A stretch of DNA of 64,000 nucleotides, taken from contig CAZJBQ010000002.1 in NCBI GenBank assembly GCA_964544625.1, positions 49,462 through 113,461 on the forward strand, written 5' to 3'. The position numbers and the translations under genes were made by a program. Source of the DNA: an uncultured Candidatus Peribacteria bacterium (lineage in GTDB: Bacteria > Patescibacteriota > Gracilibacteria > BD1-5 > JAGOOR01). The notes under the pieces are model-generated. The model saw nothing but the letters and a program-made list of their open reading frames with translations, searched no databases and had not been told where the DNA came from. Below are positions 1 to 64,000 of the stretch, piece by piece. The number at the start of each line of letters is the position of its first letter. The first letter of the stretch is position 1.

Positions 1-123
1 TGAGAAATACTGCACTGAGGAGACGTATTTTTATAAACAGCCTGGGCTTCGCAATACGAGAGTGATTGTACGAGACCCATCGCAGGTTTTTTACCGACAT
101 TTTTATCCGTAGGGAAAGTATTG

Positions 124-714
124 TTAATCTCGGGGGAATCGGGGTAAAGGGTGTCTTCTAGTTGATTCCTGACCATTCTCAAACGCTGAACTTTGTGCTG
201 CGTCTTGCGCTCTTTGTCTTGCTTCTTCTTGTTCTTCGAATCAGAGAACAATAGCAGCAATTCTCTCTGAATATTCAGATGATGTATTACCTAAAATAAT
301 TGTTCTCAGTGATCCTGGTTGTTTCATATTGTCGATATCGGCACTAGCTGTCCATATTTCTCACACTTTTTTTACATCAAAACCTGCCAATTCAGTTCAT
401 GGAATTTTATCTTCGTCTTTCAAAACAGTTATTCCCCCTGAAAAAAGAATTTCTTCTTGAAGAGGGTTGGGGTTTGATTCCCATATCTTATCCATGTTTA
501 TTCTCTGTATCATGGCTCTAAATTTTGTCGTAGTTGCCACAACACGATATTTCCCAACAGTTTCATCTATGACATCCACTCAAACTACTTCAATTGGTTT
601 TGTAGATGCTTCGTAGAGAGAAGGCATTCTAATAAAACCTGGTTTTAGTGGGCGGTCCCAGTCACGAATACTTCCATCGTTAAGATATATTCCTTTGTTT
701 TCATTTTCGGGCAT
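124..714 (-). CDS. hypothetical protein (196 aa)
   Basis: ATG at 714 to TAA at 124-126. The frame is continuous only if four in-frame TGA (e.g. 580-582, 397-399) are sense codons. No motif recognised. Confidence 0.45.
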
Positions 715-809
715 AAATAATGTATAATTAGTATTTACTCAATAATTTTATAATATTTCTGAAAAAGTAAATTTTTCTCTCGAACCACTTCAGCTATACT
801 TCGAATAGT

Positions 810-1277
810 ATGTTCACGTTCCAATACTTCAAAATCCCGAAAATTCTCTCTCGTCGCTATTGTCAAAGGGTACTTCAGGCACTCGAAAAAGTCGTGAAAA
901 AACCACAGAAAGGAAGTATTAATCTTATCGTTATAGATGCTGAAGAAATGGCTGCTATGAATGAGAAATTTCGTGGGAAAATTGGTCCGACGGACATATT
1001 GACATTCTCATATGTCAGTCAAATGAAAAATGAAAAATGAAAAAAGAAAAATGAAGGATTTTTTTTCCCTCAAAACTTTGAGATAGCAGGAGAAATCTAT
1101 CTCTGTCTCGAAAAAATAAAACTCTATGCAAAGGAGTCATGAAAAACCTACAAAGAACAGCTCGAATATATCATCATCCACGGACTCACACATCTTATGG
1201 GTTACGATCATGAGAGTGAGAAGGATTGGCAAGAAATGGAGAAAGTAGAGAAAAAAATTCAATGACTCCTTAAATAA
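810..1277 (+). CDS. ybeY: endoribonuclease YbeY (rRNA maturation)
   Basis: C-terminal HGLTHLMGYDH metal motif. One frame through TGA at 1038, 1140 and 1263. TAA at 1275-1277. Confidence 0.85.
1021..1055 (+). repeat. heptanucleotide tandem repeat (AAATGAA x5, one variant unit) inside ybeY
   Basis: Units at 1021, 1028, 1035, 1042 (AAAAGAA) and 1049. Translated as MKNEKGKKKNEG in a loop of YbeY. Confidence 0.9.
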
Positions 1278-1280
1278 AAA

Positions 1281-1304
1281 CCTCTGAGAAATCAGAGGTT
1301 TTTT
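1281..1304. terminator. bidirectional intrinsic terminator between convergent ybeY and the SIMPL gene
   Basis: Stem CCTCTGA/TCAGAGG with a 4-nt loop. A-run upstream and T-run downstream. Confidence 0.7.
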
Positions 1305-1322
1305 ATGATAGAAAGGAATTTT

Positions 1323-2126
1323 TTAATTTATTTCGTATTTGAGATTGATTTGAATCGTCACTTCCTGTGAGCCAGCTTCGATAGATGGAGCGACAGAGCT
1401 GTCGGCAGTCATAGCTTTTGACTCCATATAGACTCGTGGTTGATTGTATGGAGAAGAGAAACTTTCGCTGATTTCGAGGAGTCGTCCGAGGCTGAATCCA
1501 GCAGCCTTGGCTGTACTCTGTGCTTTTTCTTGGGCTTTCTTTATCGCTTCGGCGCGGGCAGTATTTTCGAGTGCAGTCGAGTCATCGATGGCGAATTGGA
1601 GATTTGAGACAGAGTTAGCACCATTTTTGACCACGCCCGAGAGTAAATCACTTATCTTTTTGAAATCGCGTATTTTGAGAGAGACAGACTGTTGGATAGT
1701 GTATCCGTCGATTTTTGGAGGAGGACAGATACCGCCTTTGATACTGTAATCACACACGATATTCTCGTATCGAGGCTGGATGCTGTACTGAGATGTTTTG
1801 ATATCTTTTTTATCAATACCTTCTTTCGTGATAAAATCGATGGCTTTGTTCATTTTTTCTGCATTTTTGGACTGGAGTGCTGCGAGGTCGGTATCTCCTT
1901 CCGTTATAACATCAAATGAGAAACCAGCCACATCTGGCACTCCGACAGCTTTGCCATCTCCAGAGACTGTAAAACTACGGAAATTCGATGGTTCACTCGA
2001 TCTATCGTAGGTCTTGGTTATGAGGAAGCCGAGATAGAGAGCTCCACCGAGGGAGATGATGAGAGCGAGTCCGAGGAGATTTTTGAGAAATGAGTTCATA
2101 GAAAATATAATAAAGAGAGGAATCAT
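1323..2126 (-). CDS. SIMPL/DUF541 family protein (YggE-like), N-terminal signal/TM
   Basis: Intact 267-aa ORF. Overall pattern (N-terminal TM, ...IDGYTIQQSVSLKIRD..., ...ARAEAIKKAQEKA...) is typical of the SIMPL family. Confidence 0.75.
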   Translation of the reverse strand: MIPLFIIFSMNSFLKNLLGLALIISLGGALYLGFLITKTYDRSSEPSNFRSFTVSGDGKAVGVPDVAGFSFDVITEGDTDLAALQSKNAEKMNKAIDFITKEGIDKKDIKTSQYSIQPRYENIVCDYSIKGGICPPPKIDGYTIQQSVSLKIRDFKKISDLLSGVVKNGANSVSNLQFAIDDSTALENTARAEAIKKAQEKAQSTAKAAGFSLGRLLEISESFSSPYNQPRVYMESKAMTADSSVAPSIEAGSQEVTIQINLKYEIN

Positions 2127-2240
2127 TCTATAAACCTATGGAGTATTTGAAACTCTACTAGTCTTGCCTATAGAGATATTGTTTTTTTCTTAATTATGAG
2201 ATTAATTTGACTAATTGAATATATAAAGTATAAAACCTGT

Positions 2241-4004
2241 ATGCACAAAGGCGAGTTTATATCACCAGATGTACTATTCGAAGGGAAAGAAGTACCGCTC
2301 CCATATATTCCTATCCATATTATTCATTTACTTGCTCGCAGGGCCCCAAATATAATATATGGATTTGATGGATCAAAGAGAAAACAACTCGATCAATACA
2401 TAGCGGGCTTGCGAGATATCTGAGCAACAAATAAACTCCTCCGCAGGATGCTCGTTGGCTTTACAGATTGAATATCAGTGAAATGTAGGCGAATTGAAAT
2501 GTCTCTCATAGATTTAATAGGGGGAGAAGCAGTTAATGCATTACAAACGAGCAAAGGACTTGCGAGAAACGATCTCCTCAAACAACTGCAAGGAATGATT
2601 TTCTCAGAAAAAAGTTCTTTTGCACAGTCAGGTATATCGATTTCATGTGTTGTGGAGGACGTAGGGCCAAATAATGTTTTTCATACTCTTGATCAACTGA
2701 AAAAGAGTAGGGTAAGTCTCATAGTGGCGACAGTTGTTGATATATTTGAGCATGAATTCCTCTCCGAACTCATACAATGAGTCAAGGGGAAAGTAGGTCG
2801 CTTACTTGATCTGTGAGAACCTGTGTTGCGAACGTTTCTAGAAAATGATCAAAGTGTTGGAGCGTATGTGTCTCCCGGGGATAATGCATGGAACCAGCGT
2901 GAGATAATGATAGGGGATAAAAAGCAGAGGTATAAGGATCCGTGTGTTGATAACTCAGGCGCACTTATTGTACCACTGTGCCCAGAGGAAATTTATGATG
3001 GAGAAAATCATGAATGGAAAAATGCAGACAGAGTCAAGGTGTACAATATCGAAGAGGCAGTTGTGCGGGATATATTGGATGGGAGATCACGCAAAGGTCT
3101 CAAACACAGAACATCAATGCTTGTGCCACAGACTGACGTCATTAAACCTGGGCAAACTAGAATTCTTGAGATACCACTTGATGCAGGTCCTTATAATGCT
3201 AATATCGGTGTTGTATGTGTGTGACCAGATGGGAAGGAGATAGATGTCGTACATTTTCCCGCGACGTATCTCGATGCTGTACGTTCGTTTCCAGACGGTG
3301 AGAATCGTATACAGGTAGAAATCAAAAATGTTGGGAGTAAAGATATACAACTCAAAGATATTCATTTCCGAGTCAAATTTTATAAAACTGACACAAAAAC
3401 TCGTAAAAAATGGGAGCTCAGAAAAGCTCTCCAGTATGCAGAATTCAAATGATATTATGCTCTCGAACACCTCATATATACCAAAGTTTTGAAAGGTACA
3501 GAAGGGTGAAATCTAGAGGATTGCATGCTTGCGCTGGGAGATCTCAGTAATATGGATAATTTTTGGTGAGATGATCAAGGGGTATTATTTTATCAGCAAG
3601 AGGTTAATGGACACATAGAGGATAGATTCGAAAGGGTGGCATACTCATGATCAGAAGGGGTGAAATTGCAATCAATTACGGCATGAGAAGTCCGAGAATA
3701 TGGTACGACATATCAGAGAGAGCTCATACGAGTTCTGCAAAACGCTTGTTTAGTCGGGAGGGAAAAGAGGGTTATATTTGTCTGTCGTAATGATATAAAT
3801 CATGAGAGCCTGATGGCTATTACCAAGACAGGAAGCGTGACTGATATACTGTCTGTGCCAGGCAAGCGCACTGCATTTGAACCAAATAATGACTTACTGA
3901 AGATGTGTAAACATGAAAAAATACAACTGACTTCTATTAGTGTTGTAGAGCCGGGTACAGCTGATCGAGATGCTACGTATAATCTCCTAGGTGCTCAGCG
4001 ATAA
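2241..4004 (+). CDS. hypothetical protein (587 aa)
   Basis: Track ORFs 2241, 2478, 2823 and 3813 are all in frame 0 and are joined by TGA codons with no TAA/TAG between them. -10 TATAAA lies 6 nt before the ATG. Confidence 0.6.
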
Positions 4005-4009
4005 AATGA

Positions 4010-4243
4010 TTAATTAATTATCTCGACTACTTTCTCCCGAGATGTATGTCCGTGTAGAATAGCAATACGCGATTTTGGTACATCAAAAAATTCAGAGAGT
4101 GCTTCGATGAGCCCGCGATTAGCTTCACCATCGACAGGTTTTTCTCGGATTTTTACTACGAGCGTCTTTTCTCAAAACAAATTCTCCACCCAATCTATAG
4201 ATTCTTTTCTACTGCCTGGCTTGACATGGACTGTGATTTTCAT
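4010..4243 (-). CDS. DUF167 (YggU) family protein
   Basis: 77 aa: MKITVHVKPGSRKESI...VVKIREKPVDGEANRGLIEALSEFFDVPKSRIAILHGHTSREKVV. One in-frame TGA. Confidence 0.8.
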
Positions 4244-4320
4244 GTCCAAATTATAGAGAAAAAAATGTTTTGTGCTTGTTTTAATTTGACCATAAGATTT
4301 TTATTCTTATATACAATATA

Positions 4321-5157
4321 ATGCCTATTATTCATTACGCTAATTCATCCGAGGGGGTTCAACCGAGACCCAATGATCACCGTCTGCAAAAAAACTGGCG
4401 CAGAGTGGCCGAGATAATACCGCCAGATTCTCTCCCAGTATCACTCATGCCAGTATTACCGGGTCTCTATCGGTCCAATTTGCCATTTCCTCAGCAATTT
4501 AACGCTCTTTCAGAACTCGGCATCCGCCATATTATTGCTCTCACGGAATGTCGAGCACTCTATACACAGGCTATCAAAGATGGAGACTTACCAGAAAACA
4601 TAACTGTGCATCACACGCCGTATAATCAGAGACGTTTTCTCACACTTCAAGAATTAGTGAAATTAGTCAAAATGATACATACTGCTCGCCAGGATGGAGC
4701 AGTACTCGTGCACTGCATAGCTGGTATGACCAGAACAGGATTAACAGTTTCAGCCTATATAGCTGCTATTCTTGCTCATGAGCCTCTCGATGGTTTTGAT
4801 TCTATGACGGGCGTAGGGCATCTCCTCCGACGTTGGTATGATTTTGTCACTATTTCTGGATGAGTGATTGATCCAGTGCATCGCGAAGCGATGAGAACAC
4901 GATTTGCAGCGATTGATATCTTAGCCCAAGAAAAAAACCAAGTTGTACCCAAATTTCTCCGGCCTCATGTAGGGACATTTAATTTCCATGCCCTCAGAGA
5001 AATAGTACACTTCGGAGATATCAGGGATATATTGCCAGACTTTTTCCCTGTTCCTACGAGTTCTTCGCCCACTTTACTCCAGCGTACACTGCCGGTGTTG
5101 CCAGTACACTCATGAGACATCGGAATGTCCAATACGGCAGTATCACTCCCCACATAA
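4321..5157 (+). CDS. dual-specificity/tyrosine phosphatase-like protein
   Basis: HCX5R(T) signature VHCIAGMTRTG. Track ORFs 4321 and 4864 share a frame across TGA 4861-4863. The first TAA is at 5155. Confidence 0.7.
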
Positions 5158-5761
5158 ATGCGTGATTACCAGCCCAGAATGATTCTGCTCCAGGGACGTA
5201 CATCGCGAGATACACGAAGAGGGCTCCATCAATTCATTGCGAGATAAAATTGGAGAGATTGGTTGAAAGCCAGAGAGATTTTCACTTGAGTTTCTCTCGG
5301 AGACGACAAAAGATGATAACATCGAGAATATCTGACACCGCAAAGGCAACGATGCTGGCGAGAGAGAAGCGGAGCGTCTGACCAAAAATCGTATCAAAAG
5401 CTGCTTCCTTGTCCACAAATATCATACTCGCGGGGAGGGTGGTGCTGAGCCATGAGAAGAAAGCGAGACCGATAATTGAGAAGAGAGAAATTCGATAGAC
5501 AGTTCGAGCTGTTTTATATCACCATACTTGCGCTAATATATCATTGATACAGTAGATAAACGGGATAAAAAATATCGCCATAGAAACCTTTAATTGTGGT
5601 ATATTGATCGGTCCAAAGTGAAGCGATATATTCCCAACGGGAGAAGTTTTGACGCCGAGAGTTTCTGTCATAATAACACAGAAAATATACAGACCAACGA
5701 GCGTGATGAGTTTCGTTTCCTGCGGAGTTGCTTCGTGTGATTTTTTGAGAAAGGAGAACAT
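5054..5761 (-). CDS. YhhQ/DUF165 family transporter (queuosine-precursor transporter family)
   Basis: PFIYCINDILAQVWGYKTAR and STNLSNFISQGIDGALFVY...ATPAVYAGVKWAK match the YhhQ pattern. ATG 5761. TAG at 5054-5056. Confidence 0.7.
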
Positions 5762-5869
5762 AGCTTTTACAAATGAAGAATTAAAAATGAAGAATGGAGG
5801 AATTATATCATAGTATGCTGCTTTAGAAGCTTGAGATTGATTGTATCTCAAATAATTGGAATGCAAAAT

Positions 5870-6625
5870 CTATGCACTGATACGAGTTCCGCCACGGATA
5901 GTACGTCCCATGATATGTTGGTAAACAGTTGAAGTAACCCCATCACAAATATGGGTCACACCACCTGTTTTTGCGAATTCTCTCCCGACTGCAAGTTTTG
6001 AGCGCATGCCTCCTGTTCATGTCTGTGATTTTTCTCCACAAACTGTTCCCAGCCAACTCTCTGTTATAGTGTCTGACGAAAGTTCTTTGATTCGTGTTGA
6101 CGCATCATCTTTGTCGGAGTAGACACCATTTGTATTGGTGATGAGCACGATATCCGAAGCAGAGAGATATCGTGCTACGAGGAGAGCATTTTTATCATTA
6201 TCAGCGCCTCTTCCGAGCGCTTGCATTTCTGCCGTTGAGAGAGCATCGTTTTCATTGATAATTGGGAGTACTCCAGCCTCGAGAATATCGTTGACTGTGC
6301 GTACAAATTGAATTCGATGACTCTCTATATCTTCGAGAGTAGCATGAGTTGGGAGGATTTGTGCTGTGACGATACCACGCTTTCGAAATTTCTCTGCATA
6401 GCGTGCCATCAGTATTGGTTGACCGACACTCGCGAGTATTTGGTTATTTTTCTCTCATCAGAGTATCTCACGGCCACATCCGACTGCTCCAGAAGAAATG
6501 AGAATAACAGAGATTTTTTGTTTCATGAGTTGGGCGATATCTGCGATCATTTTTTTCACCTTTTCGCTGGTGTGAAAATTCGCGAGAGATTCTGTGCCGA
6601 CTTTCACGATAATTGTTTTGTCCAT
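5870..6625 (-). CDS. proB: glutamate 5-kinase (no PUA domain)
   Basis: IIVKVGT..., GADNDKNALLVA, and G(TGA)TGGMRSKL motifs. Track ORF 6017-6409 extended in frame on both sides. Confidence 0.75.
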
Positions 6626-6639
6626 AAAATTGTTGTATA

Positions 6640-6760
6640 AAAAATAAAAACCCTCTTGCGTACAAGAGGGCTGAAAAGAATATTGTGTACTTAAGAGCTA
6701 CCCCTTGGGAGAGAAGAGAAGTGGGGGAACCGGTGATGTGATTTGGAAAATATGATTCAT
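6640..6760 (-). promoter_or_regulatory. leader-peptide attenuator, unit proximal to proB (Pro-rich leader)
   Basis: Leader ORF 6760-6698 encodes MNHIFQITSPVPPLLFSPKG. Terminator CCCTCTTG/CAAGAGGG (6651-6670) plus a U-run. The leader 3' end CAAGGGG can pair with the terminator 5' arm. Confidence 0.6.
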
Positions 6761-6764
6761 AGCA

Positions 6765-6907
6765 ATAAAAAATCCCTCTACTGAAGAGGGATTTGAATTT
6801 AAAAATACAACAAATCTACCTCTTCATGAAGTTGAGATATGGCGGAGTTGAGAGATTTTTGTTGCAGAACATACTACAGAGTATAGCTTCGTTTCTGATT
6901 TTGTAAA
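6765..6907 (-). promoter_or_regulatory. promoter plus leader-peptide attenuator, distal unit of the proB tandem
   Basis: TTTACA-16-TATACT, then 7 nt, then ATG 6872. Leader ORF 6872-6816 encodes MFCNKNLSTPPYLNFMKR. Terminator ATCCCTCT/AGAGGGAT (6772-6792) plus a U-run. Confidence 0.5.
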
Positions 6908-6920
6908 ATAACAAATTTTT

Positions 6921-7502
6921 TTATCCGAATCTATGTTTCATCCAGAGAAGTATGGATAGCTGTAGATTACTTAGAGCTTTTCACTCGTAGAGTGATTGGG
7001 GAGTTTCCCACGACAATGTTCTAGGCATAGTATGAGAATCTGTATCCTCCTGAAAAATCCCTACTTCACCTGCGAGCAGTATGCGTCAGAGAAAGAGCAT
7101 GCCAGATTCTTTGTCCGTTTCGCATGGAATGAGCACTCAAAAATCCCCATGGCCACAACTATCAACAGGAGTAATATGCGGAAGTTTTTGAGTGAGAAGT
7201 TCATCAGGACGGAGACTTCATTTACCAACAGTTATTATGGATTTTCATGGTCTTCAAGAAGATTCTGTTACGAGCAATCTTCAGGCCCGATCAGCTACTA
7301 TGATACATCTCTGTGCCACTGTCTGTCAATCATATCTTTTCGGACGTACAAACTGCTGTTCTTTCATATGGATAACTGTTTCTGCATCGGGAAGTATGTT
7401 TAACCCAGGAACAGTTGTGACCTTACCAATTCAAAAGGCGTGAATGAGTTTTTCTGTATTAGGTTGGGCAACAATGGTTTTTGATATATTTGTGCTGGAC
7501 AT
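6921..7502 (-). CDS. hypothetical protein (193 aa)
   Basis: ATG 7502 to TAA 6921-6923 with nine in-frame TGA and no TAA/TAG. The plus-strand track ORFs here look like antisense artefacts. Confidence 0.5.
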
Positions 7503-7602
7503 AGTATAGATTTTTATAGTAGACAATTTTATTTTATGTCAAATATCTGTTTTTACGTTCCTGTGGATATAGTTTTCTGAAAAAAATCACTACAATCCAT
7601 CT

Positions 7603-8931
7603 ATGTCTCGTTTTTCCGATTACATCCAAAAAACATTTAGTTTCTCTTCCTCTGAAGCAGAGGAGATTATTGCTGCGATGATTACACCTATTGGCAAAAG
7701 TATCCGTGTGAATACTCAGAAAATCTCTCTTGAAAACTTCAAACTCCACGCAAAAGAACAAGGTTGGACACTGACCGATACTGATATTCCCGAAGTATTT
7801 CTCATAGATCGTGATGATACAACCGTAGCTCTCGGTCGTACCATCGAGCACTCTGCAGGTTGGTTTTATATCCAAGAAGTTGCCGCTGCCCATCCGCCTT
7901 ATTTGCTCAAAAAACATATCACAACTCAACCCGATAAGATCCTCGACATGTGTGCTTCGCCCGGTGGGAAGACGACACAGCTCGCTGATTATTTCCCAGA
8001 ATCACTCATCATAGCCAACGAAGTGAATCGGACTCGTACACCACAACTCTTCGATAATCTCGACCGTATGGGCTATGACAATGTCGCAGTTGTTTCCTGT
8101 GATGGCCGATTTTTCCAAAATTTTCCTGGTTTTTTTGATGCCGTTCTCCTCGACGCCCCCTGTAGTGGTGAGGGGACAGCATTTCGTGATAGCGCTATCG
8201 TCGACCACTGGCATGAGAAAAATATTGATCGTATTGCGAAACTTCAGAAACAGCTCATGGAAACAGCCGAAGCTGTGACGGCCTCAGGAGGTACCCTCTC
8301 GTATTCGACCTGTACACTCAATGTCATGGAAAACGAAGAAGTCCTCGATTCAAGGTTAAAAATTGAAGAACCACAACTCACAGAATTATTTCGAAAGCGT
8401 TTCTGGCCTCATATAGAGCATACTGGATGATTTTTTGCATCTATTTTTCAGAAAAAACCTTCAACTGATATTCACCATGACTATCCTGTACTCGCAGCAC
8501 AAGGTCAGAAAAATCTCATCGTCAAGCCTGCGACTAAAGGCGAGCGAGAAATTGTCGAACGATTTGTCTCAAAATATCTCAAGACAAAATTAAAAGATTG
8601 ATATCTCTATCTCTCAAAGGACGGCGTGTATTTCAATCAGAGAAATCTCGGACCATTGGCGGAGTATTATTACTTTGTCCATGGAGGCATGCGTCTCGGC
8701 TCTATCAGATGAAATACTTTTACTCCTACACATCATCTAATGTGGGCCATTACTGAAACGGAGCAAATTCCAGAAATAGAACTCACGACAGAGCAATGGA
8801 GCGATATTCAGAATAATAAAAAAGCTCATTTTGAGGAAGAAGATGGATATTATGTGGTGAAGTATTGACGATGAACCGTCGGGCTTCTCAGTGTCGAAAA
8901 TAACACCCTCATAACCAAGTCTTTGCGATAA
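7603..8931 (+). CDS. NOL1/NOP2/Sun family rRNA (cytosine-C5) methyltransferase (RsmB/RsmF-like)
   Basis: DMCASPGGKT and DAPCSGEG motifs. C-terminal extension read through four TGA. TAA at 8929-8931. Confidence 0.85.
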
Positions 8932-8935
8932 AAAA

Positions 8936-9169
8936 AGACCTCTTCCCGGCTCCCTCAGTCATAACAAGTGTCGATGACGATTGGCTAAGAAAAGGTCTCT
9001 GGGACAATACGAACCATACTCGTATATCAGTGTTGTGCCATCCCCTGCGGTGAGTTGAGGAGTATTCACCAGCTCCGTACCCTATGGCTCTATCAGTATA
9101 GTATGTGATAGAAGGATACTAACGTATCTATTTTGTGAGGACGTATGGCGTCACTTAGGACAGCTCAAC
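8936..9169 (-). ncRNA. candidate ~235-nt small RNA, class unknown
   Basis: Minus-strand TTGACA-17-TTTAAT (9204-9176). Multiple hairpins. Terminal stem GACCUUUU/AAGAGGUC followed by U6 (8931-8936). No ORF. Confidence 0.35.
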
Positions 9170-9254
9170 AATCATATTAAAACATATAATTATTAATCTG
9201 TCAAATTATTTCATACTCTTTTCTTTATATTGCTAAAAAATCCTTTTCTCTACA

Positions 9255-9695
9255 ATGAAAACTATGCAATGACTTTCATGACTTCTCTGGCTCCAGAAGC
9301 GCAACCGTGAGTTTAATGGATGGTTCGCGGAGTCGAATATAGACTACTATCTCGATGGAGCTCTCAGTGAAATAAATGAGATTAAAAAAAGTATTCAAGA
9401 CAAAAATCACGATGAACTCGAGCTCGAGGTCGGCGATCTCCTCTGGGACGTCCTCTCTCTCATCAACAAGCTCGACCACGAGAAACTGATTGACATGGAG
9501 AGAGTGTGCCCTCGTGCTGTCGGTAAATTCGCAGAGCGTATGCCATACAATGTCGAGTGATACTTCGAATGAGACCCGGTAAAACGTGAAGAACTCTGGA
9601 ATGCCGTCAAAAAACTCCAAAAGGCTCGCGGAATAGATGAACGTCATTGCCTGGTACAAAAAGTCTGGGAATCTGTCGAAAATAACAACATTTAA
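9255..9695 (+). CDS. MazG-type nucleoside triphosphate pyrophosphohydrolase
   Basis: ELELEVGDLLWDVLSL core and overall all-alpha MazG pattern. Four in-frame TGA. Confidence 0.7.
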
Positions 9696-9704
9696 TTATT
9701 TTTT

Positions 9705-10025
9705 ATGCATACAGGATTGTGGCTCACATGTATCGCGGGCATCTTCCTTACTATAGGGGATTTCACTTTGCGATATTGGACACAGAATACGAGCATATGG
9801 AAGTGGTACATTCTCGGAGTTTTGATTTATTTTATCTCGCTCAACCTCCTGGCGCAGAGCTATCGATTCAAAAATATCGCCATTGCCTCTCTCATCATGG
9901 AGATAGTAAACTTGGCTACCTATATTGGTATTAGTTATTGGAAATTCGGCGAAGTTCTCTCTCGGATGGAGATAACAGGTATCTTTCTCGGAATAGCAGC
10001 CATTATTTGTTTTGAACTTGGATAA
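9705..10025 (+). CDS. small 4-TM membrane protein (SMR/DMT-like)
   Basis: Intact 106-aa ORF with a four-hydrophobic-segment pattern. Confidence 0.5.
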   Translation: MHTGLWLTCIAGIFLTIGDFTLRYWTQNTSIWKWYILGVLIYFISLNLLAQSYRFKNIAIASLIMEIVNLATYIGISYWKFGEVLSRMEITGIFLGIAAIICFELG

Positions 10026-10027
10026 AT

Positions 10028-10582
10028 ATGCTCTTCGCGCTTTGAACAACTAATACCCCTAAGACAAATGCTATCCGTGAGGCTCTCACGACCTGCCCGT
10101 ACCTCGTAGATAGAGATATCGATATTCGAGGATATCGTGTTGATTCATGAATTGCTGACATGCCACTGACTCTCGTGGATTTGCGAACAGGTGCTCAGAA
10201 TCGTGCAGCAGCGGTGCGCCTCCTCAGTCCTGAGGCAGACTATTTTGTTGGCATGGAGGGGGGTGTCTATAGGGATAGTGTCGGGAATGATTATTGGCTC
10301 ACAGGTCTCGTCTATATGGAAAATAGAGCATGAAAAGGACATTTCGGATATTCATGTCATATGCCAGTGCCAGATATCGTGGTAGAGAAACTCTATGACG
10401 GTTCAGGCAGAGATCTGGAACAAATCATGCATGAGATAGCAGGTGTAGAGAATATCGGTGACCATGCGGGGTCATTCGCTCTCTGGTCATCGAATATGCT
10501 TACCCGAACCGATCAATTTCGTCTCGCGACGCAGTGTGCCATTGTTCCATTTTTTAGTTCTTTTTATACCATGAAAAAATAA
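10028..10582 (+). CDS. YjjX-like non-canonical NTPase (DUF84)
   Basis: ALG(TGA)TTNTPK...GYRVDSG(TGA)IADMP...GAQNRA...EADYFVGMEGGV parallels E. coli YjjX. Confidence 0.75.
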
Positions 10583-10645
10583 TTGTATAAAGTCCGTAAC
10601 GGATTAAACTAATACAACAAATTAAACAGATTAAACCTTTCCCTT

Positions 10646-10813
10646 ATGCGCGAAATACTCCTCTCACTCTCCACAGGCGCTATCGTTGGCGTGATATTCT
10701 CATTTGCCAAGCTTCCTATCCCAGCACCTCAAGCCCTTGCTGGTGTTGCAGGTATTGTTGGTATATACGTGGGTTATGTTGGTGTGAGTTACCTCCTTCG
10801 TTTCCTCGGATAA
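10646..10813 (+). CDS. XapX-domain small membrane protein (DUF1427)
   Basis: 55 aa: STGAIVGVIFSFAKLPIPAPQALAGVAGIVGIYVG. Confidence 0.55.
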   Translation: MREILLSLSTGAIVGVIFSFAKLPIPAPQALAGVAGIVGIYVGYVGVSYLLRFLG

Positions 10814-10834
10814 AAATTAAGTGTTTATCTCATC

Positions 10835-11368
10835 ATGGCAAGAACTACTATTACACATGTTCCGTGACTTCGTCGTATGAGTCTCCGTGTCAACCCAAAC
10901 GGAGAAGTAGTCGTCCGTGCACCAATGCGCACAACAGAGGTACAAATCCAGAAATTCATCGATACGCATACCGCGTGGATTCGTAAACAACGCTCCAAGA
11001 TGTCCGGCTTTGTGCGACTGACTCGAGAGCAAATCAGAGACCTACGAGATCGAGCTGAGAAATTTCTCCCGAGACGCGTCGCAGAATTGGCTGAAGAACT
11101 CGATTTTCGCTATCAACGAGTCGTGTGTCGCCATCAGAAATCTCGATGGGGGAGCTGTAGTCACCGCAATGTCATCAGTCTCAATATCGAGCTCATGCGT
11201 CTCCCGAAGAAACTCCGAGACTATATCATCGTCCATGAGCTGACACATACCGTTCATAAACATCACCAAACAGCATTTTGGAATTATCTCGAACGCATCT
11301 TCCCGTGAGCTCTGGAGTGTGATGAAGCTATGAAAGACTGGAAAATAGGGTACGAGAAGAGAGACTAA
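10835..11368 (+). CDS. YgjP-like metal-dependent hydrolase (DUF45/M48 superfamily)
   Basis: HELTHTVHKHHQTAFW motif. Two in-frame TGA. Confidence 0.8.
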
Positions 11369-12120
11369 GCGTACATGCCGTAAGCTCTGTCAAAATCAGC
11401 ATCAGTAATATTTTGTCCTTGTTTTTTATTCTCTGCAGCTTCTTGCCGGAGTCATTCTTGTGCAATGAGATGAATCCTTTGAGCCTCTTTGTGACCTCGT
11501 TGAATAATACTGGTCAATTCCTTATTTTTTGTTTCCAGTCGTGTTTTATTCTCCTGGAGTGGTTTCCATGCTTCTTTGAGTTGTTTGAGTCGTGCTTCGA
11601 TAGGTTTTATGAGAGCTTCGTCATCAGCAATTGCCTTTGATAATTTTGCCTTTTCTGCTGCGAGTACCGTGATTTCTTTTTTTGTTTGTTCTAAGATAGG
11701 TTTTTTTACAGCATTATCTTTTTCAAGATCAGTTTTTTCTTGTTGGAGTTTTTTGAGTTGTTCCTCAGCTTCTTCTGAGGACAAAGTGCTGACATTTGAT
11801 GTTAATTCTGCTATAGCTGCATCGATTTGTGTTATTCGATCTGTATTGGTTTTGATAGCTTTCGAAAGTTCGTCTCTTTTACCCTCAGCAATACCGAGTT
11901 TTTGTTCTGTTTCTGCGAGTTTTGGACGATTGGCTTCGAGCCTGTCTGCAATTGGCTTTCGTTCCGCCTCCGCTGCAGTTTGTAAGTCTGTGTTTTCTGT
12001 GAGTTTTTGTGTTGCTTCATCGAGTTTTTGTTGCGCAGATTCCTGAGTAATGATTGTTTCATCATTGCTCTTTATTGCACTTCCAGCTTCAGATATGTTT
12101 TTATTCGTTTCTCCAGCCAT
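11365..12120 (-). CDS. coiled-coil protein (251 aa)
   Basis: Long heptad-like K/E/L/A/Q-rich ORF. ATG 12120. TAG at 11365-11367 overlaps the stop of the convergent gene. Confidence 0.6.
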
Positions 12121-12314
12121 AGTACACTTATTATAGCACGTATTTTTCTGACATGCAAATCTTTGTTTAAGCACATTCGTACTCTTTTTGGTATTCTATC
12201 TCTACGGTTTTTAGCTATTTCTTTCTGAATTATTTTTTTAGTAAAAAATAATAATTAGAAATCGAATTATTGACTTTGCAGGGACTGAGGATATTCTGGA
12301 TAAAATAAAACTTT

Positions 12315-14714
12315 ATGCCAGACGAGACTCCACCAACATTGCAAACTGTTGAGTATTGAGATATACCTGCACCGATTGGCAATCTTGTTCGATTAGTTGG
12401 TATTCAATGAAAAAAAGTGGTTGATTGAGATTTTTGATCGCTCGTGTTTAATACTCAAGAACGATTGCGGGATATATTGTTAGATTTTGGGTATCATGCG
12501 GACAGTATCCTGAATCTCTGAAACTCCCAAGAAATTTCAGTCTGAGGGTTGCAAGCGGCAGTATTGGAGTCCTATAAAAAATGCATCAAAGAGCCTCTTC
12601 CAAAACACTCCACTACTATAGTAGTACCCAGAACATTAGAGCACAAATCTGATGTAAGAATTGCTCTCAATGCTTTGCGCCAGAGCAGAGCGTATAATGA
12701 GTTCAAGCATATAAAAATATGGCAGCTTCCTCACACTCAGGCACGCGAAAAACTCACCGAAGCAATTTGTTCTGTCGATGCTAACTGGTATACCATATTG
12801 TGTCGTATTTTTCGACTCAACAATCCTGGGGCCATGTCCTGAACTGGAGCTATTCAGTCTCAACCACTGAGAGATTTTTTGTGTGATTATGTTTTTTGTG
12901 TTCCGAGAGAAGAATTCGAGGGCGCAAATACATGACCCAGAAAGCCTAAAAAGCCAAAAAAACCAGAAGGCATGGATGAAACAGATGAGTTAGTATGGGT
13001 ATTTTTTCACTGAAGTGATTCAGTTGCTGCGATTACTGAACCTGCTCAGCTGGCAAAAATATGTGATATCTCTGAGAAAGAGTGTAGTCGTAGGTTGATA
13101 AAACTCGGACTGATCCCATGAGGAGAAGTGCGTAAAAAACGTCAGTATACCAGAAGAATTCCTCGTCCATCGGAACCGCCGGTGGATGTACCACCAGTAG
13201 TTTCTCCGACAGAACCCACCAGAGCTGATCAGGGCCAAGTGACAGAGGTTGTGCCAGAGCCTATTGCTCCTGCGCCTACTCCAGCGCCAGAAAAAAGAAA
13301 ACCTACACATCCAGATATTCCAGGTGATATTGATAGTTACGATTGACTCATTTTGTGGCTTCAAGAAGAGCGACAGGTACCACTCGTACATTCTCTCAAA
13401 AATACTCTCGGCTGAGCGAAAGCAAGACTTACGGCTCATCGCTCGTTAGAGGCAATGATTTTCTGAGATTTTGGAGCAGGTCGGATTGAGCCTGTGATTT
13501 TACAATTAGTGAAATTTTTTGATTCCCAGAAAGAACTCGCTGAATTTATCGCAGAACTCAGAGAATATCGAGCTCCAGTAAAACCAAAAAATCATACACC
13601 AGTTTCAAAAATGATACTATCTCCTCCAACTTCACTTCCTCCGTCATCCCCTGTGCCAGCAACAGTTCACCTCATGGTACTTGGTGCATTAATGCCAACA
13701 CAGAAGAACTATGAATGATTTTTGACATGGTCTCGTAGTCAAACAAAGATAGTAGAAGTATTACAAGATTTCTGTACAGATTTTCTCGCATTAAGCGGTA
13801 TTATCAGAGCACCTGGCTCTATGGATGTCATAAAAAAATTTGGGAGAGATTCAGAAATATGGAAATTTTTGACTGAAGGAGCACGATTAAAAGGTAGTGT
13901 AACGGATATGTGACAAGTGGCATTGGATATAGCCCAGATAGATCTCTCCGCGTTACGTGTTGCTTCACAATCAGCAACGCCTGCTCTACCGCAAGTGCAG
14001 GCTGATCCACCAACGCCAGCAACAATTCCGAAAAAAAATCCTCCTCCAGTACCCGTCGTACAAAAATCTCTCGAGGATCAAATGCTTGAACTCATGATAG
14101 AGGCTCAGGAGAATAAGGTTTGAATGAGATATGTCTGACCTATTGCGAATGCCTATATGAATGGAGAATATGAGAAAGCTGGAGATGTGTATGAACAATT
14201 CAGGGCACTGGAGTGGAGGGATGATGAATCGGATGATTCTGAAAACAATGCTACCGTGAGTCTCTATAACACTCTTGTTGAGCTACAGAAAAAGCGACAT
14301 GAAGCAAAACAGCCAATATCAATACTGGGGCTCATCGTAGAGTTATGTGGTTATGAATTCGAAGAAGATCCATTGTATGACTACAAAATAGAGCATCACT
14401 GGGAAGAAAGACTGGGAGAAATGTTAGCTGATAGTGGCGTCACCTCCGAACAAGTAAAAGCATGGTGTGAACAACAAACTATGAGTCATTTATTAGAGGA
14501 ATTGCGGCAGATACAAATCTGTGTTCCATTGGGGCATACAAAATGGCTGCAATGGCAAGAAAAATCTAGTCTAGAGACTAATCTAGCTCAATTTATGGAA
14601 TCTCTCATAGCTCACGATCACCTCGGAGAGAAGAGATGGAATTGACAGATTGATATCAAAGAATTGAAGAAAAAACTTCGTCATATCAAATTTCCATCGA
14701 CAGACGAAGAGTAA
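12315..14714 (+). CDS. large hypothetical protein (799 aa) with Pro-rich linkers
   Basis: Seven track ORFs (12549, 13128, 13494, 13722, 13917, 14157 ...) are all in frame 0, joined by TGA with no TAA/TAG. TAA at 14712. Confidence 0.6.
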
Positions 14715-14717
14715 TTA

Positions 14718-14945
14718 TTGCATTCCACTTTCTATCTATATAATCATTATATCAGCCCTGACTCCTGCTATCACAGGACGTGTCCTCCGAAGCCTTGGCG
14801 AAGGATGGACGAGCTGAGGGAAGAAATCGCAAGAAAGTAGACCCCTCCGGACACTGCACGTGACGCAGATAAATCAAGTACCGTTTTCGGTGGTAACTTC
14901 CTCACAAGAGGACCGAAACACACAGTTTATTTTGTGTGTTTTTTT
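14718..14945 (+). promoter_or_regulatory. promoter plus T-box-like leader of ileS
   Basis: TTGCAT-15-TATAAT. Antiterminator-like fold: helix UUUCGG/CCGAAA (14885-90/14913-18), 7-nt bulge UGGUAAC (14891-97), helix UCCUC/GAGGA. Competing hairpin AAACACACA/UGUGUGUUU plus a U-run ends at the ATG. Confidence 0.55.
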
Positions 14946-17900
14946 ATGCCCTTCTCTCTCCCCAAATGAAAACCCGAGTTCTCAAAACTCGAAGAATCTA
15001 TCCTCCAGTATTGGAAGGAAAATAAGACCTTTGAAAAATCAGTCGAATCCAGGCCGGCTGAAAATCCGTATCGATTCTATGATGGTCCTCCATTTATCAC
15101 GGGTACTCCGCATTATGGGAGCTTGCTATCTTCGATAATCAAGGATGTTGTTCCTCGCTATCAGACCATGCTCGGGAAGCGCGTCGAACGTGTCTGGGGA
15201 TGGGATTGTCATGGACTTCCAATTGAGCAAAAAGTACAGAAAAAATTATGACTTGAATCAAATAAAGAAATCGAAGAATCAGCAGGTGGAATCCAGGGAT
15301 TTATCGATGAATGTTACGCCTACACTCGCGATACTTCAGCAGAGTGGAGCTGGTATATCGATCATATCGGTCGATGGGTGGATATGGAGGGTGCGTACCG
15401 CACGATGGATCAGAACTATATGGAGTCGGTCATGTGGGTCTTCAAACAAATCTGGGAGAAAGGATATATCTACGAAGGGAAGCGTGTTTCGTGGTATTCT
15501 TGGAAGCTCTCGACCCCGATTTCAAACTTTGAAATCGCGATGGATGACAGCTATCAGGATGTCCAGGATCCAGCGATTACGGTGAAATTTCCACTCACAC
15601 AAGATACCTCAAAACAAGATGAGGTGCAGGGGTGAAAATTTGAATATACAGAGGATGGATATCTCCGATATGTCCTCGCAGTCATCCGAAATGCTGATGG
15701 TGAAGTTCTCATGCTCCAAAATAAAAAACACTGAAATACATGGCAATGTCCTGGTGGAAAAATTGACGCAGGAGAAACGGCAGAAACGGCTCTCAAAAGA
15801 GAAATAAAAGAAGAACTCTGAGTCGAGATAACCATCAGAAAGCATCTCTGAAATCGAAAAGTTTTCACTCAGCGTACTTTGTGGCAAGGGGAATATTTCG
15901 AAGTTGAGTTATTATCAAATCCAACTATTCAAGAACCAGAAAAACACGCCCAGATGCAGTGGATGAAAATCATAGACGATCCAGAACTCGTTCATGGTTA
16001 CTATCTCCAGTATGGTGAACATATTATTACCGAACAGCTTGGTCGGATGTATGATGCTCTCGCACTTCGAGCAATAGAGAAAAAATTACCTGAACTCAAA
16101 AGCATCTCATTGCTCGCATGGACAACAACCCCGTGGACTATACCGATGCATATGGCGATTGCGGTGCACAATGACCTCACGTATGTGTTAGTGCAAATTG
16201 AAGATGAAGCCTATTTGGTCGCGAAAAACCGTCTTGAGACCGTCATGAAAGGCAAAAATTTTACTGTTCTTACTGAATATCCTGGTTCATTCTTGGTTGG
16301 TAAATATTATCGTCCACCATTTGATTATTACGTCGGAAAAATCGATGAGAGAAATTTCCGTGTCTATCACGCTGACTTCGTCACTGACACTGATGGTACT
16401 GGTATCGCTCACGAAGCTCCAGAATTTGGTGATGTGGATTTTCAGCTTGCGAAGCAAGAGGGGATTTTCATCACGTCTGCAATCGATGAAGCAGGGAAGT
16501 ATACGGCACAAGTCCCAGACTATCAAGGCACGCTCTATATCGATGCTATCGACCCTATCACGGAACGACTCAAAGCAGAAGGAAAACTCTTCAAAAAAGA
16601 AGGTATCACTCACCGCGTCCCATACTGTCCTCGCAGCAATACGCCACTCATGCAGAAAGCCCAAAAGTCGTGGTTTATCGATATTCAGAGAATCAAATCT
16701 GAGCTCATCGCACAGAATGAAAATATCAACTGGTTTCCAGATCACTTTAAGCATGGACGATTTCTCAAATCTCTCGAATCTGCTCCAGATTGGTGCATCT
16801 CTCGCTCTCGTTTTTGGGGAACGCCGATGCCTGTATGGCAAAGTGCAGACGGTTCTGAGCGTGTCGTCATCGATTCTCGCGAAGAATTGTATCAGAGAAA
16901 TAAACCACTTGGTCAGATAACAAAGATTATTTTTGTGAGACATGCGGAGAGTGAAGCGAATGTAGCAAAAATGTATAATGATAATGGAACGTCTCCTCTG
17001 ACAAAGAAAGGACATGAGCAGGCAAAAAAACTCGCTCAAAGTCTTGAACAAGTTGATGTTGTACTTTGTTCACCATTTTTGAGAACAACGCAAACAGCAG
17101 AACCAATTGCACAAAAATTCGGACTTGATATTGAGGTTCGAGAATATCTCCATGAAACCAATCATGGCACACTAGCTGATCAAACACAGACAAAAACGGT
17201 ACTGGAAGAAAGAAAAAAATTCTTCGAAAATCATGACCATAAGTTTGGTGGAACAGGCGAATCATTCAATGATCTTATTGCTCGTGGAGAGGTTCTCCGA
17301 CAAGAAATTCTCGCAAAATATCCTGGGAAAACAGTCGTGGTCGTGAGCCACGGACATCCAGTCAAGGCATTTCTCGTCGCATGTGGAGCAAAAAGACCAA
17401 GTAATACTGAAAATGCAAAACCATACGTACTCTATCTCGATAACAACACAGGCAAGGAAATCAATCTCCACCGTCCATATATTGATCGGATTTATGTCCC
17501 ATGAAAATCTTCTTTCACTCCGAAAAAAGTGCTCGGTATTCATGGATGGACTTCTGCTGGCATCCAAAATCCGCAAGGAAAATGGTTGCCAATTCAAGAA
17601 AAGCTCAAAGCTGCATGAGTGCAATTTGATGTACCAGATTTTGATAAAAATAAGGAAACGAAATATTCACTTTGGAAAGAGAAGCTCGATACTCTGGATG
17701 TAGCAAGTTATGATACCATTATGGCAACGAGCTTTGGTTGTCCTGTTATCATGCAGTACCTCTGTGAGAGAAATATTAAATTAAAACGTCTTGTGTTGGT
17801 TGCTCCAAGTGGTCTCAAAGGGAATGAGTACCTCGAAAAAGTGATTCCAGAAATGACGGAAGATGTTGAGAAACTTCGATGACTCGTGGAAGAAATAATA

Positions 17901-19646
17901 GTCCCCCATAGTGAAGACGATGACTCGACCAGCGCACGATTTGAATACGGTCAATCACTCGCAAAAAGAATAGGTGCAATATTCCTCCCTATCAATGGTG
18001 TAGGTCATAAATTTGGAGGTTGGAGTATTGATTTTCTTTCTTCTCTTATCCAACACGGAGCCCCACTCCGTCGCGTCTCCGAAGTCCTTGATGTGTGGAT
18101 GGATAGTGCTTCGATGCCGTATGCACAAGTGCATTATCCATTTGAGAATCAAGCGAAAATGGAAGCGAGTTTCCCAGCCGATTTTATCGCAGAATACACA
18201 GGGCAGATTCGTGCATGGTTCTACGTGATGCACGCGATTGGCGTGATGGTAAAATGATCGCCAGCCTTCAAAAATGTCGCTGTCACATGAGTCATCAATG
18301 GAACTGATGGACGCAAGATGAGTAAATCCTACGGAAACTATCCTGATCCTCGTGAGACGATTCAGAAATACGGTGCTGACGCGATTCGCTTCTACCTCAT
18401 GGGCGGTACGCTGATGAAGGGTGAAGATATGGCATTTTCAGAAGCAGGTATTCAAGAATCAATCAAACGAGTCCTCCTTCCGCTCTGGAATTCCTACACT
18501 TTCTTTGCGACCTACGCAAATATCGATGAATGGGAATTCACGGATTATTCAACACCAAAGACACACGAACTCGATACATGGATTATTTCTCGTCTCCATA
18601 CATTGATTCAGGACACGAGAGTCTCAATGGATGCCTACGATCTCCAGAAAACGTGTGATGCTATCATGGTCTTCCTTGATGGTCTCAATAACTGGTATAT
18701 CCGGCGCAATCGCAGACGTTTCTGGAGAAGCGAACTCGATGCAGACAAAAAAAGTGCGTACGAAACACTCCATGAAGCCCTCGTCACAATGACGAAACTC
18801 CTCGCACCTATCTGTCCATTTATCACTGAGCATCTCTATCAGAATCTCATGAATACGACGGAATCACTGCATCTCACTGACGTCCCAGCAGAAAGCAGAG
18901 AGCACCTCCACCTCGCCGCGAAACAGAAAATGACACACCTCCAAAATCTCACCAATCTCGGTCTCGCTATTCGTGGTCGTGAGAAACTCCGCGTTCGACA
19001 GCCACTTCGAGCAGCGACGATTACCCTCGAACTCGATGAGAGCGCACGAGAGACACTCGCTGAAGAATTGAACGTCAAGGAAATACACAGTGTGAAAGAT
19101 GTCTCGGACTATGTCACCATTACCTATTCTCCTGATGCGAAAAAAATCGGAGCGACTGAGAGAAAACAATGGATGAAAACCATTATTGCTGATGCAAAAG
19201 CAGGGAAGGGGAACCTAACTTCAGAGGGGACTCTTGAACTCACGGTCCCAGAAGCACCAGACGGAAAAGTGGTTCTCGCTGCGGATGAATTTGAAGCGGT
19301 CTATACACCAAAAGAAGGTTCAACCATTGCTTTTGCTGGTAGCGCAGGATACGTCATCGGTCTCGATACAACCCTCGATGAAGCACTTACCTTTGAGGGC
19401 TATGCTCGTGATATGATTCGCGGTATTCAGGACGCTCGAAAAGAACTCGGATTCCAGGTCACTGATAGACTTCAACTCGCACTGACATCAGACAATGAAA
19501 TGCTTGGAAAAATTCTCGCCGTCCATCAAGGTATGATTGAAAAAGAAACTCTCACAACTGTCGAACTTCAGACTTCAAATCCCGAAAATACGAGAGAAGT
19601 CGAAATCGATGAAGGCTTTATGATTCATCTCAGTCTTACAAAATAA
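14946..19646 (+). CDS. ileS: isoleucyl-tRNA synthetase with three inserted enzyme domains (1566 aa)
   Basis: PHYGS (HIGH-type), WDCHGLP, WTTTPWT, LHRPYID and KMSKS motifs. All track fragments (15378, 15879, 17619, 17886, 18318) are in frame 0, joined by eleven TGA. Confidence 0.95.
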
Positions 19647-19650
19647 ATTT

Positions 19651-20265
19651 ATGTCTCTCATTATCACGGTCGGCCTTCTTCATCTCCTGGCTCTCATCAG
19701 TCCAGGTCCAGATTTTATCCTCTGTGCACGCAATAGTCTCGCGTATTCACGAAAGATGGGACTCTGGACGGCTCTCGGATTTAGTGGAGGTATTGCTGTC
19801 CATATGACCTACTGTATCGCGGGTATTGCTGTGATTATCTCTCAGTCTATCATGCTCTTCAATATCATGAAGTGGCTCGGAGCGATCTATCTCATCTATA
19901 TCGGTATCCAGTCATGGAGAGCGAAACATACGACGATACATATCGATGCTCATAAACATAAGCATACAATTTCGGCATTTCATGCCATCAAAATGGGTTT
20001 TCTCACGAATGCTCTTAATCCCAAAGCAACGCTCTTTTTTCTGAGCGCATTTACTCTCATCATCTCTCCATCGACACCGATGTGGATACAGCTCGCGATA
20101 GGCATCTGGTGTGTCGTACAGACATTTCTCTGGTTTGCTTTTGTTGCAATAGTTCTGACGATTCCTCGAGTTCGTCGCGTGTTTGAGCGATTTCAGGGAT
20201 TCTTCAATAAATTTTTCTGAGGAGCGCTCGTAGTTCTCGGTATCAAAGTAGCGACGACGGATTAA
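19651..20265 (+). CDS. LysE/RhtB family amino-acid exporter
   Basis: N-terminal ISPGPDF motif and a six-TM pattern. Extends past TGA 20218 to TAA 20263. Confidence 0.85.
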
Positions 20266-20290
20266 TTGAAACCTTGAAAAATTTTTTCAA

Positions 20291-20989
20291 ATGTGAGATA
20301 ATTATCGCATGTGAAAGAAAAATGCTACATTCTTTCGAAAAGCTCTTCAGGCAAGAGTAGAGAGTGGCGAATTTCGTGAAATAGGATCTGGAGGTGCTGA
20401 TGGGGACGGTGTCCAATCAACTGAATTTATCGAAATAAGGCCACTGGCTCGAAGTAAAGCAGGACTCTGAGTCCTTCACTATCTGGACAAGACACTTGTT
20501 GAAGTCGATGCCAAAAAACGCCATAGCGTACGTATGACAGACTTTCTCATGCAGGCTCACAAAGCAGGAAAACTTCATCCGATTTTTGAATGTGTAGAAG
20601 TATTTGGGCGAGCAAAAAAACGTTTTTATATTTGACGTTCTATTCCAGGTGAGACGTGGTCTGCCTGTATATTTCAGGACAATGAATCAGAAGAGCTCAA
20701 TGATACTATTTTCGATATCGCTCGTCGTGTGCTTCGTAGAAACATCAAGGGCCTCGGTATTACTTTCTGAACAAGGGGAAACGATATGGAACCATGGAAT
20801 TTTCTTATCAACCAGGTCATGTATGATTTTATCGAAGAAGAACGACAAAAAACAGAGATTGATCATATAGAGAATATTCTTCCTGTGAGTCGTGCTATTC
20901 AGGATGAGGTCAAGATACTTGATGAATGGGCAGCGGCTGGTGCACGTATCTATCTCTTTGATTTTGGGACTTGGAAATTGCCAAAATAA
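20291..20989 (+). CDS. hypothetical protein (232 aa)
   Basis: Frame 2 is open from ATG 20291 through five TGA to TAA 20987. Checked line by line. Confidence 0.5.
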
Positions 20990-20991
20990 TT

Positions 20992-21143
20992 TTGAATTTT
21001 TCAGACTCAGAATATACTTTCTCCATGCGAAATATTCTCTCATCAGCAATGATACACCTGCTCACTCTCGTGACCAGGTAGTTTTTCGTTTCCGCTTAAT
21101 TCTACTCCCCGGGTCACACGACCTGGGGATTTTTTTGTTTTTT
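20992..21143 (+). promoter_or_regulatory. promoter plus leader-peptide attenuator (no single enriched residue)
   Basis: TTGAAT-15-TATACT, then 6 nt, then ATG 21025. Leader ORF 21025-21081 encodes MRNILSSAMIHLLTLVTR. Terminator CCCCGGGT/ACCTGGGG (21107-21128) plus a U-run ends 2 nt before ATG 21145. Confidence 0.5.
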
Positions 21144-21144
21144 T

Positions 21145-21471
21145 ATGGCCCTCAATCTCCAAAATATCGAATCTCGTATTGCGTCGGAATATTGTTGCAG
21201 TACGGAAGAAATTCAGCGCGTTCTTCACGATGTTCGTGAAGCAGTTTCTGGTCATATTTTTCGTCATGAACTTCGCCCGAGAGATATTTTTCAGATGCGA
21301 ATTATGACGCATGATGAGCATATGCGGCCAGTGCCACCAAGTGAACAAACCTATCTGATTATTAATTTCGGTAAAGACCAATTAGACGATGACTACCTCA
21401 GCTATCTCCGGTCCTACTATGGCAAAATAATTTTCTTCCATATCTATCTCAATCACTCCCTTATTCTCTAA
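21145..21471 (+). CDS. hypothetical protein (108 aa)
   Basis: Intact ORF directly behind the attenuator. Confidence 0.5.
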   Translation: MALNLQNIESRIASEYCCSTEEIQRVLHDVREAVSGHIFRHELRPRDIFQMRIMTHDEHMRPVPPSEQTYLIINFGKDQLDDDYLSYLRSYYGKIIFFHIYLNHSLIL

Positions 21472-21479
21472 TATTTTTT

Positions 21480-21966
21480 ATGAATACTTCACATCTCATA
21501 ACACCCATCGCAGTTGATACACTCTGGCATACCAATTGGGGCTTTTGTGTAAGAACTATTCTCTCAGGTCAGTCGACAGATTTTTTTCTCGATAACCGCA
21601 TCCCTGGCTTACTATAGATCCTACGTAGAGAGTTTCATCGATGGAGCCAGAAAAGAACATACAGATGTATTTCAGAAGACAGGAACGCCACATACAGTAC
21701 TCCCATGAACTATCGCCACTATCAAAGCCCGTATAATCGCCACACAAGATGATATACCACTAGATCCTCGCGAAGCCCATTCGACGATCCAGAGACTCTG
21801 GAATGCCCGTATAGAACGAGCAAAACCAGAGGATAGGCCAGGGCTTGAAGCGCAGAGAGATACATTGTGTATGCAAGTTGCTCGAGTCATACAAGGCGAG
21901 CTTTCTTCTGTGGTATGCATAGAGGGTATTTTGTGAGTTTTTTGTGCACTAAAATTTGACATATAA
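21480..21966 (+). pseudogene. hypothetical gene split by a frame change at a T7 run
   Basis: Frame 0 ORF from ATG 21480 stops at TAG 21615. Frame 1 is open from 21553 to 21966, looks like protein, and has no start codon. The frames overlap at T7 21581-21587. Confidence 0.4.
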
Positions 21967-21988
21967 AATTATTATTCATAATAACAAT

Positions 21989-22852
21989 ATGAAACCAAAT
22001 GAGCAATTAGATCTGCCACTACAAGACCTACCAAGAACTGATATTCAACGGTGGTCTCGTCTCATACCAACTCATATTCAAAGTAGGTTGCAATTACATG
22101 GGTGGGCACAATTACCCATTGAGCAAATACATACTGAACTCAAAATCCATGCTGGATATCCACAGGCGGAAGATATGATTATGCGACTTTGTTTATTAGC
22201 AGATCGATATGATGATGAACACAACGTGCGTTTGGGGGAACTTTTTAAATCTCAGGATTGGTATCCTCCCGAGCCAACAGTAAAATTAAATCCTGGTTTT
22301 TTTCAAAAACTGGAGCAGTTATTCCAGAGACTCTGATGTGTGCATATCTACGATATATTCATTGTTTGAAATTCGAGTGTTATCCTTGATCATGAACAGG
22401 ATGAAAGTGTACAACAATTATGGGATTATCTACATATCTATGCAGGAAAGGCATTACGAACCAGTATACAACAAGACCAAGAGGAAACTGATGAAAATGC
22501 TACTTCTGACTATGATGATTTACGAAGCCGTATAGAGGAATTAACAGCCCAAATCAATGTACGTAATTCTTCTGTGCGACCTACCGTAGGACATACATAC
22601 TACCGAGACACTCATACTCACGAGACGCACAATGACAATCGCCAGTGAATTGGCTTTTATAAGATGATGACAATCGCTCTTATTGCGTCGATTATTGGTG
22701 CAACTGCCGTACAACGAGAATGGCTGCAACTCGGCAAAATCAAGCGAGATTTTTACGCTCTTATCAGCATGTTTCAAGGTAAGGAGACACCCAAGGCCAT
22801 CCAAGTTACTCCCGAACAAATGAGAGAATTAGAAGCACAGGATAAACAATAG
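21989..22852 (+). CDS. hypothetical protein (287 aa), C-terminal TM helix
   Basis: Track ORFs 21956 and 22664 share frame 2. The gap between them has only TGA codons. Confidence 0.5.
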
Positions 22853-22860
22853 TCATTTCC

Positions 22861-23835
22861 ATGGAAGATTTTGATTTACATGATAGACCTCATGTTTCTT
22901 TTGAAAAACCAGCGGATGATATCCTAGATTATGAATTATTCTTCCCAGAGACGTTTGTATTTTTACGAAAACACGGGATGGAGTGTTTGTCATTTGACGA
23001 ATTAGAACATCGTTGGAATGCTCGTCGTCACTTCCCAGCGTATCAGCAACATCAGCGTTTCTTTTTATCCTTACCATCGCTCAGAACGGCATCAGAATAC
23101 TACAGTACTCACACAGAAAACTATACGCAAGATATAGTACCATATACCAGGTTTTTCTCTCAAGAATTTCTCTGATGGCTCGATGAGCGATGATATATAA
23201 AACTCTCATTTGAGGATCTGCAGAAGAGATGGGAACTCTACCATTCTTTTGACCAACAGATGAAAAAGTATACAAAGGAATTTAAAATGCTTCGGTACAT
23301 CGAACTCCTGCGGCCATTACAGGGTGATGTGAACAATCTCCTGATGACAAATCTCCTCGATCATCCAGTCTGGTGACTGACTCCAGCTCAACGTGAAGCA
23401 TTTGGGCAAGCGTGTGAAAATATCGGTTGGCAGAGGTTATTTGATGCATTTGTTATTTTCTGAGGAACACCATTGCATGTATCAGATATCTGTGAAATGC
23501 CAGCATTGATACCTTTTTGAGATCAGATAGATCGGATTTTCCATTGTGCTCATGAATCACTCAAGTGTGCTATAGATGAAAAAACACTTCCTGAGGGTGA
23601 CTGGTTCGGCCCACGTATTATGTTTGCTGAAAATAGTATACGAAAACATCATGATATTCCGAGCTCTACGGTGATGATAGTGGCATGAATTATAGTATTT
23701 CAGATAGTATGAATATTGGCCGCACTTGATGCTACATCGAGACACCCTCGTGTGATATATCCAGGAGTGATAGATGATATACGAGCTCGCTGTGCAGAAA
23801 TATATGCTGGCATTTCTGGTATTTTTCCCGAATAA
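22861..23835 (+). CDS. hypothetical protein (324 aa)
   Basis: Frame 1 is open through seven TGA to TAA 23833. Checked line by line. Confidence 0.55.
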
Positions 23836-23837
23836 AT

Positions 23838-23978
23838 TTGATTTTCCATATAGACGCTTACAATATCTCTATGACATCTCGTCACAACATGATTATTATT
23901 ATCGCTTCGCATCACGCAGAGGGATAATATTTTCTTGTCATCATATTTTCTAACCTCTGCATCCGCAGAGGTTTTTTT
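23838..23978 (+). promoter_or_regulatory. isoleucine leader-peptide attenuator of ilvA
   Basis: TTGATT-15-TACAAT, then 6 nt, then ATG 23871. Leader encodes MTSRHNMIIIIASHHAEG (23871-23927). GCAGAGG at 23916-22 duplicates the terminator 3' arm (23965-71). The 5' arm CCTCTGC is at 23954-60. U7 at 23972-78. Confidence 0.7.
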
Positions 23979-23990
23979 ATTTTCTTTTTT

Positions 23991-25193
23991 ATGAAAACCA
24001 TCACACGTCCCGAGATAGAGAGGGCACAATCAGTTCTCCGAGAACATCGCATAGGAAATACTCCACTCACATCTCTTCAAAATCTCGTATCGTACCGACA
24101 AGGTACTGTACTTGGGAAGCGCGAAGATGAAAATGAGATAGGTTCGTACAAGATACGATGAGCGCTCTATGCTATCTCTCAACTCTCGCCTGAGCAGAAA
24201 AAAAGAGGAGTTGTCTGTGCATCGGCTGGCAATCATGCTCAGTGAGTTGCCTATGCTTGCAAACTCATGTGAATCCAATGAGTTATCTATATGCCCCGTA
24301 CGACGGACGCTACGAAAGTACGTCGAGTAAAGGAATTCGGTTGAGCCTCTGTTGAGGTTCGACTCGTATGAGATTATTTTGATCAGGCACAACAGGCCGC
24401 AAAGAAATATCAACGAGAAAAACGAGCCACTTTTGTCCATCCATTTGATGACCGTGACGTCATCATAGGGCAATCAACAGTGACGGCAGAAATACTTCAT
24501 GAAAATCCAAAAATACAAAATCTCATCTATCCTGTTGGTGGTGGTGGACTCATGACTGGAGGTATCATGGCACGTGATGCTCTCGGGAGTAGTGCTCTTA
24601 TTATCGGTGTAGAGCCAGCAGGAGCGCCGAGTATGACGCATGCCCTGGAACAATGAAAAAATTCTGCACTCAGTCACGTCAATAGATTTGTTGGATGAGC
24701 CGCTGTCGCTCAGGTCGGGAAAAATACATTTGATATTGTTCGAAAATCATGATCACAGATAGCCCTCGTTCCAGAGTGACGTGTGGCTCAGACAATGATT
24801 GATTTTCATCATGCTGGTGAAGTAGTCGAACCTGCGGGAGCACTCTGACTGGCAGGGGTTCATGTTCTTTCAGGCAAGCTTCGCGGGAGTGTCACCACTG
24901 TAGTATCTGGTCGATGCGTCTCTCCCAGTATGTGGACTGAAGTCCAGGGTTTAGCTGAGAAATTTAGTGGCAGAAAAATGATACTTGATATCATATTCCC
25001 CGAGAGAGAGGGCGCTCTTTCTTCTCTCCTCAAAGTACTTCCAAGGGGAATAAATATTGTTGCCTTTAATTATCAGAAACATTCTGGTCCATCGAGTCCA
25101 GCTCGGATAGAATTTGAGGGTGAGCCCGCCTCTCTTCATCGGGTACCATTTTTGATAAAAAAGGCTGGTTTTGCCTATTCTGAAGCGGAATAA
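23991..25193 (+). CDS. ilvA: threonine dehydratase (threonine ammonia-lyase) with C-terminal regulatory domain
   Basis: SYKIRG(TGA)A lysine motif, ASAGNHAQG(TGA)VA and GGGGL loop. 400 aa in one frame. Confidence 0.9.
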
Positions 25194-25317
25194 TATTCAT
25201 TCCAAAATTCCTACGAAAAATGCAAGATATTTCCTATTCAAATCACTTGCACAAAAAATGTATTCGCACTCATGTGCTTTTGAGGCGGGTTTTTGAAAAA
25301 CTCACACAAAATCATTT

Positions 25318-25365
25318 GACTAGATATAGTGTCTGGATATAAAGGTTGGACACAAGATATTGTGT
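25318..25365. promoter_or_regulatory. tandem NrdR-type boxes overlapping the nrdA promoter
   Basis: GACTAGATATAGTGTC (25318-33) and ACACAAGATATTGTGT (25350-65), 32 bp apart. TTGACT/TATAAA promoter lies between and around them. Confidence 0.65.
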
Positions 25366-25433
25366 TTGGTCGATTTTTCTACCAACCCAAAAACTTCCCA
25401 ATTTTCCTCCTTATTTTCTAATAAAGTTGTCGT

Positions 25434-28268
25434 ATGACTCTGGACTCCATCCGCAAGCGCAATAATGAGCTTGTTCCCTTTGACCGCTCTCGCATCGAAA
25501 GTGCTATTGAGCAGGCTTGTATCGCTATTGGTTATAACGATATAGCCTTTATACCCCAGATTACGACAGAGATCATTCTCGCTCTCCAGACTCGATTCGG
25601 AGGAACAGAATATGTCCCGAGTGTGGAGGATATCCAGGATTCAGTAGAGCTTCATCTCATGCGCTCTGGTCGATTCGAAGTAGCAAAAGAATACATCACG
25701 TACCGTCAGAAGCGTATCGAAGAGAGAAATGAAATCGTCGAAGAAAAAATCGAAAAACAAGAACTCAAGGTCCAGAAACGTGATGGAAAAGTAGAAGCAT
25801 TTGACATGGGCAAAGTTCGTCGTGTTTTCGAACTCGCTGCCAACGGTCATCCAGCGATTGATCTCGATCTCCTCGTGAGCAACTTCCACACCAATATATT
25901 TGATGGTATCCACTCTCGAGATATCGCTCAAGCGACTATCATGACAGCGAAGAGTTATATCGAGCGTGATCCGCAGTACTCATACCTCGCTGCCAAGCTC
26001 TTCCTCATGAACTACTACAAGGACCTCATCGGTTCTGCAGATATGAAAAATTCTGGATTTACCAAGTGTTATCATGAAGCATTCAAATACAACCTCAAAT
26101 TCCTGGTAGAAACAGACCATCTCTCTGCTGATCTCATGTCATATGACCTCGATAAACTCGCAGAAGCAATTGATCCAACCCGAGACAATATCCTCACCTA
26201 CCTCTCAGTTCAGAATCTCTACGACCGATACTTTATCCACCATGAGAAAAACCGTCGTGAACTCCCACAAGCATTCTGGATGCGTGTCGCTATGGGTCTC
26301 GCAAAACGAGAAACAGATAAAGAAAAATGGGCAATCCAATTCTATCATCAGCTCTCACAACTCCACTTCGTGAGCTCAACTCCGACCCTCTTCAACTCAG
26401 GGACAAAGCGAAGTCAGCTCTCATCATGCTACCTCTCAACAGTTGATGATGATCTCCACTCAATTTTCAAAATCATTGCCGATGATGCTCAGCTCAGTAA
26501 ATGGGCAGGAGGTCTCGGAAACGACTGGACCAATATCCGTGCGACAGGTTCAAAAATCAAGGGAACAAATGGTGAATCTCAGGGTGTTATCCCATTCCTC
26601 AAGATCGCAAACGATACTGCTGTAGCAGTCAATCAGGGTGGTAAACGAAAAGGTGCGCTCTGTGCGTACATCGAGTGTTGGCATCTTGATTTCCCAGATT
26701 TCTCAGAACTCCGCAAAAATACTGGTGATGAGCGTCGTCGTACTCACGATATGAATACGGCTGCGTGGATCCCTGATCTTTTCATGAAACGTGTACAGGA
26801 AGACGGTAATTGGACACTCTTCTCTCCATCAGATGTTCCAGACCTTCACCACATCTACGGTTCTGCTTTCGAACGCAAATACGCTGAATACGAGAAAATG
26901 ACTCACAATGGTCAAATCACACACTTCAAGGTCATGAAAGCAAAAGACCTCTGGAGAAAAATCCTCTCTATGCTCTTCGAGACGGGTCACCCATGGATTA
27001 CATTCAAGGACCCATGCAATGTCCGCTCTCCTCAAGACCACGCAGGTGTCATCCACAACTCAAATCTCTGTACAGAAATCACACTCAATACTTCAGCAGA
27101 AGAGACAGCCGTGTGTAACCTCGGTTCAGTCAATCTCGCTCGTCATATGAAGGATGGAAAACTCGATCATACTATGCTCGCAGAAACAGTAAAAACTGGT
27201 ATGCGTATGCTCGATAATGTCGTCGATATCAATTTCTACCCAACAAAAGAAGCAGAAACTTCAAACATGCGTCACCGACCCGTCGGTCTCGGTATCATGG
27301 GTCTCGCAGATGCTCTCTACATGCTCGATATCGATTTCGACAGTGAAGAAGCTGTGAAATACAACGATGAAATGATGGAGGCTATCAGCTACTACGCTAT
27401 CCTCGGTAGCTCTGAGCTCGCAAAAGAACGTGGTGCCTATTCATCTTTCCCAGGTTCAAAATGGGATCGCGGAATTCTCCCTCTCGATACACTCTCTCTC
27501 CTCGACGCTGAGCGTGGTGAACGTGTCGATGTGAATCGTAACTGTACTCTCGACTGGACTCCAGTACGCGAATCTATCAAGCAGTACGGTATGAGAAACT
27601 CTAACTGTATGGCTATCGCTCCAACAGCAACTATCTCAAATATCGTTGGTGTCTACCCATGTATCGAACCGATCTACAAAAATCTCTACGTGAAATCAAA
27701 TCTCTCAGGAGAATTCACTGTCATCAATGACTACCTCGTCGCTGACCTCCAAAAGGCTGGCCTCTGGGACGCTCAGATGGTCGCAGAACTCAAGTTCCAC
27801 GATGGTTCTATCCAGAAGATTGACCGCATCCCAGCTCGTCTCCGCGCGAAGTACAAAGAAGTCTTTGAAATCTCACCAGAATGGGTGATCAAAGCTGCTG
27901 CTGTCCGTGGTAAATGGATCGACCAGTCTCAGTCAGTTAATATCTTCATAAAAGGTGCTTCAGGAAAAGTCCTCAACGATACCTATATGATGGCATGGAA
28001 GATGGGTCTTAAAACCACTTACTACCTCCGAACTCTCGGTGCTACGGCTATCGAAAAATCAACCTCTGCGTCTGCTGCTCTCGCTGGTTCTCACGTTTCA
28101 AGTGGTACAACAGCAACTGTCGAAGCGGTCGGTGTCACAGCTCCATCAGCACCAGCAGTTCCATCAGGAGAACTCGAGATGTCTGCAAAACCAAAAAAGG
28201 AATACACTGAAGCCGAAAAGGTCATGTGTTCTATCCTCAATGGGCCCAGCTGTGAAGCTTGTCAGTAA
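25434..28268 (+). CDS. nrdA: class I ribonucleotide reductase alpha subunit with N-terminal ATP-cone(s)
   Basis: Intact 944-aa ORF. ATP-cone N-terminus, NLCTEI active-site motif, C-terminal CEAC pair. Confidence 0.95.
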   Translation: MTLDSIRKRNNELVPFDRSRIESAIEQACIAIGYNDIAFIPQITTEIILALQTRFGGTEYVPSVEDIQDSVELHLMRSGRFEVAKEYITYRQKRIEERNEIVEEKIEKQELKVQKRDGKVEAFDMGKVRRVFELAANGHPAIDLDLLVSNFHTNIFDGIHSRDIAQATIMTAKSYIERDPQYSYLAAKLFLMNYYKDLIGSADMKNSGFTKCYHEAFKYNLKFLVETDHLSADLMSYDLDKLAEAIDPTRDNILTYLSVQNLYDRYFIHHEKNRRELPQAFWMRVAMGLAKRETDKEKWAIQFYHQLSQLHFVSSTPTLFNSGTKRSQLSSCYLSTVDDDLHSIFKIIADDAQLSKWAGGLGNDWTNIRATGSKIKGTNGESQGVIPFLKIANDTAVAVNQGGKRKGALCAYIECWHLDFPDFSELRKNTGDERRRTHDMNTAAWIPDLFMKRVQEDGNWTLFSPSDVPDLHHIYGSAFERKYAEYEKMTHNGQITHFKVMKAKDLWRKILSMLFETGHPWITFKDPCNVRSPQDHAGVIHNSNLCTEITLNTSAEETAVCNLGSVNLARHMKDGKLDHTMLAETVKTGMRMLDNVVDINFYPTKEAETSNMRHRPVGLGIMGLADALYMLDIDFDSEEAVKYNDEMMEAISYYAILGSSELAKERGAYSSFPGSKWDRGILPLDTLSLLDAERGERVDVNRNCTLDWTPVRESIKQYGMRNSNCMAIAPTATISNIVGVYPCIEPIYKNLYVKSNLSGEFTVINDYLVADLQKAGLWDAQMVAELKFHDGSIQKIDRIPARLRAKYKEVFEISPEWVIKAAAVRGKWIDQSQSVNIFIKGASGKVLNDTYMMAWKMGLKTTYYLRTLGATAIEKSTSASAALAGSHVSSGTTATVEAVGVTAPSAPAVPSGELEMSAKPKKEYTEAEKVMCSILNGPSCEACQ

Positions 28269-28276
28269 AACTTTAG

Positions 28277-28298
28277 CCCGTCCAATTGGACGGGTTTT
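28277..28298 (+). terminator. intrinsic terminator after nrdA
   Basis: CCCGTCC-AATT-GGACGGG followed by TTTT. Confidence 0.7.
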
Positions 28299-28309
28299 AA
28301 TTTGATATT

Positions 28310-28765
28310 ATGGAACAGCATTTGTTAATTCGTATAGCCTCTTTTGCTTTTTTGGAACAAAATACTTTTACTAAAAAAGGTTTGATTGATAGTATCTGTC
28401 CTAATCAAACAGAAGAGCAAATACAAAAGCAAATTCTGAATAAGTATTTTGAAAATGCTCTTAATGCTAATTCTGGGCATCATCCTGATTTAGAGACTCC
28501 TTTCTTTGTTTTTCTAATGGATCATAATTTATCAGACAGGATTCTTTATAGTGTTAAGAGAGATGTGATCTTTTCATATATTGATTATCTTGAACTCAAA
28601 GAAGCAAGAAAAGCATCCAGAAGTGCTATGGGATGGGCCATAGCTGCTATCGCGATAAATGTAATTGCCATATGAGTCTCGATTTATACATCGATTTCCA
28701 CTGAGATAGATCAGAATCAATTTCGAGAAATCAAAAATATAATCAGCTCGGAAGCTAAAAAATAA
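28310..28765 (+). CDS. hypothetical protein (151 aa), one TM segment
   Basis: Track ORF extended through TGA 28673 to TAA 28763. Confidence 0.5.
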
Positions 28766-28780
28766 TTTTTCACCTTTCCT

Positions 28781-28990
28781 ATGCCCGCAGAACCAACTCC
28801 ATCACCAGTGCCTGCCCCTGAGGAGCTCGAGTTATTTCAACCACCAAGACCAGATACTTCATCACATACTTGAGGTCTACCCGACATGGATATGAATACA
28901 GGAGGTTTTGTTGATGAGAAGAAAAAATGAACCTGCGATAGATGTGCCAATTGTTTGGCATGTAAGAGGCGAAAGGAGGGTGGGGAGTAA
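28781..28990 (+). CDS. small Pro-rich protein with C-terminal CxxCxxCxxC (69 aa)
   Basis: ATG 28781 to TAA 28988. Ends ...GTCDRCANCLACKRRKEGGE. Two in-frame TGA. Confidence 0.4.
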
Positions 28991-29048
28991 GAGGGGTTTT
29001 ACAATACGTGCTTCAGAATATAATTTCTGAAATTCATAACTCGAGACT

Positions 29049-29489
29049 ATGTCGACACAAGATATCACAGTTATCAGCATCATCACAGTTGTTTGTAGTA
29101 TCATGTTTTTCGTTGGTCTTCGTCTCCGTCGAAACGAGAGACGGCTCGATGCTGTCTGAATCAGGACAAAGGGGCAGATTATTTCTTATAATCCACGAGA
29201 TGCAGGTTTAGGAGTTCAGACCACAGGCAAGGTAACATGGTACAAGAAAGTGAAATTTGTAACCCAAGATGGAGGAGAGATTGTATTTCAGGGTAGACTC
29301 GGGACTCTACCGGGCGAGCCTGGTCGAGAGACCCCAGTCATCTATGATCCATCGAATCCAGAATCCGCTCTGATAGATACATTTGTAGAGAGAGAAGCTC
29401 CGTGGATTATTTTTGTGAGTGTTTCTGTGCTTATCCTCCTCAGTCTCTGAATAGCGTTTATTTTTCTCGGTGAACTTCATTGGGCGTAG
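29049..29489 (+). CDS. DUF3592-like membrane protein (TM, beta domain, TM)
   Basis: N- and C-terminal hydrophobic helices flank a soluble domain. Two in-frame TGA. Confidence 0.5.
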
Positions 29490-29545
29490 TCGTATTTTGA
29501 CAAATATATTTTCAGACCATAATGATATAAAATAACTTTTTATTT

Positions 29546-30250
29546 ATGATTATTGAAATTATTCCGGGTAATATTTTAACGAAAGAAGATTTGGCAGGAG
29601 AAAAGCCTGGTGAGCCAAAGCGAATTCTAGCATGAACAAACCATCAGTGAATCAATAAGCGAGGATTTTTGCATGAAGTAGGCAGCCGATACAATCAGCA
29701 ACTCTGTCAATTACTCAACGCAGGCAAGTCTGTGCCACTCGGACACGTGTTCTCAATTCCTTGTGATATCGATGGTATGGATACTATCATACATCCTATT
29801 GCTGTGAATCGACGTTTAGATCCTCAGACTCAAGATTGGTCTGAGTTATGACCGAGTCTTCGAGATGCTCTGAATTATCTCTATGTACATCGAAACCTTG
29901 GACAAGAAGAAGCGACAGAAGAAGAAAATGTCATTGATGGACCGCTCTTGGAGAGAATTCGAGGTATTGTTCCGAGTCCAGGAATAGACGTTGCACATCA
30001 AGTTCGAGAGATGGTCCTCGCTCATATTCGTGCAACGAGAGAGCCCGTTCGAAGCGTCTTGATAGGAGGTGCTGATGGTCAGAAAAATAATGCCGATCTT
30101 ACTAAAACTATCTCGGCTATGGAAGATTCACTCTTGCCAATTATTTTATTCCTAGGAACTGAAGCTCAAAAAGTTGCAGTCAGAAATGTCATACCACTTT
30201 TCCCAGCACTTCAGGCTAGAAAAAAACTCGTCGAGGCAGTGGCAGCATAG
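29546..30250 (+). CDS. hypothetical protein, possibly macro-domain-like (234 aa)
   Basis: Three same-frame fragments. IIPGNIL...AG(TGA)TNHQG(TGA)...VPLGHVFSIP...TIIHPIAV loosely resembles a macro fold. Weak. Confidence 0.4.
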
Positions 30251-30261
30251 ATTAAGAATTT

Positions 30262-30885
30262 ATGTGGACCGAATCTAACTCATTTCCTGATAATCGTGCT
30301 TGTCCTAGGATAGATACACGATGGGTGCATGGAGGTGATAGTGCTATCAATCTCATTCGTGCCAGTGGTGATTCTGCTGGTTCTATTTTTCGCTCTCAGC
30401 GACATGGTACTTCGCCAGAAACTTCCGCCGGGCTGGCCTATATCCGAAATCAAGAACAAAAGCCAGAATTAGAATTGGAGGCAACAAATCATATGGGTAC
30501 TTCGGTCTGGAGACCAGCGAATGATACATGAGGCCTCCTCGCGTGTCGACCACTCTCTGACAAGAGTATGATCCTTACAGCAATTCGGGCAGACGTAGTC
30601 GCACAAGTTACCTTGCTCGTGACGACAGATGCGACTTTTTCTCTTCCAGAGGTGGCAGAGGGTGTAGTTATTTCTCCTGAACAATTCTGACCTTTTCGGT
30701 ATTTACCAGTTTGTATGCGACGAGACTGGGAGAGAACAAAATTTGATTTTGCTCATAATACAACACCACAAGACGCTATTCGTCAGGAGCCGAAATTCTT
30801 TGATTTTCAAGATGGTGTCACAGAGGATGTTGAGGCAATTCTCGCAGAAATTGCCAAATATCATCCAGATAGTCATCTGTTTTAA
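30262..30885 (+). CDS. hypothetical protein (207 aa)
   Basis: Frame 1 from ATG 30262 through two TGA to TAA 30883. Confidence 0.5.
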
Positions 30886-31107
30886 TTCTCTATCTCCGAC
30901 TTTCTCCTCATAGAACGATTCGAAGACGAGGCAGGACTCAACGCAGCACTGCAGTTATGACCGTTATATAATCAACCAGGAGAAATACAAGAAGAGAGCG
31001 AGCATCATTGTGTCTTACGAGAAAGGGGGAATGAAATCTGTGTGGCTCAAGCGCTATGAGTTCCAGTTTTACTCGAAACAACAGAAGAGCGAGTCCAGAG
31101 GATTCTC

Positions 31108-31872
31108 ATGCCAAATAGTTCAGTTATTATTGATACACAATGAGTACGAGATTTTTGTCGGGGAAAATCAGCCCTCTTCCGACACTATCCATACGATACT
31201 GTCAAAGCAGCTGAAGCAAGGATTGATTTCTTAGTTGATGGAAAACCACTGATTGAAAATGCGTCCCTCGATAATCCAGGATATGTCATGTTCAACTCCC
31301 CAGAAGAAGAATCGCGGGTAGATATATGGCCAAGCGTTGTCGATACACGGTTTTTGCAGAGAAATGTTCACCCCTACAGTTGTTCGTATGAACAATTGAA
31401 ATCTTATTTTCATGATGATGGATTTTATGGTCCAGATGGTTTCGTTGTTTCCTATCCTGTTTTCGTAAAAACTCAACACAAAGCTATATCTCATGTCGTG
31501 GAGAATAGGCATGATTTTGGACATCTCGGAGTCTACGGTATGCATACAGAGTATTTCGTCGGAGAGGTGATCGATATTGCTCAGGATGAGATTGGCAAGA
31601 GAGAATTCCGTACCTATATAGTCGGCGGCAGAGCTATAAATGCTGCTCGGATGTGGGAGGATTATGATGATTATAATATACCAGCCGGATTGCTCGATTT
31701 CGCACAGTGATTCGCGACACACCACGCCTCCCACTTCCAAACCTATGGACTCGATATCGCTGAGCTATCTGATGGATCATTTGCCGTGGTGGAGCTCAAT
31801 GGTATAGCACGAGCAGGTCGATACTTTGGGAACAAATTTGAGCCGATACTGAGGGCTGTGCGTGGTTTTTAG
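31108..31872 (+). CDS. ATP-grasp-like protein; start uncertain (frame open back to 30886)
   Basis: EFRTYIVGGRAINAARM and AVVELNGIARAG resemble ATP-grasp C-domain motifs. The same frame as the upstream gene is open immediately after its TAA. Confidence 0.5.
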
Positions 31873-32120
31873 GGGCCTAAGAGGTGATTTATAATCGACG
31901 AACTGTGTTTTTCCGCTTCAAATAAGCATTTTCACGTATACAAATTGTGTACAAACCCCCATAAAAAGCCTATTTTAAGCGCTCAAGAGGCATTTTTTAC
32001 CTATTTTGAGTCTATAGAAGAGAAATGGCTTGCATATGCGATTATTTTTTTATCACGATATATTTCTCATTTTCTGCAATGAGCAGGGAACTTCATTTCT
32101 GGAGTAGACGTGCTATACTA

Positions 32121-32532
32121 ACCTTACAAATTGTTCTTGTGATTTTTGCAACGTTGACTACGTGATGGAGTGAGCTTAACGGGCTCTCACCGCATTTCAA
32201 ATAAAGATACAAAGATACGAAGAAGGCTTGCCTCCTCTATCCTATTATCATCTTTTGATATCACTTGTTCAGACGAGCGTATGATATCTCACATCGAGAT
32301 ATGATATGCTCGCCTGTAATTGGGTGATACGATTGAAGCCGGGTGAAAATGCTACCATTACCAAAGCGCAGTCAAGACCTTGTTCCAAGTTTGTCGAGGT
32401 ACGTCATGTCGTGAATGACGCATGTATTTCATGTCCGGCTCAACAATAGATATTTTTATCAACCGAGCTGTGGTATGAGAACGCACAAGAGGACTCTTTC
32501 CCAGAAATTACCCAATTTCTGGGAATTTTTTT
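32121..32532 (+). ncRNA. candidate structured non-coding RNA, class unknown
   Basis: No credible ORF. 16-bp hairpin at 32273-32313, further hairpins, pairing AGCCGG (32336-41)/CCGGCT (32435-40). Strong terminator at 32500-32532 (10-bp stem plus U7). Confidence 0.3.
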
Positions 32533-32605
32533 GCCCTCTTCACGACCAAGACATATTGACTCACACGAACTGAGAGTACTATAGAAAACATAATTTCATT
32601 CTCTT

Positions 32606-33307
32606 ATGAACATCCAAATAATTCCCGCACGAAATCGCTATACCGCTCACCATGAGTGGCTCGAGAGTAAACATCTCTTTTCTTTCGCAGACTATTATGA
32701 TCCAGCGAATGTGCATTTCGGTGCACTTCGTGTCTTCAACGATGACATCATAGCAGATCATCAAGGCTTCGGTATGCATCCACACAGCAATATGGAAATT
32801 ATTACTTTGGTTCTCGCAGGAGCAATCTCTCATGAAGATTCTTATGGAGGAAAAGCAACCGTTGGTGCGGGTGGCGCGCAGGTGATGTCAGCGGGCTCTG
32901 GACTTCGTCACAGTGAAATCAACAAAGGGGATGAAGCAGTCCATCTCTATCAGATATGGATTATGCCTCGCGAAGAAAATATTTCACCACGACACGACGA
33001 GCGAGATTTTTCTCAGATGCCTCATAATCATCTGGTTCCTATTGCTTCAGGATTTGACCACGATGCCCTCCAGATTCACACTGATGCCGTTATCTATCGT
33101 GGTATTTTTGACGAAGAAACCACCTGGACACACATAGCACACGCTGGTACAGGAAACGTCTTTATCTATGTCACAAATGGGAGTGTAGATCTAGCCACAG
33201 GAGAAACGCTCGAAGCCGGTGATCAGGCACGCATCTCTGATGTAGAAACCTTAGAAATTAATTTCTCTGCTGGTGCAGAAGTGGTAGTGATAGATGTTTG
33301 TGAATAG
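32606..33307 (+). CDS. pirin family protein
   Basis: Intact 233-aa ORF. HPHSNMEIITLVLAG cupin metal motif. Confidence 0.9.
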   Translation: MNIQIIPARNRYTAHHEWLESKHLFSFADYYDPANVHFGALRVFNDDIIADHQGFGMHPHSNMEIITLVLAGAISHEDSYGGKATVGAGGAQVMSAGSGLRHSEINKGDEAVHLYQIWIMPREENISPRHDERDFSQMPHNHLVPIASGFDHDALQIHTDAVIYRGIFDEETTWTHIAHAGTGNVFIYVTNGSVDLATGETLEAGDQARISDVETLEINFSAGAEVVVIDVCE

Positions 33308-33384
33308 TTCTAAGGAAATAAGATTGTATTTTTTGACAAGAGGATATAATTATTGTTAGGTTTATTCTCTAACTCTTTCATCTT

Positions 33385-33600
33385 ATGGTAAAAAGATATC
33401 CAGAGCTAGTGCTCCCTGACGGAGAAGCTACCCCAGCAGACATCGCAATGTGAGATTTTGAACTCATCCCAGGAGTAAATGTACCGAGAGACGCCTCCTC
33501 ATCGTACCATCTTTCATCTAAAATAGCTAAAATACCTGATAAAGTACAAGTTTGTTTGTCCAACAAGAAGAAAAAACACTCACCACGATGAACACATTAG
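33385..33600 (+). CDS. hypothetical small protein (71 aa)
   Basis: ATG 33385 through two TGA to TAG 33598. Overlaps the next start by 13 nt. Confidence 0.3.
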
Positions 33601-33887
33601 AACTCCAAAAATCTATCCTGGCGAATAAAATCGCCAAAGGATTCAATGTCAACGATATTCCTCTCGAATTCGCGTATCTCTACAGTGAAGTAGGGGAGGC
33701 ATTTGAGGCCTGGAGAAAGGGGAAAGATGATCTCGGAGAAGAGCTCGCTGATGTCGCGATTTACCTTCTCGGTATGGCTGAGATACTGGGTATTGATTTG
33801 GAATCTGAGATACTTCAGAAAATGGAAAAGAATGCGAAAAGAGTCTATGAGCACCATGATGGTGTGAGTGTGAGAGTGAGCGATTAG
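33588..33887 (+). CDS. small MazG-like NTP pyrophosphohydrolase
   Basis: EVGEAFEAWRKG...EELADVAIYLLGMAEILGIDLE pattern. Confidence 0.7.
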   Translation: MNTLELQKSILANKIAKGFNVNDIPLEFAYLYSEVGEAFEAWRKGKDDLGEELADVAIYLLGMAEILGIDLESEILQKMEKNAKRVYEHHDGVSVRVSD

Positions 33888-33945
33888 ATAGATTTGACTC
33901 TAAATAGATTTTGAGTATAAATTCGTGAAATTAAAAAATAAATTT

Positions 33946-34155
33946 ATGCCCATACCTCGAAGAGATGATGATCCAGTTCACGTGCTTCCTGAAGAAGAGG
34001 AGGTTATAACCACCCCTCCTGCACCGAGAGTAGCCCATAAACCAGCTGCAGTATCTGCTTTGGCAAGTATGACAGCTACAGCAGCCACCGGTCTTTTTAC
34101 AGATGAGAGAGAGGGGCCAGACTATGGTAGAGCTGGTGAGTGAGAGGAGGAATAA
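33946..34155 (+). CDS. small hypothetical protein (69 aa), low complexity
   Basis: ATG 33946, one TGA, TAA 34153. Confidence 0.35.
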
Positions 34156-34222
34156 TTCAGTATTACTGGTAAATATTCTTTCATTTCACACTAATCTGGG
34201 CGAAAAGAAATTCCATCTATTT

Positions 34223-34270
34223 GACTACATCTAGTGTCTGGATATAAATGCAGCACACAATATCTTGTGT
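34223..34270. promoter_or_regulatory. tandem NrdR-type boxes overlapping the nrdB promoter
   Basis: GACTACATCTAGTGTC (34223-38) and ACACAATATCTTGTGT (34255-70), 32 bp apart. Near-copy of the nrdA upstream module. Confidence 0.65.
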
Positions 34271-34368
34271 TTTCTCTTTCAAACAATCACGCCGTGCATA
34301 CATTTTTTGAACAGCTGCAAAGGGTGTGCGTGGTGTATGAATATTTCATCTTCTAATTTTTCCTTCCT

Positions 34369-35373
34369 ATGGCTGCTGAAAAGAAGCTCATCTGTGCTGT
34401 CGGCACAGATCCAAATAAGATACTTCCCATGAAGTATAAGTGGGCACGTCAACACTACAAAAATGGTGTCGCAAACAACTGGACTCCCGAAGAAATCCCA
34501 ATGCAAAAGGATGTAGAACAGTGGAAGGCAAAAGATGTCCTCACCGACAATGAGCGTCATCTCATCATGTGGAATCTCGGATTCTTCTCGACAGCCGAGA
34601 GCCTCACAGCCAACAATATCGTCCTCGCGATGTATCGTCATGTCACTAATCCCGAGTGTCGTCAGTATATGCTCCGTCAGGCCTATGAAGAAGCAGTTCA
34701 TACAGATACTTTTGTATACTGCTGTGATTCATTGTCTCTCGATCCAGAAGAAGTTTTTGCAGCTTATGAGACCATCCCTTCTATCAAAGCAAAAGACGAT
34801 TTCGTCGTCAATCTCACGAAATCAATTCTTGATCCAACATTTGAGATTAATACTACAGCTGATAAGCAAGCGTTTCTCCTCGATGTCATAGGATTTAATA
34901 TGATCATGGAGGGTATATTTTTCTATGCTGGTTTTGCGATGATGCTCCAGCTCATGCGAAACAACAAAATGAAGGGTATCGGTGAGCAATTCCAGTATAT
35001 CCTCCGCGATGAATCTATCCACATCGCCTACGGTCGTGACCTCATCAATGGTATCGTCGCAGAAAATCCAGAAGTTTGGACAGAAGAGTTTAAGGCAAAA
35101 GTCATCGACCTCTTCAAACAAGCAACATCACATGAGCTCGCCTACGTCGAGGATTGTCTCCCATACGGCGTCCTCGGTCTCAATGGTGACGCAGTGAAAC
35201 AGTACGTCCGACATATCGTCGATCGACGTTGTGAGATGATCAATCTCCCGATTCTTCATGGTGATGAAAATCCATTTCCATGGATGAGCGAAATCATGGA
35301 TCTGCGCAAAGAGAAAAATTTCTTTGAAACAAAAGTCACAGAATATCAGACAGCCGGCAATCTCGAGTGGTAA
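34369..35373 (+). CDS. nrdB: class I ribonucleotide reductase beta subunit
   Basis: Intact 334-aa ORF with ferritin-like diiron motifs (EEAVH..., ...DESIH...). Confidence 0.95.
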   Translation: MAAEKKLICAVGTDPNKILPMKYKWARQHYKNGVANNWTPEEIPMQKDVEQWKAKDVLTDNERHLIMWNLGFFSTAESLTANNIVLAMYRHVTNPECRQYMLRQAYEEAVHTDTFVYCCDSLSLDPEEVFAAYETIPSIKAKDDFVVNLTKSILDPTFEINTTADKQAFLLDVIGFNMIMEGIFFYAGFAMMLQLMRNNKMKGIGEQFQYILRDESIHIAYGRDLINGIVAENPEVWTEEFKAKVIDLFKQATSHELAYVEDCLPYGVLGLNGDAVKQYVRHIVDRRCEMINLPILHGDENPFPWMSEIMDLRKEKNFFETKVTEYQTAGNLEW

Positions 35374-35396
35374 TCCCCGAATTATATATCAAACAT

Positions 35397-35430
35397 CAAA
35401 CCAGGGCATAGCTCTGGTTTGATTTTGTTT
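35397..35430 (+). terminator. intrinsic terminator after nrdB
   Basis: CAAACCAG/CTGGTTTG stem with a 9-nt loop and a T-rich tail. Confidence 0.65.
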
Positions 35431-35454
35431 CGTTCCTCTTACAATGAAATTATT

Positions 35455-36223
35455 ATGATACGTGATATCACATCGATATTTCGAGAGTACCAGATTTGTC
35501 CTTCATTTGAGACAGAGCAGAGAGACTTTGCTGACGTATTCAAAAATCTCCCGCATACGACTATTGGTAAATGATTTTTTTCATAGGGAGTACCTGCTCC
35601 TGTGTCGATATTTCGGTTATTTCGGAGATGGATATGAGCACTATGATGATTATGCTGCTCTCACTGCCTTTCAGTATGGTTTTCGTGCGAATTTGAGCTT
35701 TCTTTTTCCCGTCTTAGAGCATCGATTTGGTATCAAGATTTCTGAAAAAATATTCGCAGAATTGCCAGTCTTGCACAATTTTCTTCCCAGAGAATACCTC
35801 TGTTACTGAGCAGCAGTATCAGAAGAAAATAAAGAAAAAAATACTTCCTATATTATCCAAGAATTTCTCTCCGGGAAGCCACTCTCTGATATGGATATGG
35901 ATGATTTTTCTCGAGAACAGCTCCTGCAGATGTATCTGTTTTGTCTCCTCGCTCTTCTCTTTTTTGTCCATACTGGTTCTGTCCTCGATACACGTCCGAG
36001 CAAAGATCCAAAACACTGGGTACACTGGCTCATGAAAACAGAAAATATATTTGTCACACACGATAGAGGTGTGCAGCTCCTCGATACTCGATGGCTCTGG
36101 AATACCCACAGCAATCTCGTGCGACGATGAGTACTCATACCAGAACTCATCATCCAGAGTACGGTCCGTACGGTCAAGAGCATCGAAAAGAGACTTCATT
36201 TGCTCGAAAAGGAGGAGTTGTAA
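35455..36223 (+). pseudogene. kinase-fold-like gene interrupted by a frame change at a T7 run
   Basis: Frame 1 runs from ATG 35455 (...TTIGKG(TGA)FF) to TAG 35584. Frame 2 is open to TAA 36221 (IIQEFLSGKPL...VHTGSVLDTRP...LLDT). The junction is at T7 35575-35581. Confidence 0.45.
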
Positions 36224-36250
36224 TTCTTGGGATTTTTTCATAATGAATAT

Positions 36251-36814
36251 ATGTTTTGATTGTACACCATTCTTCTGGGGGTTTTTCTCGCTCTCCTCGA
36301 AATAGAGATAGAAGGAGAACATGGATGGGCTGCGAAGTTGCCAACATGGCGGCGAGTATTCCCGAGTTTACCTCTCTCGTTTTTGCGAAATATGACGGGG
36401 TATCATATCACACTTTTTGCTATGATACTCGTGCTCAATCATGTCGTATTTATCGGCATGGTTGATCAGTACTCACTCGGACACGAATTATTCATACTTG
36501 GTTTTCATTTTTTCCTGATTATTTATTGGGATTTCCTGTGGTTCGTACTCAATCCTCACTTCACGCTCAAAAAGTTTGAAAAACAATATATCCCATGGTA
36601 CCAACATGTAGAGTGGAAATTCGGAGGTCCCATGGATTATTGGTATGCTCTCTCACTCTCCGTTATATGTGTCATAATTGGTCACCTCTTTACGGGCGAT
36701 AGTCGCATTGTGGACCAATACATGGTGACATTTGTCGCGAGTATTGTCGTCATTTTTATTGCTATCATTGTGAGCCCTCGGTACGGTCGATGGTACTTTT
36801 TTATGCGAAAATAA
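36251..36814 (+). CDS. polytopic membrane protein, function unknown
   Basis: ATG 36251, one early TGA, multiple hydrophobic segments. Its stop overlaps the next ATG (TAATG). Confidence 0.55.
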
Positions 36815-37479
36815 TGACCTACCAAAAACACATCGCTAATATCGTGACGACTCTCGGAATCATCACTGGTATAGTAGCTTGTGTTGGAGCATTCTACCGT
36901 CCATCGTTTATACTTGCGGAGATATATCTGGTCATAGCCCTTATCCTCGACGCTCTGGATGGTTGGTGTGCGAGGCGTTTTGGCGGTCATTGGTTTGGTC
37001 CATACTTGGACGATATAGCTGATGCTATTAATTTTGGTCTTCATCCAGCAGTATGGGTCTATCTCCTCTCTGATTCGATACTTTTGGCGAGCATTTTCAC
37101 TCTCAGTATCATATTTCGCCTCGTACGATTCACTCTTCAAAAAGAAAATAAGAGCGTATTTTTTTCATGACTTCCATCGCCAGCCAGCGCTATCGCTCTC
37201 CTCGGATTATTATTTTTTACAGATTCGGTTTTAGTGGCTGCTCTCGGCGTCATAACACTCTCTGTACTATCGTGTTCGACTCTCCCGTGTCTCCATGTGA
37301 TCAAGTGAAATCATATCGCACCGCGTACGCTCTTCATAGGAGCAATAGTATTTTTTGTCATACTGTGGTGAGTATCGGGAGGACAGTTTTTTCTTATACA
37401 ATTTTGGTCCATCATGGCCTATGTCCTTTTGTCGGGACTCCTTTTTTATAATCCTCGTCTATGATTGCGAGACTCTTAG
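36814..37479 (+). CDS. CDP-alcohol phosphatidyltransferase (phosphatidylserine-synthase-like)
   Basis: D-x2-DG-x2-AR-x8-G-x3-D-x3-D motif: DALDGWCARRFGGHWFGPYLDDIAD. Confidence 0.8.
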
Positions 37480-38000
37480 AGGTATTTTTCATATTTTTGC
37501 CGGCTTTCGTTGGCAATGCACTCCCCGTGGTTGCGAAAAATATACCCGGTATTCGACGATTTTCTCGCCCTATAAGTCCGATATGGTTGGGTAAAAATAA
37601 GACTTATCGTGGTCTCATAGCTGGCGTTTTGGGCGGTATGCTCTGTGGTATTATTTTGACAGCATTGGTTCACAGCGGTTTCCTCCTGCAGTGGTCTCGA
37701 TTTGATTCTTTTTATCGTGATTTCTGAAATGGTATTTTCTTTGGTTTTCTCTTGAGTTTCGGAGCCCTGATTGGTGATATGATCAAGAGTTTTGCGAAGC
37801 GTCGTGTTGGTAAAAAGCCAGGCGCTATGTTTCAGCCATGGGACGGTATTGATTATATACTCGCGACTATCATAGTTATGCTTCCGTTTATTTTTCTTTC
37901 TTGGATGGAGATTATTTTCTTGCTCCTGATAGGTCCATTGCTGAGTCTCACGTGTAATATAATGGCCTATTCAATAGGGTGGAAAGACTGCTGGTACTAG
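37461..38000 (+). CDS. CarS-like (DUF46, CDP-archaeol synthase family) cytidylyltransferase
   Basis: LPAFVGNALPVV...LGKNKTYRG...GALIGDMIKSFAKRRVG...PWDGIDY matches the family pattern I know from archaeal CarS. Confidence 0.65.
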
Positions 38001-38866
38001 AGAGATTTTCCGATACTTTCACCTGTTATTATTTCTGTCTCGATTCCTTGTGTACTCATCGAGATGATATCGTCTGCGATGGAGATTTTATTTTCCTGGA
38101 AGAGGATGAGTACAGCTGAGCCTCCGAGTCCGAAATATCATTTTTCTTGTCATAGAGTGAATCGTTCTCAGACTCGCAGATGATTCGTTATAGATCCGAC
38201 ATTTGTTGCCCCTACTTCGAGCCAGAGGACATCACCAAAATTTTCTGTTCTGAGACGCATGAGATGACTCTTATTTTCTAACCAGAGACCGGTTCTGAGT
38301 ACACTATTATCGACCGAGTAGAGGAGGCCATCACGAGCCTGAGAGGAGAGCACTTCACCACTATCAAAAAAATGAAATCGATGATAATCGGAAAAACGGA
38401 GTCGAAAAAAGAGGAGATCTCCACCCGAAAAATCAGCGCTCTCAGGGCCAAAGAGTTTTTCTACATTGGTTGGAGTTCACTTCACCATACATGGTCATTT
38501 TTGTGAGAGAGCACGTGTGACTTCGAGACACCCATCCACAGGGCTGCAGATGATTTTTTTCTCAGGGGAAAACATGCGGTATTCTGGCTTACTTTTTCGA
38601 ATAAAAAAATCTTGCACACTGACAAAACCACCCGGAGGGACGATATATGTCGTAGTATCGATGTGGTATTTTCGTATCAATAGAGGGAGGAGTATTCGCG
38701 ACCAGCGAGTTCAAAAAATCCTCCCCATACCTGCAGAGAAGAGACGGGTGCGAATGAGAGAGAGGCACAATTTCCCGAGAGAAGAAAAATAGAGGAAATT
38801 GAGGAGTTTACTCTCAGCTCAGCTCTGGAGTTGTTTTGTGGTACGTGAGTAAAATTGTTGTTGCAT
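37997..38866 (-). CDS. psd: phosphatidylserine decarboxylase proenzyme
   Basis: FRLRFSDYHRFHF, EVGATNVGSI and G(TGA)YFGLGGSAV (cleavage-site region). Track fragments 38168 and 38495 share a frame. Confidence 0.85.
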
Positions 38867-38873
38867 ACTCTAT

Positions 38874-39272
38874 TTATCAATTCTGAGCTTCAGTATATGC
38901 TTTCTTTGTTTTTGTATAGCTCTTCATGAGTTCCTGACAAAACTCTCTACAGAGAGGATCGAGTGGATCAATCTCGCAGAGGCGTAAAAATTGGAGATAG
39001 ACACAATAGACTCGAAAATGATTCAAAAGCTGTCTCTCGAGAGGCGTTAGTGTTCCTTTTTCGAGGAGAGATTGTCAGAAATCTATTTCTGTTTTTATTC
39101 CATACCTCATGAGAAGCGTAATATACTGTTGGAAATCCCGTTTCCCTAATCGAGCCGTTGGCATACCTGTTAAAAAACGGATACCACGCAGATAATCGGG
39201 TATACCAGGGTTTTCTCGATTACCACCAGTGACGACAACGAGGGTTGAGAGATATTGTTGGTCTATTTCCAT
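38874..39272 (-). CDS. hypothetical protein (132 aa), first gene of the psd operon
   Basis: ATG 39272, two TGA, TAA 38874. Confidence 0.5.
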
Positions 39273-39417
39273 AAAAAACTCCCCTTTTTGAGGGGAGAGA
39301 ATAAGTGATAAAAATTACACACATCTACCCCCCAAGTTTTTGGAGAATCTTCACGGCGAAAGAAGAAGATGAGAGATGCTGCATATTCTTAGTCTATCAA
39401 TTTATCAGAAATTACAA
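39273..39417 (-). promoter_or_regulatory. serine-run leader-peptide attenuator upstream of the psd operon
   Basis: TTGTAA-15-TAGACT, then 6 nt, then ATG 39384. Leader encodes MQHLSSSSFAVKILQKLGG (39384-39325). Terminator CTCCCCT/AGGGGAG (39279-39297) plus U6 abuts ATG 39272. Confidence 0.6.
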
Positions 39418-39870
39418 GCGTAATCAGAGGAGAAGTCTTCCCATAGCACTCATATCCTCGATTGCTTCTTGAGTTATATGCGTCGCGATGAGAGTGGTAA
39501 CTTCTTCGATATTGACAGTTGGATCGAGAAATATATCGAGCCTATCAACAGTTTTGCTCTTGAGCGTAAAGCGGAGAATCATCGGTGTATTATCGACTCG
39601 AATAATACGAAATGATTGCATACGATCATACGCATAGAGGACACCACTCAGAGATATACCTTCATCATTGACGATGACATTCACGACCGGATGAGTGTTG
39701 ATATCATAGAGGAGGTAGACGCCAGCGAAGATGATGAGTACGATACCCAAGAGGTATTCTCCTACCAAAAAACTCACAACTGTACCACTAATAATAACAG
39801 TAGCCGCAATAGCATACCAACGTTTGCTTCGTTCGAATCAGCTCGAAAATGCCCATGAAAAAGGTCCCAT
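39412..39870 (-). CDS. membrane protein, two N-terminal TM helices plus a soluble domain
   Basis: Track ORF 39424-39777 extended in frame both ways (ATG 39870, TAA 39412). Confidence 0.5.
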
Positions 39871-39874
39871 AAAA

Positions 39875-40228
39875 TTAGATATTATCGAGCCAGAAATTAA
39901 CAACTATCCATGCTGACCATGAAATCACAGCACCAAAAAGTGCCATTTTGACTGATTCTTTCCCTTTGCTTTTCCATTCCTCATTGACACCACCAAAAGT
40001 ATAGAGCAAGCCTCATACAACGATAATTCAGAGACTAATATAGCCAACAAATGCGAGGAGATTGTTGATGACATTCACGATAATACAGGGGATTTGTTCC
40101 GCCGTTATATCGCCTTGTCGGAGATTATAGCTCGATATGCCACATTCACCACTCCTACCCTCAAATATAGACCGAGCAAACGTATTTGAAGAGAAGAGGA
40201 CGGCAATGAGGATGTATATTATTCGCAT
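39875..40228 (-). CDS. secreted two-TM small protein, possibly TrbC/VirB2-like pilin
   Basis: Signal peptide then two hydrophobic helices (117 aa). This architecture is common among conjugative-type pilins. Weak. Confidence 0.35.
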
Positions 40229-40929
40229 GCGAGAGAGATGAGGAGCTGATCCGTGAGATATTTAGCAATAGTATTCGTTGTTTCGAGAGCCATCTGCGTC
40301 TCACGGAGACGAGAGGCATGTCTCGTAGCTAGTTTACCACATCATATCGCATCTTGCAAGCCTCGAACAACCCAGAGTGCATCATCACGAGTGAATTTGC
40401 GATCTTTATGGAGTGTGAGAGCGAATAGCTCCTCTGGATGACCGTCGAGATAGGCTTGTATTTCATTATCGAGAGGATTTTCTCATCGCTGAATAATGCC
40501 CGTGCTCATCATGAGCATACGCGATTGGATGGTAGGTATGATTTTTTCTGGCGATGAACTCGTCACGAGTATGAGGACTTGGGCTGGGACATCTTCGAAG
40601 AGACGCAAGAGGGAGTTAGCCGAAGTATCTGTCAGACGGTCAATATTGCGGAATAATGCTATGAGGATGTCCCCAGCAGGTTTTTGATAGAGTTTTTCTG
40701 CCTGCATACGGACTTTATCAGCTTTATGATTTCCTGATATTTTATCTCCACAGTCATAGTAGAGAAAGTCCATCATTCATTTATCGGCGAGTTCTTCGAT
40801 ATCCTGTATCTCATTCTCAAAGATTTCAGAACAAATCTCGCATACCTGAGCCTCTGAAACGAGTATGGGAGACGATTGTGCACCATTTTTGAGGTCAGAT
40901 ATGACTGATAAAATTTGTTGCGAAAGCAT
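40219..40929 (-). CDS. holB: DNA polymerase III delta-prime-like subunit
   Basis: SANSLLRLFEDVPAQVLILVTSSSPEKIIPTIQSR matches the clamp-loader sensor region. The N-terminus is degenerate. Confidence 0.65.
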
Positions 40930-40969
40930 AGGGTTTCTTCTATACTATACAAAATTTCCTTTTTTCCAT

Positions 40970-41878
40970 ATGGATCTACGAGAGTTTCGTGATAAAACTA
41001 TGACTTTTTTGGTTCCTGTGTTGGCAGCGAGTCTCGTCCTCGGAGCCATAGCATGGATTGTAGGTACCAAATATTTCTGGAATACCTCGACACTGACACT
41101 CCTTACTGATATCGAACGCCCAACACCTATTCGCATCGAAGTACAAGCGCAAATTATAAAAAAAGAAATACCTATTCCTGGATTAATCCATTATGGGATG
41201 ACACTTTTGGCCGGAGGAAAAGAATTAGCTCGAACGTATCCAATTCATTTTTCACTTCCTTGGTCCAGGTCGATTACCTGCAGGAGTGAGTGTATCCTAT
41301 CCGATATACCATCATGAGCTGCTACTCTGTTTGTGAGTAACCAGTTCGGTGGAGTAACAAAAATAGATATTGTGATACTCCCGGATACCACAGGGACCAT
41401 CAATCTACGACCAAAAATACAGCTAGAATATGTCTCAGATACGACGAAATTTCGTGGTCTTGCGATAAGTTTAAAAGATATCAATGCCATCCCGGGGAGT
41501 ATAGTGTTTACGAATCTTTTTCAGTCACTCGCTCTGGTACGTTCTTCTCAAGGTGAATATGCTTATGAGATGAGCACGAGACAGCTCATCAAACTCCCAG
41601 ACTCACTTGATAATGTCAAGATAGCCCCTGCAGAGGACGAAGGTGTGTATATTCTCATAACGAGAGATGCGGTCTATCTCTACGATAGATTCGGACGTAC
41701 GTCTCTCAAACAGCTCGAGTCGTATGAGGTTGGCGATGTGGTGCTCGCATGGAAAGGAAAAAATACACAATTAACCTCTCAGAAAGAAAGCATCGAGCTC
41801 AATGGATATTGGTGGCCATTGAAAAAAGAAGAAAAGACCTATTTCACCGATGGAATTAGGGTATTTTTTATAAAATAA
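40970..41878 (+). CDS. membrane-anchored hypothetical protein (302 aa)
   Basis: Two same-frame fragments joined at TGA 41315. Confidence 0.55.
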
Positions 41879-42017
41879 TTTCCTTTTTGAACGATTTTTG
41901 ATATACTCTCCCCGTAGTCAGTCAAAAATGCAAGAATTTGGTTCCCCAGATTCTTTTTTTTACCCAGAGTTTCTCTATACTGTTTTTGACTGATATTTAT
42001 TTTTCATTTATTGAACT

Positions 42018-43094
42018 ATGCTCGATCTCAAAAAAATAGATGCTGCTATCAATCATATCGCAGCTGAACGATGACTCCACCGTGATGATCTCATCGAAAT
42101 CATCGAATCGGCTATCCGTACTGCCTATAAAAAAGACTACGGAACCAAGGATGATGTCGTCAACGTCAAACTCGATTTTGATGCCAATACCATCACGGTT
42201 ACGACTGAAAAAACAGTTGTAGAAAAAGTCGAAAATCCTAATATCGAAATCAGCAAAGCTGAACTCGGCGAAGATGCTGATGCATTTGAACTCGGTGATA
42301 TCATCGAAATCGATGTGAGTGACTTCCTCAAAGACAATGATCAGGTCTTCGGCCGTATCGCCTCTCAGGCAGCTCGTCAGGTTATCATCCAGAAAATTGG
42401 TGAATCTGAGAAAGCAAAAGTCTATGAGATTTTCAAGGACAAGCAGGGTGAAGTCGTGAATGTCCGAGTGGATATGGTCGAGAACGATCGCGTCTTCGTC
42501 GAATTCAATGGTTCACAGGTGCTCCTCCCACGTGGTGAACAAGTCAGCCGTGATAAATATACACCAGGGATGCGTCTCCATGTCTACGTCAAAAAAGTCG
42601 AAGACGAGGGCTATGGCGATCCAAAGATTATCCTCTCTCGTAAAGATCCACAACTCGTCGCAAAACTCTTCGAACTTTCAACCCCAGAACTCGAGGATCA
42701 CACAATTGAAATCGTCAAAATCGTTCGTGAACCAGGATTTAAAACCAAAATCATCGTCGCTTCTGAATTCGAAGAAGTCGATCCTGCTGGTGCCCTCATC
42801 GGTCCAAAAGGTATCCGCGTCAAAGCCGTCGTCGAAGAGCTCTCAGGAGAAAAAGTCGATGTCATCAATTACACAGATAACTCTCGTGAACTCGTCGCTC
42901 AAGCTCTCAATCCTGCTCGTATCCTCGATGTCCAATTCGATGAAGATGGTGTCGCACACGTGACAGTTCCAAAATCAGAAGAAGTCCGGGCTATCGGTCG
43001 ATCTGGAGGAAATGTCCGTCTCGCTGAACAACTCACTGGATTCCGTATTCGTCTCATCGGTGTAGAGGAAGAAGGTGCTCCTGCGGCTGAATAA
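42018..43094 (+). CDS. nusA: transcription termination/antitermination factor NusA
   Basis: N-terminal domain, S1 and two KH regions (GPKGIRVK, AIGRSGGNVRLA). One TGA at the conserved ERG(TGA). Confidence 0.9.
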
Positions 43095-43143
43095 AAAGCC
43101 AGGATTAACATATCACAAACTCATTAAACTTATAAACCTCCTT

Positions 43144-43422
43144 ATGGCTGACAAAAAATATATCGGTGGTTCTGCAAAAGCAGTCTCAACACAGTATGGT
43201 GACATCCTCAATCTCTCGCTCAAACTCGAGGATATGCAGGCAATCGTCAATGAAAAGGGCTACGTCAATATGTCTGTCCTCAAGCGTAAAGAACCAGGGC
43301 AATATGGTGATACACACTATGTAGTCGAAAATGACTATCAGAAAAATCGTGAGGCAAATGGGGCTTCGTCAGCTCCTGCTGGCCCTAGCACAAAGGCTGC
43401 AGAAATGGATGTGCCGTTTTAG
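43144..43422 (+). CDS. hypothetical protein (92 aa)
   Basis: Intact ORF from ATG 43144. Confidence 0.5.
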   Translation: MADKKYIGGSAKAVSTQYGDILNLSLKLEDMQAIVNEKGYVNMSVLKRKEPGQYGDTHYVVENDYQKNREANGASSAPAGPSTKAAEMDVPF

Positions 43423-43474
43423 TCAAATTGACAAAATATTAAATATTCTATAATAAAATTATTATAGGTATTTT

Positions 43475-43780
43475 ATGAGCCCCCTTGCAGCACCATATTC
43501 TTCTGAATCTCATCCAGGTGAGCAAAAAACGGATGTTTCTGCTCGTGATATCTCTGAAGAAGTTAAGCTCATCATGAATGCAGTGATTAATTGGAATAGA
43601 GAAGAATTGGATACAAAAGATCCATTTTCTGTATTATCACTCGCTGGGTATGATGATGAAAATGGTGACTGGGAACACACATGAGAAATATATACTGTAG
43701 ACCGTCTCTGGCAGATGTGGGTTACAGAAAGAAATCAAAGGAGAAACGGTATAGAGACCGAAGTGGAAATAGTGGAATAA
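43475..43780 (+). CDS. hypothetical protein (101 aa)
   Basis: TTGACA-15-TATAAT upstream. One TGA. TAA at 43778. Confidence 0.45.
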
Positions 43781-43783
43781 TTA

Positions 43784-44509
43784 CTACCCCTTAAACCCCT
43801 GACACACGACATACTCCTCGAAGCTTCTATCTCGGCATGCAGGAGGTTTGATGCATTGGATTTTTTTGTATTGTTTTTTGGCCTGACTGAGGACGAGTGA
43901 GAGATCACGGCCACGAAATATTTTCATCACGAGATTGCCTCCTGGCGCGAGAAATCTCTCTCCTATTTTCAAGACTTCGAGGCACAGCATAGCGCTGTTA
44001 TACTGATCATCATCATTTCTTCCTGTTGTTTTCGGTGCCACATCAGAGGTGATAATCTGGAAATATTTCGTTTTGAGTTTCTTATTGTCATTGAGCCCCC
44101 AGATACCAGCCTCTTCTTTGGCTTTTTCTATTTCTTTTCATTCTTCGCGGATGGATTCAAGGTAGGATTTGATTTTGGCATGTGTTTCAGCGACAGTCAT
44201 GTCACCGACCATCGTGGTGATATTTTTCTGAGCAAATCGTGAGACTTCTTGGAGGTCGATACCGAGTATGCGACCGTTTTCTCAGACGAGTTTTGAGAGG
44301 ACTTGCAACCAGCTCCCAGGAGCACAGCCGAGGTCGAGTGCTACCATGCCTGGCCTGATAATTTCTACTTCTTCTTGGATCTGGAGCAGCTTAAAAGCAC
44401 TCCGAGCACGATAACCAGCAGCCTTGGCTTTATGAAACCAGACATCCTGTACTTGATATCCTGCTTTGTTTGCCACTCGAGGGGCTATGATTTTTGGTTT
44501 TTTCTTCAT
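43784..44509 (-). CDS. rlmE: 23S rRNA 2'-O-ribose methyltransferase RlmE (FtsJ)
   Basis: YRARSAFKL, DLGCAPGSW and DVAPKTTG motifs. Two same-frame fragments. Confidence 0.85.
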
Positions 44510-44547
44510 GACAGTTGCATTATAGAGAAAATGACGAAAATAATAGT

Positions 44548-45003
44548 ATGAAACACCTTCCTCTCCAGTATTCCTCACGGGGTATCATCACGGATCGTGA
44601 TGGCAATATACTGCTCGTGAAGCACGGTTCTCACAAACCATATACGTTGCCAGGTGGACATCTCGAAAAAGATGAGACATTTCAAGAAGCTTTTGTAAGA
44701 GAGGCGAGGGAGGAGCTCGATATCGTCGTAGAGCTCATAGGTCTCGTGACTATTTACCGAGAAAATAATATACAATCACTCCCAGCACCTGTCCGAGTCC
44801 AAACTATCGAATATACCAATGAGCGTGGTCCACAGAGAAAATATGAGGAGTTTTTTCTGGCTCATATGGTTTCTGGTACTATCACGGTTCAATCATCAGA
44901 GATAGCGAGTTTTGGCTGGTTCACACTCGACCAAATACGTGCTATGTCTGACGTGGAAATTTACTCCAGTATCCGAGATATTGTGCTGAGCACAGTAGTC
45001 TAA
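44548..45003 (+). CDS. Nudix hydrolase
   Basis: Nudix box GGHLEKDETFQEAFVREAREELDI. Confidence 0.8.
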   Translation: MKHLPLQYSSRGIITDRDGNILLVKHGSHKPYTLPGGHLEKDETFQEAFVREAREELDIVVELIGLVTIYRENNIQSLPAPVRVQTIEYTNERGPQRKYEEFFLAHMVSGTITVQSSEIASFGWFTLDQIRAMSDVEIYSSIRDIVLSTVV

Positions 45004-45004
45004 T

Positions 45005-45152
45005 TTGACAAAAATTTCATTCGTCTAAAATTATCTCTATGCGTCAAACCAGTTCACTTCTTCTCAGCCTTCTTCTTTCCCACCGGGAGAGTTAGTTTGC
45101 TGCGAAGAAAAACCACGCACTTTCCACTCTCCCCGAAACGGGAGAGTTTTTT
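45005..45152 (+). promoter_or_regulatory. leucine leader-peptide attenuator of leuA
   Basis: TTGACA-15-TAAAAT, then 7 nt, then ATG 45039. Leader encodes MRQTSSLLLSLLLSHRES (45039-45095). GGGAGAG at 45085-91 duplicates the terminator 3' arm (45140-46). The 5' arm CTCTCCC is at 45127-33. U6 follows. Confidence 0.7.
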
Positions 45153-45170
45153 ATTTCTTTAATTTCTTAT

Positions 45171-46952
45171 ATGAGCAATGTAATGCACGAATTGGATATC
45201 CACTATGAAGAATGGTGAGAAATAATGGCACAAGTGATATCTTGAGAAAAACCCCTCGGTTTTCTACCCAAAAAGGAAAGTACTACGACTGGTTACAAAA
45301 TTTATAAGCCAGAAAAAGTTATTATCAACGAAGTTGGACCACGTGAATCGGACCAAGCAGGCGGATGATTCCAGCCCTGGAACAAAAAAGATATGATAGG
45401 CTCAGCTATAAGAGCCGGTATTCCAGCTGTAGAGGTGGCATTTGCGGCAGGAGTAGACATGCAGACTATTGACTGGGCCGTATCTGAATTTGGCCGCGAA
45501 AATACACGTTTATCAGCTCTAACAGGATTCTTCCCACAAGCTATAAAAGAAGGAGCGGGGAAATTGAACAAAGCAAAGAATGGAGGAGTACATATTTTTT
45601 ATCCTACCCAAATACACCATATACAGGCTATGTTGGACAAAGACGGTAAGACACCAGTGAGAGATTTACAAGACCAGGTGCTCAAAATGATTGAGAATAA
45701 TGTCTGAATAGCACGCGATAATATCGGAAATGTCCAATTCTCACCGGAGATTGCTACTGATACTGATCCAGTTTTTCTCCTCGAATCTGTGAGAAAGGCT
45801 ATCGAGAGCGGAGCTACTATTATCAATATGCCAGATACACGAGGAGGAACGCCTACTTGGTATATGGAGAAATTATTTCATTTTATGAGTTGGGGTACAC
45901 AAGATTTACGAGAAAAACATGATTTTATATTTTCTTGTCATAATCATAATGATACAGGCATGGCTATTGCGAATAGTATTGCTGCTATTCGATGATGAGC
46001 TACACAAGTAGAGTCCACATTTTCTGGTGTTGGGGAATGAGCAGGCAATGCTCCAACAGAGCAGATAATAAATACTTTGAGACAGAATGGCTATGATATC
46101 GGAAAAATAGATAACAAGAAAGCATGAAGGATTGCTGAATATGTCAGAGCTGTTGTCTATGGTCAAGTGGTAGTCCCATATGGTCCCTGATCTGATGCAG
46201 ATGGTGCTGGAGTCCACAAGGATCGTTGGCATAAATATGTCGCATGGTGTCGAAAAAATAATCTTCATCCCAATCCTGATTTTTATAGAGCGGGCGCAAG
46301 TAGGCTCAATTTTGAAGCAGATAGTGATAATGTAGCGATAGGGAGGTTGGGCGGTGCAGGACAAGTTCTTCACGCTCTCAAGTCTCACGGTGTATTTCGC
46401 CCTACAAAAAAATGACCTACAGTAGGAAGGATACATACTACTTTTTGTGGTGACGATAAGGGAAAAATTGGCACCACACAAGAAACCAAAGTAGCCTATG
46501 ATTCAAACGTATTTGCTGAATATCTCCGTAATTCAAGGAGAATATCACAAGAAAATATATCTTTTGAGAATAATTCTGTCACTATTTCGGCTGTTATCAA
46601 TGGTAAAAATATAGTTATATCTGGGCCCATGAGTACCGAATCTGGTCCTATCCCGACAATTATTTGAGCTATTAATAGATTTTTAGGTAAAGAAATAATC
46701 AAACTTCACGTTGAGCCTATTTATAAACCAATATTCACACCCGATGTTGCTCAACAACAATTTCCAGATATTCATCAAAACGGAACTCATCACAGTGATG
46801 TCGAAGATGCTCCTCTCTGGTCTGAGGTTGTTGTCAGTGTTAACGGTATTAACAAAAAATCTCGAGTAAGATGACAAAATATTGATGAAACATTTATTCG
46901 TGCTATATTTGAAGCGTGCCTGGATGTGATATGTCAAAAAACAAAAGAATAG
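45171..46952 (+). CDS. leuA: 2-isopropylmalate synthase (LeuA/CimA family) with C-terminal regulatory domain
   Basis: MPDTRGG, CHNHNDTGMAIAN and GVGEG(TGA)AGNA motifs. Three track fragments in frame 0. Confidence 0.85.
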
Positions 46953-46987
46953 TTTTATTCTTCTAACCTCTTCCATATAATCCGAAT

Positions 46988-47662
46988 ATGTCCTACAGAG
47001 AAAACCCACAACTTCAGAAACTTGTCTCTATTTTTCTCGAGAAAAATACTCATATCAATCTCTCCGCTATTCGCGATGAAGAAGGCGTTTGGGTGAAGCA
47101 TATCGAAGACAGCTTAATTACTGCTGATTTACTTCGCGGCTATCTAGAATGACGGAATGGATGAAGGATGAAGGTACTTGATCTCGGAACAGGTGGGGGT
47201 TTTCCAGGCCTTCCGTTGGCGGTTATGTTTCCAGAAGTCCATTTTACTCTACTGGATGCTACTCGAAAAAAAATAGATTGCGTGCGAGAATTTGCCGAGA
47301 CACTCGGACTTACCAACGTCACTCCACAGTGGGGCAGGGTAGAAGATATGCGAGCGGCGAGTATGAAAGACGAGAGAAAACATAATAAGAACGGTATTAT
47401 GTTTCTCGATGGTACTCCGTCGACCAGCGATCACTATGATATCGTTGTCACGCGAGCAGCTGCGTACATCGAAGACCTCTTTACGTGGATAAAACCGCTC
47501 CTCAAAGCTGATGGTCGAGCGTGGATCTATAAACAAGCCTCAGAAGAGGAATGGGCTGACGGACAGCAACTTGCCAAAAATAGAGGCATGATACTCACAA
47601 AAGCTCTCACATATCATCTCGCAGAGCAAGAGCGATGGATACTTCAGATAATGAAAAAATAA
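46988..47662 (+). CDS. rsmG: 16S rRNA (guanine527-N7)-methyltransferase RsmG
   Basis: VLDLGTGGGFPGLPLAV motif. TATAAT lies 6 nt before the ATG. Confidence 0.85.
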
Positions 47663-47691
47663 AAAAGAATAATAAAAAACGGAGGATTTTT

Positions 47692-47966
47692 TTGACTCAA
47701 CTGAAGAAATCGCTATAGTTCTTTCATGCAAATAAATTTCACAACAAAGACGCCAAAACTTCTCACATCGAGAGGGTAGTTTTTGTTTAAAATTTAATTT
47801 TTCAAAACCCTCTCAACCTGAGAGGGTTTTATTTTTTACGAATTGTATGTCACATCACCTCTCTCTCATAACAAGCACCACCAAGAAACCGCCAAAGCGG
47901 GGAGGATAAATTATTGCCACTTTATTCTCCACTCCGCTTTGAAACATCTGAAGCGGATTTTATTTT
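47692..47966 (+). promoter_or_regulatory. tandem Thr/Lys-rich leader-peptide attenuators of lysC-asd
   Basis: TTGACT-16-TATAGT, then 6 nt, then ATG 47726. Leader 1 encodes MQINFTTKTPKLLTSRG (to 47779), with terminator 47808-47837. Leader 2 encodes MSHHLSLITSTTKKPPKRGG (47847-47909), with terminator 47933-47966. Confidence 0.65.
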
Positions 47967-47980
47967 CTCATTTTATTTTT

Positions 47981-49225
47981 ATGTCACAGAGTTTATCACT
48001 ACCGCGAGTCCTCAAAGTCTGAGGAATACAAGTAGCCCGTATCTCTGATACAAGACCTCTTATTCAACGCCTCAAACAAGATGGTCCACTATCAGTTATT
48101 CTTTCTGCTCCAAATACGGATCAATTTCGTACAACCAATGTCCTCATAGAAGCCGCTTCTTCGCTTGCTGCTTGAGATGTGCAAAAATCGAGAGAACTCC
48201 TCCTCTCTGTACAGGATTTTGTTCTCAATACTGTTTGTCTCCCCCTTCATGGGGAAGCTATTTTTACAAAAATACAGAGAGATGTGTCTGGGCTTTTCCA
48301 GCAATATTTCACAGATATGGATTTTTATTTACGTAAAAGGTCTCCAACGGCTCGACTCTATACTTCTGCTCCAGAAGAATCCAATGATTTTGTTGCATCT
48401 GTATGGAAAAAACCAACACACAATGGGCGTGGTGGATCTGGGAAACTTCAAACAGTGATACCATTTATCGAACTCGGTGAAAATATATCCGCGATTATCT
48501 ATGCACATCTGACTGGCGGAATACCGATCACGAGTCGATCATGGATGAGGGATGAAATTGCAGACGTTCATAAAAGAGTAAGAGAGAGTCAAAATCTCAT
48601 TATTTCATGAGCCCTCCGTATGAATGCTCGAGACAAAATGCTTGTTCGCTTCTGACGTGGATATACAGATGCAAATGCGTGACGCTTGGCCTTTGGCGCA
48701 GGAGCTGAATTGCTCGTTCATAAAGAATATCCTGTCTGTACTGCCGATCCAAGAATCGTAAATGGTTCGAGTCGACCAATACCCGAAGCCTCTATGGCAA
48801 CACTTCGTGCCAGTCTCCATCCTCTTGTTGGTGCTCAGTTTCTCAATCCTCATGTTTTCGCTGACGGAGAACCAGTGGATATTCAGGTTGGCGATTTTGC
48901 TTCGGAGAGGATAACGCGTGTTTCACGGAGAGATATACCCGAAGCACTCCCACTTATCCAAAAAGGTCCACGAGTACGGAGAGCTCAGGAGTGAATGAAT
49001 TTCTGAGATATATCTCTCTCAGTCAACGGATGAGGAGATGAATGTGTTATATCAGTCGTGGATCATTCTGCACGAAGTATAGAACGTGCTAGAGATATCC
49101 AGAGCATTCTTTGATCTAGAGGTGTTATTGTTTCACTCAATGAACGTGTTGCATCAGTATTGGTCCCATACGACCAGGCAAACGACATTGTTCGACAGCT
49201 TCATCAGAATATGTGCGAGACATAA
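47981..49225 (+). CDS. lysC: aspartate kinase with C-terminal ACT region
   Basis: VLKVG(TGA)G, SAPNT..TN and TADPRIV motifs. Three same-frame fragments. Confidence 0.85.
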
Positions 49226-49246
49226 ATTATTTTTAACTTTATTAGT

Positions 49247-50257
49247 ATGAAAATCGGAATTGTATGAGCGACAGGTGCAGTAGGACAAGAATTACTTCCA
49301 CTGCTTAAAAAAAGAGATTTTCCTGTCTGAGAATTGAGAGTATTTGGTTCAGAAAACTCAGCGGGAAAAACAATAGAAACGCCTTATGGACCAAGAGTTA
49401 TTCAGCTTCTTTCTGAAGAGGGAATACAGTGATTGGATGCGATGTTTTTTGCAGCGAGTGCTGAAGTATCTCGTGTATGGTGTCTTCGTGCTGCAGAAAA
49501 ATGAATTCTCTGCGTGGATAAATCGAGTGCATTTCGGAGTGATCCAAATATCCCACTTGTTGTGCCAGAAGTAAATGGCCACAGTATCCGTGAGGGTGAC
49601 CTGATTATCTCTAGTCCGAATTGTACAGCCACCATCGGAGCGTTGGCACTATGACCTATTCATCAGGCTTTGTGACTACGACGAGTGTTTGCATCGACCT
49701 ATCAAGCAGCGAGCGGTGCTGGACAACCAGCGATGGAAGAGCTTATCGCAGCCACGCGTGCAAAGCTGGCAGGAGAAAATTTCACACCACAACAATTCGA
49801 TCATAATTTAGCCCTTAATCTCTTCCCACACATTGGTACTTTTCTCGAAGATGGATATACGGATGAAGAAATGAAGTTCACTAATGAACTTCGTCGGATT
49901 TTAGGGTTACCACACCTCCCAATAGATTGTACCTCTGTGCGTGTACCTATTTCTCGAGCTCACAGTGAAGATATTACGGTCGAAACTGAACAGCCTTTTG
50001 TCGTGAAGCAGGTCCAAGAGCTTTTATCACGGTCAGCTGGCGTAGACCTCGTTGATGAACCAGGAAAAAAACGGTATCCTATGCCTTCGTGAGCAACAGG
50101 AAAGTATAATGTGGAAGTGGGGCGAGTACGTCAGAGTTTTTCTTTTGATGGACACGGTGGTCGATTCTTCGTATCTGGTGATCAGCTCCTCAAGGGTGCA
50201 GCACTCAATGGACTCCAAATACTCGAACATGTATTGAAACAGAGACGAAAAGCCTAA
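49247..50257 (+). CDS. asd: aspartate-semialdehyde dehydrogenase
   Basis: IGIVG(TGA)ATGAVG, SPNCTA active-site Cys and [10 protein letters not shown]. Confidence 0.9.
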
Positions 50258-51048
50258 GAAATTCGTCGTATAATATCTTGATACCTCTTTCATCGTACTC
50301 GGAAATTTTCTCTATCTTGAGACTTCAAAAGAGCCTTCGTCAAAAGTCGAAAGAGGCAAGCCCGGAGAAGTATCTGCTCGGAATGTGGAGGAAGGAGTGT
50401 ATACGCCTCTTCTCCTCCATTTTCCCAAGCGATAGAGTCCGCGATGAGTATCGCTTCAGCATATTCTCGTGGGCGATAATCGAGAGAAAAATCTATCACC
50501 ACTGGAGGCAGCGTGTCATGAAAGAGGATATTTCCACAGAGATCGCCGTGGATGATCTGGCTGGGGAGAGAAAGAGGTGTTAATAATTTCATTACCCCAA
50601 TAACTACCTCATATATTTCTGGATGTATATCTGTTGGGAGTTCTCTTTCTCACCAGACTATTTCGTGTGCTCGTGACCAGGGAGAGTCACTAGGATGCCA
50701 TCCATCAGGTTTTTCGATGTTGCTGAGGAGATCATGGAGCTCTCGGGCTATTTGGTATTTTTCAGTAATTCTCCCTGTGACTTCTTGCCCTAGCTCAAAA
50801 TGTGTACATCACCAACCTTTAAAGGTGTAGTGTCTATCGGTTGTTTTATGATGATAAGACACTCGGAAATTGAGTGGTTTGAGCTGGTTTACTATCTCAG
50901 AGATTCACTCATAGGCCGCTTCATGAGGTTTCAGGACGAAATCTCCAACACGCCATGAATTTCCCTGACCGCCCGGAAGGGGGGTAGCTGCGTGAGGCAA
51001 TCCAAAGGCATCAAGAACGTCGAGAGGTATCATGAGATTATCTTCATT
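50254..51048 (-). CDS. aminoglycoside/choline-kinase-type phosphotransferase family protein
   Basis: [12 protein letters not shown]...VIDF catalytic loop. N-terminal GGQGNSWRV. Confidence 0.7.
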
Positions 51049-52024
51049 GAATCAGTTTTCTCATTTTACTCACTATCTGGAGAAATTTGAGCAATATTGG
51101 TCGAAAGATGATGGCATATTCACGAGGCCAATGTTTTTTCTCTGGGTTAAATCGCAGCTTAAATTCAGTGACGCCAGCTAATTTTCATGTCCCATCTTCT
51201 GAAATTCCGAGAAAATCATAGATCTCGCATCCTCGTCGCAGAGCTTCTCTGATAGCGTCCCATTGGAGGAGGTAAGTCGCCATATCTCTGCGTATTTCAC
51301 GATCACTCGAAGAGGCTCCGTAATAGTAGATCCCCGTATTACCCCAATAAACGAAGATACCGGCTGCATGGAGTATACCATCTTTCTCAGCCACCAAGAG
51401 GCCTCCAGCATTATGTGATTCGAGCGTTTCAACGAAATGCTGGTAGTAATTGAGTGTATTATGAGCAAATCCGTCTCTTTTTGTTGTTTCATCGAGAAGA
51501 TCAAAAAACGCTTCAAGATAGGTTTTTCGTTTGTTTCATTCTTCATTCTTCATTCTTCATTCTTCATTGCAAGCTTCGCTTGCTTTGACCCATCTGGTTG
51601 TGACTCCACGCTTTTGCGCGAGGCGGATATTGTACCTTCCTTTCTCCGCGAAGCTCGCAAGCAGGGCTTCTTCGCTCGTTTTGAGATCTAAAATAGCTGT
51701 TACAGGCTCTATAAACCGTTTGAAAGGGGCTTTACTTTGCACTTTGCACTTTGCACTTTGCACTTTCGTAAGCGGTTCAATCTGGAGAAAGAGATCGTCT
51801 GAGGTAACTATATTGTTTCGTATAAAGCTCAAACAATCACTGGAGAGGTTTGTGTCGACACCGAGCATGTAGAGGGCTGTATAGCGGCTAAATAGAGTAC
51901 GTCTTTCTACGAGAAATGAGTGATTTTCTCCTGAAACGATAAATATATCCTTTGCTTGGTGTGTTTTATTTAGAATTTGTGCCCAGAGAGATGACTGCCA
52001 AAAGCTTGTTTTCCCCTTATTCAT
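51038..52024 (-). CDS. FemAB family peptidoglycan-bridge aminoacyltransferase
   Basis: IFVYWGNTGIYYYGASS...YLLQWDAIREALRRGCEIYDFLGIS pattern. Fragments 51185 and 51557 share a frame. Confidence 0.75.
51536..51568 (-). repeat. heptanucleotide tandem repeat (coding-strand AATGAAG, about 4.5 units) inside the FemAB-type gene
   Basis: Plus-strand TCATTCT units at 51536, 51543, 51550 and 51557, plus a partial unit. Confidence 0.9.
51734..51766 (-). repeat. heptanucleotide tandem repeat (coding-strand AAGTGCA, about 4.5 units) inside the FemAB-type gene
   Basis: Plus-strand ACTTTGC units at 51734, 51741, 51748 and 51755, plus a partial unit. Confidence 0.9.
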
Positions 52025-52142
52025 CAAGTTGCCCAGGTCTGTACTGGGTCATATTTCACTATATTTATAATTACTACTTGACATAATGCATTATATGATT
52101 TATAGTATTGTTTGTAAGGTTGTCTTTTCTTAATACACACAT

Positions 52143-52484
52143 ATGACAGACGTCACCTACCACACACCATATTCAATAAAGATTCGAAAGCAATACCATG
52201 ATACACTTCAGCTGATCATATCAGGTGAGCTCGATGAGACCAATGCGGATGTGGCATTCGAAACTATAGAGCATAATCTCGAAGAAAAAAACACCTATAA
52301 ACATATAGCCTGTGATTTCTCTCAGTTGACCTATACCAATTCCAAAACTCTCGGATATCTCACGGATATGATTGCTCGAGCGCACCGAAAGGGTAAAACC
52401 ATCTCATTTGATCGTGTACACCCAAAAACTCAGTATATATTTGATATGATCGGTCTCTCAAAGGTGACTGACGCGGTTGTTTAG
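52143..52484 (+). CDS. STAS-domain protein (anti-sigma-factor-antagonist-like)
   Basis: Intact 113-aa ORF with SpoIIAA-like layout. TTGACA-17-TATAGT upstream. Confidence 0.65.
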   Translation: MTDVTYHTPYSIKIRKQYHDTLQLIISGELDETNADVAFETIEHNLEEKNTYKHIACDFSQLTYTNSKTLGYLTDMIARAHRKGKTISFDRVHPKTQYIFDMIGLSKVTDAVV

Positions 52485-52504
52485 GGCTCATAATACAACT
52501 CAAG

Positions 52505-52530
52505 ACGCCTAGTTTCTAGGCGTTTTTTTT
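52505..52530. terminator. bidirectional terminator between convergent genes
   Basis: ACGCCTAG/CTAGGCGT stem followed by T8. Confidence 0.7.
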
Positions 52531-53229
52531 GTTCATATAGTGTTTTCTCTCTGTTTCATCCATCTTTTCTATAGCATAACGAAGCATGGTTCGAGGCATT
52601 TTCGGGGCGTATTGGTCCAGGAAACCGCGTAATTCGTCCATGGAACAGCGTTTACCAACTTCACGGAGCATCCAGCCTATAGCTTTGTGAATAAGGTCGT
52701 GTTTGTGTGTGAGCATCCTCTCGGCGATATAGACGGTGAGTTTGCCGTTCCCTTGCTTGATTTGGTGAAATGAAGCGATGATGATCATGCGATTCACCCA
52801 CAGATTCTTACTACGCAGGAAATCATCGATAAATGCGACACGTTCTTCGTGTGTCAGGCATTCCTGGAGATAGACCCCAATAATATCTGGTGCTGATACA
52901 TCGACCAAATCCCAGTTATTGACGCCGGGACGTGCAGTGAGATAGTGTTCTACGATCTCGGGCAATCGAGCTATATCTCGTGCATGGTAGACGAGAGAGA
53001 GTACACCAGCCATACGAATCTCATGATGTTTATCGGCGAGAAGAGTGCTTATATCATCGAGAGTGAGCTCGGGGGCATATTTCTTCACCAGTCCACGAGT
53101 CTGCGGCATAGTAAGACCCAGGAAAATATCACCTTCTCCATATTCTCCTTTGCCCGTCTTGAAAAATCCCTGATAGATTTTAATTTTTTCAGGGTTTTTG
53201 AGGGAGCGAATTTCCTCCTGAATATTCAT
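52516..53229 (-). CDS. DNA alkylation repair protein (AlkD-like HEAT repeat)
   Basis: Intact 237-aa ORF. NNWDLVD and WVNRMIII motifs. Confidence 0.75.
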   Translation of the reverse strand: MNIQEEIRSLKNPEKIKIYQGFFKTGKGEYGEGDIFLGLTMPQTRGLVKKYAPELTLDDISTLLADKHHEIRMAGVLSLVYHARDIARLPEIVEHYLTARPGVNNWDLVDVSAPDIIGVYLQECLTHEERVAFIDDFLRSKNLWVNRMIIIASFHQIKQGNGKLTVYIAERMLTHKHDLIHKAIGWMLREVGKRCSMDELRGFLDQYAPKMPRTMLRYAIEKMDETERKHYMNKKNA

Positions 53230-53230
53230 A

Positions 53231-55894
53231 TTACCCTTTATACTGCTTTAATTCCTCCCGCGCTTTCTCGATCTGTCGGAGGGTGACTTCTTTTTTCTCT
53301 TGCGTGAGTCGGATGACATTTTCTGGGGCTTTGCTGACGAATGTTGAATCCATGAGTTTGATTTCGAGAGTACGAACGTAGTCTTCTTTTTCGGCGATGA
53401 GTTTCTCGAGGCGTTCGATATCGTCATCGCGAGTACAAGCACTTGTATCGACGAAGACCTCTACTTCGCCTGCCATGCCGTAGGTGTATTTTTCACGAGA
53501 GAGTCCATCTTTGGTGAGTGTAAAGTTCACCTCACTTGCCTTACCGAGACCAGTGATGAGGGCGATATTGCGCTCGAGAGTGGCTCTATCGCGAGGGTTG
53601 GCATAGATAACGACAGCGACCGCTTCGCCTGGTTTGATTTTGCGATCACCACGAATAGTACGGATAGTTTTAACGACTTCAAAGACGGACTTAATCAGCT
53701 CTTCGCTTTCTTCATCGATTTCAAAAACGCATTCTGGCCATTCACTATCAATCAGTGTTTTCTTCGGTACGAGAATACCAGTGAGCGCTTCAGTCACAAA
53801 TGGGATATAGGGGTGCCAGAGCTTCAAAAGTGTGAGGAGGGTATACATCATCACTTCTTTTCCGTATTTTGAATCATCTTTTGAGAGTTTGAAACATTCA
53901 ATCGCATAGTCCGCGAATTCATCGCGCGTAAATGAGACGAGCTTGTCGCCCATCATCGAGAAATCATTCTCCTCCATACCACGAGTGACGTCGTTGGTTG
54001 TTCGTTTGAGTCTGGTGAGGATCCATCGCTCATAATCGAGGAGTTTGCTCCAATTTTTTTTCAGTGTTTTTTCGAGTTTTGTCGTATCGGTATCGACTTC
54101 GATTTTTTTCTCTCCACCCACATTCATCCAGACGAATCGTGCGACATTCCAGAGCTTATTGAGGAAGAGTTGATTGTTTTTTACACCATCGATGCTGAAT
54201 CGGAGATTATTCCCTGGAGTATTCCCAACGACGAGAGAGAGACGGAGGGCATCCGCAGAGTATTTCTTGATGACTTCGATTGGATCAATACCGTTATTGA
54301 GAGACTTCGAGAATTTACGACCTTGGTCATCCGTGACGAGACCGTGGAGGTAGATAGTTTTGAATGGCGTTTTATCTGTCAGTGCGTAGCCGAAGAGGAG
54401 CATGCGAACGACCCAGAAAAAGAGAATATCATGACCAGTTTCGAGCACTTGCGCTGGATAGTATTTTTCGAAGAGTTTCCCTGGTTTCTCGAAATTCCAA
54501 TCGAGCACTGCCATAGGCCAGAGTGCTGACGAAAACCACGTATCGAGGACGTCTTCATCACGGACGACATTGTCTTTACCGTGTTTTTTGTACAGCTTTG
54601 TCGGATCATCAGTGACGCCGAGGAGGTCTCCCGTTTCTTTGTCATAATACGCTGGTATCTGATGTCCCCACCAGAGCTGACGACTGATACACCAATCGTG
54701 GAGATTGGTCATCATGGTCTCAAATATAGCACCATATCTGTCTGGTACGATTTCGAATTCTTTTTTTGCCCAGCCAGCCATGACTTTTTCGCTGAGTTTC
54801 TTGTTGTCGACGAACCACTGTGTTGAGACAATGGTCTGGACACGCACCCCACCACGTTCAGAGTATCCGACCTGAGAGACGTGAGGTGTGACTTTCATGA
54901 GATTTCCTCTCCCGCGGAGCATATTGATCATGAGTTCGCGTGCTTCGAGCTCTGTTTTACCAGCGAAATCGCCCGTATGTTTCATCATGATACCATTTTC
55001 GTCGATGACGCGGTAATCGACGGGGAGATTATGGCGCTTGGCTGTTGCAAAATCAGCTGGATCGTGTGCCGGAGTGACCTTGACCGCGCCTGTTCCGAAT
55101 TCCATATCGACCATTTCATCACCGATAATTGGGATTTTGCGATTAGCGAAGGGGAGAATTGCTTCTTTTCCGATGAGTTTCTTGTATCGTTTATCCTTTG
55201 GATGCACGGCAATTGCCTGATCCGCGAGGAGAGTCTCGGGGCGTGTTGTGGCTATAACGAGCTCTTTATCAACTCCAGAGACGAAATAGGCGATTTCATA
55301 GAGAAATCCCGGTTCTTCTTTGTAGACGATTTCAGCATTGGAAATAACGGTTTTATCTTTCGGACAATAGTTCACCATATATTCACCACGATAGATGATT
55401 CACTCATTGTAGAGATGGACAAAAGTATCAGTCACGAGTTTGTTGTTCGCGTCATCGAGGGTGAATCGTTCATGGTCCCAACTGACACTCGCGCCCATCA
55501 TACGCATCTGGCCAGTGATGGTTCCGTGGCAGGCTTCTTTCCACTCCCAGACTTTTTCGAGAAATTTCTCACGTCCGATGACTTCTTTTTTGATTCCTTC
55601 TTTGGCGAGATTTTTTACCACGACATTTTGTGTCGAAATACCCGCATGATCGGTCCCTGGTACCCAGAGAGTTTCATCGCCTTTCATACGATGGTAGCGT
55701 ACCATGACGTCCTCGAGAGCGAGCATGAGAGCATGTCCTGTATGGAGTACTCCTGTGACATTTGGAGGCGGGAGAGGGATATAAAACGTCTTACCAGTGC
55801 GAGATTTTTTGGGAGCGTAGAGTCATTTTTTCTCCCACATTTCAGCGAGTGACGACTCAAATGCAGAAGGTTCGTAGACCTTTGGGAATTCCAT
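53231..55894 (-). CDS. valS: valyl-tRNA synthetase
   Basis: PPPNVTGVLHTGH and KFSKS motifs, C-terminal coiled coil. Fragments 53231 and 55400 are in frame with ATG 55894. Confidence 0.95.
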
Positions 55895-55951
55895 AGTTAT
55901 AGGGCAAAAATAATCAGAATGTGACTATTCTACGGTCTGTCCAGGAAATGC

Positions 55952-55981
55952 AAAAAAATCCGCTCGAAAAAGCGGATTTTT
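55952..55981 (-). terminator. terminator of the upstream 402-aa gene
   Basis: ATCCGCT/AGCGGAT stem with flanking A/T runs. Confidence 0.65.
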
Positions 55982-55998
55982 GTGGGATGGTTGCACTC

Positions 55999-57207
55999 TT
56001 AATTTGAGAAAAATCTCGATTCAGTATCTGAGATATCTTGAATAATAAATTGCTTATTCTCATTAAAAAATCATTTTTTCTTCTCACCACCAGTGGTTGT
56101 GAAATAGAGGTATTCTTGACCTTCATGCTTGTGAACTCCGTAAGTATGTTCATATGCGAGAGGTGTTGTCTCAATGCCACTTTCTGACAATAGTTGTATA
56201 GCTTTATGTTCACTATCAATCGTGAAATATTGTTTATCCATTTTATACCTCTTGCTTTTGGTTATAAAAGTAAGTTGTGGATGAGTAGCACTTACACAGA
56301 GTGTAAATTTCTCTCTCTTTTTATCCTTATGTGAACTGCCATCTCCAGTGTTTTCATATTTTCCTCCTTCCAAACGATACATCGTCCATCCTGTTCTCTC
56401 TACTGACAATGATTCAACTGCATCTAATGTATCTACATCTAGGGTGAAATCTCTTATTTTCTGTGCTGCAAATGTCTGTCTTTGTCTTGCAGGAAGTCTA
56501 TGAATCTGAAGTGTTTTGCCATTAAAAACAAGAATTTCTCTTTTCCCAACATGTATATGATCACCCTGAATTATGGCTTGTACATCAAAGTTCTGCGTTC
56601 AGCCATTTTTTACTAAGAAACTAATGATATTTGGTACGTGTGCCTTCTTCTCTCCTGCGTATTTTTGTTTTGCATCGTGGCCAATCCAGAGTTGTTCTGT
56701 CCCGCTTGCAGCAATGTCAGTGAAAATTCTATTTCCAGGTATGATACCATGTTCGAGGAGGCCAAGACGCTCTGGTTGATCTATAATAGCTCCAATATGC
56801 GGGGTATTATGAATATAGTGAGCTAATTCGGGATGTTTTTTGTGCAGACTATCACCCAAGAGTTGCATACATGCTTGTGCAATAATATTTCTGATTGCCG
56901 TATCTACTTGTATTGGTGGTAGCTTTCATTCAGATAGTTGTTCTGCTGTCTCTACCGGTTTGCTACCATAGTTCCTTATAAGTAATTCCACGATATCACG
57001 TACTCAAGCCAAAACTTCTTTAGAATTTTTCCCTCCAGATAAAATTGCTATATCTCCCATGCTTAATGGTTCGTTATTTTTTCTCCGGCGGAATATCTCA
57101 ATTCTTCTTATTCTGAGAGCTAATTTAGCTATATCAGTGGAAAATTTTCCTGGATGAGCTTTTGCATCCTCGATGATATCCAAAATACCTATATTTTCTG
57201 GTTCCAT
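55999..57207 (-). CDS. hypothetical protein (402 aa)
   Basis: Track ORFs 56071, 56599 and 57004 are all in one frame, joined by TGA. TAA at 55999. Confidence 0.55.
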
Positions 57208-57330
57208 GAATAAATACTTAGTAACTAATGAAACGTCACTATAAATAATTTTTTAAAAATGCAAGTTTTTTGTTTTCATGCACAAAAAACCCCACCAATT
57301 GGAGGGGTTTCAATGAAATAGAATATATAA

Positions 57331-57906
57331 TTATGGTGTTGTTGATGTTGTGCCAGTAGTTGTACCACCAGTAGATGTTTTTATGAGATCGCTTGTTGGA
57401 TCAAATGAAGTTCTCTCTGTTGTGACAGTTGAGTTGGTGCCTGGGATATTACAACTTCCGAGTTCATACTTGTCTGTATCGATTGATTTACCACTCACAT
57501 CATCAGCACCGTATTTTCCAGTATTGTTTGAGCTTTCAAAAGTTGCAGCAAGGAGATATCCAGTACCACCATCACAAGGCATATAAAAATAACCACATGT
57601 AGTTGCAGTTTTGCCATCCGCCTTGAGACAAGCAGTTGCTGTTGAGCCGAGTTTTTCGACGATATCTTTACCTGCCACTTCTTTGACATACTCAGCGAGT
57701 TTGCTAGCATCATCAGGGACAACTCATTTTGATTGTACGGCATCGAGGAGGACGATATTGATGGCATTGAGATCAGCGATACGAGTCGTATCACGAGCTC
57801 CTTTGATAAATTTACCATACTGTGAGATACCCGCTGTTGCGAGGATGGCGATGATAGCCATGACGACCATGAGTTCCACGAGTGTAAAACCTTTTTGATT
57901 TTTCAT
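57331..57906 (-). CDS. type IV pilin/pseudopilin
   Basis: Prepilin leader plus GFTLVELMVVMAIIAILA N-terminal helix. One TGA. Confidence 0.8.
57779..57897 (-). repeat. 119-nt near-identical 5' coding segment shared with the second pilin gene
   Basis: One mismatch versus 58445-58563. Confidence 0.85.
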
Positions 57907-58038
57907 ACTTGTTATGAGTCAGAAATAAAGATAAGTGTTGCTATTGTATTCGATTTATGTGCTTTTTTCAAGAAAAAAAGAGACTTTTCTCAAAAATATT
58001 TTTCGGATGAAGTTTTCAAAATCTTGTAGTGGTTTTAT

Positions 58039-58572
58039 CTACGCTTCTCCTGAGATAGTTTTTCCGGTTGGAATAAGATGAGAATCATCAAACGAACCAA
58101 CATCCCCGGCAGGATTATTGCAACTCCCTATCTCGTATTTGTCTGGATCGAGGGTTATGCCACTGACGTTATCCTGTGCATATTTTGCTCTATTGTTGGA
58201 GCTCTCAAATGGTGTTGCTAGGAGAAAACCCGTACCACCATCACAAGAAATATAATAATATCCGCAGTGAACGGGGTTGTCATTACTATTGAGACAAGCG
58301 GTAGATGTATTACCGAGTTGTTCAGCGATATTTTTCCCAGTGACTTCACGTATATAACGACTTAATTCTTGAGCATCACGGAGAACCACTCATTTCTTTT
58401 GAATTGCATCGACGAGAACCACATTGATAGCATTGAGATCATCAATACGAGTCGTATCACGAGCCCCTTTGATAAATTTACCATACTGTGAGATACCCGC
58501 TGTTGCGAGGATGGCGATGATAGCCATGACGACCATGAGTTCCACGAGTGTAAAACCTTTTTGGCGGTGCAT
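58039..58572 (-). CDS. type IV pilin/pseudopilin (paralog)
   Basis: Same N-terminal helix. The C-terminal domain is a diverged homolog (CGY.Y..CDGGTG.LLA..FESSNN). Confidence 0.8.
58445..58563 (-). repeat. 119-nt near-identical 5' coding segment shared with the first pilin gene
   Basis: One mismatch versus 57779-57897. Confidence 0.85.
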
Positions 58573-58656
58573 AATATGAATGGTATAGTTTTTTTGGGAG
58601 TTGTCACGGGATTGACGAGACTTTTTTTATTGTTGTGTCTGTGTATACTCTCGAGC

Positions 58657-59631
58657 ATGCATCTCATAATCAATCCTTCTGATATATATTACCTTACAGG
58701 GGTTCATTCACACGACCTGGGGGAGATAATGATACTGCTCAAGAAAAAAGGCGGAATTATTTTTTGTGATCAGCGAACCAGCGGGCTCTTTGATGCAAAA
58801 AAATACGAGATTATGGATGATAGAAAATTATGGGGGAAAACTCTCTCGCAATTCAAGACGCTCTCTGCTGATCCTGATTTTCTGGCACAATCGCTTCGTG
58901 CTAAAATCGAATGATATGGCGTAAAACTGACGATGAAAAAAAGTCCGATAATTGAGAAACGACTCATAAAAACACCGGGAGAAATAGAATCATTGAAGCA
59001 GTCACAATTGATGAATAAAAAAGTGTATGAACTCATCCTGTCATATGTAGTTCCATGAGTGACAGAAGAAGAAATAGCCCGTAAGATTCAAATTCTTCAG
59101 CTCAAGCTCGGGGCTGATGGTCCGAGTTTCCCCCCGATTGTTGCTTTCGGAGAAAATACCGCTATCCCACATCATAGCCCCACAGAGAGGAAGCTCGAAC
59201 GAGATGATGCAGTTTTGATAGATATGGGATTGATATGGAAAGGATATTGTTCGGATATGACGAGATGTTTACAAGTTCAAAGTTCAAAGTTCAAAGTTCA
59301 AAATAAAGGAAGTTTTCATGAAATATATTCTCTCCTCCAGAACGTTACACAAGATATTATATCTTGGGCAAAGCCGGGTATGAAAGTCGCAGATATCGAT
59401 AAAAAAGCTCGAAAAATGCTTGGGAAGTATGAACCGTATTTCACTCACTCACTCGGGCATTGAGTCGGTATCGATATTCACGAAGCTCCTCATGTATCTG
59501 GGAAATCGCGGGAAATCCTAGAGCCCGGGATGATCATCACTATTGAGCCAGGAATTTATATCGCAGGGAAGTATGGGGCGAGATATGAAGAAATGTGTTT
59601 AGTTGACAAGCAATGATTATCAGTATTATAG
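58657..59631 (+). CDS. pepP: Xaa-Pro aminopeptidase (M24B)
   Basis: HSLGHG(TGA)VGIDIHE and EPGIY motifs. Fragments 58561 and 59059 share a frame. Confidence 0.8.
59274..59301 (+). repeat. heptanucleotide tandem repeat (AGTTCAA x4) inside pepP
   Basis: Units at 59274, 59281, 59288 and 59295. Translated as ...[12 protein letters not shown]... Confidence 0.9.
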
Positions 59632-59647
59632 AATGATAATTTTTTAT

Positions 59648-59884
59648 ATGTCATTTCGCAACAATTTATTGGATACATCATCTCCATTCTTCTCAGAGCG
59701 CCACAGGCCTCTTCTTGTGGCAGAAACAGTACCACTCTCCGATGCTGATGCGAGAAGACTGGAACGTACGATGCGTAAAATGTTTGCCCTCCGGGCGAGT
59801 GACTGTGTCGGATATGCTCCGAGTGAAACCCAATTGGATCCAAATTTTCGATATCCTGCTTGGCTTACGAGGACGATGTATTAA
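59648..59884 (+). CDS. small hypothetical protein (78 aa)
   Basis: ATG 59648 to TAA 59882. Overlaps the convergent hydrolase gene by 20 nt. Confidence 0.3.
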   Translation: MSFRNNLLDTSSPFFSERHRPLLVAETVPLSDADARRLERTMRKMFALRASDCVGYAPSETQLDPNFRYPAWLTRTMY

Positions 59885-60716
59885 AAATTTCCTTGATTCT
59901 CCCTATCATTTCTCAATTAACAGTGCGAGAAACGCTATCATCTCCACTGCGGCAGAGATTGTGAGTCATTTCTCTCTGTCTATGAACGGTGATTTCTCCT
60001 CAATTATGCAATATCATTTCCGCAAAATTGGACCACTCATCTTTGTCGCCATGCCAACACTCTACGAGCGTATCTGTTGCATCTCGTTCATTAAGTATAT
60101 AAATAGTTTCCAATAAATGCTTATGAATAGGGACTGGCGGATCCTGAGGAGTAGTCTGTATCACGCCCCAACCATCTTCGCCCATTTTGAGATGTGTCAT
60201 GAGTTTTTGCATTGCTTGTTGCGAGTTTTCAGCTGATCAGAATTGCCCTAATAATCGTCCCAATATTGTTCTGTAGGAAACAATCCCTGATTTTCCGAGT
60301 AGTGCGAGAATAGCAGGATTTATCCCATGTGCTTTTGCGAGGGCATTATAGAGCGTCCAGAATCCGAGACTATTCCCAGCTAGTACGACTTTTTCTGGTT
60401 TTTTTTCTTCGAGAATTTGGTGGATGGCCCACAGAGTAGCCTCTTCGCAATCTTGAAGTGTCCAGATTATTTTTTCGTCAGAGACTCTATTGTTGATGCC
60501 ATGACCAGGATGTTCGATGGCGGCGAGGGAGTAGTCTCCATATCTATCGGCATTTTCACGCAAGTCACCTATAAAACCTGATTGATCTATGGTTGCGCCG
60601 AGTCATACTTGTGCTATGACGAGATGCTTAGGAGTTTTATTGTCTCGAAAAAATTTACCACGAGTCAGTATTCTGCTACCTCAGTCTGTTACTTCAAATA
60701 TCTCAGAAGGTTTCAT
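59865..60716 (-). CDS. alpha/beta-fold hydrolase
   Basis: GNSLGF nucleophile elbow. Fragments 60000 and 60237 share a frame and extend up to ATG 60716. Confidence 0.7.
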
Positions 60717-60814
60717 AAAACATATGATACATTTATATTTTTTTTGTCAAAAATACTCGCCAGAGCCGTTGACAAAAGAAAAATATCGGTATTTTGTCAC
60801 GAATAAGATTATTT

Positions 60815-63800
60815 ATGTGTAGTGTCACTCGTATAAGTGCTCCAGTTTCGGAAAATAACGACCAATATTCATACTTATTGGATAGGTTATGAATTTTGAG
60901 CGTAACACATCCACAGATTTGTTCTGTCAATGAGATGCGACAAACACAGCAGCTAATCGGCTGAATTGCAACGGGTTTTTCGACGGAAATGCGAACAGAA
61001 CAGTATGAGAAAATGCCTTTTTGCGACAAGGTAAATTTTATAAGAGCGTTTGTATTAACAGAACCGATTTGCGCATATCTCCAAAAAATGTATGAGAGTA
61101 ATCCTCAAATTATGCGGAGTGTTATGCATGTCACAAAGGGATTTTTAAGACAGGATCCTAGATATGATTTTGCATTTTTAGCATTACAGCTTTTTCTCGG
61201 TGATAGATTAGCACAGGATCATAGAGATATCGTCTCAAAAGCACGATGAGCTGAACAACTCAGCGAAATTGATGTCGAAAGATTGCGATTAATTTTGAAT
61301 AGTTGGACATATATGGCCATTGTACAAGAGTCTTCTTGGGGGTCTCCATCATCCCGTTTTCCAGTTAACTCATTTTTACAACAATTTTCCCCAGCATTTA
61401 TTGAGGTAGCTCATTGGCATGCTCCCCTTGAAACAAAATTGAAATCTTTTTTGCATGATGAAAACTGGACCAGTTTCCATGATAGAATATTGCATCTACG
61501 GTATGATGATTATCCAGAAGTGCTGCTCCGTATTGGTCCGATAAAAAACCACGAGACAATTTCTGTAGAAGAAATGTCAGCATTTCGTGCTCTCTTGGCG
61601 AGTCAAAATCTCGCTTGTTATGAGGGGATTATGCATGAGTTGTGACAAAAGGATATGCGTTACTTATGGTATCAAATCATAGCAGAAAAACCTAAACTAC
61701 TCCAAGAAGCACAGAGATTCCCTGTATGTCCTCCAAATCGTCTCAAACAACAAAATCCTCTACGTTATGCTTTAGAAGAGCTTTTAGGGAAGTTGCCTGA
61801 TAATTTTTATCGTTTACAACCGAGGAAACCCCTGTCACCATTTTCTGCTGTAGGTAGAGCCCCAGGAAAAGTAGTAAGAATTCTCGAGCGATTCGATTCC
61901 GAGCCTGATGATTTTGATTTAGTGAGTAAAGAAGAAAGAATACTTCTCCAAAAACGAGCCGAACTAAACCTCAGGATCACCAATATACTGAATGGAGCCG
62001 AGAAAGTGTCGACTGGAAAACTAGAGCAGCTCAAACAAGAAGAACGGGAAATATCTGCACGATTACGTCAGATAGTGAGCAAGATCCCAGATATATTATC
62101 AGCGGAAGATATACGAACAATAGAACAACAAAAAAAAGCGGAAGAGCACAGAGAAAAGCATATAGATATACATGTCGATTGAATACATTGGAATGCACCA
62201 CATAAATCACAAGCAACACATATTGATTTTTCTAATTGTGAAATTCCTGGTGGTGTATCAGCCGTACTTACTTGCGAGACGCCTTATGGTGATACTAGGG
62301 TGCTCGCGGAAGTTATTTTCCCGCTTGCAGATCCAATTCTTACAATACCGGATATTCAGGAGATGTATAAGGGGTGAAAATTTCACTATACAATGACATT
62401 TTCATGTCCTCCGTGAAAAGAATTTGCCATAGATACAACACAGATGGTTCGTCGTTTTAGTACAGACTATGTCAATCCGCAACTGACACCGGATGAGTTG
62501 AGAATGAGAGAAAGAGCAGCTGAAATACTAAAATTCAGAATCAAGAGAGCAAAAAAACTGCAGAAAAAAGAAGAAAAAGAAAAGCAGAAAATGTCATGAA
62601 GAAAAATACAAGACCAGACTCAGCCAATTCAGTTATCGGAATATGAGTGAGATATGGTGGTGCTTTGAATTATTCTCGAGGCGTTTCAGAACGATATCAA
62701 ACCAAGCGTGAGTGATGAGGGAGCTATTGTGTATAATCTCGCACAGCATCTCGCACAACTCGGGAAAGGATATATCTTACACGGCGATTATTCTCGAGTC
62801 ACTGTGAGCAAATGAGCCATATCTCCTACCGTAGACCCAGCCATTGCAGAACTCTTATATGTATTAGCGGAACGAGATAAACCACCCCAGAATGATTGAA
62901 CTCCTGTAGAACCAGAAGATCAACCAGATCCAGAATATCTCGCATTTCGTAGAGAATTGCAACCAATATTTGACGCTCTCAATACTTATCGTTTTGGTAC
63001 AAAAGAAAAATGAGCCACTAATGCTAATCCTTTTCCCACACTCAACGAACATCTCCGACAATTAGGGGCAAATATATATATGTCTTCAGACAAGCAAACT
63101 GTTACACTCCAGATACGGCCTGTTTTACCAGTGAGTAATAATAGAGCGCAAGTGAGAAAACAGCCAGGGAATATGGGTATATTTGCTCATCTCTTGTCGG
63201 GATGAAGTACAGATATGTCCAAAGTAACCTGTACATTAGCATATAATAAAAATCATGATACAGTGCTCCGTAGGGTGCATGGACAAAAGATTCCATTAAT
63301 GAGGGATTGTGGATGAAGTATTCCACCACCATCACTCAACTCTAGCCAAAGAAGAGCTATACGAGACCTAGAATTACGACTCAAAGAATTGCTCCATTTT
63401 TATTTTGCTTCTGCTGCAGAACGTGCTCATATAATCAGAGAAGAGCATGAATCACTCGATCTCGGGAAGAAATTTCAATCAGCACTGGAGAAATGACAGG
63501 CACGTCGTCTTCATTTAGCGGTTGATAATCTATTAGATAAGTATTCAAATGGAGTTGGTAATTTATTCCCACCACTTTCTCGGCCTCAAATAACATCCGA
63601 TGTTGGAGAGATGGTGCCCCTGTCTTGTCCGCCTTCAGACGAAACGGTCTATTTGCTCTATGCTGACAGCGCTATCGAATTCAAATGAGAAGGGAAAAAA
63701 TCAATTGATCCAAAACAAGTAGAAGAAACACGCGAACATAGGTTGGCTCGATTAGAAAGTCTCCGAGTGTCTCCCTGGTGACGGGAGCTCCTACGAGATC

Positions 63801-64000
63801 GAGTTGTAGCGACATTACAGGCAATAAAACGAGATAGAATCAATGTCTGATCTCCTGCCTTTGAGGCCCTGAAATCGTGTTTTACGGAGAATCAGTGGAA
63901 AAATAAATCACGAGAAAAAGCAGACGAGGCACTATTAGATAAATTTATTCAAGCCATGAAAGACAGGGAAGTGTCAGTGGCATTTCGTAGGCCTATTGTT
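60815..64000 (+). CDS. very large hypothetical protein, 3'-partial (runs off the window)
   Basis: Frame 2 is open from 60719 to the window end with only TGA interruptions. Track ORFs 60989, 61283 and 61655 are all in frame 2. The start is uncertain (60815, 60935 or 60989). Confidence 0.55.

Follow-up and report, generated by a model that had tools for sequence, protein, structure and literature searches.

The stretch of DNA analysed here (the window, 64,000 nucleotides) carries, at six loci, eight units of a compact design of ~110 nt that are very probably ribosome-mediated (leader-peptide) transcription attenuators of the classical kind, as judged from their directly observed sequence anatomy, covariation, coding signature and conservation, along with predicted energies and a model of the nascent RNA. 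Going by their sequence, the form of attenuator in the window is leaderless, compact and sometimes tandem. This reading is convincing, on sequence and modelling grounds, for the units preceding ilvA, a leuA-like gene, a putative aspartokinase-asd operon and proB. The window uses genetic code 25 (TGA=Gly), as indicated by TGA at positions of Gly-requiring motifs, and its relatives are annotated as Candidatus Gracilibacteria, in line with the code-25/CPR guess of an earlier note on this DNA.

The units show a characteristic architecture (Table 1), much of which had been described in the earlier note and was recovered here: all eight leader ORFs are in place, each with an ATG start, 17–20 sense codons and a TAA or TAG end, and a -10-like box precedes the first unit of every locus. 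This box is a TAnnnT hexamer ending 6–7 nt before the ATG in 6/6 first units; as only 3.2% of the window's ATGs have such a hexamer at that spacing, the probability of finding it at all six is ~1e-9. Ordinary genes in this DNA are without Shine-Dalgarno motifs and some begin 5–6 nt after a -10 box, and thus leaderless or Shine-Dalgarno-free initiation fits the organism. A G+C-rich hairpin with a T-run (-10 to -19 kcal/mol) lies 21–30 nt past each leader stop, and 6–23 nt separate it from the structural gene or the next leader start, so that all eight units have the terminator claimed to stand between leader and gene or next unit. The purine-rich last codons of the leader are complementary to the terminator 5' arm, with duplex energies of -10.2 to -17.2 kcal/mol across the eight units; the proposed near-copy of the 3' arm at the leader end is present in all of them, at a length of 6–9 bp and not 5–7 nt. 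Four units (ilvA, leuA, lys1 and unk) additionally possess an internal 1:2 hairpin that had been overlooked, and hence display the full classical four-segment design.

Table 1. Positions of the features of the eight units and their downstream genes in the window
Unit	Feature	Positions	Strand	Remarks
ilvA	-10 box TACAAT	23859..23864	+	6 nt before leader ATG; start presumably leaderless
ilvA	leader ORF MTSRHNMIIIIASHHAEG + TAA	23871..23927 (sense codons 23871-23924)	+	Ile codons 8-11
ilvA	segment 2, GCAGAGG (leader end)	within 23871..23927	+	
ilvA	terminator AACCTCTGCatccGCAGAGGTT, then T-run	23952..23973	+	
ilvA	ilvA-like gene	23991-25193	+	
leuA	promoter TTGACA, then -10 TAAAAT	45005..45031	+	-10 ends 7 nt before ATG
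leuA	leader ORF MRQTSSLLLSLLLSHRES + TAG	45039..45095 (sense codons 45039-45092)	+	
leuA	1:2 hairpin	45075-45091	+	
leuA	segment 2, CGGGAGAGT	within 45039..45095	+	
leuA	terminator ACTCTCCCcgaaacGGGAGAGT, then T-run	45126..45147	+	
leuA	leuA-like (HMGL family) gene	45171-46952	+	
lys1	promoter TTGACT-16-TATAGT	47692..47719	+	-10 ends 6 nt before ATG
lys1	leader ORF MQINFTTKTPKLLTSRG + TAG	47726..47779 (sense codons 47726-47776)	+	
lys1	1:2 hairpin	47759-47775	+	
lys1	segment 2, GAGAGGGT	within 47726..47779	+	
lys1	terminator, then T-run	47804..47830	+	
lys2	leader ORF MSHHLSLITSTTKKPPKRGG + TAA	47847..47909 (sense codons 47847-47906)	+	second, tandem unit; no promoter of its own
lys2	segment 2, AAAGCGG, extended by GGAGGATAAA	within 47847..47909	+	
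lys2	terminator, then T-run	47933..47957	+	
lys2	putative divergent aspartokinase ('lysC')	47981-49225	+	downstream of lys2
lys2	asd	49247-50257	+	after the putative aspartokinase
pro1	promoter TTTACA-16-TATACT	6880..6907	-	-10 ends 7 nt before ATG
pro1	leader ORF MFCNKNLSTPPYLNFMKR + TAG	6816..6872 (sense codons 6819-6872)	-	segment 2, GAAGAGG
pro1	terminator, then T-run	6770..6794	-	
pro2	leader ORF MNHIFQITSPVPPLLFSPKG + TAG	6698..6760 (sense codons 6701-6760)	-	tandem unit; segment 2, CAAGGGG
pro2	terminator, then T-run	6649..6672	-	
pro2	proB	5870-6625	-	glutamate 5-kinase without PUA domain
psd	-10 box TAGACT	39391..39396	-	6 nt before ATG
psd	leader ORF MQHLSSSSFAVKILQKLGG + TAG	39325..39384 (sense codons 39328-39384)	-	segment 2, run of G
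psd	terminator, then T-run	39279..39297	-	
psd	unknown 132-aa ORF	38874-39272	-	first gene past terminator
psd	psd	37997-38866	-	second gene
unk	-10 box TATACT	21013..21018	+	6 nt before ATG
unk	leader ORF MRNILSSAMIHLLTLVTR + TAG	21025..21081 (sense codons 21025-21078)	+	segment 2, GACCAGG
unk	1:2 hairpin	21056-21079	+	
unk	terminator, then T-run	21106..21129	+	
unk	unknown 108-aa ORF	21145-21471	+	downstream of unit; no family match

From this anatomy we infer the transcription start, ribosome stalling, real premature termination and a response to amino-acid supply. With the -10 box ending 6–7 nt upstream, transcription would begin at or beside the A of the leader AUG and the leader mRNA would be translated leaderless. 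RNA polymerase would then cross an A/U-rich spacer of ~25 nt into the terminator 5' arm (segment 3). If the ribosome is delayed at the enriched codons (~5–14), segment 2, comprising the purine-rich last codons and the stop, would lie outside its footprint and capture the emerging segment 3, thereby blocking the terminator and letting polymerase read into the gene 6–23 nt past the hairpin. A ribosome at the last 4–7 codons or the stop would cover segment 2 and leave segment 3 free to pair with segment 4, and polymerase would then stop at the U-run. Segment 1 of the ilvA, leuA, lys1 and unk units, which overlaps or adjoins the regulatory codons, may also sequester segment 2, and hence their untranslated RNA is expected to terminate; the three-segment units (lys2, pro1, pro2 and psd) are predicted to read through if untranslated. 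Units in series (lys, pro and, in a relative, Leu) should sharpen the response. On this view, ilvA would respond to Ile-tRNA, as would a cimA-like paralogue in a relative; the leuA-like gene would respond to Leu-tRNA, proB (proB-proS in relatives) to Pro-tRNA, and the operon of asd and the putative aspartokinase to Thr- and Lys-tRNA.

In each of the 21 units examined, the nascent-RNA model reproduced a switch governed by ribosome position: the modelled antiterminator forms with the A-site in the first ~12–14 codons, but no longer once the A-site is at the stop or within the last 4–7 codons. Directly upstream of this boundary lie the enriched residues (for example IIIIA/shhaeg, LLLSLLL/shres, VPPPL/stler, with the slash at the boundary). 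Full-length equilibrium folding favours the terminator in every case, and the switch model thus depends on co-transcriptional kinetics.

Orthologous leaders are retained in relatives whose leuA-like proteins are 84–34% and ProB proteins 70–41% identical to those of the window, together with the arm duplication and the Leu or Pro runs, although the arm sequences themselves have changed. Overall, leaders in relatives are still enriched in Leu, Pro, Thr/Lys or Ile. The leuA-like leader is MRPSQSLLLNLLLSHRES in the 84% relative, a tandem pair, MKAISNSLLVLILLPSQGGVGL and MKSYFLLALLLLISGGLGA, in the 54% relative and MNSRTNIAFLLLLALQAPGAVA in the 34% relative, with segment 2/3 pairs CGGGAGAGT/ACTCTCCC, GGGAGG/CCTCCC and GCCAGGAG/CTCCTGGC; the proB leaders of five relatives (70–41% identity) keep a PP, PVP or PPP core. 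No close relative with ilvA was found, so that conservation of this unit rests on one distant Ile unit before another gene, with the leader MSHTQANIIESIIIASLRRG, upstream of a second HMGL paralogue in L094; its segment 2–4 RNA is nearly identical to that of the window ilvA unit despite a different reading frame. Leader end and arm co-vary, a check that the earlier note had suggested: in a sample of a handful of lineages, cognate duplexes average -14.3 kcal/mol versus -8.6 kcal/mol for non-cognate ones, a mean that 0/20,000 permutations reach. Leader codons differing between the window and its relatives show 15 synonymous and 9 nonsynonymous changes, as against 3/22 and 2/23 in the other two frames and ~23% synonymous by chance, and third codon positions hold 19 of the 29 changed bases. 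In lys1 and lys2 all eight codon differences are synonymous, and Pro, Thr and Lys codons change synonymously. Thus, the core of the earlier reading, namely a translated short leader whose end competes with the terminator 3' arm for the 5' arm and is masked by a ribosome arriving there, is supported by conservation, covariation, coding signature and the nascent-RNA model.

The enriched residue had also been proposed to match the downstream pathway. This holds for the ilvA, leuA-like, lysC?-asd and proB units, is doubtful for psd and fails for unk, whose leader has no clearly enriched residue; by count alone enrichment is modest (P = 0.0025–0.17 per leader). Two gene assignments are likewise weaker than first given. 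The 'leuA' product is a divergent HMGL-family enzyme with isopropylmalate synthases as its best matches, at scores below family cut-offs; CTT, a minor codon, accounts for five of the six Leu codons in its leader. In the 'lysC-asd' operon asd stands, but 'lysC' is a weak call, a putative aspartokinase with no Pfam match at E≤10, no PDB sequence match and a predicted structure of pLDDT 36. Further, psd does not directly follow its leader as had been stated, but comes second after the 132-aa ORF. In a 72% relative the orthologous locus lacks this unit, and there is no obvious rationale for inducing Psd upon Ser limitation, which together make the psd residue/pathway match doubtful.

The psd and unk cases speak for a view of the units as generic sensors of translation status, wherein any slowdown or failure on the leader alters read-through and the residue runs are secondary; if this view applies, it may do so chiefly to these two units. 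Apart from the absence of an enriched residue in unk and of the psd unit in the 72% relative, the Ser run of psd is 6 codons away from the modelled switch boundary, and read-through is the predicted default of four units if untranslated. However, the stretches of Leu, Pro, Ile and Thr/Lys are kept from relative to relative even as the residues around them drift, their codons change synonymously, and they lie right at the switch boundary and fit the downstream pathway, making a generic sensor unlikely overall.

Still less probable is an RNA-only or protein-mediated switch (a riboswitch, a T-box-like element or antitermination by an RNA-binding protein) with incidental short ORFs. The alternative 2:3 and 3:4 pairings need no translation, and the window ilvA and L094 Ile units share their leader-end RNA in different frames. 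In Firmicutes, ilv-leu, proBA and lysC are governed by T-box and lysine (L-box) riboswitches; the gene classes are the same as here, and so is the output, an intrinsic terminator in the 5' region that forms conditionally. These riboswitches bind tRNA or lysine directly through a conserved structure of ~200 nt. None is detectable at the window units, which instead carry a coding signature: an Rfam search returned no family match even at E≤1, and at ~110 nt the units are too short to house a ligand- or tRNA-binding domain. The synonymous bias is confined to the leader frame, ORF length, ATG start and stop-to-terminator position are all conserved, and the position of the -10 box suits a leaderless AUG.

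Chance was assessed by several controls, and the arm duplication lies far beyond it. A scanner found 29 strong terminator-like hairpins in the window; a short ORF upstream together with a duplex of ≤-10 occurs at these eight alone, and where another hairpin happens to follow a short ORF, the duplex scores -0.5 to -6.2. Random 21-mers give P per unit from <0.0003 to 0.025. None of 70 gene-end segments (the stop with the 15 nt preceding and the 3 nt following it, from a greedy ORF set including some antisense ORFs) matches the observed duplex energy, except 1/70 for the unk unit. The same scanner returned 2 matches among 59 terminators in unrelated bacterial loci (1.42 Mb; low-GC subset, 0/29), and only the orthologous units in ~74 kb of relatives' flanks. 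Although AT-rich intergenic DNA commonly contains terminator-type hairpins as well as short ORFs, these controls effectively refute a reading as ordinary terminators of upstream genes with fortuitous ORFs and arm similarities, and each terminator moreover lies between a promoter upstream of the first unit and the gene, in units conserved at orthologous loci.

As leader-peptide attenuators, the units resemble those of enterobacteria (trp, leu, ilvGMEDA, thr, his and pheA; Rfam Leu_leader, Thr_leader and related families) in the short ORF with cognate codons, the mutually exclusive 1:2, 2:3 and 3:4 pairings, the intrinsic terminator ahead of the first structural gene and the use of ribosome position as signal, with four window units matching the full four-segment logic. 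The Salmonella/E. coli leu leader reportedly favours a minor Leu codon, as does the window Leu leader. Whereas the enterobacterial systems are Shine-Dalgarno-led, the window units would be leaderless, and they are shorter and without an Rfam sequence or structure match; segment 1 is absent from half of them, two loci have complete tandem units and the host is a code-25 gracilibacterium. The closest architectural match is found in actinobacteria (Corynebacterium ilvBNC and trp; mycobacterial poly-Cys short ORFs), where a leaderless leader peptide precedes a terminator and amino-acid genes are controlled (PMC11857589, PMC1262725, bioRxiv 10.1101/834739). The phylum and sequences are nonetheless unrelated, the amino acids differ (Pro for proB/proS and Thr/Lys for the asd operon in the window), the window tandem units are homotypic, and every window unit has a strong terminator, whereas several actinobacterial cases have no obvious one (PMC1262725). 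A precedent for serial arrangement is the Salmonella mgtCBR leader with its two short ORFs in series ('tandem attenuators'), of which the 17-codon mgtP, with consecutive Pro codons, senses proline-charged tRNA via alternative stem-loops (PMC3641672). However, mgtP has a Shine-Dalgarno, governs Mg2+ transport/virulence genes and is paired with a different, ATP-sensing sensor (mgtM), while the window tandem loci consist of complete leader-plus-terminator copies, similarly enriched (Pro; Thr/Lys), that would control the cognate biosynthetic gene.

The earlier note had regarded attenuation as classical in Proteobacteria and its reuse as a module as undescribed in code-25/CPR-like bacteria. The first framing is too narrow, leader-peptide attenuation being also known in Actinobacteria and Firmicutes (PMC1262725, PMC2965389, PMC5794164), and the novelty is correspondingly narrower than implied; as to the second, we found no report linking it to Gracilibacteria in the literature searched. 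Thus, the mechanism itself is well known, and what appears new, on the present sequence evidence, is its occurrence in this lineage.

All eight units to which the earlier note had ascribed one attenuator blueprint, reused at six loci, display the predicted geometry: An ATG-initiated ORF of 17-20 sense codons, ending in TAA or TAG, lies downstream of the promoter and ahead of the first structural gene and is followed 21-30 nt past its stop by a predicted intrinsic terminator, a hairpin of -10 to -19 kcal/mol with a T-run; 6-23 nt beyond that hairpin comes the start of either the structural gene or the next leader. The units precede ilvA, a leuA-like gene, a lysC-like gene with asd (lys1 and lys2 in tandem), proB (pro1 and pro2, again in tandem), psd and one further gene (unk). 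The proposed -10-like box is found as a TAnnnT hexamer ending 6-7 nt before the ATG in 6/6 first units, against a background of 3.2% of the window's ATGs at that spacing (P ~1e-9), and in relatives TTGACA-like boxes are located 15-16 nt upstream of the -10. Shine-Dalgarno motifs are absent from ordinary genes, some of which are leaderless as well.

The end of each leader (segment 2) is complementary to the 5' arm (segment 3) of its own terminator, with duplex energies of -10.2 to -17.2 kcal/mol in the window and -10.5 to -16.6 kcal/mol across 19 tabulated units. In all tabulated units the antiterminator (2:3) and the terminator (3:4, with the 3' arm as segment 4) are predicted to share this arm and to be mutually exclusive. 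A terminator scan of the window recovered 29 strong hairpins, and those of the eight units alone have both a short ATG ORF ahead of them and a leader-end/5'-arm duplex of <= -10 kcal/mol; window terminators with an incidental upstream ORF reach only -0.5 to -6.2 kcal/mol, and no extra units appeared at the other strong terminators when GTG and TTG starts were also allowed. Arm duplication of this strength is rare in controls: random 21-mers give a per-unit P of <0.0003 to 0.025; none of 70 gene-end segments, taken from a greedy ORF set, reaches the observed energy (unk being the exception with 1/70); and the blueprint scanner, run on unrelated bacterial loci totalling 1.42 Mb, hits 2/59 terminators, or 0/29 in the low-GC subset. 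Covariation of the leader-end copy with the arm, proposed in the earlier note as a check, was assessed by permutation, a hand-made 2:3:4 alignment having been dropped as structure-biased. Across 11 non-redundant units, cognate duplexes average -14.3 kcal/mol versus -8.6 kcal/mol with the arms of other units, a mean that 0/20,000 permutations reach. This excess indicates that leader ends evolve jointly with their own terminators.

Translation of the leaders is supported indirectly by their codon changes between the window and relatives, 15 of which are synonymous and nine non-synonymous in frame, as against 3/22 and 2/23 in the other two frames and ~23% synonymous expected by chance. Changed bases lie at third positions in 19/29 cases, and the changes in Pro, Thr and Lys codons are synonymous. 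Thus, the in-frame bias argues that the leaders evolve as coding sequence.

Equilibrium folding of the full unit, in which the terminator always wins, was rejected as the wrong model because it does not represent the relevant state. The nascent RNA was instead cut off ahead of the 3' arm and folded with the footprint of a ribosome (A-site -15 to +11) masked codon by codon. In this model the 5' arm is paired to the leader end while the A-site is within the first ~12-14 codons in 8/8 window units (21/21 with relatives), and is free of it once the A-site is at the stop or within the last 4-7 codons (21/21). The enriched residues are placed directly upstream of this switch boundary, marked here by a slash: IIIIA/shhaeg, LLLSLLL/shres, TTKTPKLL/tsrg, STPPYL/nfmkr and VPPPL/stler. 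A stall at these codons would hold the ribosome just before the boundary, at the position most favourable to read-through. The Ser run of the psd leader is six codons away from it. With no ribosome, the leader ends of ilvA, leuA, lys1 and unk are predicted to be sequestered in an internal 1:2 hairpin, a classical four-segment design in which untranslated RNA would terminate; no such hairpin is predicted in lys2, pro1, pro2 and psd, which would form the antiterminator by default when untranslated. We infer the transcription start, ribosome stalling and termination at these units.

The proposed match between enriched residue and pathway holds for ilvA (IIII), the leuA-like gene (LLLSLLL), the lysC-like/asd operon (Thr/Lys) and proB (PP and PVPP), with the enriched Leu, Pro and Thr/Lys residues also kept in relatives' leaders. 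It fails for unk, whose leader has no clear enriched residue, and is doubtful for the Ser enrichment of the psd leader. As to codon choice, the Leu leader mostly uses CTT, which makes up 15% of Leu codons, and the Pro leaders favour the rarer CCG and CCC. TGA codons are absent from the window's leaders.

Family searches give clear identities for asd, proB (251 aa, without the PUA domain) and psd. Of the lysC-asd assignment, the asd part accordingly stands, while the lysC part is weak: The TADPRIV motif of this gene is one linked to aspartokinases, but Pfam at E<=10 and PDB sequences gave no match, BLAST against a ThrA-like aspartokinase did not confirm the identity, and an AlphaFold model from a shallow alignment was unusable (pLDDT 36). 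The leuA assignment is favoured by the best matches of the gene but weakened by their scores. At the psd locus, an uncharacterized 132-aa ORF stands directly after the leader, with psd second, and the eighth unit is followed by a gene without a family match.

Coordinates of features in the window and, where a locus is named, in related contigs
Feature	Location	Strand	Description
Class I aminoacyl-tRNA synthetase	14946-19646	+	1566 aa
ilvA	23991-25193		PLP enzyme; best NCBIfam matches are threonine ammonia-lyases
nrdA	25434-28268		TGA at 0/54 Gly codons, P ~1e-4
nrdB	34369-35373		TGA at 0/15 Gly codons
pssA-like and CarS-like genes	36790-38000	+	CarS-like: CDP-archaeol synthase family
psd	37997-38866	-	Converges on the pssA-like and CarS-like genes
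leuA-like gene	45171-46952		HMGL-family enzyme; best matches are isopropylmalate synthases, under curated cut-offs
lysC-like gene	47981-49225		NCBIfam match of 3.5e-7 only; KVGG and TADPRIV motifs; weak identity
ValRS-like gene	53231-55894		TGA at 2/57 Gly codons
Strong terminator	57308-57289		Follows one of the two genes below
Gene with N-terminus KGFTLVELMVVMAIIAILATA	57331-57906	-	Adjacent to the next
Gene with N-terminus KGFTLVELMVVMAIIAILATA	58039-58572	-	
Right end of window	60800-64000		Long ORFs scarce even when TGA is sense; gaps of 851 and 669 nt
Serial Leu units, 54% clade	L088 9536-9950		Also in L089-L093 and L095
Ile unit, 34% relative	L094 2583-2710		Precedes second HMGL paralogue
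psd arrangement, 72% relative	L101 2192-4243		

Conservation at orthologous loci, the absence of which the earlier note regarded as refuting, was traced in relatives drawn from a large protein collection, with the contigs of the leuA-like relatives being fetched; leaders and arm duplication are kept in leuA-like, lys and proB relatives. Each leuA-like orthologue (84, 83, 54 and 34% protein identity) has a Leu-rich ORF upstream, its ATG 6-7 nt behind a -10 box, and then a terminator with a 5' arm complementary to that leader end, even as the segment 2/3 pairs differ among them (CGGGAGAGT/ACTCTCCC, GGGAGG/CCTCCC and GCCAGGAG/CTCCTGGC). The 54% clade has two Leu units in series, both leaders bearing an in-frame TGA 2-3 codons before the real stop, so that the leader-terminator distance is correct only if TGA is sense; a 708-aa 'leuA' gene call in this clade runs over the second leader and terminator. 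Both lys leaders are kept in the 84% relative with identical peptides, all 8/8 nucleotide differences being synonymous third-position changes. In the 34% relative, a second HMGL paralogue, right after the Leu-controlled one, follows an Ile-rich leader with segment 2-4 RNA nearly identical to that of the window ilvA unit, in another frame. This paralogue is possibly a citramalate synthase, another entry point to isoleucine synthesis, which suggests a citramalate-type route under Ile control.

The proB search yielded about thirty homologues of the Gracilibacteria type, and in 5/5 relatives at 70, 60, 48, 46 and 41% identity the leader is built around a PP, PVP or PPP core; the tandem leader pair seen in the window recurs in the 70% relative, and the three most distant relatives have proB-proS operons. 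The psd unit, sought with a TGA-free protein fragment, is missing at the orthologous locus of the one close psd relative (72%), where a different 451-aa gene, starting 7 nt after a -10 box, precedes psd. The convergence of psd with the pssA-like and CarS-like genes is kept in this relative; the upstream gene and attenuator are not.

Genomic contigs searched with asd gave distant phyla only (best 51%, Meiothermus), and metagenome contigs searched with ilvA gave two loci at ~38% and no close relatives. No close relative carrying ilvA was recovered from the protein collection by a concatenated ilvA+unk+lysC query, which was swamped by the universal ilvA family and missed a known 85% lysC relative therein. 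The best 'ilvA' match (P0013, 48%) is an ordinary standard-code ilvBNC-ilvA operon and was discarded as irrelevant.

Sequence kinship between orthologous units is clear (z = 8-20, mononucleotide-shuffle null), and the non-orthologous window units lys1, pro1 and unk also resemble each other (z ~8-11). The latter likeness is compatible with cassette duplication but is not proof of it, because a common layout inflates scores against such a null.

The genetic code guessed in the earlier note is upheld. In the window (G+C 42%), table 11 yields fragmented ORFs and long-ORF content is about four times higher once TGA counts as sense, while TGA occurs at glycine-requiring positions (MKIGIV[TGA]ATGAVG in asd and KV[TGA]G in the next gene upstream), indicating code 25; relatives are annotated as Candidatus Gracilibacteria. 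The window has a NusA gene and no tRNA genes. The TGA share of Gly codons is very uneven among its genes: it is 21-29% in the attenuator-controlled ilvA, leuA-like, lysC-like, asd and psd genes, with 3/24 in proB, and is low or nil in the nrd and ValRS-like genes. This unevenness could reflect expression level, or a foreign origin of the nrd genes. The class I aminoacyl-tRNA synthetase has NUDIX, histidine-phosphatase and serine-hydrolase-like domains between its catalytic and anticodon-binding parts, an architecture also annotated in the related locus L098; in L096, whose end truncates the gene, it can be seen in part. Two adjacent genes share an N-terminus of a kind typical of type IV pilin-like proteins. 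The ORF-poor right end has ordinary G+C (0.37-0.43) and no Rfam match.

Among known systems, T-boxes and lysine riboswitches are poor candidates, as units of ~110 nt are too short for either and their covariance models have no Rfam match at E<=1 in the window. The mechanism is like that of classical enterobacterial attenuators, but the units match none of their Rfam families, the window being without matches at gathering thresholds or E<=1, including Leu_leader, Thr_leader, His_leader and Trp_leader. The nearest architecture is that of the leaderless leader peptides of Actinobacteria (PMC1262725, PMC11857589, bioRxiv 10.1101/834739); Firmicutes, too, have reported leader peptides (PMC2965389, PMC5794164). 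The Salmonella mgtCBR leader has a Pro-codon ORF and tandem attenuators (PMC3641672), but controls other genes, and its two serial ORFs sense different signals. In agreement with the earlier note, we found no report linking Gracilibacteria or Patescibacteria to leader-peptide attenuation, nor any description of a Thr/Lys leader on lysC, of Pro-sensing control of proB-proS or of Thr/Lys-sensing control of an asd operon, though with incomplete literature coverage this is weak evidence.

Taken together, the case that these units represent classical leader-peptide attenuation in a new lineage, in compact, leaderless and sometimes tandem form, is real and well supported. This reading is convincing for ilvA, the leuA-like gene, the asd operon and proB, while the psd and unk units share the anatomy without an established signal. 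More tentatively, and with the balance somewhat against so broad a claim, a single attenuator cassette, compact and leaderless, may serve Gracilibacteria as a general-purpose module: tandem-duplicated, re-used before different entry enzymes of one amino acid (ilvA in the window, a cimA-like paralogue in the relative), recruited beyond amino-acid synthesis (psd and unk), with Pro-sensing on proB-proS and Thr/Lys-sensing on the asd operon, and constituting the first defined cis-regulatory system in CPR/Patescibacteria.

Gene callers merge or miss such leaders, as in the 708-aa 'leuA' call, and hence a blueprint scanner could improve annotation of code-25 genomes. If the attenuation reading is true, this mode of control would extend to another deep bacterial lineage, with specificities of which we found no record (Pro for proB/proS, Thr/Lys for the asd operon) and a further case in which complete leader-plus-terminator units, their leaders similar in enrichment, act one after the other. 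The CPR/Patescibacteria, including Gracilibacteria, are uncultured and small in genome, and the usual view credits them with little biosynthesis or regulation. The leaders offer a sequence-only read-out of the amino acids that are monitored, i.e. Ile, Leu, Thr/Lys and Pro, and eight attenuators in 64 kb, kept across relatives, would mean that at least this lineage regulates its amino-acid genes via its own translation machinery.

Follow-up and report, generated by a model that had tools for sequence, protein, structure and literature searches.

The window analyzed here, by which we mean the whole stretch of 64,000 nucleotides, carries on its minus strand a proB-like gene of the glutamate 5-kinase type (6625-5870; Pfam AA_kinase, E = 4e-32), whose 251-amino-acid product has no PUA domain. 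An intergenic region of 295 nt (6920-6626, minus strand) separates proB from a gene on the same strand which encodes a protein of 193 amino acids with no family match (7502-6921 in the code 25 re-reading). On the 3′ side of proB, and co-directional with it, lies a gene for a transporter of the Vut_1/YhhQ family (5054-5761, minus strand), and the two probably share a transcription unit. A tRNA scan of the window found no tRNA gene. TGA is read as glycine throughout the window (code 25, Gracilibacteria). This code was assigned because the window yields 138 long reading frames when TGA is taken as a sense codon, compared with 40 otherwise, and because the three in-frame TGA codons of proB sit at conserved glycines (GREILGG and TGTGGM). 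Under the bacterial code (table 11), proB looks interrupted by in-frame TGA codons, and lists of open reading frames are misleading; all frames were re-translated under code 25. The close relatives that were found are all labelled as Gracilibacteria or as a related candidate group.

The intergenic region contains two units in series, both on the minus strand. The first begins with a promoter (6880-6907) composed of a −35 box, TTTACA (6907-6902), a spacer of 16 nt, and a −10 box, TATACT (6885-6880), with 7 nt between the end of the −10 box and an ATG at 6872. This ATG opens leader ORF 1 (6816-6872), which reads MFCNKNLSTPPYLNFMKR followed by a stop codon and has the proline codons CCG CCA as its codons 10 and 11 (6845-6840). 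Downstream is an intrinsic terminator (6764-6794; −13.2 kcal/mol), AAAUCCCUCU-ucagu-AGAGGGAUUU, with a 10-bp hairpin at 6794-6770 and a U-run reaching to 6764. The second unit consists of leader ORF 2 (6698-6760), which reads MNHIFQITSPVPPLLFSPKG before its stop and has proline at codons 10, 12, 13, and 18 (the cluster CCG GUU CCC CCA at 6733-6722 and the CCC of Pro18 at 6709-6707), and of another intrinsic terminator (6639-6672; −14.4 kcal/mol), AGCCCUCUUG-uacg-CAAGAGGGUU, with a 10-bp hairpin at 6672-6649 and a U-run to 6639. TGA is absent from both leader ORFs. No other site within the first 20 kb of the window is as terminator-like as these two hairpins. Much of this layout had been proposed in the initial annotation, made from the sequence alone: the promoter, the 7 nt that follow it, and both leaders with these same proline codons were found exactly as described there, and the hairpins given as 6772-6792 and 6651-6670 were confirmed and extended to the stems above. 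The second U-run, said to end about 15 nt before the proB ATG (6625), does so at a distance of 13 nt. A separate proB promoter between terminator 2 and this ATG was considered and rejected as the main promoter, since the promoter scan gave no match and the only candidate was a poor TATACA with no −35 box; the space 3′ of the terminator is too short for one.

In 17 of the 21 related proB loci described below, the −10 box ends 6 to 7 nt before the leader ATG, and the 16-nt spacer is likewise found in 17 of the 21. This short distance places the probable start of the transcript at the leader 1 ATG or a few nucleotides from it, which would make the mRNA leaderless. Just 6 of the 2,531 ATGs in the window have a promoter at such a distance; four of these open long ORFs (three of them called genes), and two open leader ORFs. 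Shine-Dalgarno-like motifs precede only 5 of 57 genes in this genome. Together with the promoter-proximal ATGs, some of which open long ORFs, this suggests that leaderless or Shine-Dalgarno-independent initiation is normal in this organism. Leader 2 has neither a promoter nor a Shine-Dalgarno sequence of its own.

Taken by itself, leader 1 is weakly enriched in proline (2 of 17 residues; P = 0.15) and leader 2 moderately so (4 of 19 residues; P = 0.006). The proline content is nevertheless more than chance, because it is conserved across 21 related loci. Related loci were collected from genome and metagenome collections by alignment of ProB relatives, and further contigs were added by exact-protein look-ups. 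In 21 Gracilibacteria loci with 28 leaders among them, the unit lies directly ahead of a proB whose product is 41 to 75% identical to that of the window. The parts recur in the same order: a TTGACA-like −35 box, a 16-nt spacer, and a TAnnnT −10 box; an ORF of 15 to 22 codons with a proline cluster; a stop codon; and a hairpin with a U-run that ends 10 to 25 nt ahead of proB. Every one of the 28 leaders contains PP or PxP, and proline makes up 14.3% of their residues compared with 4.0% in the genes of the window. The proline peak lies 7 to 9 codons ahead of the leader stop. Of the 25 units checked for the terminator, 23 have it intact, and L108 to L110 carry it as well.

Tandem units were found in 7 of the 21 loci, the window included, and a single unit was found in the other 14. 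Terminator 1 is kept in all seven tandem loci, and leader 1, with its TPPY/VPPY motif, is kept as an ORF in L001, L003, L004, L097, L099, and L101. The gene order of the window's clade is proB-(NUDIX)-Vut_1, which is preserved in L097, L099, and L101, and the upstream neighbor in this clade is usually a divergently transcribed rsmF. In a neighbor-joining tree of ProB, the element is present across one large clade and absent from the outgroup loci (L010, L011, L012, and L014). Judged from these sequences, the tandem form seems to be ancestral to the window's clade. L002 and L096 each carry one hybrid unit with a 5′ half like leader 1 and a 3′ half like unit 2, and since the two loci are not sisters, the hybrids suggest two independent collapses by recombination between the repeats. 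The element is also dispensable, because L004 and L101 have an intact first terminator but a decayed second one, and because the leader is absent from the nested loci L013 and L017.

Each unit of the window also contains a segment that could compete with its terminator. In unit 1, this segment (region 2, the 5′ strand of a putative antiterminator; UGAAGAGGUAGAUUUG, 6811-6826, minus strand) covers the end of leader 1, from its last codons through the stop, and is predicted to pair with 10 of 10 nt of the terminator 5′ arm (−15.1 kcal/mol; z = −4.8 relative to shuffled sequences). In unit 2, region 2 (CAAGGGGUAGCU, 6696-6707, minus strand) has the same position over the last codons and stop of leader 2, and all 10 nt of the 5′ arm are again included in its predicted pairing (−10.9 kcal/mol); in L003 and L099 this segment reads CAAGAGG, with which the pairing is perfect. 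The initial annotation had pointed to AGAGG and CAAGGGG at the two leader ends as able to pair with the respective 5′ arms, and these motifs match the predicted antiterminators. The leader region of 261 nt folds more stably than shuffled sequences (z = −4.2), and its minimum-energy fold places unit 1 in the antiterminator form rather than the terminator form. In addition, nascent-RNA folds were computed with a ribosome at set positions for the 23 units with an intact terminator. A ribosome footprint of +14 nt masked the antiterminator of the sister clade, and the folds were therefore repeated with shorter footprints of +4, +7, and +10 nt. With the ribosome modeled on the last proline codon of the cluster, region 2 paired with most or all of the terminator 5′ arm in 23 of 23 units. 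With the ribosome on the stop codon, the free energy was about 0, and no arm nucleotides were paired upstream in 22 of the 23 units, the exception being unit 2 of the window, with 2 of 10. In models with no ribosome, region 2 was often paired by a segment further upstream.

The sister clade shows a four-segment layout in which segment 1 is CCUUUCGA, segment 2 is (GA)CUCUCGAAAGG, segment 3 is CCCCCUCGAGAGUC, and segment 4 is UCGAGGGGG, with 2:3 duplexes of −13.6 to −19.8 kcal/mol. RNAalifold, run on a MAFFT alignment that had not been fitted to any structure, selected the 2:3 (antiterminator) helix unaided. Pairs form in 94% of the cells of this helix, against 30 to 57% when the register is slid, and its covariation score was not equaled in any of 500 shuffles. 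Columns 58 and 106 of the alignment are C:G in 7 and U:A in 4 of the 11 loci examined, with no mismatches. This covariation is explained only by 2:3 pairing, because the pair sits in the loops of both competing hairpins, and loci with one state or the other are intermingled in the ProB tree, which argues for several independent double changes. The 1:2 helix of the sister clade (CCUUUCGA:UCGAAAGG, −9.5 kcal/mol) includes two compensatory pairs, and 43 of 500 shuffles reach its score, which is modest support. The upstream partner of region 2 predicted for unit 1 of the window is AAAAAUCUCUC, unlike the 1:2 pairing of the relatives, and for unit 2 just a weak hairpin of the 1:2 type is predicted. 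The MAFFT alignment of the sister clade misregisters some terminator arms, and helix 3:4 was therefore counted by anchor-based bookkeeping; some of the compensatory calls in that helix (L007 and L008) are register artifacts.

The genes that follow the unit point to proline. The best NCBIfam model for the window kinase is TIGR01027 (proB), at 146.9 bits, which is below the cut-off of 186. In the sister clade, the unit precedes proB and then, immediately, proS (TIGR00409, 368 bits against a cut-off of 306.7), and in L102 a family I prolyl-tRNA synthetase (ProRS) takes the proS position. A tblastn search of the window gave no ProRS. ProA and ProC were likewise missing, both from the scanned proteins of the window (which showed no Aldedh or P5CR domain) and from the genes called on either side of proB in the related loci. 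That the element regulates proline biosynthesis is thus presumed, because the kinase falls short of the proB cut-off and neither proA nor proC was found nearby. A proline-codon sensor placed ahead of a proline kinase and a prolyl-tRNA synthetase nevertheless makes a coherent picture.

From the sequence evidence, we consider it very probable that the element is a tandem ribosome-mediated (leader-peptide) transcription attenuator which senses proline-charged tRNA and controls the proB operon. The observations behind this reading are the parts themselves, their conservation, the alternative pairings with their covariation, and the association with proline genes; from them we infer where transcription starts, that the leaders are translated, that ribosome and polymerase are coupled, and that the system responds to proline. 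In the proposed mechanism, transcription would start at or within a few nucleotides of ATG 6872, and leader 1 would be translated from a leaderless mRNA by a ribosome that binds the 5′-terminal AUG. When Pro-tRNA(Pro) is ample, the ribosome would reach the leader stop and cover region 2, with its last codons and stop; the terminator hairpin and U-run could then form, and RNA polymerase would halt. When Pro-tRNA(Pro) is scarce, the ribosome would stall at the proline cluster (CCG CCA in leader 1), 7 to 9 codons before the stop, leaving region 2 free to pair with the terminator 5′ arm as an antiterminator, and the polymerase would read on. After read-through of unit 1, the same decision would be repeated at leader 2 and terminator 2 before proB is reached. 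Expression of proB would need two successive read-throughs, and low leakage and a steeper response would therefore be expected. The initial annotation had already read the locus as tandem proline-codon leaders and terminators ahead of proB, a reading that gains support from the conservation across 21 loci, the dependence of the folds on ribosome position, the covariation of the antiterminator, and the link to proline genes. The available RNA data are assembled contigs of low depth (2 to 8) from two metatranscriptomes, which cover the leader region and cross terminator 2 and which may contain DNA. One of the contigs is chimeric, joining 6766 and 6862 on opposite strands, and the contigs are unusable for locating 5′ or 3′ ends.

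Among the alternatives, the one that survives best, although we consider it improbable, is that the main signal is the intrinsic stalling of ribosomes at Pro-Pro motifs, such that the leaders report EF-P activity or general translation capacity rather than the supply of Pro-tRNA. Proline-codon leaders linked to EF-P are known from Salmonella. Both leaders of the window contain PP (TPPY and PVPP), and in one account (PMC5021804) EF-P is described as maintaining the coupling of transcription and translation. However, PP is present in just 15 of the 28 leaders, and most leaders of the sister clade carry PxP as PVP, PLP, or PTP, none of which is a classic motif for EF-P dependence; the regulated genes, proB and proS, are also specific to proline. 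An added input from EF-P, as suggested in the initial annotation, is speculation, and the PP motif is not conserved.

It is also highly unlikely, in our estimation, that the element is an RNA switch with no translated leader, whether a riboswitch that responds to a metabolite or a site bound by a protein, which uses the same terminator and antiterminator pair and in which the C-rich proline codons are a binding motif. Such a switch would account for the partial constraint that RNA pairing places on the CCC-rich stretch, seen as region 1 in the sister clade and, in the RNAalifold consensus, as CCCCU paired to a 3′ arm of GGGGG; it would also need no translation of the leaders, a step that is predicted in the attenuator. 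However, there are several signs of coding in the leaders. The N-terminal halves of the leaders are unrelated in sequence, yet the frame is open in 28 of 28. Leader types differ in length by multiples of 3 nt, the proline codons show synonymous third-position differences among loci (CCG/CCC/CCU, CCC/CCU, and CCA/CCG), the distance from the −10 box to the ATG is fixed at 6 to 7 nt in 17 of the 21 loci, and the leader stop codon always falls inside region 2. Moreover, no Rfam family matches, and other leaders in the window are enriched in different amino acids that fit their own genes, as described below.

The attenuator interpretation also has to be weighed against the view that stalling on the leaders acts mainly on the translation of proB or on mRNA stability, and not on termination. 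Leaderless short ORFs that control translation do exist, in the form of the mycobacterial poly-Cys ORFs (10.1101/834739), and the crossing of terminator 2 by the RNA contigs would suit such a mechanism. We nonetheless give this view very little weight, since both hairpins have the full form of an intrinsic terminator, with a GC-rich stem of 8 to 10 bp followed at once by a U-run, and the start region of proB, 13 to 24 nt past the hairpin, is AU-rich and unsequestered in any predicted fold. Least probable of all is that the hairpins are ordinary 3′ terminators of the gene at 7502-6921 or of a small RNA, with proB having its own start and the short ORFs being due to chance: a co-directional gene does end at 6921, 127 nt upstream of hairpin 1, and RNA contigs do extend from it into the leader region, but there is no promoter match in the 13 nt that separate the U-run of terminator 2 from the proB ATG, conservation and covariation are seen for the ORF, the proline cluster, and the base pairing between region 2 and the 5′ arm, and the case raised in the initial annotation against its own reading, that hairpin 1 is only the terminator of the upstream gene, is ruled out by L003, L004, L096, L099, and L101, in which the leader and hairpin 1 are kept beside a divergent rsmF and no co-directional gene ends there.

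Other operons of the window carry leaders matched to their own pathways. A leucine-rich leader, MRQTSSLLLSLLLSHRES followed by a stop codon, lies ahead of a LeuA-like (HMGL-like) gene, and tandem leaders rich in threonine and lysine lie ahead of an operon ending in asd. A tentative extension of the attenuator reading, which we regard as quite possible without favoring it, is that leaderless leader-peptide attenuators, often in tandem, are the main means of sensing amino acid supply in this lineage, with a regulon that takes in proline (proB and proB-proS), leucine (the LeuA-like gene), threonine and lysine (the operon ending in asd), and other operons, and that two units with the same signal act as a two-step gate which is sharper and leaks less than a single unit. 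The lineage also combines a small genome, code 25, and an almost complete lack of Shine-Dalgarno sequences, traits that we record beside this idea. If the attenuator reading is correct, these uncultivated bacteria with reduced genomes would couple transcription to translation and regulate amino acid genes in the absence of protein regulators or T-boxes. The leaders would then offer sequence clues to the amino acids that an organism still makes or must monitor, and the divergent, PUA-less ProB would be tied functionally to proline and ProRS even though no proA adjoins it. The units would also constitute compact, TGA-free regulatory parts that are directly testable in a standard host.

Leader-peptide attenuation is textbook regulation, and most of its documented cases come from Proteobacteria, Actinobacteria, and a few Firmicutes. 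A survey from 2010 knew of no leader-peptide systems outside Proteobacteria and Actinobacteria other than the His leader that it newly described in bacilli (PMC2965389). Our literature search, which was of incomplete coverage, returned no proline leader ahead of proB or proBA and no leader peptide in Gracilibacteria or the CPR, and attenuation of a proline biosynthesis gene, or in this bacterial group, is apparently previously unreported. The known Rfam leader families (Phe_, His_, Leu_, Thr_, and Trp_leader) and the T-box were rejected as descriptions of the element: no Rfam family reached its gathering score anywhere in the window, and the best match in a permissive scan, to Phe_leader, had 24.5 bits (E = 0.06) where the gathering score is 55, with no match to the T-box. 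The element resembles the classical attenuators of Proteobacteria (trpL, hisL, leuL, thrL, pheL, and the pheST leader) in its short ORF with cognate codons, in its predicted mutually exclusive pairings (2:3 and 3:4, with more modest support for 1:2), and in an intrinsic terminator placed just ahead of a biosynthetic or aminoacyl-tRNA synthetase gene, with the position of the ribosome expected to choose the structure. It differs from them in that the amino acid sensed would be proline, in lacking sequence resemblance to any Rfam leader, in being seemingly leaderless rather than led by a Shine-Dalgarno sequence, in having just 2 to 4 regulatory codons arranged as PP or PxP, in consisting of two complete units in series, and in its code 25 Gracilibacteria host.

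T-box leaders of proline genes are known from Firmicutes, for example, ahead of proBA in B. subtilis. They follow the same logic, in which antitermination before proB, proA, or proS is the response to uncharged tRNA(Pro) or to a low level of its charged form, and tandem T-boxes and riboswitches resemble the window element in a layout that should sharpen the response. The units of the window are about 110 to 135 nt each and have no specifier loop or T-box sequence, and sensing would occur via the ribosome rather than by direct binding of tRNA. The Salmonella leaders mgtP (of mgtCBR) and mgtL (of mgtA) are similar in that a short ORF rich in proline codons senses Pro-tRNA(Pro) and its translation controls read-through, and the mgtCBR leader also has two attenuators in tandem (PMC3641672). 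However, the tandem ORFs of mgtCBR sense different signals (ATP and proline), whereas both units of the window carry proline clusters; mgtP and mgtL act on genes for Mg2+ transport and virulence rather than for proline synthesis, and have no sequence homology to the window element. Leaderless leader peptides, 14 in number, have been predicted ahead of aminoacyl-tRNA synthetase and amino acid biosynthesis genes in Deinococcus deserti (PMC4007540), with no proline example in the main text of that report, and the poly-Cys leaderless ORFs of mycobacteria have been demonstrated to act on translation by unmasking a ribosome-binding site (10.1101/834739). In both groups, transcription starts at the ATG of the short ORF and the amino acid bias fits the downstream gene, and the geometry predicted for the window is similar. 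The phyla differ, and while the output of the mycobacterial ORFs is translation, that of the window element looks like intrinsic termination.

The design of the proB units, in which a promoter is followed by a short leader ORF and a terminator, recurs elsewhere in the window. One such unit lies at 45039-45152 (plus strand), upstream of gene 45171-46952, the 593-amino-acid product of which is HMGL-like (2-isopropylmalate synthase type). Here, the promoter TTGACA..TAAAAT is followed 7 nt downstream by the ATG of a leader ORF encoding MRQTSSLLLSLLLSHRES, with six leucines and five serines, and the 3' end of this leader mimics the 3' arm of its terminator, ACUCUCCCCgaaaCGGGAGAGUUUUUU. The unit looks like a candidate leucine leader.

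A second tandem arrangement is present at 47726-47966 (plus strand), upstream of gene 47981-49225 and of asd (49247-50257), which encodes aspartate-semialdehyde dehydrogenase. Its two leaders, MQINFTTKTPKLLTSRG and MSHHLSLITSTTKKPPKRGG, are rich in threonine and lysine and are each followed by a terminator; a -10 box lies 6 nt upstream of the ATG of the first. The 414-amino-acid protein encoded by 47981-49225, the first gene after the tandem, had no Pfam match. Two further leader-like units were seen. The leader MQHLSSSSFAVKILQKLGG, with four serines in a row, is located at 39273-39384 (minus strand), and its downstream terminator, CUCCCCUcaaaaAGGGGAGUUUUUU, adjoins the ATG of gene 39272-38874, which encodes a 132-amino-acid protein of unassigned function and is followed by the phosphatidylserine decarboxylase gene psd (38866-37997), both on the minus strand. 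At 21025-21136 (plus strand), a TATACT box lies 6 nt upstream of the ATG of leader MRNILSSAMIHLLTLVTR, which is followed by terminator UCCCCGGGUCacacGACCUGGGGAUUUUUUU and then by gene 21145-21471 (plus strand), the 108-amino-acid product of which had no family match.

Across the window, in which genes were crudely called, Shine-Dalgarno-like motifs preceded only 5 of the 57 genes. Leaderless mRNAs may be frequent in this genome, as suggested by several genes with a good promoter in which the -10 box ends 6 to 7 nt upstream of the ATG; example starts from this survey are 58572 (minus), 46988 (plus), and 2099 (minus).

Two related Gracilibacteria loci, L002 (about 3866-3997) and L096 (about 2870-3000), each carry one hybrid unit before proB, the 5' half of which resembles leader 1 and the 3' half unit 2 of the tandem. 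On the ProB tree, L002 and L096 do not group as sisters, which suggests that the tandem has collapsed repeatedly via recombination between its two units. Over the leader region, one contig from metatranscriptome run X25 fuses 6766-6852 to 6862-6953 on opposite strands (junction 6766/6862); this join probably arose as an artefact of low-depth assembly.

The ProB-type kinase is encoded in the window (6625-5870, minus strand) and in the related loci L006-L009, L015-L017, L102, L104, L106, and L108-L110; no proA was found beside the kinase gene in the window or in any of these. In the sister clade, proB is in an operon with proS, and in L102 the place of the bacterial-type ProRS is taken by one of family I. 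The window proB has TGA at codons 56, 57, and 203, on conserved glycine positions, and the window as a whole contains 138 long ORFs with TGA as a sense codon versus 40 under the standard code. TGA is a sense codon for glycine across the window and the genome is of the code-25 type (Gracilibacteria/Absconditabacteria type); ORF lists made with table 11 are therefore fragmented. Compared with the NCBIfam proB model, the kinase, which like those of the related loci is without a PUA domain, scores below the cut-off.

Follow-up and report, generated by a model that had tools for sequence, protein, structure and literature searches.

Predicted Nudix, histidine-phosphatase and serine-hydrolase domains nested in the isoleucyl-tRNA synthetase of a Candidatus Peribacteria bacterium

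The window, that is, the whole 64,000-nucleotide stretch of DNA analysed, originates from an uncultured Candidatus Peribacteria bacterium; relatives of this source are labelled either Ca. Gracilibacteria or Ca. Peribacteria. At positions 14946-19646 of the plus strand it carries a single open reading frame (ORF) for isoleucyl-tRNA synthetase (IleRS), running from the ATG at 14946 to the TAA at 19644-19646. Stand-alone MazG and NTPase_I-T genes are located near ileS. The first-pass annotation had described one ORF of 1566 codons free of TAA and TAG, and this was borne out: no internal TAA or TAG was found in the ileS frame across the 1566 codons, and the 11 stops that appear upon translation with table 11 are all TGA. 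The following features were assigned.

14946..19646, plus strand: ileS ORF, 1566 codons plus TAA, with 11 in-frame TGA codons taken as Gly
14946..15593, plus strand: N-terminal half of the IleRS Rossmann fold, aa 1-216 (Pfam tRNA-synt_1, motif conservation)
15111-15122, plus strand: HIGH-type motif, reading HYGS (motif conservation)
15594..16106, plus strand: insert A, predicted Nudix hydrolase domain, aa 217-387, in the loop by which the chain enters CP1 (Pfam, PDB match, absent from P0055)
15666-15971, plus strand: Pfam core of insert A, aa 241-342
15756-15824, plus strand: Nudix box of 23 residues, complete with respect to GX5EX7REUXEEXGU
16107..16901, plus strand: CP1 editing domain, then re-entry into the catalytic core, aa 388-652, with WGTPMPVW near its end (Pfam, motifs)
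16119-16139, plus strand: WTTTPWT editing motif
16395-16430, plus strand: GTGxxHxAP-type editing motif of 12 residues
16902..17462, plus strand: insert B, predicted branch-1 histidine phosphatase (dPGM/PhoE/PspA-like), aa 653-839 (Pfam, PDB match, motifs)
16938-16943, plus strand: Arg665-His666 of insert B (RHAE)
17346-17357, plus strand: distal SHGH of insert B, with His802 at 17349-17351
17466..17486, plus strand: host motif LHRPYID, aa 841-847, between inserts B and C
17508..18065, plus strand: insert C, predicted YdeN/RBBP9-like alpha/beta serine hydrolase, aa 855-1040 (Pfam, PDB match, model of a relative)
17730-17732, plus strand: Ser929 of insert C, in the elbow ATSFG
17919-17921, plus strand: Asp992 of insert C
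18006-18008, plus strand: His1021 of insert C
18072..18572, plus strand: second half of the IleRS catalytic core, aa 1043-1209 (Pfam, motifs)
18315-18329, plus strand: KMSKS (exact match)
18573..19013, plus strand: anticodon-binding helical domain, aa 1210-1356 (Pfam Anticodon_1)
19050..19616, plus strand: C-terminal DUF5915, typical of type-2/eukaryote-like IleRS, aa 1369-1557 (Pfam)

TGA codons 102, 292 and 1115 align with Gly columns of homologues, in which the residue is given as 'W' where databases applied code 4. Codon 292 encodes the invariant, penultimate Gly of the Nudix box. This placement on conserved Gly columns, Nudix box included, argues that TGA is read as Gly (code 25) in ileS. 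TGA also occurs close to the beginning of inserts A and C, where it is simply a normal Gly codon; codon 853 shows this directly, as it sits in the host loop 'PGK', a loop kept in relatives without insert C.

The host protein was recognized by tRNA-synt_1 (E = 7e-117), Anticodon_1 (1e-28) and DUF5915 (4e-29). KMSKS is kept in all 121 family members (last Ser in 120/121), as are TTTP and the final T of WTTTPWT, the two Trp of which are found in 118 and 113 members. At the HIGH position, conserved H, Y and G are followed by Ser in place of the fourth-residue His in 92/116 relatives. Judged by these domains and motifs, the protein is a class Ia IleRS of type 2 with synthetic and editing motifs retained. 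The solved structures nearest to this family are IleRS2 and IleRS of eukaryotes. Compared with the insert-free relative P0055 (1027 aa), which itself matches PDB 8C8V at E = 4.8e-225, it is 539 aa longer. With the type-2 enzyme IleRS2 of Priestia megaterium (PDB 8C8U/8C8V) it shares the catalytic core, CP1, the anticodon-binding domain and DUF5915; it differs by approximately 540 extra residues, which make up the three nested enzyme domains, and by reading HYGS at the HIGH motif. The insertion points correspond approximately to 8C8V positions 212-216, 480-486 and 497-512.

Insert A, with the IleRS motif ITVKFPL before it and further canonical IleRS sequence after it, scored 66.0-70.3 bits against Pfam NUDIX (PF00293; cut-off 21.1), and the MutT/Nudix structure 4dyw was matched at 8e-10. 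Nudix-box residues are approximately 85-90% conserved across Nudix inserts. Scores remained below the cut-offs of the MutT 8-oxo-dGTPase equivalogs (TIGR00586, 50.7 vs 97.9; PRK10776, 44.9 vs 148). Insert A is thus best described from its profile scores as a MutT-like member of the Nudix superfamily, with no equivalog-level identity.

Insert B is flanked by canonical IleRS sequence, with WGTPMPVW before it and LHRPYID after it. Pfam His_Phos_1 (PF00300) covered aa 661-817 at 123.9-128.9 bits (cut-off 21.7), and PDB sequence matches were to PspA/PhoE/CobC-type phosphatases (PspA 4ij5, 4e-16). With Arg713 and Glu737 the full R/H/R/E/H catalytic set is present, and among His-phosphatase inserts these residues are highly retained (R 31/31, H 30/31, E 27/28, distal H 24/26). 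Again, NCBIfam equivalog cut-offs were not reached (PspA, 88.8 vs 350; CobC, 76.6 vs 162.9; dPGM_arch, 76.9 vs 225).

Insert C takes the place of a host loop of 3-4 residues (NG-N / DGKN), with LHRPYID before and a 10-residue host segment after it. The match to Pfam Ser_hydrolase (PF06821, aa 865-1021) was marginal, at 26.7 bits for the whole protein and 31.7 for the insert alone (cut-off 22). YdeN (1uxo) was matched at 1e-5, and a profile of 12 C inserts retrieved YdeN at 9.5e-16 and RBBP9 at 2e-4. S929, D992 and H1021 are invariant in 21/21 C inserts. For a fragment of P0122 that is 63% identical to insert C, the AlphaFold2 model gave YdeN (TM 0.73, rmsd 2.4) and RBBP9 as top Foldseek matches. 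Both YdeN of B. subtilis (1UXO) and human RBBP9 (PF06821) have the same fold and Ser-Asp-His triad; known cases are stand-alone proteins of approximately 190 aa, whereas insert C is nested in IleRS, and the alpha-amine anchor of RBBP9 is not clearly conserved in it. Glu108, which forms this anchor in RBBP9, aligns with a variable loop (GNEYLEK in the window subtype), the alignment being uncertain by approximately one residue.

Pfam and motif coordinates place the three blocks where the first-pass annotation had put them, to within approximately 15 codons. The Nudix, His-phosphatase and YdeN/RBBP9-like folds proposed there are all found above curated Pfam cut-offs and by PDB sequence matches, the hydrolase also through the AlphaFold2/Foldseek result for its relative. 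The blocks had further been read as in-frame domain insertions. They are indeed nested domains and not adjacent genes, since the IleRS core flanks each block and resumes after it and since, in relatives without inserts, these flanks follow one another with nothing in between. Inserts B and C occupy adjacent loops flanking LHRPYID, in a peripheral subdomain of the second Rossmann half. Structure prediction, proposed earlier as a check on whether the inserts protrude, was carried out on the homologues P0114 and P0122. P0114, with a Nudix domain at site A and a His-phosphatase at site B, was modelled at pLDDT 85.7 and pTM 0.80, and its model matched solved IleRS structures with target-normalised TM of 0.66-0.88. 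In the models of relatives the IleRS core is intact, and the inserts surround it as separate domains predicted with confidence. It is almost certain that IleRS surface loops house, within one polypeptide, three unrelated hydrolase domains whose catalytic motifs are intact; this certainty covers the architecture and its reality, and catalytic activity is predicted from motifs.

Chimeric assembly had been raised as a worry, and the sequence is of the metagenome type. The same A+B+C architecture and junction peptides recur in independent JGI, ENA and GenBank assemblies, the closed 1.05 Mb chromosome OZ246415.1 among them. At least six independent assemblies share the junctions, and synteny recurs in independent assemblies as well; a chimeric window ileS is effectively excluded. 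Separate genes could likewise appear fused if TGA were wrongly taken as sense, and tRNA-Gly(UCA) was not found within the window. Against this, TGA falls on conserved Gly columns, catalytic motifs included, reading it as stop would break an essential gene into 12 pieces, and standard-code Saccharibacteria show in-frame inserts without any TGA. An artefact of either kind is extremely improbable.

Among the 120 nearest IleRS, 78 carry one to five inserts each and 42 carry none. At least five fixed loops are used in 18 architectures, with protein lengths up to 2143 aa. Insert types comprise Nudix, His-phosphatase (at two sites), Ser-hydrolase, GNAT and, in frame in one relative, a Y1-transposase-like domain. 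A search of orthologs for the same insertion points had been suggested, and the loops were found to be fixed across relatives; site A, which holds the window Nudix domain, is also used in standard-code Saccharibacteria, there by a low-molecular-weight phosphatase (LMWPc). No inserts were found in the 120 nearest ValRS, all of which are canonical, and when the 150 best relatives of the His-phosphatase insert are considered, all that exceed 450 aa are IleRS. The window ileS is one member of a modular insertion system of CPR bacteria that is IleRS-specific and uses at least five permissive loops. Such a lineage-wide, combinatorial system goes beyond what the window sequence alone shows. As 42 of the 120 relatives are insert-free and occupancy varies even among close relatives, the inserts are dispensable for IleRS function.

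Domain insertions are known to favour aminoacyl-tRNA synthetases (aaRS) as hosts (PMC13114784). The CP1 editing domain of class Ia aaRS is itself a hydrolase nested in the synthetase Rossmann fold within one polypeptide; it is, however, universal, ancient and functionally integrated, whereas the window inserts belong to unrelated superfamilies, occupy other loops, vary among close relatives and appear to be exchanged as cassettes. Eukaryotic and parasite aaRS carry GST, WHEP and EMAPII modules, and insertions occur in those of Plasmodium and trypanosomatids; these are mostly terminal, non-catalytic or of low complexity. They resemble the window inserts as lineage-specific additions to an aaRS scaffold; the latter differ in being internal, in having catalytic motifs and in varying combinatorially. 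The statement of the first-pass annotation that no aaRS with this domain combination had been described agrees with a full-text literature search, in which neither the combination nor a pattern of swappable nested-enzyme inserts in IleRS was found.

Same-type insert alleles gave dN/dS values of 0.028-0.084, against 0.02-0.10 for the core, which shows that the inserts are kept under purifying selection. Inteins likewise sit at fixed sites, with patchy distribution, in conserved essential proteins. This mosaic presence, together with the one Y1-transposase-like domain, would fit nested elements of a selfish kind, derived from transposons or resembling inteins, which are either excised so that the mature protein lacks them or carried along neutrally. 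Unlike inteins, the window inserts have no splicing or homing domains, and they would remain in the mature protein, probably selected for their own enzyme chemistry. At E < 0.01 Pfam shows only synthetase, NUDIX, His_Phos and Ser_hydrolase families and no Hint, intein or homing endonuclease; by inspection, the insert C-termini are without a His-Asn then Cys/Ser/Thr splice junction. Neither terminal repeats nor target-site duplications were found flanking the inserts, and non-splicing catalytic residues are conserved at dN/dS of approximately 0.03-0.08. A selfish origin is therefore hardly credible.

Between hosts whose core segments share roughly 83-99% identity, insert types are combined independently. 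Compared with L006, the window is 98% identical in the Nudix domain, 41% in the His-phosphatase and 37% in the hydrolase; with L004, 92% in the hydrolase and 24% in the Nudix domain; and with L001, 74% in the His-phosphatase and 25% in the Nudix domain, insert C being missing there. The window Nudix is nearest to inserts of IleRS with cores only 45-60% identical. Swapped blocks exceed the core in synonymous divergence, and the divergent tract reaches approximately 80 codons into CP1. The independent assortment among similar cores points to recombinational cassette exchange among ileS alleles, which we consider probable. Whole cassettes would be gained, lost or replaced via homologous recombination between divergent alleles, with breakpoints in conserved core sequence. 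Allele mosaics in single metagenome contigs could partly represent strain-chimeric assemblies, the existence of distinct types and the presence/absence states being what is replicated across assemblies.

Mycobacterial MutT1 is an enzyme acting on nucleotides that consists of an N-terminal Nudix and a C-terminal RHG histidine-phosphatase domain (PMC11784022). As in the window protein, a Nudix domain and a branch-1 histidine phosphatase share one polypeptide; in the window they are approximately 270 residues apart with the IleRS editing domain in between, and each also occurs alone, so that the likeness is an analogy only. The MutT1 model NF052459 gave 23 and 29.4 bits for the two window inserts (cut-off 475), and no insert reached an NCBIfam equivalog cut-off. 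[quoted passage not shown] It reportedly activates valacyclovir, an L-valyl ester. By analogy, the inserts may be tethered small-molecule hydrolases with substrates tied to the aminoacylation cycle, a proposal to which we give somewhat less than even odds. The Nudix and His-phosphatase domains would then perform a MutT1-like two-step clean-up of (di)nucleotide polyphosphates (Ap4A, damaged NTPs), the link of the Nudix insert to Ap4A being speculation for which MutT1 is a partial precedent, and the RBBP9-like domain would act as an extra deacylase on esters or amides of hydrophobic amino acids with a free alpha-amine.

Dispensability of the inserts fits equally well with passive hitch-hiking, in which housekeeping enzymes (MutT-, PhoE-, YdeN-like, GNAT) with substrates unrelated to aminoacylation occupy permissive type-2 IleRS loops and are retained because their host gene is essential and constitutively expressed, so that a domain nested in it is sure to be expressed and kept in a streamlined genome. 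The highly variable occupancy, the heterogeneity of the insert families, the lack of equivalog-level assignment and the prediction of confident separate domains all agree with this, and the free-standing MazG and NTPase_I-T indicate that house-cleaning functions normally stand alone here. However, host specificity is strict (IleRS, not ValRS), and Nudix, His-phosphatase (at two independent sites) and LMWPc were recruited convergently into IleRS of separate CPR lineages. Chance insertion predicts neither pattern, though permissive loops could account for the site fidelity. Hitch-hiking is accordingly rated a serious though rather unlikely account.

GNATs and hydrolases protect against aminoacyl-nucleotide antibiotics as immunity factors, and resistance to mupirocin is a property of the type-2 form of IleRS. 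The inserts could be conflict modules, diversifying and exchanged in an arms race, for on-target detoxification of natural IleRS inhibitors (aminoacyl-adenylate mimics, mupirocin and other ester compounds) or of different toxins. Near-identical hosts carry deeply divergent allele types in independent combinations, whole cassettes turn over fast, and all insert families are small-molecule hydrolases or transferases. The Nudix insert also matches PADLOC candidate PDC-S07 at 8e-19, but this score is no better than that of generic Pfam NUDIX. Moreover, same-type alleles are under strongly purifying rather than diversifying selection, and inspection of the genes beside ileS showed none for a toxin or for immunity. 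This account is quite improbable.

Taken as a composite of nested architecture, cassette exchange and functional link to aminoacylation, the explanation given here is assigned a probability of approximately 0.55. A broader and distinctly unlikely reading regards the CPR IleRS as a modular chassis, with a recombining pool of cassettes (Nudix, two His-phosphatase lineages, LMW phosphatase, RBBP9-like aminoacyl hydrolase, GNAT) placed in fixed loops and acting on aminoacylation-related molecules. Candidate targets may include Ap4A or damaged nucleotides, mis-activated or mis-charged amino acids and natural IleRS inhibitors. If true, this chassis would constitute an unrecognised, exchangeable layer of proofreading or self-defence within an aminoacyl-tRNA synthetase.

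When read with table 11, the ileS region breaks up into many ORFs and the frame opening at 14946 is interrupted by 11 stops. All 11 are TGA, while TAA and TAG are absent from the 1566 codons between the ATG at 14946 and the terminal TAA at 19644-19646, in agreement with the single uninterrupted ORF described in the first-pass annotation. Following alignment with 120 homologues, TGA codons 102, 292 and 1115 were found in columns occupied by Gly, or by 'W' in entries translated with code 4, codon 292 encoding the Gly that is invariant in the Nudix box. TGA is therefore read as Gly (code 25), and provides 11 of the 104 Gly codons of ileS. A role as junction signal was rejected for TGA codon 853, which sits in a host loop. 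A tRNA scan of the whole 64-kb window gave no tRNA genes, hence no tRNA-Gly(UCA); over the same 64 kb no Rfam family was matched at the gathering threshold, and no T-box or other leader was detected upstream of ileS.

Genes of the window considered here (coordinates, strand, product)
9255-9695 (+), MazG, stand-alone house-cleaning NTP pyrophosphatase
10028-10582 (+), NTPase_I-T, stand-alone house-cleaning NTP pyrophosphatase
12315-14714 (+), ORF of unknown function directly upstream of ileS, 799 codons, Pro-rich, 18 TGA
14946-19646 (+), ileS
25434-28268 (+), ribonucleotide reductase (RNR)
53231-55894 (-), ValRS, 887 aa
57331-57906 (-), pilin-like protein
58039-58572 (-), pilin-like protein
60719-64000, ORF of unknown function

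TGA-Gly usage is strongly gene-dependent. Against a background of 20% TGA among the pooled Gly codons of seven other genes, it was low in the genes for RNR (0/54 Gly codons, P ~5e-6) and ValRS (2/57, P ~3e-4), both of which have a higher GC content (0.46). About 38% of Gly is encoded by TGA in the two ORFs of unknown function. Expression level, constraint or horizontal origin are possible causes. The ileS genes of six GenBank MAGs labelled 'Candidatus Peribacteria' (L003-L008) carry 7-28 in-frame TGA, which marks these as TGA-recoded organisms. NCBI taxonomy places this label in the phylum Peregrinibacteriota; either the taxonomic label or the genetic code assumed for these records may have to be re-examined.

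Pfam analysis of the code-25 protein recovered tRNA-synt_1 (7e-117, split), Anticodon_1 and DUF5915, together with three extra domains, designated inserts A, B and C.

Extra domains of the window IleRS (Pfam)
Insert A, aa 241-342, NUDIX, 66-70 bits (cut-off 21.1)
Insert B, aa 661-817, His_Phos_1, 124-129 bits (cut-off 21.7)
Insert C, aa 865-1021, Ser_hydrolase PF06821, 26.7-31.7 bits (cut-off 22)

Sequence searches of the PDB concurred, with MutT/Nudix 4dyw (8e-10) for insert A, phosphoserine phosphatase PspA 4ij5 (4e-16), then PhoE and CobC, for insert B, and YdeN 1uxo (1e-5) for insert C; a profile of 12 C inserts matched YdeN at 9.5e-16 and RBBP9 at 2e-4. The Nudix, His-phosphatase and alpha/beta hydrolase folds proposed from sequence alone are thus confirmed by Pfam and the PDB, and the positions assigned to the Nudix box, the R-H pair and the SHGH motif proved exact, the block limits differing from ours by at most ~15 codons. 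Against NCBIfam no insert reached an equivalog-level assignment. Insert A was classified as a MutT-like Nudix, insert B resembled the acid-phosphatase half of RNase H/acid phosphatase, PspA and CobC, and both gave weak matches to the MutT1 model.

The HIGH signature at 15111-15122 reads HYGS. Its fourth position is Ser in 92/116 relatives and His in only 18, HYGS in place of HIGH being an unusual variant. Judging from the titles of PDB structures, mupirocin hyper-resistance in IleRS2 rests on changes in this motif.

Relatives P0001 (JGI, 137 kb contig) and P0002 (ENA) carry the same three inserts at matching positions, and the junction peptides are conserved (e.g. ...LIQ.GAPLRR..EVLDVW). Scanning of GTDB species genomes yielded four more assemblies with a code-25 ileS of 1542-1636 aa carrying Nudix, His-phosphatase and Ser-hydrolase domains, one of them being OZ246415.1, a closed chromosome of 1.05 Mb. 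The window and locus L002 have the same gene order around ileS, with MazG, NTPase_I-T and YgjP-like genes upstream and RNR downstream. This recurrence in independent assemblies, together with the common gene order, in practice excludes both misassembly and a set of separate adjoining genes, as the first-pass annotation had held for the latter.

Just upstream of ileS, L001 and L002 carry a DUF5655 gene, versus the 799-codon ORF in the window, which was without Pfam match. The free-standing MazG and NTPase_I-T genes, 4-5 kb upstream of ileS, indicate that the genome retains separate nucleotide-sanitising enzymes beside the nested Nudix. Elsewhere in the window, the two adjacent pilin-like genes share identical N-terminal segments (...KGFTLVELMVVMAIIAILATAGISQY) and probably arose by duplication of a type IV pilin gene.

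In the databases, the top 120 relatives are all IleRS, 883 to 2143 aa long, from Gracilibacteria, Absconditabacteria/SR1 and allied groups. Insert-free full-length forms measure ~1027-1030 aa, and many of the 120 carry the same extra Pfam domains. Every homologue was placed on the insert-free relative P0055 (1027 aa).

Insertion sites among the 120 relatives (P0055 position; domains, number of proteins)
Site A, ~216, just before WTTTPWT; Nudix (34), GNAT (2)
Site B, ~495, before LHRPYID; His-phosphatase (30)
Site C, ~510-520, after LHRPYID; Ser-hydrolase (21)
Site D, ~553; GNAT (3), Y1-transposase-like (1)
Site E, ~677, after the KMSKS region; His-phosphatase (48)

Two further sites (A2, B0) are rare. 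At least one insert is present in 78 of the 120 proteins, in 18 combinations, the window protein being A+B+C. Among solved structures, P. megaterium IleRS2 (8C8V) is the closest (match to P0055 4.8e-225); in its numbering the five sites fall at ~212-216, 480-486, 497-512 (the CPVCSG loop), 535-540 and 665-672. The largest protein, P0021 (2143 aa), holds two His-phosphatases at B, a Ser-hydrolase at C, a GNAT at D and a His-phosphatase at E, five inserted enzyme domains in all, the tandem His-phosphatases flanking LHKPYID on either side. In P0083, site D (aa 792-1004) is occupied by an in-frame IS200-like Y1 transposase domain (Pfam 1.3e-08). The His-phosphatases of sites B and E form separate, site-faithful clades and are 18-32% identical within one protein, which rules out recent intragenic duplication as origin of the pair.

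Site A is also occupied in standard-code Saccharibacteria. Their IleRS are ~1200-1340 aa long (Pfam-matched stretches 1197 and 1323 aa), contain no in-frame TGA and, in L021, L023, L075 and others, carry an LMW phosphatase (PF01451, phosphotyrosine/ArsC-type, aa ~238-379) with intact CX5R loop at site A, the same loop that holds the window Nudix. In L075 this domain and a Nudix stand in tandem, and IleRS of TM7-H1 (L068) is without insert. As Saccharibacteria without in-frame TGA carry site A inserts, the insertion phenomenon is not tied to code 25.

Structures were modelled for two natural homologues, standing in for the window protein. P0114 (1187 aa; Nudix at A, His-phosphatase at B) gave a mean pLDDT of 85.7 and a pTM of 0.80, both inserts scoring mostly 85-95 around an intact IleRS core. 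Its best Foldseek matches were IleRS structures (7D5C, 8C9D, 1ILE and others), with target-normalised TM of 0.66-0.88; the query-normalised value of ~0.6 is as expected when ~30% of the chain consists of extra domains. For insert C, the weakest fold call, P0122 was used, an ORF fragment called under code 11 within the ileS of a relative, which spans this insert and is 63% identical to the window. Its domain part (pLDDT 85-97) matched YdeN (TM 0.73, rmsd 2.4 Å) and RBBP9 best.

Catalytic residues are well conserved. In the Ser-hydrolase inserts Ser, Asp and His are each present in 21/21 sequences; in the His-phosphatases the counts are Arg 31/31, His 30/31, Glu 27/28 and distal His 24/26. The Nudix-box Glu and Arg are conserved at ~85-90%, the exceptions including GNATs misaligned at site A. 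Nei-Gojobori estimates under code 25 gave dN/dS of 0.02-0.10 for the IleRS core and, between same-type alleles, equally low values of 0.028 (window vs L006) and 0.057 (vs L008) for Nudix and 0.066-0.084 (vs L002, L003, L004 and L007) for Ser-hydrolase. These values argue that the inserts are translated and functionally constrained, the extra domains apparently being under selection.

Occupancy was placed on a core-only NJ tree. Within the window clade (core identity 87-89% overall, 83-99% by segment) it is mosaic: A+B in P0003, P0004 and P0006, A+B+C in the window, P0001 and P0002, A+B+D in P0005, and A only in L008. Insert identities are decoupled from that of the core.

Identity of window inserts to those of three loci (Nudix; His-phosphatase; Ser-hydrolase)
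L006, 98%; 41%; 37%
L004, 24%; 35%; 92%
L001, 25%; 74%; absent

The window Nudix is closest (54-55%) to inserts of IleRS whose cores are only 45-60% identical, and relatives with 88% core identity are absent from its top 14 matches. DNA identity drops sharply at the insert blocks. The Nudix-linked divergent tract runs ~80 codons into CP1, where identity is 57-63% to relatives with the other Nudix type, 95% to L006 and 86% to L008. Swapped blocks have pS of 0.59-0.81, generally above the core (0.41-0.70). Taken together, these patterns indicate that inserts are exchanged as cassettes via homologous recombination, by which old divergent alleles would be imported, the breakpoints lying within conserved stretches of IleRS. 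Neither rapid evolution in situ nor a site-specific mobile element fits the divergence pattern. No direct or inverted repeats were found flanking the inserts, nor Hint or homing-endonuclease domains by Pfam in the window IleRS, ruling out transposons or inteins. Insert types and presence/absence states were replicated across assemblies, though not every combination, and a single contig could be a strain chimera.

ValRS, in the window and in its 120 nearest relatives (full-length forms 850-940 aa), contained no nested inserts. Exhaustive HMMER searching with the His-phosphatase insert returned 11,611 relatives; every protein >450 aa among the best 150 was an IleRS, the others being mostly stand-alone single-domain (~150-250 aa) or tandem double-domain (~400-450 aa) proteins. 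With long relatives among these 150 all IleRS and ValRS clean, no other host proteins were found, and the insertion system is, across the proteins compared, specific to IleRS. A word-indexed search with insert C gave 13 matches, mostly short fragments fitting code-11 ORF calls inside ileS, three with tRNA-synt_1 as sole Pfam match, and no convincing stand-alone close relative. Short database 'proteins' P0121-P0133, titled 'predicted alpha/beta hydrolase family esterase', appear to be such fragments cut from ileS by TGA, an annotation artefact of recoded genomes; P0122 begins within ...LNLHKPYID.... Code 11 thus shatters ileS into spurious 'esterase' or 'phosphatase' ORFs, some of which (e.g. 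P0122) are already in databases.

As to function, we tentatively favour (probability roughly 0.35-0.4) tethered hydrolases, which would remove by-products of the aminoacylation cycle, both nucleotides and aminoacyl compounds. Mycobacterial MutT1 is a natural Nudix plus RHG-phosphatase enzyme acting on 8-oxo-(d)GTP (PMC11784022). Among the IleRS, a His-phosphatase insert is present in 29/36 proteins with a site A Nudix versus 38/84 without Nudix (raw counts, kinship ignored). RBBP9, the characterised PF06821 member, reportedly activates valacyclovir, an L-valyl ester (Shenoy 2020). [quoted passage not shown] These amino-acyl substrates and the activation of an L-valyl ester point to deacylation of an aminoacyl ester as chemistry. 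The alpha-amine anchor of RBBP9 is not clearly conserved in the C inserts. The main rival, functionally unrelated hitch-hiking in permissive loops, we consider only slightly less probable. A conflict or detoxification role would fit the rapid turnover of inserts and finds its sole direct support in a PADLOC match to a generic Nudix candidate, beyond which PADLOC returned nothing; we regard it as quite improbable.

Few enzymes are as conserved as aminoacyl-tRNA synthetases, and domain insertion into them is a known principle (CP1). To our knowledge, the editing domain is their only widespread nested catalytic module. Proteins of the present type are already in databases, automatically annotated as, for example, 'isoleucyl-tRNA synthetase/broad specificity phosphatase PhoE'. 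No description of such a nested synthetase emerged from full-text literature searches, from the paper on AARS Online or from a domain-insertion survey of 2026, consistent with the initial statement to this effect. Nested, combinatorially varying and recombining Nudix, His-phosphatase, Ser-hydrolase, GNAT and LMW-phosphatase domains in an aminoacyl-tRNA synthetase are, as far as we know, undescribed. An essential IleRS accommodates up to five extra enzyme domains, seemingly swapped between alleles like cassettes, and does so under two genetic codes and in two or more major CPR lineages. Should the inserts be hitch-hikers, they form a striking natural record of which loops of a class I synthetase tolerate insertion, of use to protein engineers and in studies of how genes fuse in streamlined genomes. 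If they act on by-products or inhibitors of aminoacylation, they would represent a new kind of quality control, or of self-protection against antibiotics.

Follow-up and report, generated by a model that had tools for sequence, protein, structure and literature searches.

The 155-nt gap upstream of the ilvA gene in the stretch of DNA analysed here (64 kb in all, hereafter the window) contains an 18-codon ORF, and very probably hosts a ribosome-mediated leader-peptide transcription attenuator, which would make ilvA dependent on charged tRNA-Ile. The structural hallmarks of such a device are all recognizable, as a cognate-codon ORF, a terminator, an antiterminator, a 1:2 hairpin and a suitable spacing have been found. 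An isoleucine leader attenuating threonine dehydratase had already been proposed in a preliminary description of the region. The elements named there are present, correctly placed and conserved, and their geometry fits the stalling model. The positions assigned to the ATG, the Ile codons, the two GCAGAGG copies, CCTCTGC and the U7 tract, as well as the spacing to ilvA, all proved correct upon re-location, and the complementarity of both GCAGAGG copies to CCTCTGC 23954-60, also claimed, is exact. The named parts are thus retained; hairpin 1:2, seen in the minimum-energy fold, had been overlooked, and its presence gives a full four-region layout. The features are listed below, where variants are the six distinct leaders, all belonging to one narrow clade, found in the window and at the loci L001, L005, L009, L010 and L011.

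23838-23843, plus strand: TTGATT, -35-like hexamer of a candidate leader promoter; the position of TTGAWT is invariant in 6/6 variants.
23859-23864, plus strand: TACAAT, -10-like hexamer 6 nt 5' of the leader ATG; TACAAT, TACACT or TATAAT at the same position in 6/6 variants.
23871-23927, plus strand: leader ORF, 18 codons and TAA, peptide MTSRHNMIIIIASHHAEG; ATG at 23871, TAA at 23925-27.
23887-23938, plus strand: hairpin 1:2, anti-antiterminator and possible pause hairpin; in the minimum-energy fold of the window and of five relatives.
23892-23903, plus strand: regulatory codons ATT ATT ATT ATC (four Ile), codons 8-11; invariant in 6/6 variants.
23916-23922, plus strand: region 2, GCAGAGG, antiterminator strand; perfect complement of 23954-60, invariant in 6/6 variants.
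23952-23960, plus strand: region 3, (AA)CCUCUGC, terminator 5' arm; common to antiterminator and terminator.
23965-23973, plus strand: region 4, GCAGAGG(UU), terminator 3' arm; 9-pair stem in the terminator scan.
23972-23978, plus strand: T7, U-tract of the intrinsic terminator, from sequence and terminator scan; 7-8 T in all variants.
23991-25193, plus strand: ilvA, threonine ammonia-lyase, 400 aa, 11 in-frame TGA read as Gly; matched by the PALP, Thr_dehydrat_C and IlvA models.

The last Ile codon, which finishes at 23903, is separated by 12 nt from region 2; the latter starts at 23916 and overlaps codons 16-18, the stop codon lying 2 nt further on. The loop of the terminator is the 4-nt sequence AUCC (23961-64), and the ilvA ATG, read from the sequence and re-located by script at 23991, is found 12 nt past the T7 tract. 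The leader peptide lacks Val, and features Leu in only one of the six variants. A single copy of the composite GCAGAGG-N25-45-CCTCTGC-N3-6-GCAGAGGTTTTT was counted in the window, and not one in 100 shuffled sequences. Runs of four Ile-type triplets were found 11 times on the two strands of the window, versus about 2.3 expected. Since a four-Ile run is not rare alone, the case rests on the combination of the elements and on their conservation. A 29-codon leader ORF starting from TTG 23838 is also open in all variants, but the extension conserves only the two promoter-like hexamers, and ATG 23871 is therefore the preferred start.

The gene downstream has been accepted, from its sequence, as encoding the short form of threonine ammonia-lyase, with one regulatory domain. 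The protein matches Pfam PALP (1e-66) and, weakly, Thr_dehydrat_C; the top NCBIfam models, PRK08639 and THD1, are each matched under the respective cut-off. When translated with table 11, the region past 23991 fragments into short ORFs; with TAA and TAG as the only stops, it is one 400-codon ORF. Gly is found in 57-60 of 60 homologs at five of the 11 TGA positions and is the commonest residue at two more, and no TGA position aligns with Trp; one TGA falls on the glycine of GSYKIRG, the motif surrounding the PLP lysine. Because TGA sites align with Gly, TGA is taken to encode Gly, as in code 25. The host is assigned by its ValS protein to the Gracilibacteria, within the candidate phyla radiation. 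ValS, in code-25 translation, shares 51-57% identity with proteins that carry the name Candidatus Gracilibacteria, Altimarinota or Patescibacteria, and 75-96% with metagenome proteins. The window has a G+C content of 42% and hosts no tRNA gene. Its genes were picked by hand, as a greedy choice of the longest ORFs under code 25 gave spurious antisense ORFs. An unrelated RNR gene follows ilvA. None of the ilvB, ilvN, ilvC, ilvD, ilvE, leuB, leuC and leuD genes was found in the 64-kb window, nor in the 10-20 kb surrounding ilvA in the relatives. Gracilibacteria have been described as having limited amino-acid synthesis (PMC11452946).

A search for the leader upstream of ilvA in related genomes had been suggested in the preliminary description, and conservation has been found in the six variants. 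The relatives comprise a GTDB genome (L001), together with three clusters of proteins taken from public assemblies (P0001-P0003, loci L005-L012). A scan of genome contigs gave a single close locus, L001, plus an unrelated Prochlorococcus ilvA; nothing close was detected in metagenome contigs scanned with N-terminal peptide patterns only, and two protein searches returned just the three close clusters. IlvA proteins are 54-78% identical across the leader-bearing relatives, and the next-best sequences after the clade are found in Bacteroidota, at about 45% identity. The ilvA ORF is intact at 6/6 loci, and encodes 400-403 aa.

The 18-codon length, the ATG, the TAA, Ile at codons 8-11, the three 7-mers and the U-run are found in 6/6 variants, as are the location of region 2 over codons 16-18 and the distances between Ile codons, region 2 and stop codon, all invariant. 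The interval between the T-run and the ilvA ATG ranges from 11 to 13 nt. Residues outside the Ile run do vary (H5Q, M7N, ASHH to TSPS). Six consecutive bases near the 5' end differ in L011 with no change in length, which one deletion plus one insertion would explain. The terminator loop varies (ATCC, ATCT, TCAC) and the arms are constant; in region 3 the 7-nt core is invariant, and the two flanking bases are AA, CG or CA. The leader is better conserved than ilvA: nucleotide identity between the window and L005 is 83% in the leader and 64% in ilvA; between the window and L001 or L009 it is 95% and 76-77%, respectively. The intergenic region between ilvA and the RNR gene is 51% identical. In the comparison with L005, the most distant variant, no change was found at the 45 positions making up the Ile codons, region 2 with the stop, regions 3 and 4 and the U-run, as against 22 changes at the leader's other 64 positions (Fisher p = 1.4e-6, for a partition chosen after the fact). 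The upstream neighbour of the leader varies by locus, and may be a gene for a 324-aa protein, an S-methyltransferase or a 166-aa protein; since this gene changes, the leader evidently travels with ilvA.

The RNA spanning 23871-23985 folds at -31.8 kcal/mol, versus -13.8 +/- 2.6 kcal/mol in 200 shuffles (z = -7.0). Hairpin 1:2 results from the pairing of TATTATC (23897-903) with GATAATA (23923-29), that is, of the Ile codons with the stop-codon region, and is extended by an inner (23905-10 with 23916-21) and an outer (23887-92 with 23933-38) set of pairs. L005 has a longer outer stem (ACAACA with UGUUGU). Across the six variants 97% of the cells of this hairpin are paired, and changes are limited to two U-A to U-G and one G-C to C-G. 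In the 2:3 helix, 100% of the cells are paired and none varies. As the key arms are invariant, covariation is nearly absent: over 26 pairs, a single compensatory pair and three one-sided changes were counted, a tally equalled by 79 of 500 shuffles. A strand that serves two mutually exclusive helices is expected not to change, a consideration to be taken as an argument rather than as a test.

The energies of the two alternative folds, whose comparison had been proposed in the preliminary description, distinguish three situations. The complete transcript adopts 1:2 plus 3:4. With region 1 masked and region 4 absent, the minimum-energy fold is 2:3; with a ribosome placed at the stop codon, 3:4 is the sole structure left. 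The nascent RNA up to region 3, hairpin 1:2 included, folds at -17.4 kcal/mol. The 2:3 helix alone has -11.9 kcal/mol (-12.6 with a few extra pairs), and the 3:4 hairpin -12.4 kcal/mol for a 7-bp and -14.4 for a 9-bp stem. As the terminator exceeds the antiterminator in stability once the four regions exist, read-through must be kinetic. In the E. coli trp attenuator the terminator likewise wins energetically, and read-through is kinetic.

These folds suggest the following mechanism. Transcription would start at or beside 23871, and a ribosome would enter the 18-codon leader with RNA polymerase still at work on it. With abundant Ile-tRNA, the ribosome would reach the TAA (23925-27) and mask region 2 (23916-22); 3:4 would form and, with U7, would cause termination at about 23978, 12 nt short of ilvA. 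Under a shortage of Ile-tRNA, the ribosome would stall at codons 8-11 (23892-23903), covering region 1 and leaving region 2 free; 2:3 would pair before region 4 is synthesized, no terminator would form, and the polymerase would enter ilvA. If translation is absent, hairpin 1:2 would sequester region 2, and termination would be the default. An E. coli ribosome covers about 12-15 nt on the downstream side of the A/P site. That the ribosome footprint fits the leader, that termination takes place at the U-tract and that the element responds to Ile are predictions of this scheme.

The same leader might sense Ile-tRNA with an output other than intrinsic termination, acting on mRNA stability, through Rho-type polarity or on ilvA translation initiation on a full-length transcript. 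This is held to be highly improbable. Intrinsic termination in this lineage is predicted from sequence, and ilvA, which lacks a Shine-Dalgarno sequence, starts 12 nt past the U-run, so that local structure could affect initiation; but 3:4 followed by 7-8 U is a textbook intrinsic terminator, similar hairpins are found after other genes of the window, and the hairpin stops 18 nt short of the ilvA ATG, which is left free and is not sequestered.

A copy of the terminator 3' arm located within 90 nt upstream is found for two of the 12 strong terminators of the window, those of the ilvA leader and of the site at 45085-45147. Both are preceded by short ORFs rich in one amino acid. In the second case the amino acid is Leu, and the element includes the following features.

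45005-45152: Leu leader element upstream of a LeuA-like gene, identified by arm repeat, fold and a six-Leu ORF.
45005-45010: TTGACA, promoter-like, followed by N15, by TAAAAT at 45026-45031, and, after 7 nt, by the ATG at 45039.
45039-45095: Leu leader ORF, 18 codons, MRQTSSLLLSLLLSHRES, with six Leu codons; stop TAG at 45093-45095.
45085-45092: arm copy GGGAGAGT, at the stop codon; its repeat at 45140-45147 is the terminator 3' arm.
45126-45133: ACTCTCCC, the arm that goes with GGGAGAGT.

The T-run is followed, after 18 nt, by ATG 45171 of a 593-aa HMGL-like protein, whose best NCBIfam matches are 2-isopropylmalate synthases, far under the cut-offs. Folding of the Leu element gives z = -5.3, with pairing between its Leu codons and the arm copy. 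The two leaders share the 18-codon length, the N15 spacer, ATCTCT before the ATG, an arm repeat over the last codons, and a terminator with a U-run. They differ in the number and type of codons, six Leu versus four Ile, and in the arms (GGGAGAGT with ACTCTCCC in the Leu element). Ile and Leu leaders of one design, the first found before an Ile-pathway enzyme and the second before a Leu-pathway-like one, are hard to explain except as functional attenuators. A further candidate, an Ile leader before ileS, has been rejected: the ATA ATC ATT ATA run at 14740-51 has no in-frame start, and overlaps a TATAAT box.

The layout TTGAWT-N15-TAnAnT-N6-ATG is fixed in the six leader variants, and the sequence of the spacer is variable. 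TTGATT-N15-TACAAT plausibly acts as the leader promoter, and its geometry would place the transcription start at or beside the leader ATG, 23871. This promoter is absent from the consensus scan, because only 16-18 nt spacers were permitted; a 15-nt spacer is short by E. coli standards. The N15 geometry is found also in front of the gene starting at 21989 (TTGACA-N15-CATAAT-N6-ATG), as well as in the Leu leader. A Shine-Dalgarno sequence at the usual distance was found at none of 34 gene starts, one gene having AAGG 9 nt upstream. Strong -10-like hexamers are located 5-8 nt before the ATG at 7 of the 34 starts, with a peak at 6 nt. We infer that leaderless mRNAs are frequent in this organism. 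The lack of Shine-Dalgarno sequences and the vicinity of -10-like hexamers to starts make a leaderless leader ORF fit the genome; translation of the ORF probably begins at the transcript's 5' end. Leader peptides of the leaderless kind have been mapped in Deinococcus deserti (PMC4007540).

Promoter-like sequences located elsewhere in the region allow two other readings. In one, the leader ORF is really a promoter, made of ATGACA (23871-76), a 17-nt spacer and TATTAT (23894-99), with a start at about 23906; the RNA would carry no translatable leader, and the choice between 2:3 and 3:4 would be set by a factor other than the ribosome, such as some protein, tRNA or metabolite. This pair of hexamers is the best consensus promoter match of the region (10 of 12 positions), and both hexamers are found in most variants. 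Yet the -10 match is an automatic by-product of the ATT ATT codons, and in L011 the -35 decays to ATGAAT; ATG, TAA and the 18-codon length are kept in every variant, and TTGAWT-N15-TAnAnT is conserved upstream, at a fixed distance from the ATG. Moreover, the Leu sister has a like design with no embedded promoter-like sequence, and no Rfam family is matched. Such an embedded promoter seems hardly credible.

In the other reading, the hairpin and the U-run terminate an upstream unit, either the gene for the 324-aa protein, which ends at 23835, or one for a small peptide, and ilvA is leaderless and transcribed from a weak promoter of its own that overlaps the U-run; neither the Ile run nor the upstream GCAGAGG copy plays a part in regulation. 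Promoters of the leaderless type are apparently common in the genome, and a -10-like TATTTT, matching at 4 of 6 positions, is located at 23978-83, 7 nt before the ilvA ATG. TAnnnT-like hexamers are found at the same place in several relatives, and several other genes of the window have a terminator-like T-run just 5' of the ATG. The TATTTT hexamer, however, falls under the 5-of-6 threshold of the other candidate leaderless promoters and belongs to a T-rich sequence, where matches come easily; no -35-like element was seen by inspection at 15 or 17 nt spacing. What is more, a mere terminator of an upstream unit leaves unexplained the strict conservation of the ORF, of the Ile codons and of the third arm copy, the persistence of the leader next to ilvA when the upstream gene changes, and the presence of the Leu sister before a LeuA-like gene. 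The reading is judged improbable; a weak independent ilvA promoter could in any case be compatible with attenuation.

The ribosome-mediated attenuator, retained as the preferred interpretation, can be compared with known systems. No Rfam family reaches its gathering score in searches of the ilvA region, of the whole window and of narrow windows round three leaders. Phe_leader (16.7 bits, threshold 55) is the only amino-acid operon leader among sub-threshold matches, which also include the ribosomal-protein L10_leader (14.8 bits, threshold 44); the Rfam leader families are outscored by terminator-driven matches to sRNAs, all sub-threshold as well. T-box riboswitches are the usual tRNA-sensing control of ilv and ileS genes in Firmicutes; their hallmarks are a Stem I bearing a specifier loop, together with a T-box sequence that is conserved and folds into a bulged antiterminator. 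The Rfam searches of the ilvA region and of the window gave no T-box match. The ilvA leader is no T-box; its RNA measures only about 108 nt, taken up by the ORF and three helices.

The enterobacterial leaders trpL, hisL, ilvL (ilvGMEDA) and ivbL (ilvBN) share with the ilvA leader a cognate-codon ORF and the choice between 1:2 plus 3:4 or 2:3. Stop codons are similarly placed to mask region 2, and the first biosynthetic gene is immediately preceded by the terminator. In E. coli, the ilv leaders have 32 codons, are multivalent (Ile/Val/Leu) and precede multigene ilv operons. The ilvA leader differs from enterobacterial ilv leaders in that its regulatory codons are Ile only, its ORF has 18 codons, and a lone ilvA is the target. 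It further differs from enterobacterial leaders because it lacks a Shine-Dalgarno sequence, is probably leaderless, is hosted by a code-25 organism and shows no sequence similarity to them. Enterobacterial ilv logic had been recognized in the preliminary description, and holds. The format had been regarded there as much smaller, which is not upheld: 18 codons are compact but not unusually few, as hisL, pheL and trpL leaders have 14-16 codons.

The nearest design has been found in Bacteroidota, in leaders located before ilvE in ilvE-D-B-N-C-A operons (L013, MKNLVIISLVIISVIRAAKGDR; L015, MKSQALNIIVIIQCP). L015 resembles the ilvA leader, as it features Ile-rich codons and a terminator 3' arm, GGAAAGG, repeated at the stop codon. 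The arm copy is followed by GAUAAU, complementary to the Ile codons, and then by the terminator and a U-run, as in the ilvA leader. In L013 only an Ile/Val/Leu-rich leader ORF and a terminator have been seen. In contrast to the ilvA leader, Bacteroidota leaders have mixed Ile/Val/Leu codons and precede a whole operon, of which ilvA is the last gene; no nucleotide similarity to the ilvA leader is detectable. Since Bacteroidota IlvA proteins are the nearest outside relatives, ilvA, and perhaps the regulatory idea too, may derive from the direction of Bacteroidota. Candidate attenuators were reportedly predicted in Bacteroidetes by Vitreschak et al. in 2004.

Fourteen leaderless leader peptides have been predicted in Deinococcus deserti (PMC4007540), with targets that are amino-acid biosynthesis genes or tRNA synthetases. 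As plausibly in the ilvA leader, the start codon is located at the 5' end of the transcript, with a -10 box a few nt upstream. The starts of D. deserti were mapped experimentally and that of the ilvA leader is deduced from promoter geometry; phylum and genetic code also differ. Leaders of ilvB and trp genes are known in Actinobacteria, and in Streptomyces ilvB the mutation of regulatory codons had no effect on regulation (PMC1262725). The latter result shows that architecture alone is no proof of function.

The mechanism proposed for ilvA is a known one, found in a bacterial group where it is unexpected. Leader-peptide attenuation requires a close coupling of transcription and translation. It has been documented mostly in Proteobacteria, Actinobacteria and some Firmicutes (PMC2965389). 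In the literature on the Candidate Phyla Radiation and on threonine dehydratase or isoleucine biosynthesis in Gracilibacteria no report of leader-peptide attenuation was found. The case is notable for the code-25 host belonging to the candidate phyla radiation, the probable leaderless start, the isolated target gene, and the Leu twin located in the same window. A short ORF, a copy of the terminator 3' arm at the stop codon and a terminator form a signature usable for annotation in unannotated genomes. The ilvA gene itself can be read here only if TGA is decoded as Gly.

A broader interpretation can be put forward tentatively, although it is more doubtful than the attenuator itself. A host-dependent Gracilibacterium, with a reduced genome and lacking the rest of the branched-chain pathway, might use leaderless Ile and Leu attenuators to switch on an orphan IlvA and a LeuA-like synthase at low levels of the charged tRNAs; a T-box-like element on ileS may add to these. 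Were this true, the enzymes would be kept for something other than a complete de novo synthesis, such as the production of 2-oxo acids finished by, or exchanged with, the host, or a shortened salvage route, and ribosome-coupled attenuation would be a main mode of amino-acid sensing in bacterial members of the candidate phyla radiation. Two attenuators of one design would show that minimal cells monitor the charging of individual tRNAs, that leaderless translation is able to drive a switch, and that regulated first-step enzymes are kept from pathways thought to be absent.

The sequence upstream of a LeuA-like gene predicts another leader-peptide attenuator, built like the leader upstream of ilvA. 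It is made of the following parts.

45005-45152, + strand: predicted Leu leader element, upstream of the gene at 45171-46952
45039-45095, + strand: leader ORF of 18 codons, six of them Leu codons, peptide MRQTSSLLLSLLLSHRES
45085-92, + strand: arm copy GGGAGAGT, recurring at 45140-47 as the terminator 3' arm
45126-33, + strand: terminator 5' arm ACTCTCCC; a T-run follows the 3' arm

The ORF is preceded by a promoter-like layout, TTGACA-N15-TAAAAT-N7-ATG, and the RNA fold of the leader has a z of -5.3. The product of the downstream gene is an HMGL-like protein of 593 aa, the top matches of which are 2-isopropylmalate synthases, far under cut-offs. Other genes of amino-acid metabolism are found in the window.

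47981-49225, + strand: weak aspartokinase-like ORF
49247-50257, + strand: aspartate-semialdehyde dehydrogenase gene
5870-6625, - strand: glutamate-5-kinase-like gene

Unannotated leader ORFs, each followed by a terminator, are located upstream of ilvE in two Bacteroidota loci, and belong to ilvE-D-B-N-C-A operons.

L013, 2918-3040: leader region with the ORF for peptide MKNLVIISLVIISVIRAAKGDR
L015, 3015-3125: leader region with the ORF for peptide MKSQALNIIVIIQCP

The L015 leader resembles the Gracilibacteria elements in having a copy of the terminator 3' arm at its stop codon.

The gene encoding isoleucyl-tRNA synthetase, a fusion protein of about 1570 aa, is also preceded by a leader, about 200 nt long, with a terminator placed directly 5' of the ileS ATG.

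14739-14945, + strand: ileS leader; ileS starts at 14946
14916-24 and 14933-41, + strand: terminator arms AAACACACA and TGTGTGTTT, followed by a T-run
14934-19646, + strand: isoleucyl-tRNA synthetase gene
19651-20265: LysE-type exporter gene, after IleS

Several traits of this leader look T-box-like. The hairpin at 14763-78 exposes a CUAUCA loop, in which the Ile codon AUC precedes an A, and GGUGGUAAC at 14889-97 resembles the T-box core. UUUCGG (14885-90) may pair with CCGAAA (14913-18) in a bulged antiterminator-like fold, having UGGU in the bulge and UCCUC-ACAA-GAGGA as inner hairpin. No T-box was found in the leader by Rfam search, even at E up to 10. The ATA ATC ATT ATA run found upstream of ileS at 14740-51 has no start codon in frame, and is overlapped by a TATAAT box.

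Synteny of ileS with ilvA is conserved. In the window, in the GTDB genome locus L001 and in the public-assembly loci L009-L011 the gene order is IleS, LysE-type exporter, variable genes, leader-ilvA; no LysE was seen within the L005 stretch. In the IleS homologs of L005 and L009, NUDIX, His_Phos_1 and Ser_hydrolase domains are inserted between the tRNA-synt_1 halves. In the window and in L001, L005 and L009, the next gene 3' of ilvA is a ribonucleotide reductase (RNR) gene; the L010-L012 sequences stop just past ilvA.

25434-28268, + strand: ATP-cone ribonucleotide reductase gene, 944 aa

Window and L005 share 86% nucleotide identity in this gene, but only 64% in the adjoining ilvA. The gene contains no in-frame TGA, versus 54 TGA counted frame-blind, and in-frame TGA is likewise absent from the unannotated ORFs 32606-33307 and 34369-35373. 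TGA is a sense codon for glycine (code 25) in the whole window, for example in ilvA (23991-25193); in public protein sets these TGA-containing genes appear truncated, or translated with TGA as Trp. Named relatives of ValS are from Candidatus Gracilibacteria, Altimarinota or Patescibacteria.

Gene starts (34 in the window, among which 7603, 21989, 46988 and 51038) were checked for upstream signals. No Shine-Dalgarno motif was seen at the spacing usual for such motifs; AAGG was found 9 nt upstream of one gene. In 7/34 genes the start codon is preceded, at 5-8 nt with a peak at 6 nt, by a strong -10-like hexamer. A 15-nt spacer between -35-like and -10-like hexamers recurs at the gene at 21989 (TTGACA-N15-CATAAT-N6-ATG) and in both the Ile and Leu leaders. 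Together, the lack of Shine-Dalgarno motifs and the closeness of -10-like hexamers to start codons suggest that leaderless mRNAs are frequent in this organism.

Follow-up and report, generated by a model that had tools for sequence, protein, structure and literature searches.

Results

Genomic setting and limits of the RNA gene

The window analysed here (the whole stretch of 64,000 nucleotides) belongs to a 1.03-Mb assembly of 46 contigs that is 92.8% complete. TGA encodes glycine in the source genome (genetic code 25), based on the presence of a tRNA-Gly with the anticodon UCA, and the genes that flank the RNA gene described below are open under table 25 only. Between nrdA (25434-28268) and nrdB (34369-35373) lies an accessory block, as the original prediction had described, which contains an R2K-type ATP-grasp gene (31042-31872), the flagged region of 733 bp, and a pirin gene (32606-33307). 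The prediction interpreted this entire region of 730 bp as an unclassified structured RNA. A structured RNA is present, but it occupies only the right-hand 410 nt or so of the 733-nt span; the left 250 nt consist of a conserved upstream block and a promoter, both outside the RNA. We place the RNA gene at 32124-32532 on the + strand, a length of approximately 409 nt, with the 5' end uncertain by about 3 nt. Twenty-three copies of the gene, from 19 genomes, could be aligned end to end.

The flagged stretch folds better than dinucleotide shuffles (z = -5.1), with a z-score of about -5 on either strand. Assignment to the + strand is based upon the promoter, the U-run of the terminator, and invariant G-U pairs, two positions of the alignment (columns 44:72 and 255:270) being always G-U or U-G in 23/23 copies.

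The genes that surround the RNA gene vary by clade and include pirin, ATP-grasp, Vut_1, metallophosphatase, SSB, argS, rsmE, ligA and tRNA genes. The downstream gene is pirin in the window, and elsewhere is an unknown gene of 297 aa, SSB, tRNA genes or a gene for a DPBB_1 protein; argS, rsmE and ligA are among the upstream neighbours at other loci. When the flanks of the copies were compared, no constant protein-gene neighbour and no co-occurring partner gene was found beside the RNA. One or two copies are present per genome, located within each clade in stable housekeeping neighbourhoods.

Upstream block and promoter

A conserved block (31914-31955, + strand) precedes the RNA gene and contains a 17-bp palindrome, GTATACAAATTGTGTAC (31936-31952). 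The block is kept at a fixed distance of approximately 190-200 nt upstream in 12/12 full-length copies of the paralogous type found in the window (type A, see below), and is also found in four copies of type B. No second copy of the 17-mer occurs in the 1.03-Mb assembly, even with 3 mismatches allowed. The palindrome, whose half-site ACAAATTGT recurs at the start of the RNA (32126-32134), may represent an operator and suggests regulated transcription. Control of the RNA gene by NrdR was considered and rejected, the palindrome being unlike the NrdR boxes found at nrdA and nrdB.

Downstream of the palindrome is an A-run followed by a short variable hairpin and six T residues (31963-31998, + strand). 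This element was read from the sequence, was missed by the terminator scan, and is the weakest of the parts that we list. Relatives keep the A-run and the T-run while the sequence of the stem varies, and the element may be a terminator that insulates the RNA promoter downstream of it. An A/T block, ATTATTTTTTTATCACGA (32041-32058, + strand), situated approximately 70-85 nt upstream of the start, is nearly invariant in 12/12 copies.

The predicted promoter (32092-32119, + strand) consists of a -35 element, TTCATT (32092-97), and an extended -10 element, TGCTATACT (32111-19), separated by a spacer of 16 nt as counted to the -10 hexamer. The promoter scores below the level of a simple consensus promoter scan. 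Within it, G(C/A)TATACT is invariant in 12/12 copies and TTCATTT is kept in 10/12. The sequence invariance of the transcript starts 5-7 nt past the -10 element in the 12 full-length copies, and diverged homologues likewise begin right after a -10 element of the TGnTATAAT or TATACT type.

Structural organization of the RNA

The RNA is modelled as a fold of about eleven helices, in which two long-range helices, P1 and P2, close the molecule around an H-type pseudoknot. P1 is a closing helix found in type A only and pairs UUCUUGUG (32134-32141, + strand) with CACAAGAG (32484-32491). It pairs in 15/15 type-A copies, and both of its strands are missing together from type-B copies. Support for P1 is moderate because its changes are limited to U-A becoming U-G, with no double change. 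P2 pairs 32154-32163 (+ strand) with 32366-32375, and so closes the 5' domain onto the pseudoknot. Double changes are found in 3 of its 8 pairs within the genus, and the helix covaries in the other families, where it takes the forms GCUCUGC:GCAGAGC, GCUCCAU:AUGGAGC, ACUCCGC:GCGGGGU and GACUGACC:GGUCAGUC.

Three of the four pairings originally noted in the region correspond to real conserved helices with compensatory changes, and most of the features listed with them were found within 1-2 nt of their expected positions. The pairing of GTGAG (32170-74) with CTCAC (32186-90) forms part of hairpin P3 (32166-32192, + strand), whose fifth pair changes from A-U to G-C in 8 copies and whose inner-stem sequences are replaced between subgroups. 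The 16-bp hairpin is P6, with arms at 32275-32290 and 32296-32311 and an extension to 32270-32316; its sequence is wholly different in other subgroups, with the pairing retained. P6 is a variable hairpin carried by P5 (32251-67 with 32321-36; 32251-32336 overall, + strand), which shows double changes in 8 of 15 pairs. The pairing of CGTCAT with ATGACG is P9 (32402-32420, + strand), a hairpin with the conserved loop GUCGU and double changes in 4 of 7 pairs. The fourth proposal, a long-range helix between AGCCGG and CCGGCT, did not hold up: it is broken in relatives, and its bases belong to the pseudoknot and to P10 (the AGCCGG motif lies at 32337-42, one base from the position originally given). 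The remaining hairpins are P4 (32220-32236, + strand), an optional peripheral element with double changes in 4 of 6 pairs that is wholly absent from 4 copies; P8 (32377-32400, + strand), with double changes in 2 of 6 pairs; and P10 (32424-32482, + strand), a long irregular hairpin with a conserved ACAAUAGAU segment and double changes in 6 of 10 counted pairs. Among relatives, the peripheral hairpins P4 and P6 are swapped, resized or lost.

The H-type pseudoknot (32335-32366, + strand) is formed by the stems S1, in which GAAGC (32335-39) pairs with GCUAC (32351-55), and S2, in which GGUGA (32342-46) pairs with UUACC (32358-62), followed by the junction CAAAG and then the 3' strand of P2. Its invariant loop is CGGGUGAAAAU. 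Across families the loop reads CGGG(U/A)GAAnAU and the junction that follows reads UU(A/U)CC(A/G)AAG, both nearly invariant, with GGG-GAA-AU and UU-CC-AA the positions that do not change. The genus-level S2 stem shows no double change within the genus. Between lineages, S2 is found as GGUGA:UUACC, GGAGA:UUUCC, UCGUA:UACGA and CGAGA:UUUCG, and S1 also changes in step. When single genus-level sequences were searched for the pseudoknot one by one, it was no better than in shuffles (15-34 of 60); support for the pseudoknot comes from its position and from covariation between lineages.

The gene ends in an intrinsic terminator (32498-32532, + strand) with a 12-bp stem (32498-32525) and seven U residues (32526-32532). 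A terminator with a run of seven U had been predicted with a 10-bp stem; we count 12 pairs, and the site ranks first among the 10 terminator-like sites of a 2.5-kb stretch, for which 1.4 would be expected. The stem pairs covary among G-C, A-U and U-A. The apical loop, AUUACCCAAU, is conserved, and recurs as UACC(C/A)A in each of the three families of the order as well as in a match from another order. Two tertiary roles for this loop were considered and rejected. A kissing contact with AAUUGGGU (32318-25) would form a perfect 8 bp in the window, but is lost in several relatives (for example G015a), and the AAUUGGGU segment is the covarying 3' strand of P5. The loop was also examined as an alternative partner for S2; genus g4 has the S2 stem UCGUA:UACGA, yet retains a UACCCA loop.

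Covariation and coding potential

The original prediction proposed that alignment to related genomes and a covariation test would decide on the RNA, and both conservation and covariation proved strong. RNAalifold analysis of the 23 copies yielded 75 pairs, 34 of which have compensatory double changes. With the addition of P1 there are 83 pairs, with standard pairs in 97.1% of cells and double changes in 34 pairs and 193 cells. The covariation score for the 83 pairs is 0.370, compared to 0.08-0.10 for controls in which the 3' partners were slid by 1-3 columns; these slid controls are 39-51% paired and have 6-13 pairs with double changes. None of 500 shuffles reached the observed covariation values. 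The shuffle control overstates significance because the sequences are related, and the slid control is the fairer of the two.

No consistent open reading frame was found in the region under table 11 or table 25. The one open table-25 frame had been described as unlike protein. No frame is common to the copies, and there is no 3-periodicity: nucleotide diversity is flat by codon phase (0.263, 0.279 and 0.290), indels among the copies are not in threes, and TAA/TAG stops occur at a median of 2-4 per copy in each of the six frames. The assignment as an unclassified structured RNA is supported by conservation, by covariation, by the lack of a coding homologue, and, as a weak hint, by contigs from RNA libraries.

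Distribution and paralogues

A DNA search of 60 relatives identified the stretch in 18/18 other genomes of the genus, at identities from 88% down to 67%; at this sensitivity nothing convincing was found in other genera. The genus total is 19/19 genomes and 23 copies, which fall into two paralogous types, A (that of the window) and B, with four genomes carrying one copy of each. All 23 copies contain the same 5', middle and terminator-loop motifs with matching spacing.

A covariance model of the 3' core (R1) detected 19/19 genomes of the genus with strict filters, and 0/132 elsewhere in the order. With lax filters it gave one borderline match in another family. Starting from this match, a DNA search revealed that the genome carries another copy and that four further genera contain partial matches; R1 scored all six diverged copies at the expected place. 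A second covariance model (R2) was applied to the family of the genus (f1) and to the two other families of the order (f2 and f3). With strict filters it matched 18/18 genomes of f1, 14/66 of f2 and 8/66 of f3, as well as 0/150 other genomes of the phylum; with lax filters it matched 13/40 of f2 and 11/40 of f3. Most f2 and f3 genomes gave no match to R2, and, given the bias of the models towards the genus, these counts should be read as minima. A single match was obtained with lax filters in another order of the class, with a score of 33 bits and the terminator loop UUACCAAA.

Scores outside of the genus are weak, 21-45 bits for many, and some of the matches there with E-values from 1e-3 to 1e-2 may be false. 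We read 21 diverged copies individually, and all show the same plan. The shared core consists of the long-range helix beside the H-type pseudoknot, together with the terminator hairpin and its UACC(C/A)A loop. Members from f2 and f3 also contain A-rich linkers (AAAAAUAAAAACAAAAA, 2-3 per RNA), a feature that is weaker in the window (32193-32219). A CrcZ-like sponge RNA that titrates Hfq or Crc would be expected to carry repeated A-rich (ARN)n motifs and to have an Hfq protein to act on. No Hfq domain was found in the source assembly. More than 50 members of the family are now known, and their core is defined.

Comparison with Rfam families and housekeeping RNAs

When the whole window was put through the Rfam scan suggested by the original prediction, gathering thresholds left 0 matches. 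The scan used Rfam 15 (4227 models), which includes OLE, ROOL, GOLLD, raiA, HEARO, 6S, SRP, tmRNA, RNase P, T-box and riboswitch models. A lax scan over 1 kb, with E-values allowed up to 10, produced three chance matches, all with E >= 1: NsiR1, which scored 18 bits on the terminator where its cutoff is 39, and two snoRNA models. Six diverged homologues likewise gave no match to Rfam.

Housekeeping RNAs were considered individually. The source genome's RNase P RNA is located at G000:C1:173130-173490 (180.3 bits), and RF00010 misses the region studied here. ARAGORN found no tmRNA in the window or the assembly, and no tRNA in the region. RF00023 is also negative in the assembly, and SmpB is present; but in relatives the tmRNA gene occupies a different locus, as seen in at least 12 genomes of the genus with scores of 66-88 bits (in one genome, for example, the tmRNA is at G013:C1:796097 and the RNA under study at G013:C1:298829). 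Because relatives carry tmRNA at other loci, we attribute the missing tmRNA gene of the source assembly (G000) to an assembly gap. 6S RNA is a largely double-stranded rod of approximately 180-200 nt with a central bubble, and binds the RNA polymerase holoenzyme. The RNA examined here gave no match to RF00013 and, at about 409 nt, is roughly twice the length of 6S RNA, branched and pseudoknotted, with no central-bubble rod. Five genus genomes, of which one is closed, gave neither a match to RF00169 nor an SRP_SPB/SRP54 GTPase domain; no SRP RNA is expected, since Ffh and FtsY are absent from these five genomes. Loss of Ffh and FtsY has been reported for many CPR bacteria (PMC8080830).

Expression

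Expression was assessed from assembled contigs of relatives from public runs, which give neither ends, strand nor level. In two metatranscriptome studies the sole contigs on 2.8 kb fall at 32322-32494, with depths of 17-35 and 4-16, while coverage of the flanks is approximately 0. Two other RNA libraries (runs X15 and X17) cover the flanks too; DNA carry-over is therefore possible, and these two runs are uninformative. Because it comes from assembled contigs, the coverage is taken as a weak hint only, in this case a hint that the RNA is abundant and stable. Four contigs from the two studies end at 32493/32494, a position that may represent the 3' end or an assembly break at the hairpin. The contigs weakly support the predicted organization of the locus as a self-contained unit running from promoter to terminator.

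Discussion

Nature and possible role of the RNA

We conclude, with a probability of roughly 85%, that positions 32124-32532 (+ strand) of the window are a stand-alone gene for a stable, highly structured ncRNA, a member of a new family that can be traced through the whole order. Transcription would begin at an extended -10 promoter belonging to the RNA gene itself and stop at the intrinsic terminator. As to its role, we tentatively favour, at somewhat less than an even chance, a trans-acting scaffold: the stable RNA would bind a protein partner or else self-assemble. This proposal is by analogy, the parallels being the orphan ornate RNAs OLE, ROOL, GOLLD and raiA. The recognition surfaces could be the parts of the molecule that are both single-stranded and invariant, of which there are three: the loop of the pseudoknot, the CCnAAG junction and, at the tip of the terminator hairpin, the UACC(C/A)A loop.

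Two other roles were considered, and both appear unlikely. The RNA might be a base-pairing regulator in which the 5' tail (UUACAAAUUGUUCUUGUG in type A) is the seed for mRNAs and the fold provides stability. The first 18 nt of the tail are invariant in 12/12 type-A copies and unpaired in the 23-copy consensus, and other families retain a related 5' motif (GUUCUUUA, GAUCAUUAA). Some of this invariance may nevertheless act at the level of DNA, because ACAAATTGT is also found in the upstream palindrome. No complementary site for the seed was found in the assembly, the closest having 2 mismatches over 18 nt and 14-mers occurring at chance level. Eight bases of the tail form P1 with the 3' end in type A, no Hfq domain was found in the 92.8%-complete source assembly, and a covarying fold of approximately 400 nt far exceeds what a seed carrier needs. 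A ribozyme or ligand-binding RNA, with the pseudoknot core beside the long-range helix as active site or pocket, is distinctly improbable as well. Approximately 20 nt within the pseudoknot loops and the junction are invariant across families and the helices vary freely, which is the pattern of catalytic and aptamer cores, but the RNA has no similarity to the ribozyme or riboswitch models of Rfam 15, no fixed downstream gene to regulate, and no evident substrate.

The other explanations fare worse. That the RNA is a housekeeping RNA (6S, SRP, tmRNA or RNase P) so diverged that the Rfam models miss it we consider very unlikely. The 6S and small SRP RNA models find nothing in the five genus genomes, tmRNA is missing from the source assembly although SmpB is present, and a hidden 6S RNA is conceivable given that the 6S model matches only 5 of 14 control genomes; against this, RNase P RNA and tmRNA are located elsewhere, Ffh and FtsY are lacking, the fold is unlike that of 6S, and two paralogous copies per genome would be unusual for a housekeeping RNA. 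The strong terminator immediately upstream of pirin is what one would expect of a cis-acting leader (riboswitch, T-box-like element or attenuator) that controls the downstream gene by termination. This reading is largely refuted, and the RNA can hardly be a leader, because the downstream gene differs between clades. There is also no conserved anti-terminator or alternative pairing of the terminator strand, no T-box or riboswitch match, and the window has a promoter-like TTGACT...TATAGA in the interval that separates the terminator from pirin; the conserved terminator loop, too, is a feature that leaders do not require. The probability is close to nil that the region is a table-25 protein gene or the RNA of a mobile element (omega RNA, bridge RNA or intron). 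Some table-25 frames are open for 110-130 codons in the window, but the absence of any conserved frame or 3-periodicity, the indels and the stops in every frame refute a coding function. The element is found at different genomic places in different clades, as a mobile element might be, but no transposase, reverse transcriptase, IscB or TnpB gene adjoins any of approximately 35 copies, and one or two copies per genome in stable neighbourhoods argue against mobility.

The scaffold remains our preferred reading. A larger claim, which we advance as a long shot, is that the RNA belongs to a novel class of large functional RNA, either as a ribozyme or as the RNA subunit of an undescribed RNP, and that it is ancestral to the whole class Gracilibacteria and indispensable there. 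If so, the site of activity or recognition would be built from the pseudoknot core together with the two UACCnAA-type loops, and an essential function in the cell would explain why genomes of ~1 Mb still keep one or two copies. We argue for an important role on the basis that bacteria with genomes of this size, which have lost even SRP, retain the RNA, in one or two copies, in all of the genus genomes examined. With more than 50 members and a defined core, the family is large enough to seed an Rfam entry and to design probes for metatranscriptomes, and the RNA can be made for structural work and for pull-downs of partners without a cultured host.

Relationship to known structured RNAs

In size the RNA resembles tmRNA (RF00023) and RNase P RNA (RF00010), which are also stand-alone genes of 350-450 nt with pseudoknots and housekeeping neighbourhoods. 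Unlike these, it lacks tRNA-like ends, a tag reading frame and a P4-type core, and it is not matched by the tmRNA or the RNase P model even at E = 10. A GGGUGAAA stretch within it is reminiscent of the J11/12 region of RNase P.

Large, intricately folded bacterial RNAs are, to our knowledge, rare, and each prior class that we know of (RNase P, tmRNA, group I and II introns, OLE, ROOL, GOLLD and raiA) has turned out to be a ribozyme, an RNP core or a self-assembling particle. Our search of the literature turned up no publication describing an RNA motif from Gracilibacteria. Rfam 15 has no entry for the family; the object itself is of a known kind, the orphan large structured bacterial RNAs. These form a descriptive class rather than a homologous family, and the present RNA belongs with them as a predicted transcription unit of more than 300 nt that has covarying helices, conserved unpaired nucleotides and no coding potential.

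OLE (RF01071), ROOL, GOLLD and raiA are stand-alone RNAs of several hundred nucleotides that combine many covarying helices with unpaired nucleotides that do not vary and peripheral hairpins that do. They are confined to certain lineages, are sometimes found beside tRNA genes, and had no function that could be assigned from sequence when they were discovered. The RNA described here shares with them the stand-alone gene, the covarying helices, the invariant unpaired nucleotides and the variable hairpins. It differs in having no sequence or structure match to their Rfam models, in being smaller than OLE, ROOL and GOLLD, and in its host lineage, the Gracilibacteria, with code 25 and genomes of ~1 Mb. 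Compared to these ornate RNAs, it is set apart by an H-type pseudoknot core clamped by a long-range helix, by a conserved terminator loop, and by the frequent presence of two diverged paralogues.

Sequences upstream of the RNA gene and of the nrd genes

A 17-bp palindrome that is unique in the genome (31936–31952) precedes the start of the RNA by about 190 nt. The 9-mer ACAAATTGT is common to this palindrome and to the first bases of the RNA (32126–32134), and the two positions may constitute a two-site operator for a regulator. The palindrome is unlike the NrdR-box-like palindromes of the ACACAAGATATTGTGT type that are found before nrdA (25314–25368) and before nrdB (34219–34273). A gene for a MazG-like nucleotide pyrophosphohydrolase (33552–33887) is located between pirin and nrdB; both this gene and the R2K ATP-grasp gene (31042–31872) are members of the accessory block separating nrdA from nrdB.

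tmRNA and SRP components

No tmRNA gene was found in the assembly that holds the window (G000), despite the presence there of SmpB, encoded outside the window (G000:C1:212345–212767). Because relatives have a tmRNA, detected at 66–88 bits, the G000 tmRNA gene probably falls within an assembly gap. Five genomes of the genus (G000, G003, G008, G013, and G015), of which one is closed, were searched for components of the SRP; neither Ffh nor FtsY (SRP54-type GTPase domain) was found in this set, nor was there a match to the SRP_SPB domain or a small SRP RNA. PMC8080830 mentions that SRP subunits have been lost in many CPR bacteria.

Diverged and possible partial copies of the RNA gene

The RNA copies of family f3 (L108, L110, L113, L114, L117, and L121) have in common a long invariant segment, CAAGGAUUAGUUUUUCAAAACCGAUCUUUAUUCCCCUA, which is absent from the RNA in the window's genus, as well as an A-rich linker, AAAAAUAAAAACAAAAA, that occurs as 2–3 repeats between helices. 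The second covariance model, R2, gave additional weak matches (21–28 bits) at four loci beside or away from the main RNA copies (G003:C1:432142–432269, G018:C22:1716–1803, G129:C6:128993–129148, and G129:C15:208817–208934), one of which sits 200 nt from the G003 copy of the type-B paralogue. These matches may be duplicates of the RNA gene that are incomplete or have decayed.

Four of the diverged copies, three from genus g4 (L106, L109, and L111) and one from G035 (L104), have tRNA genes (Thr-Tyr-Leu, or Lys) as downstream neighbours in the same orientation, an arrangement that resembles a stable-RNA cluster.
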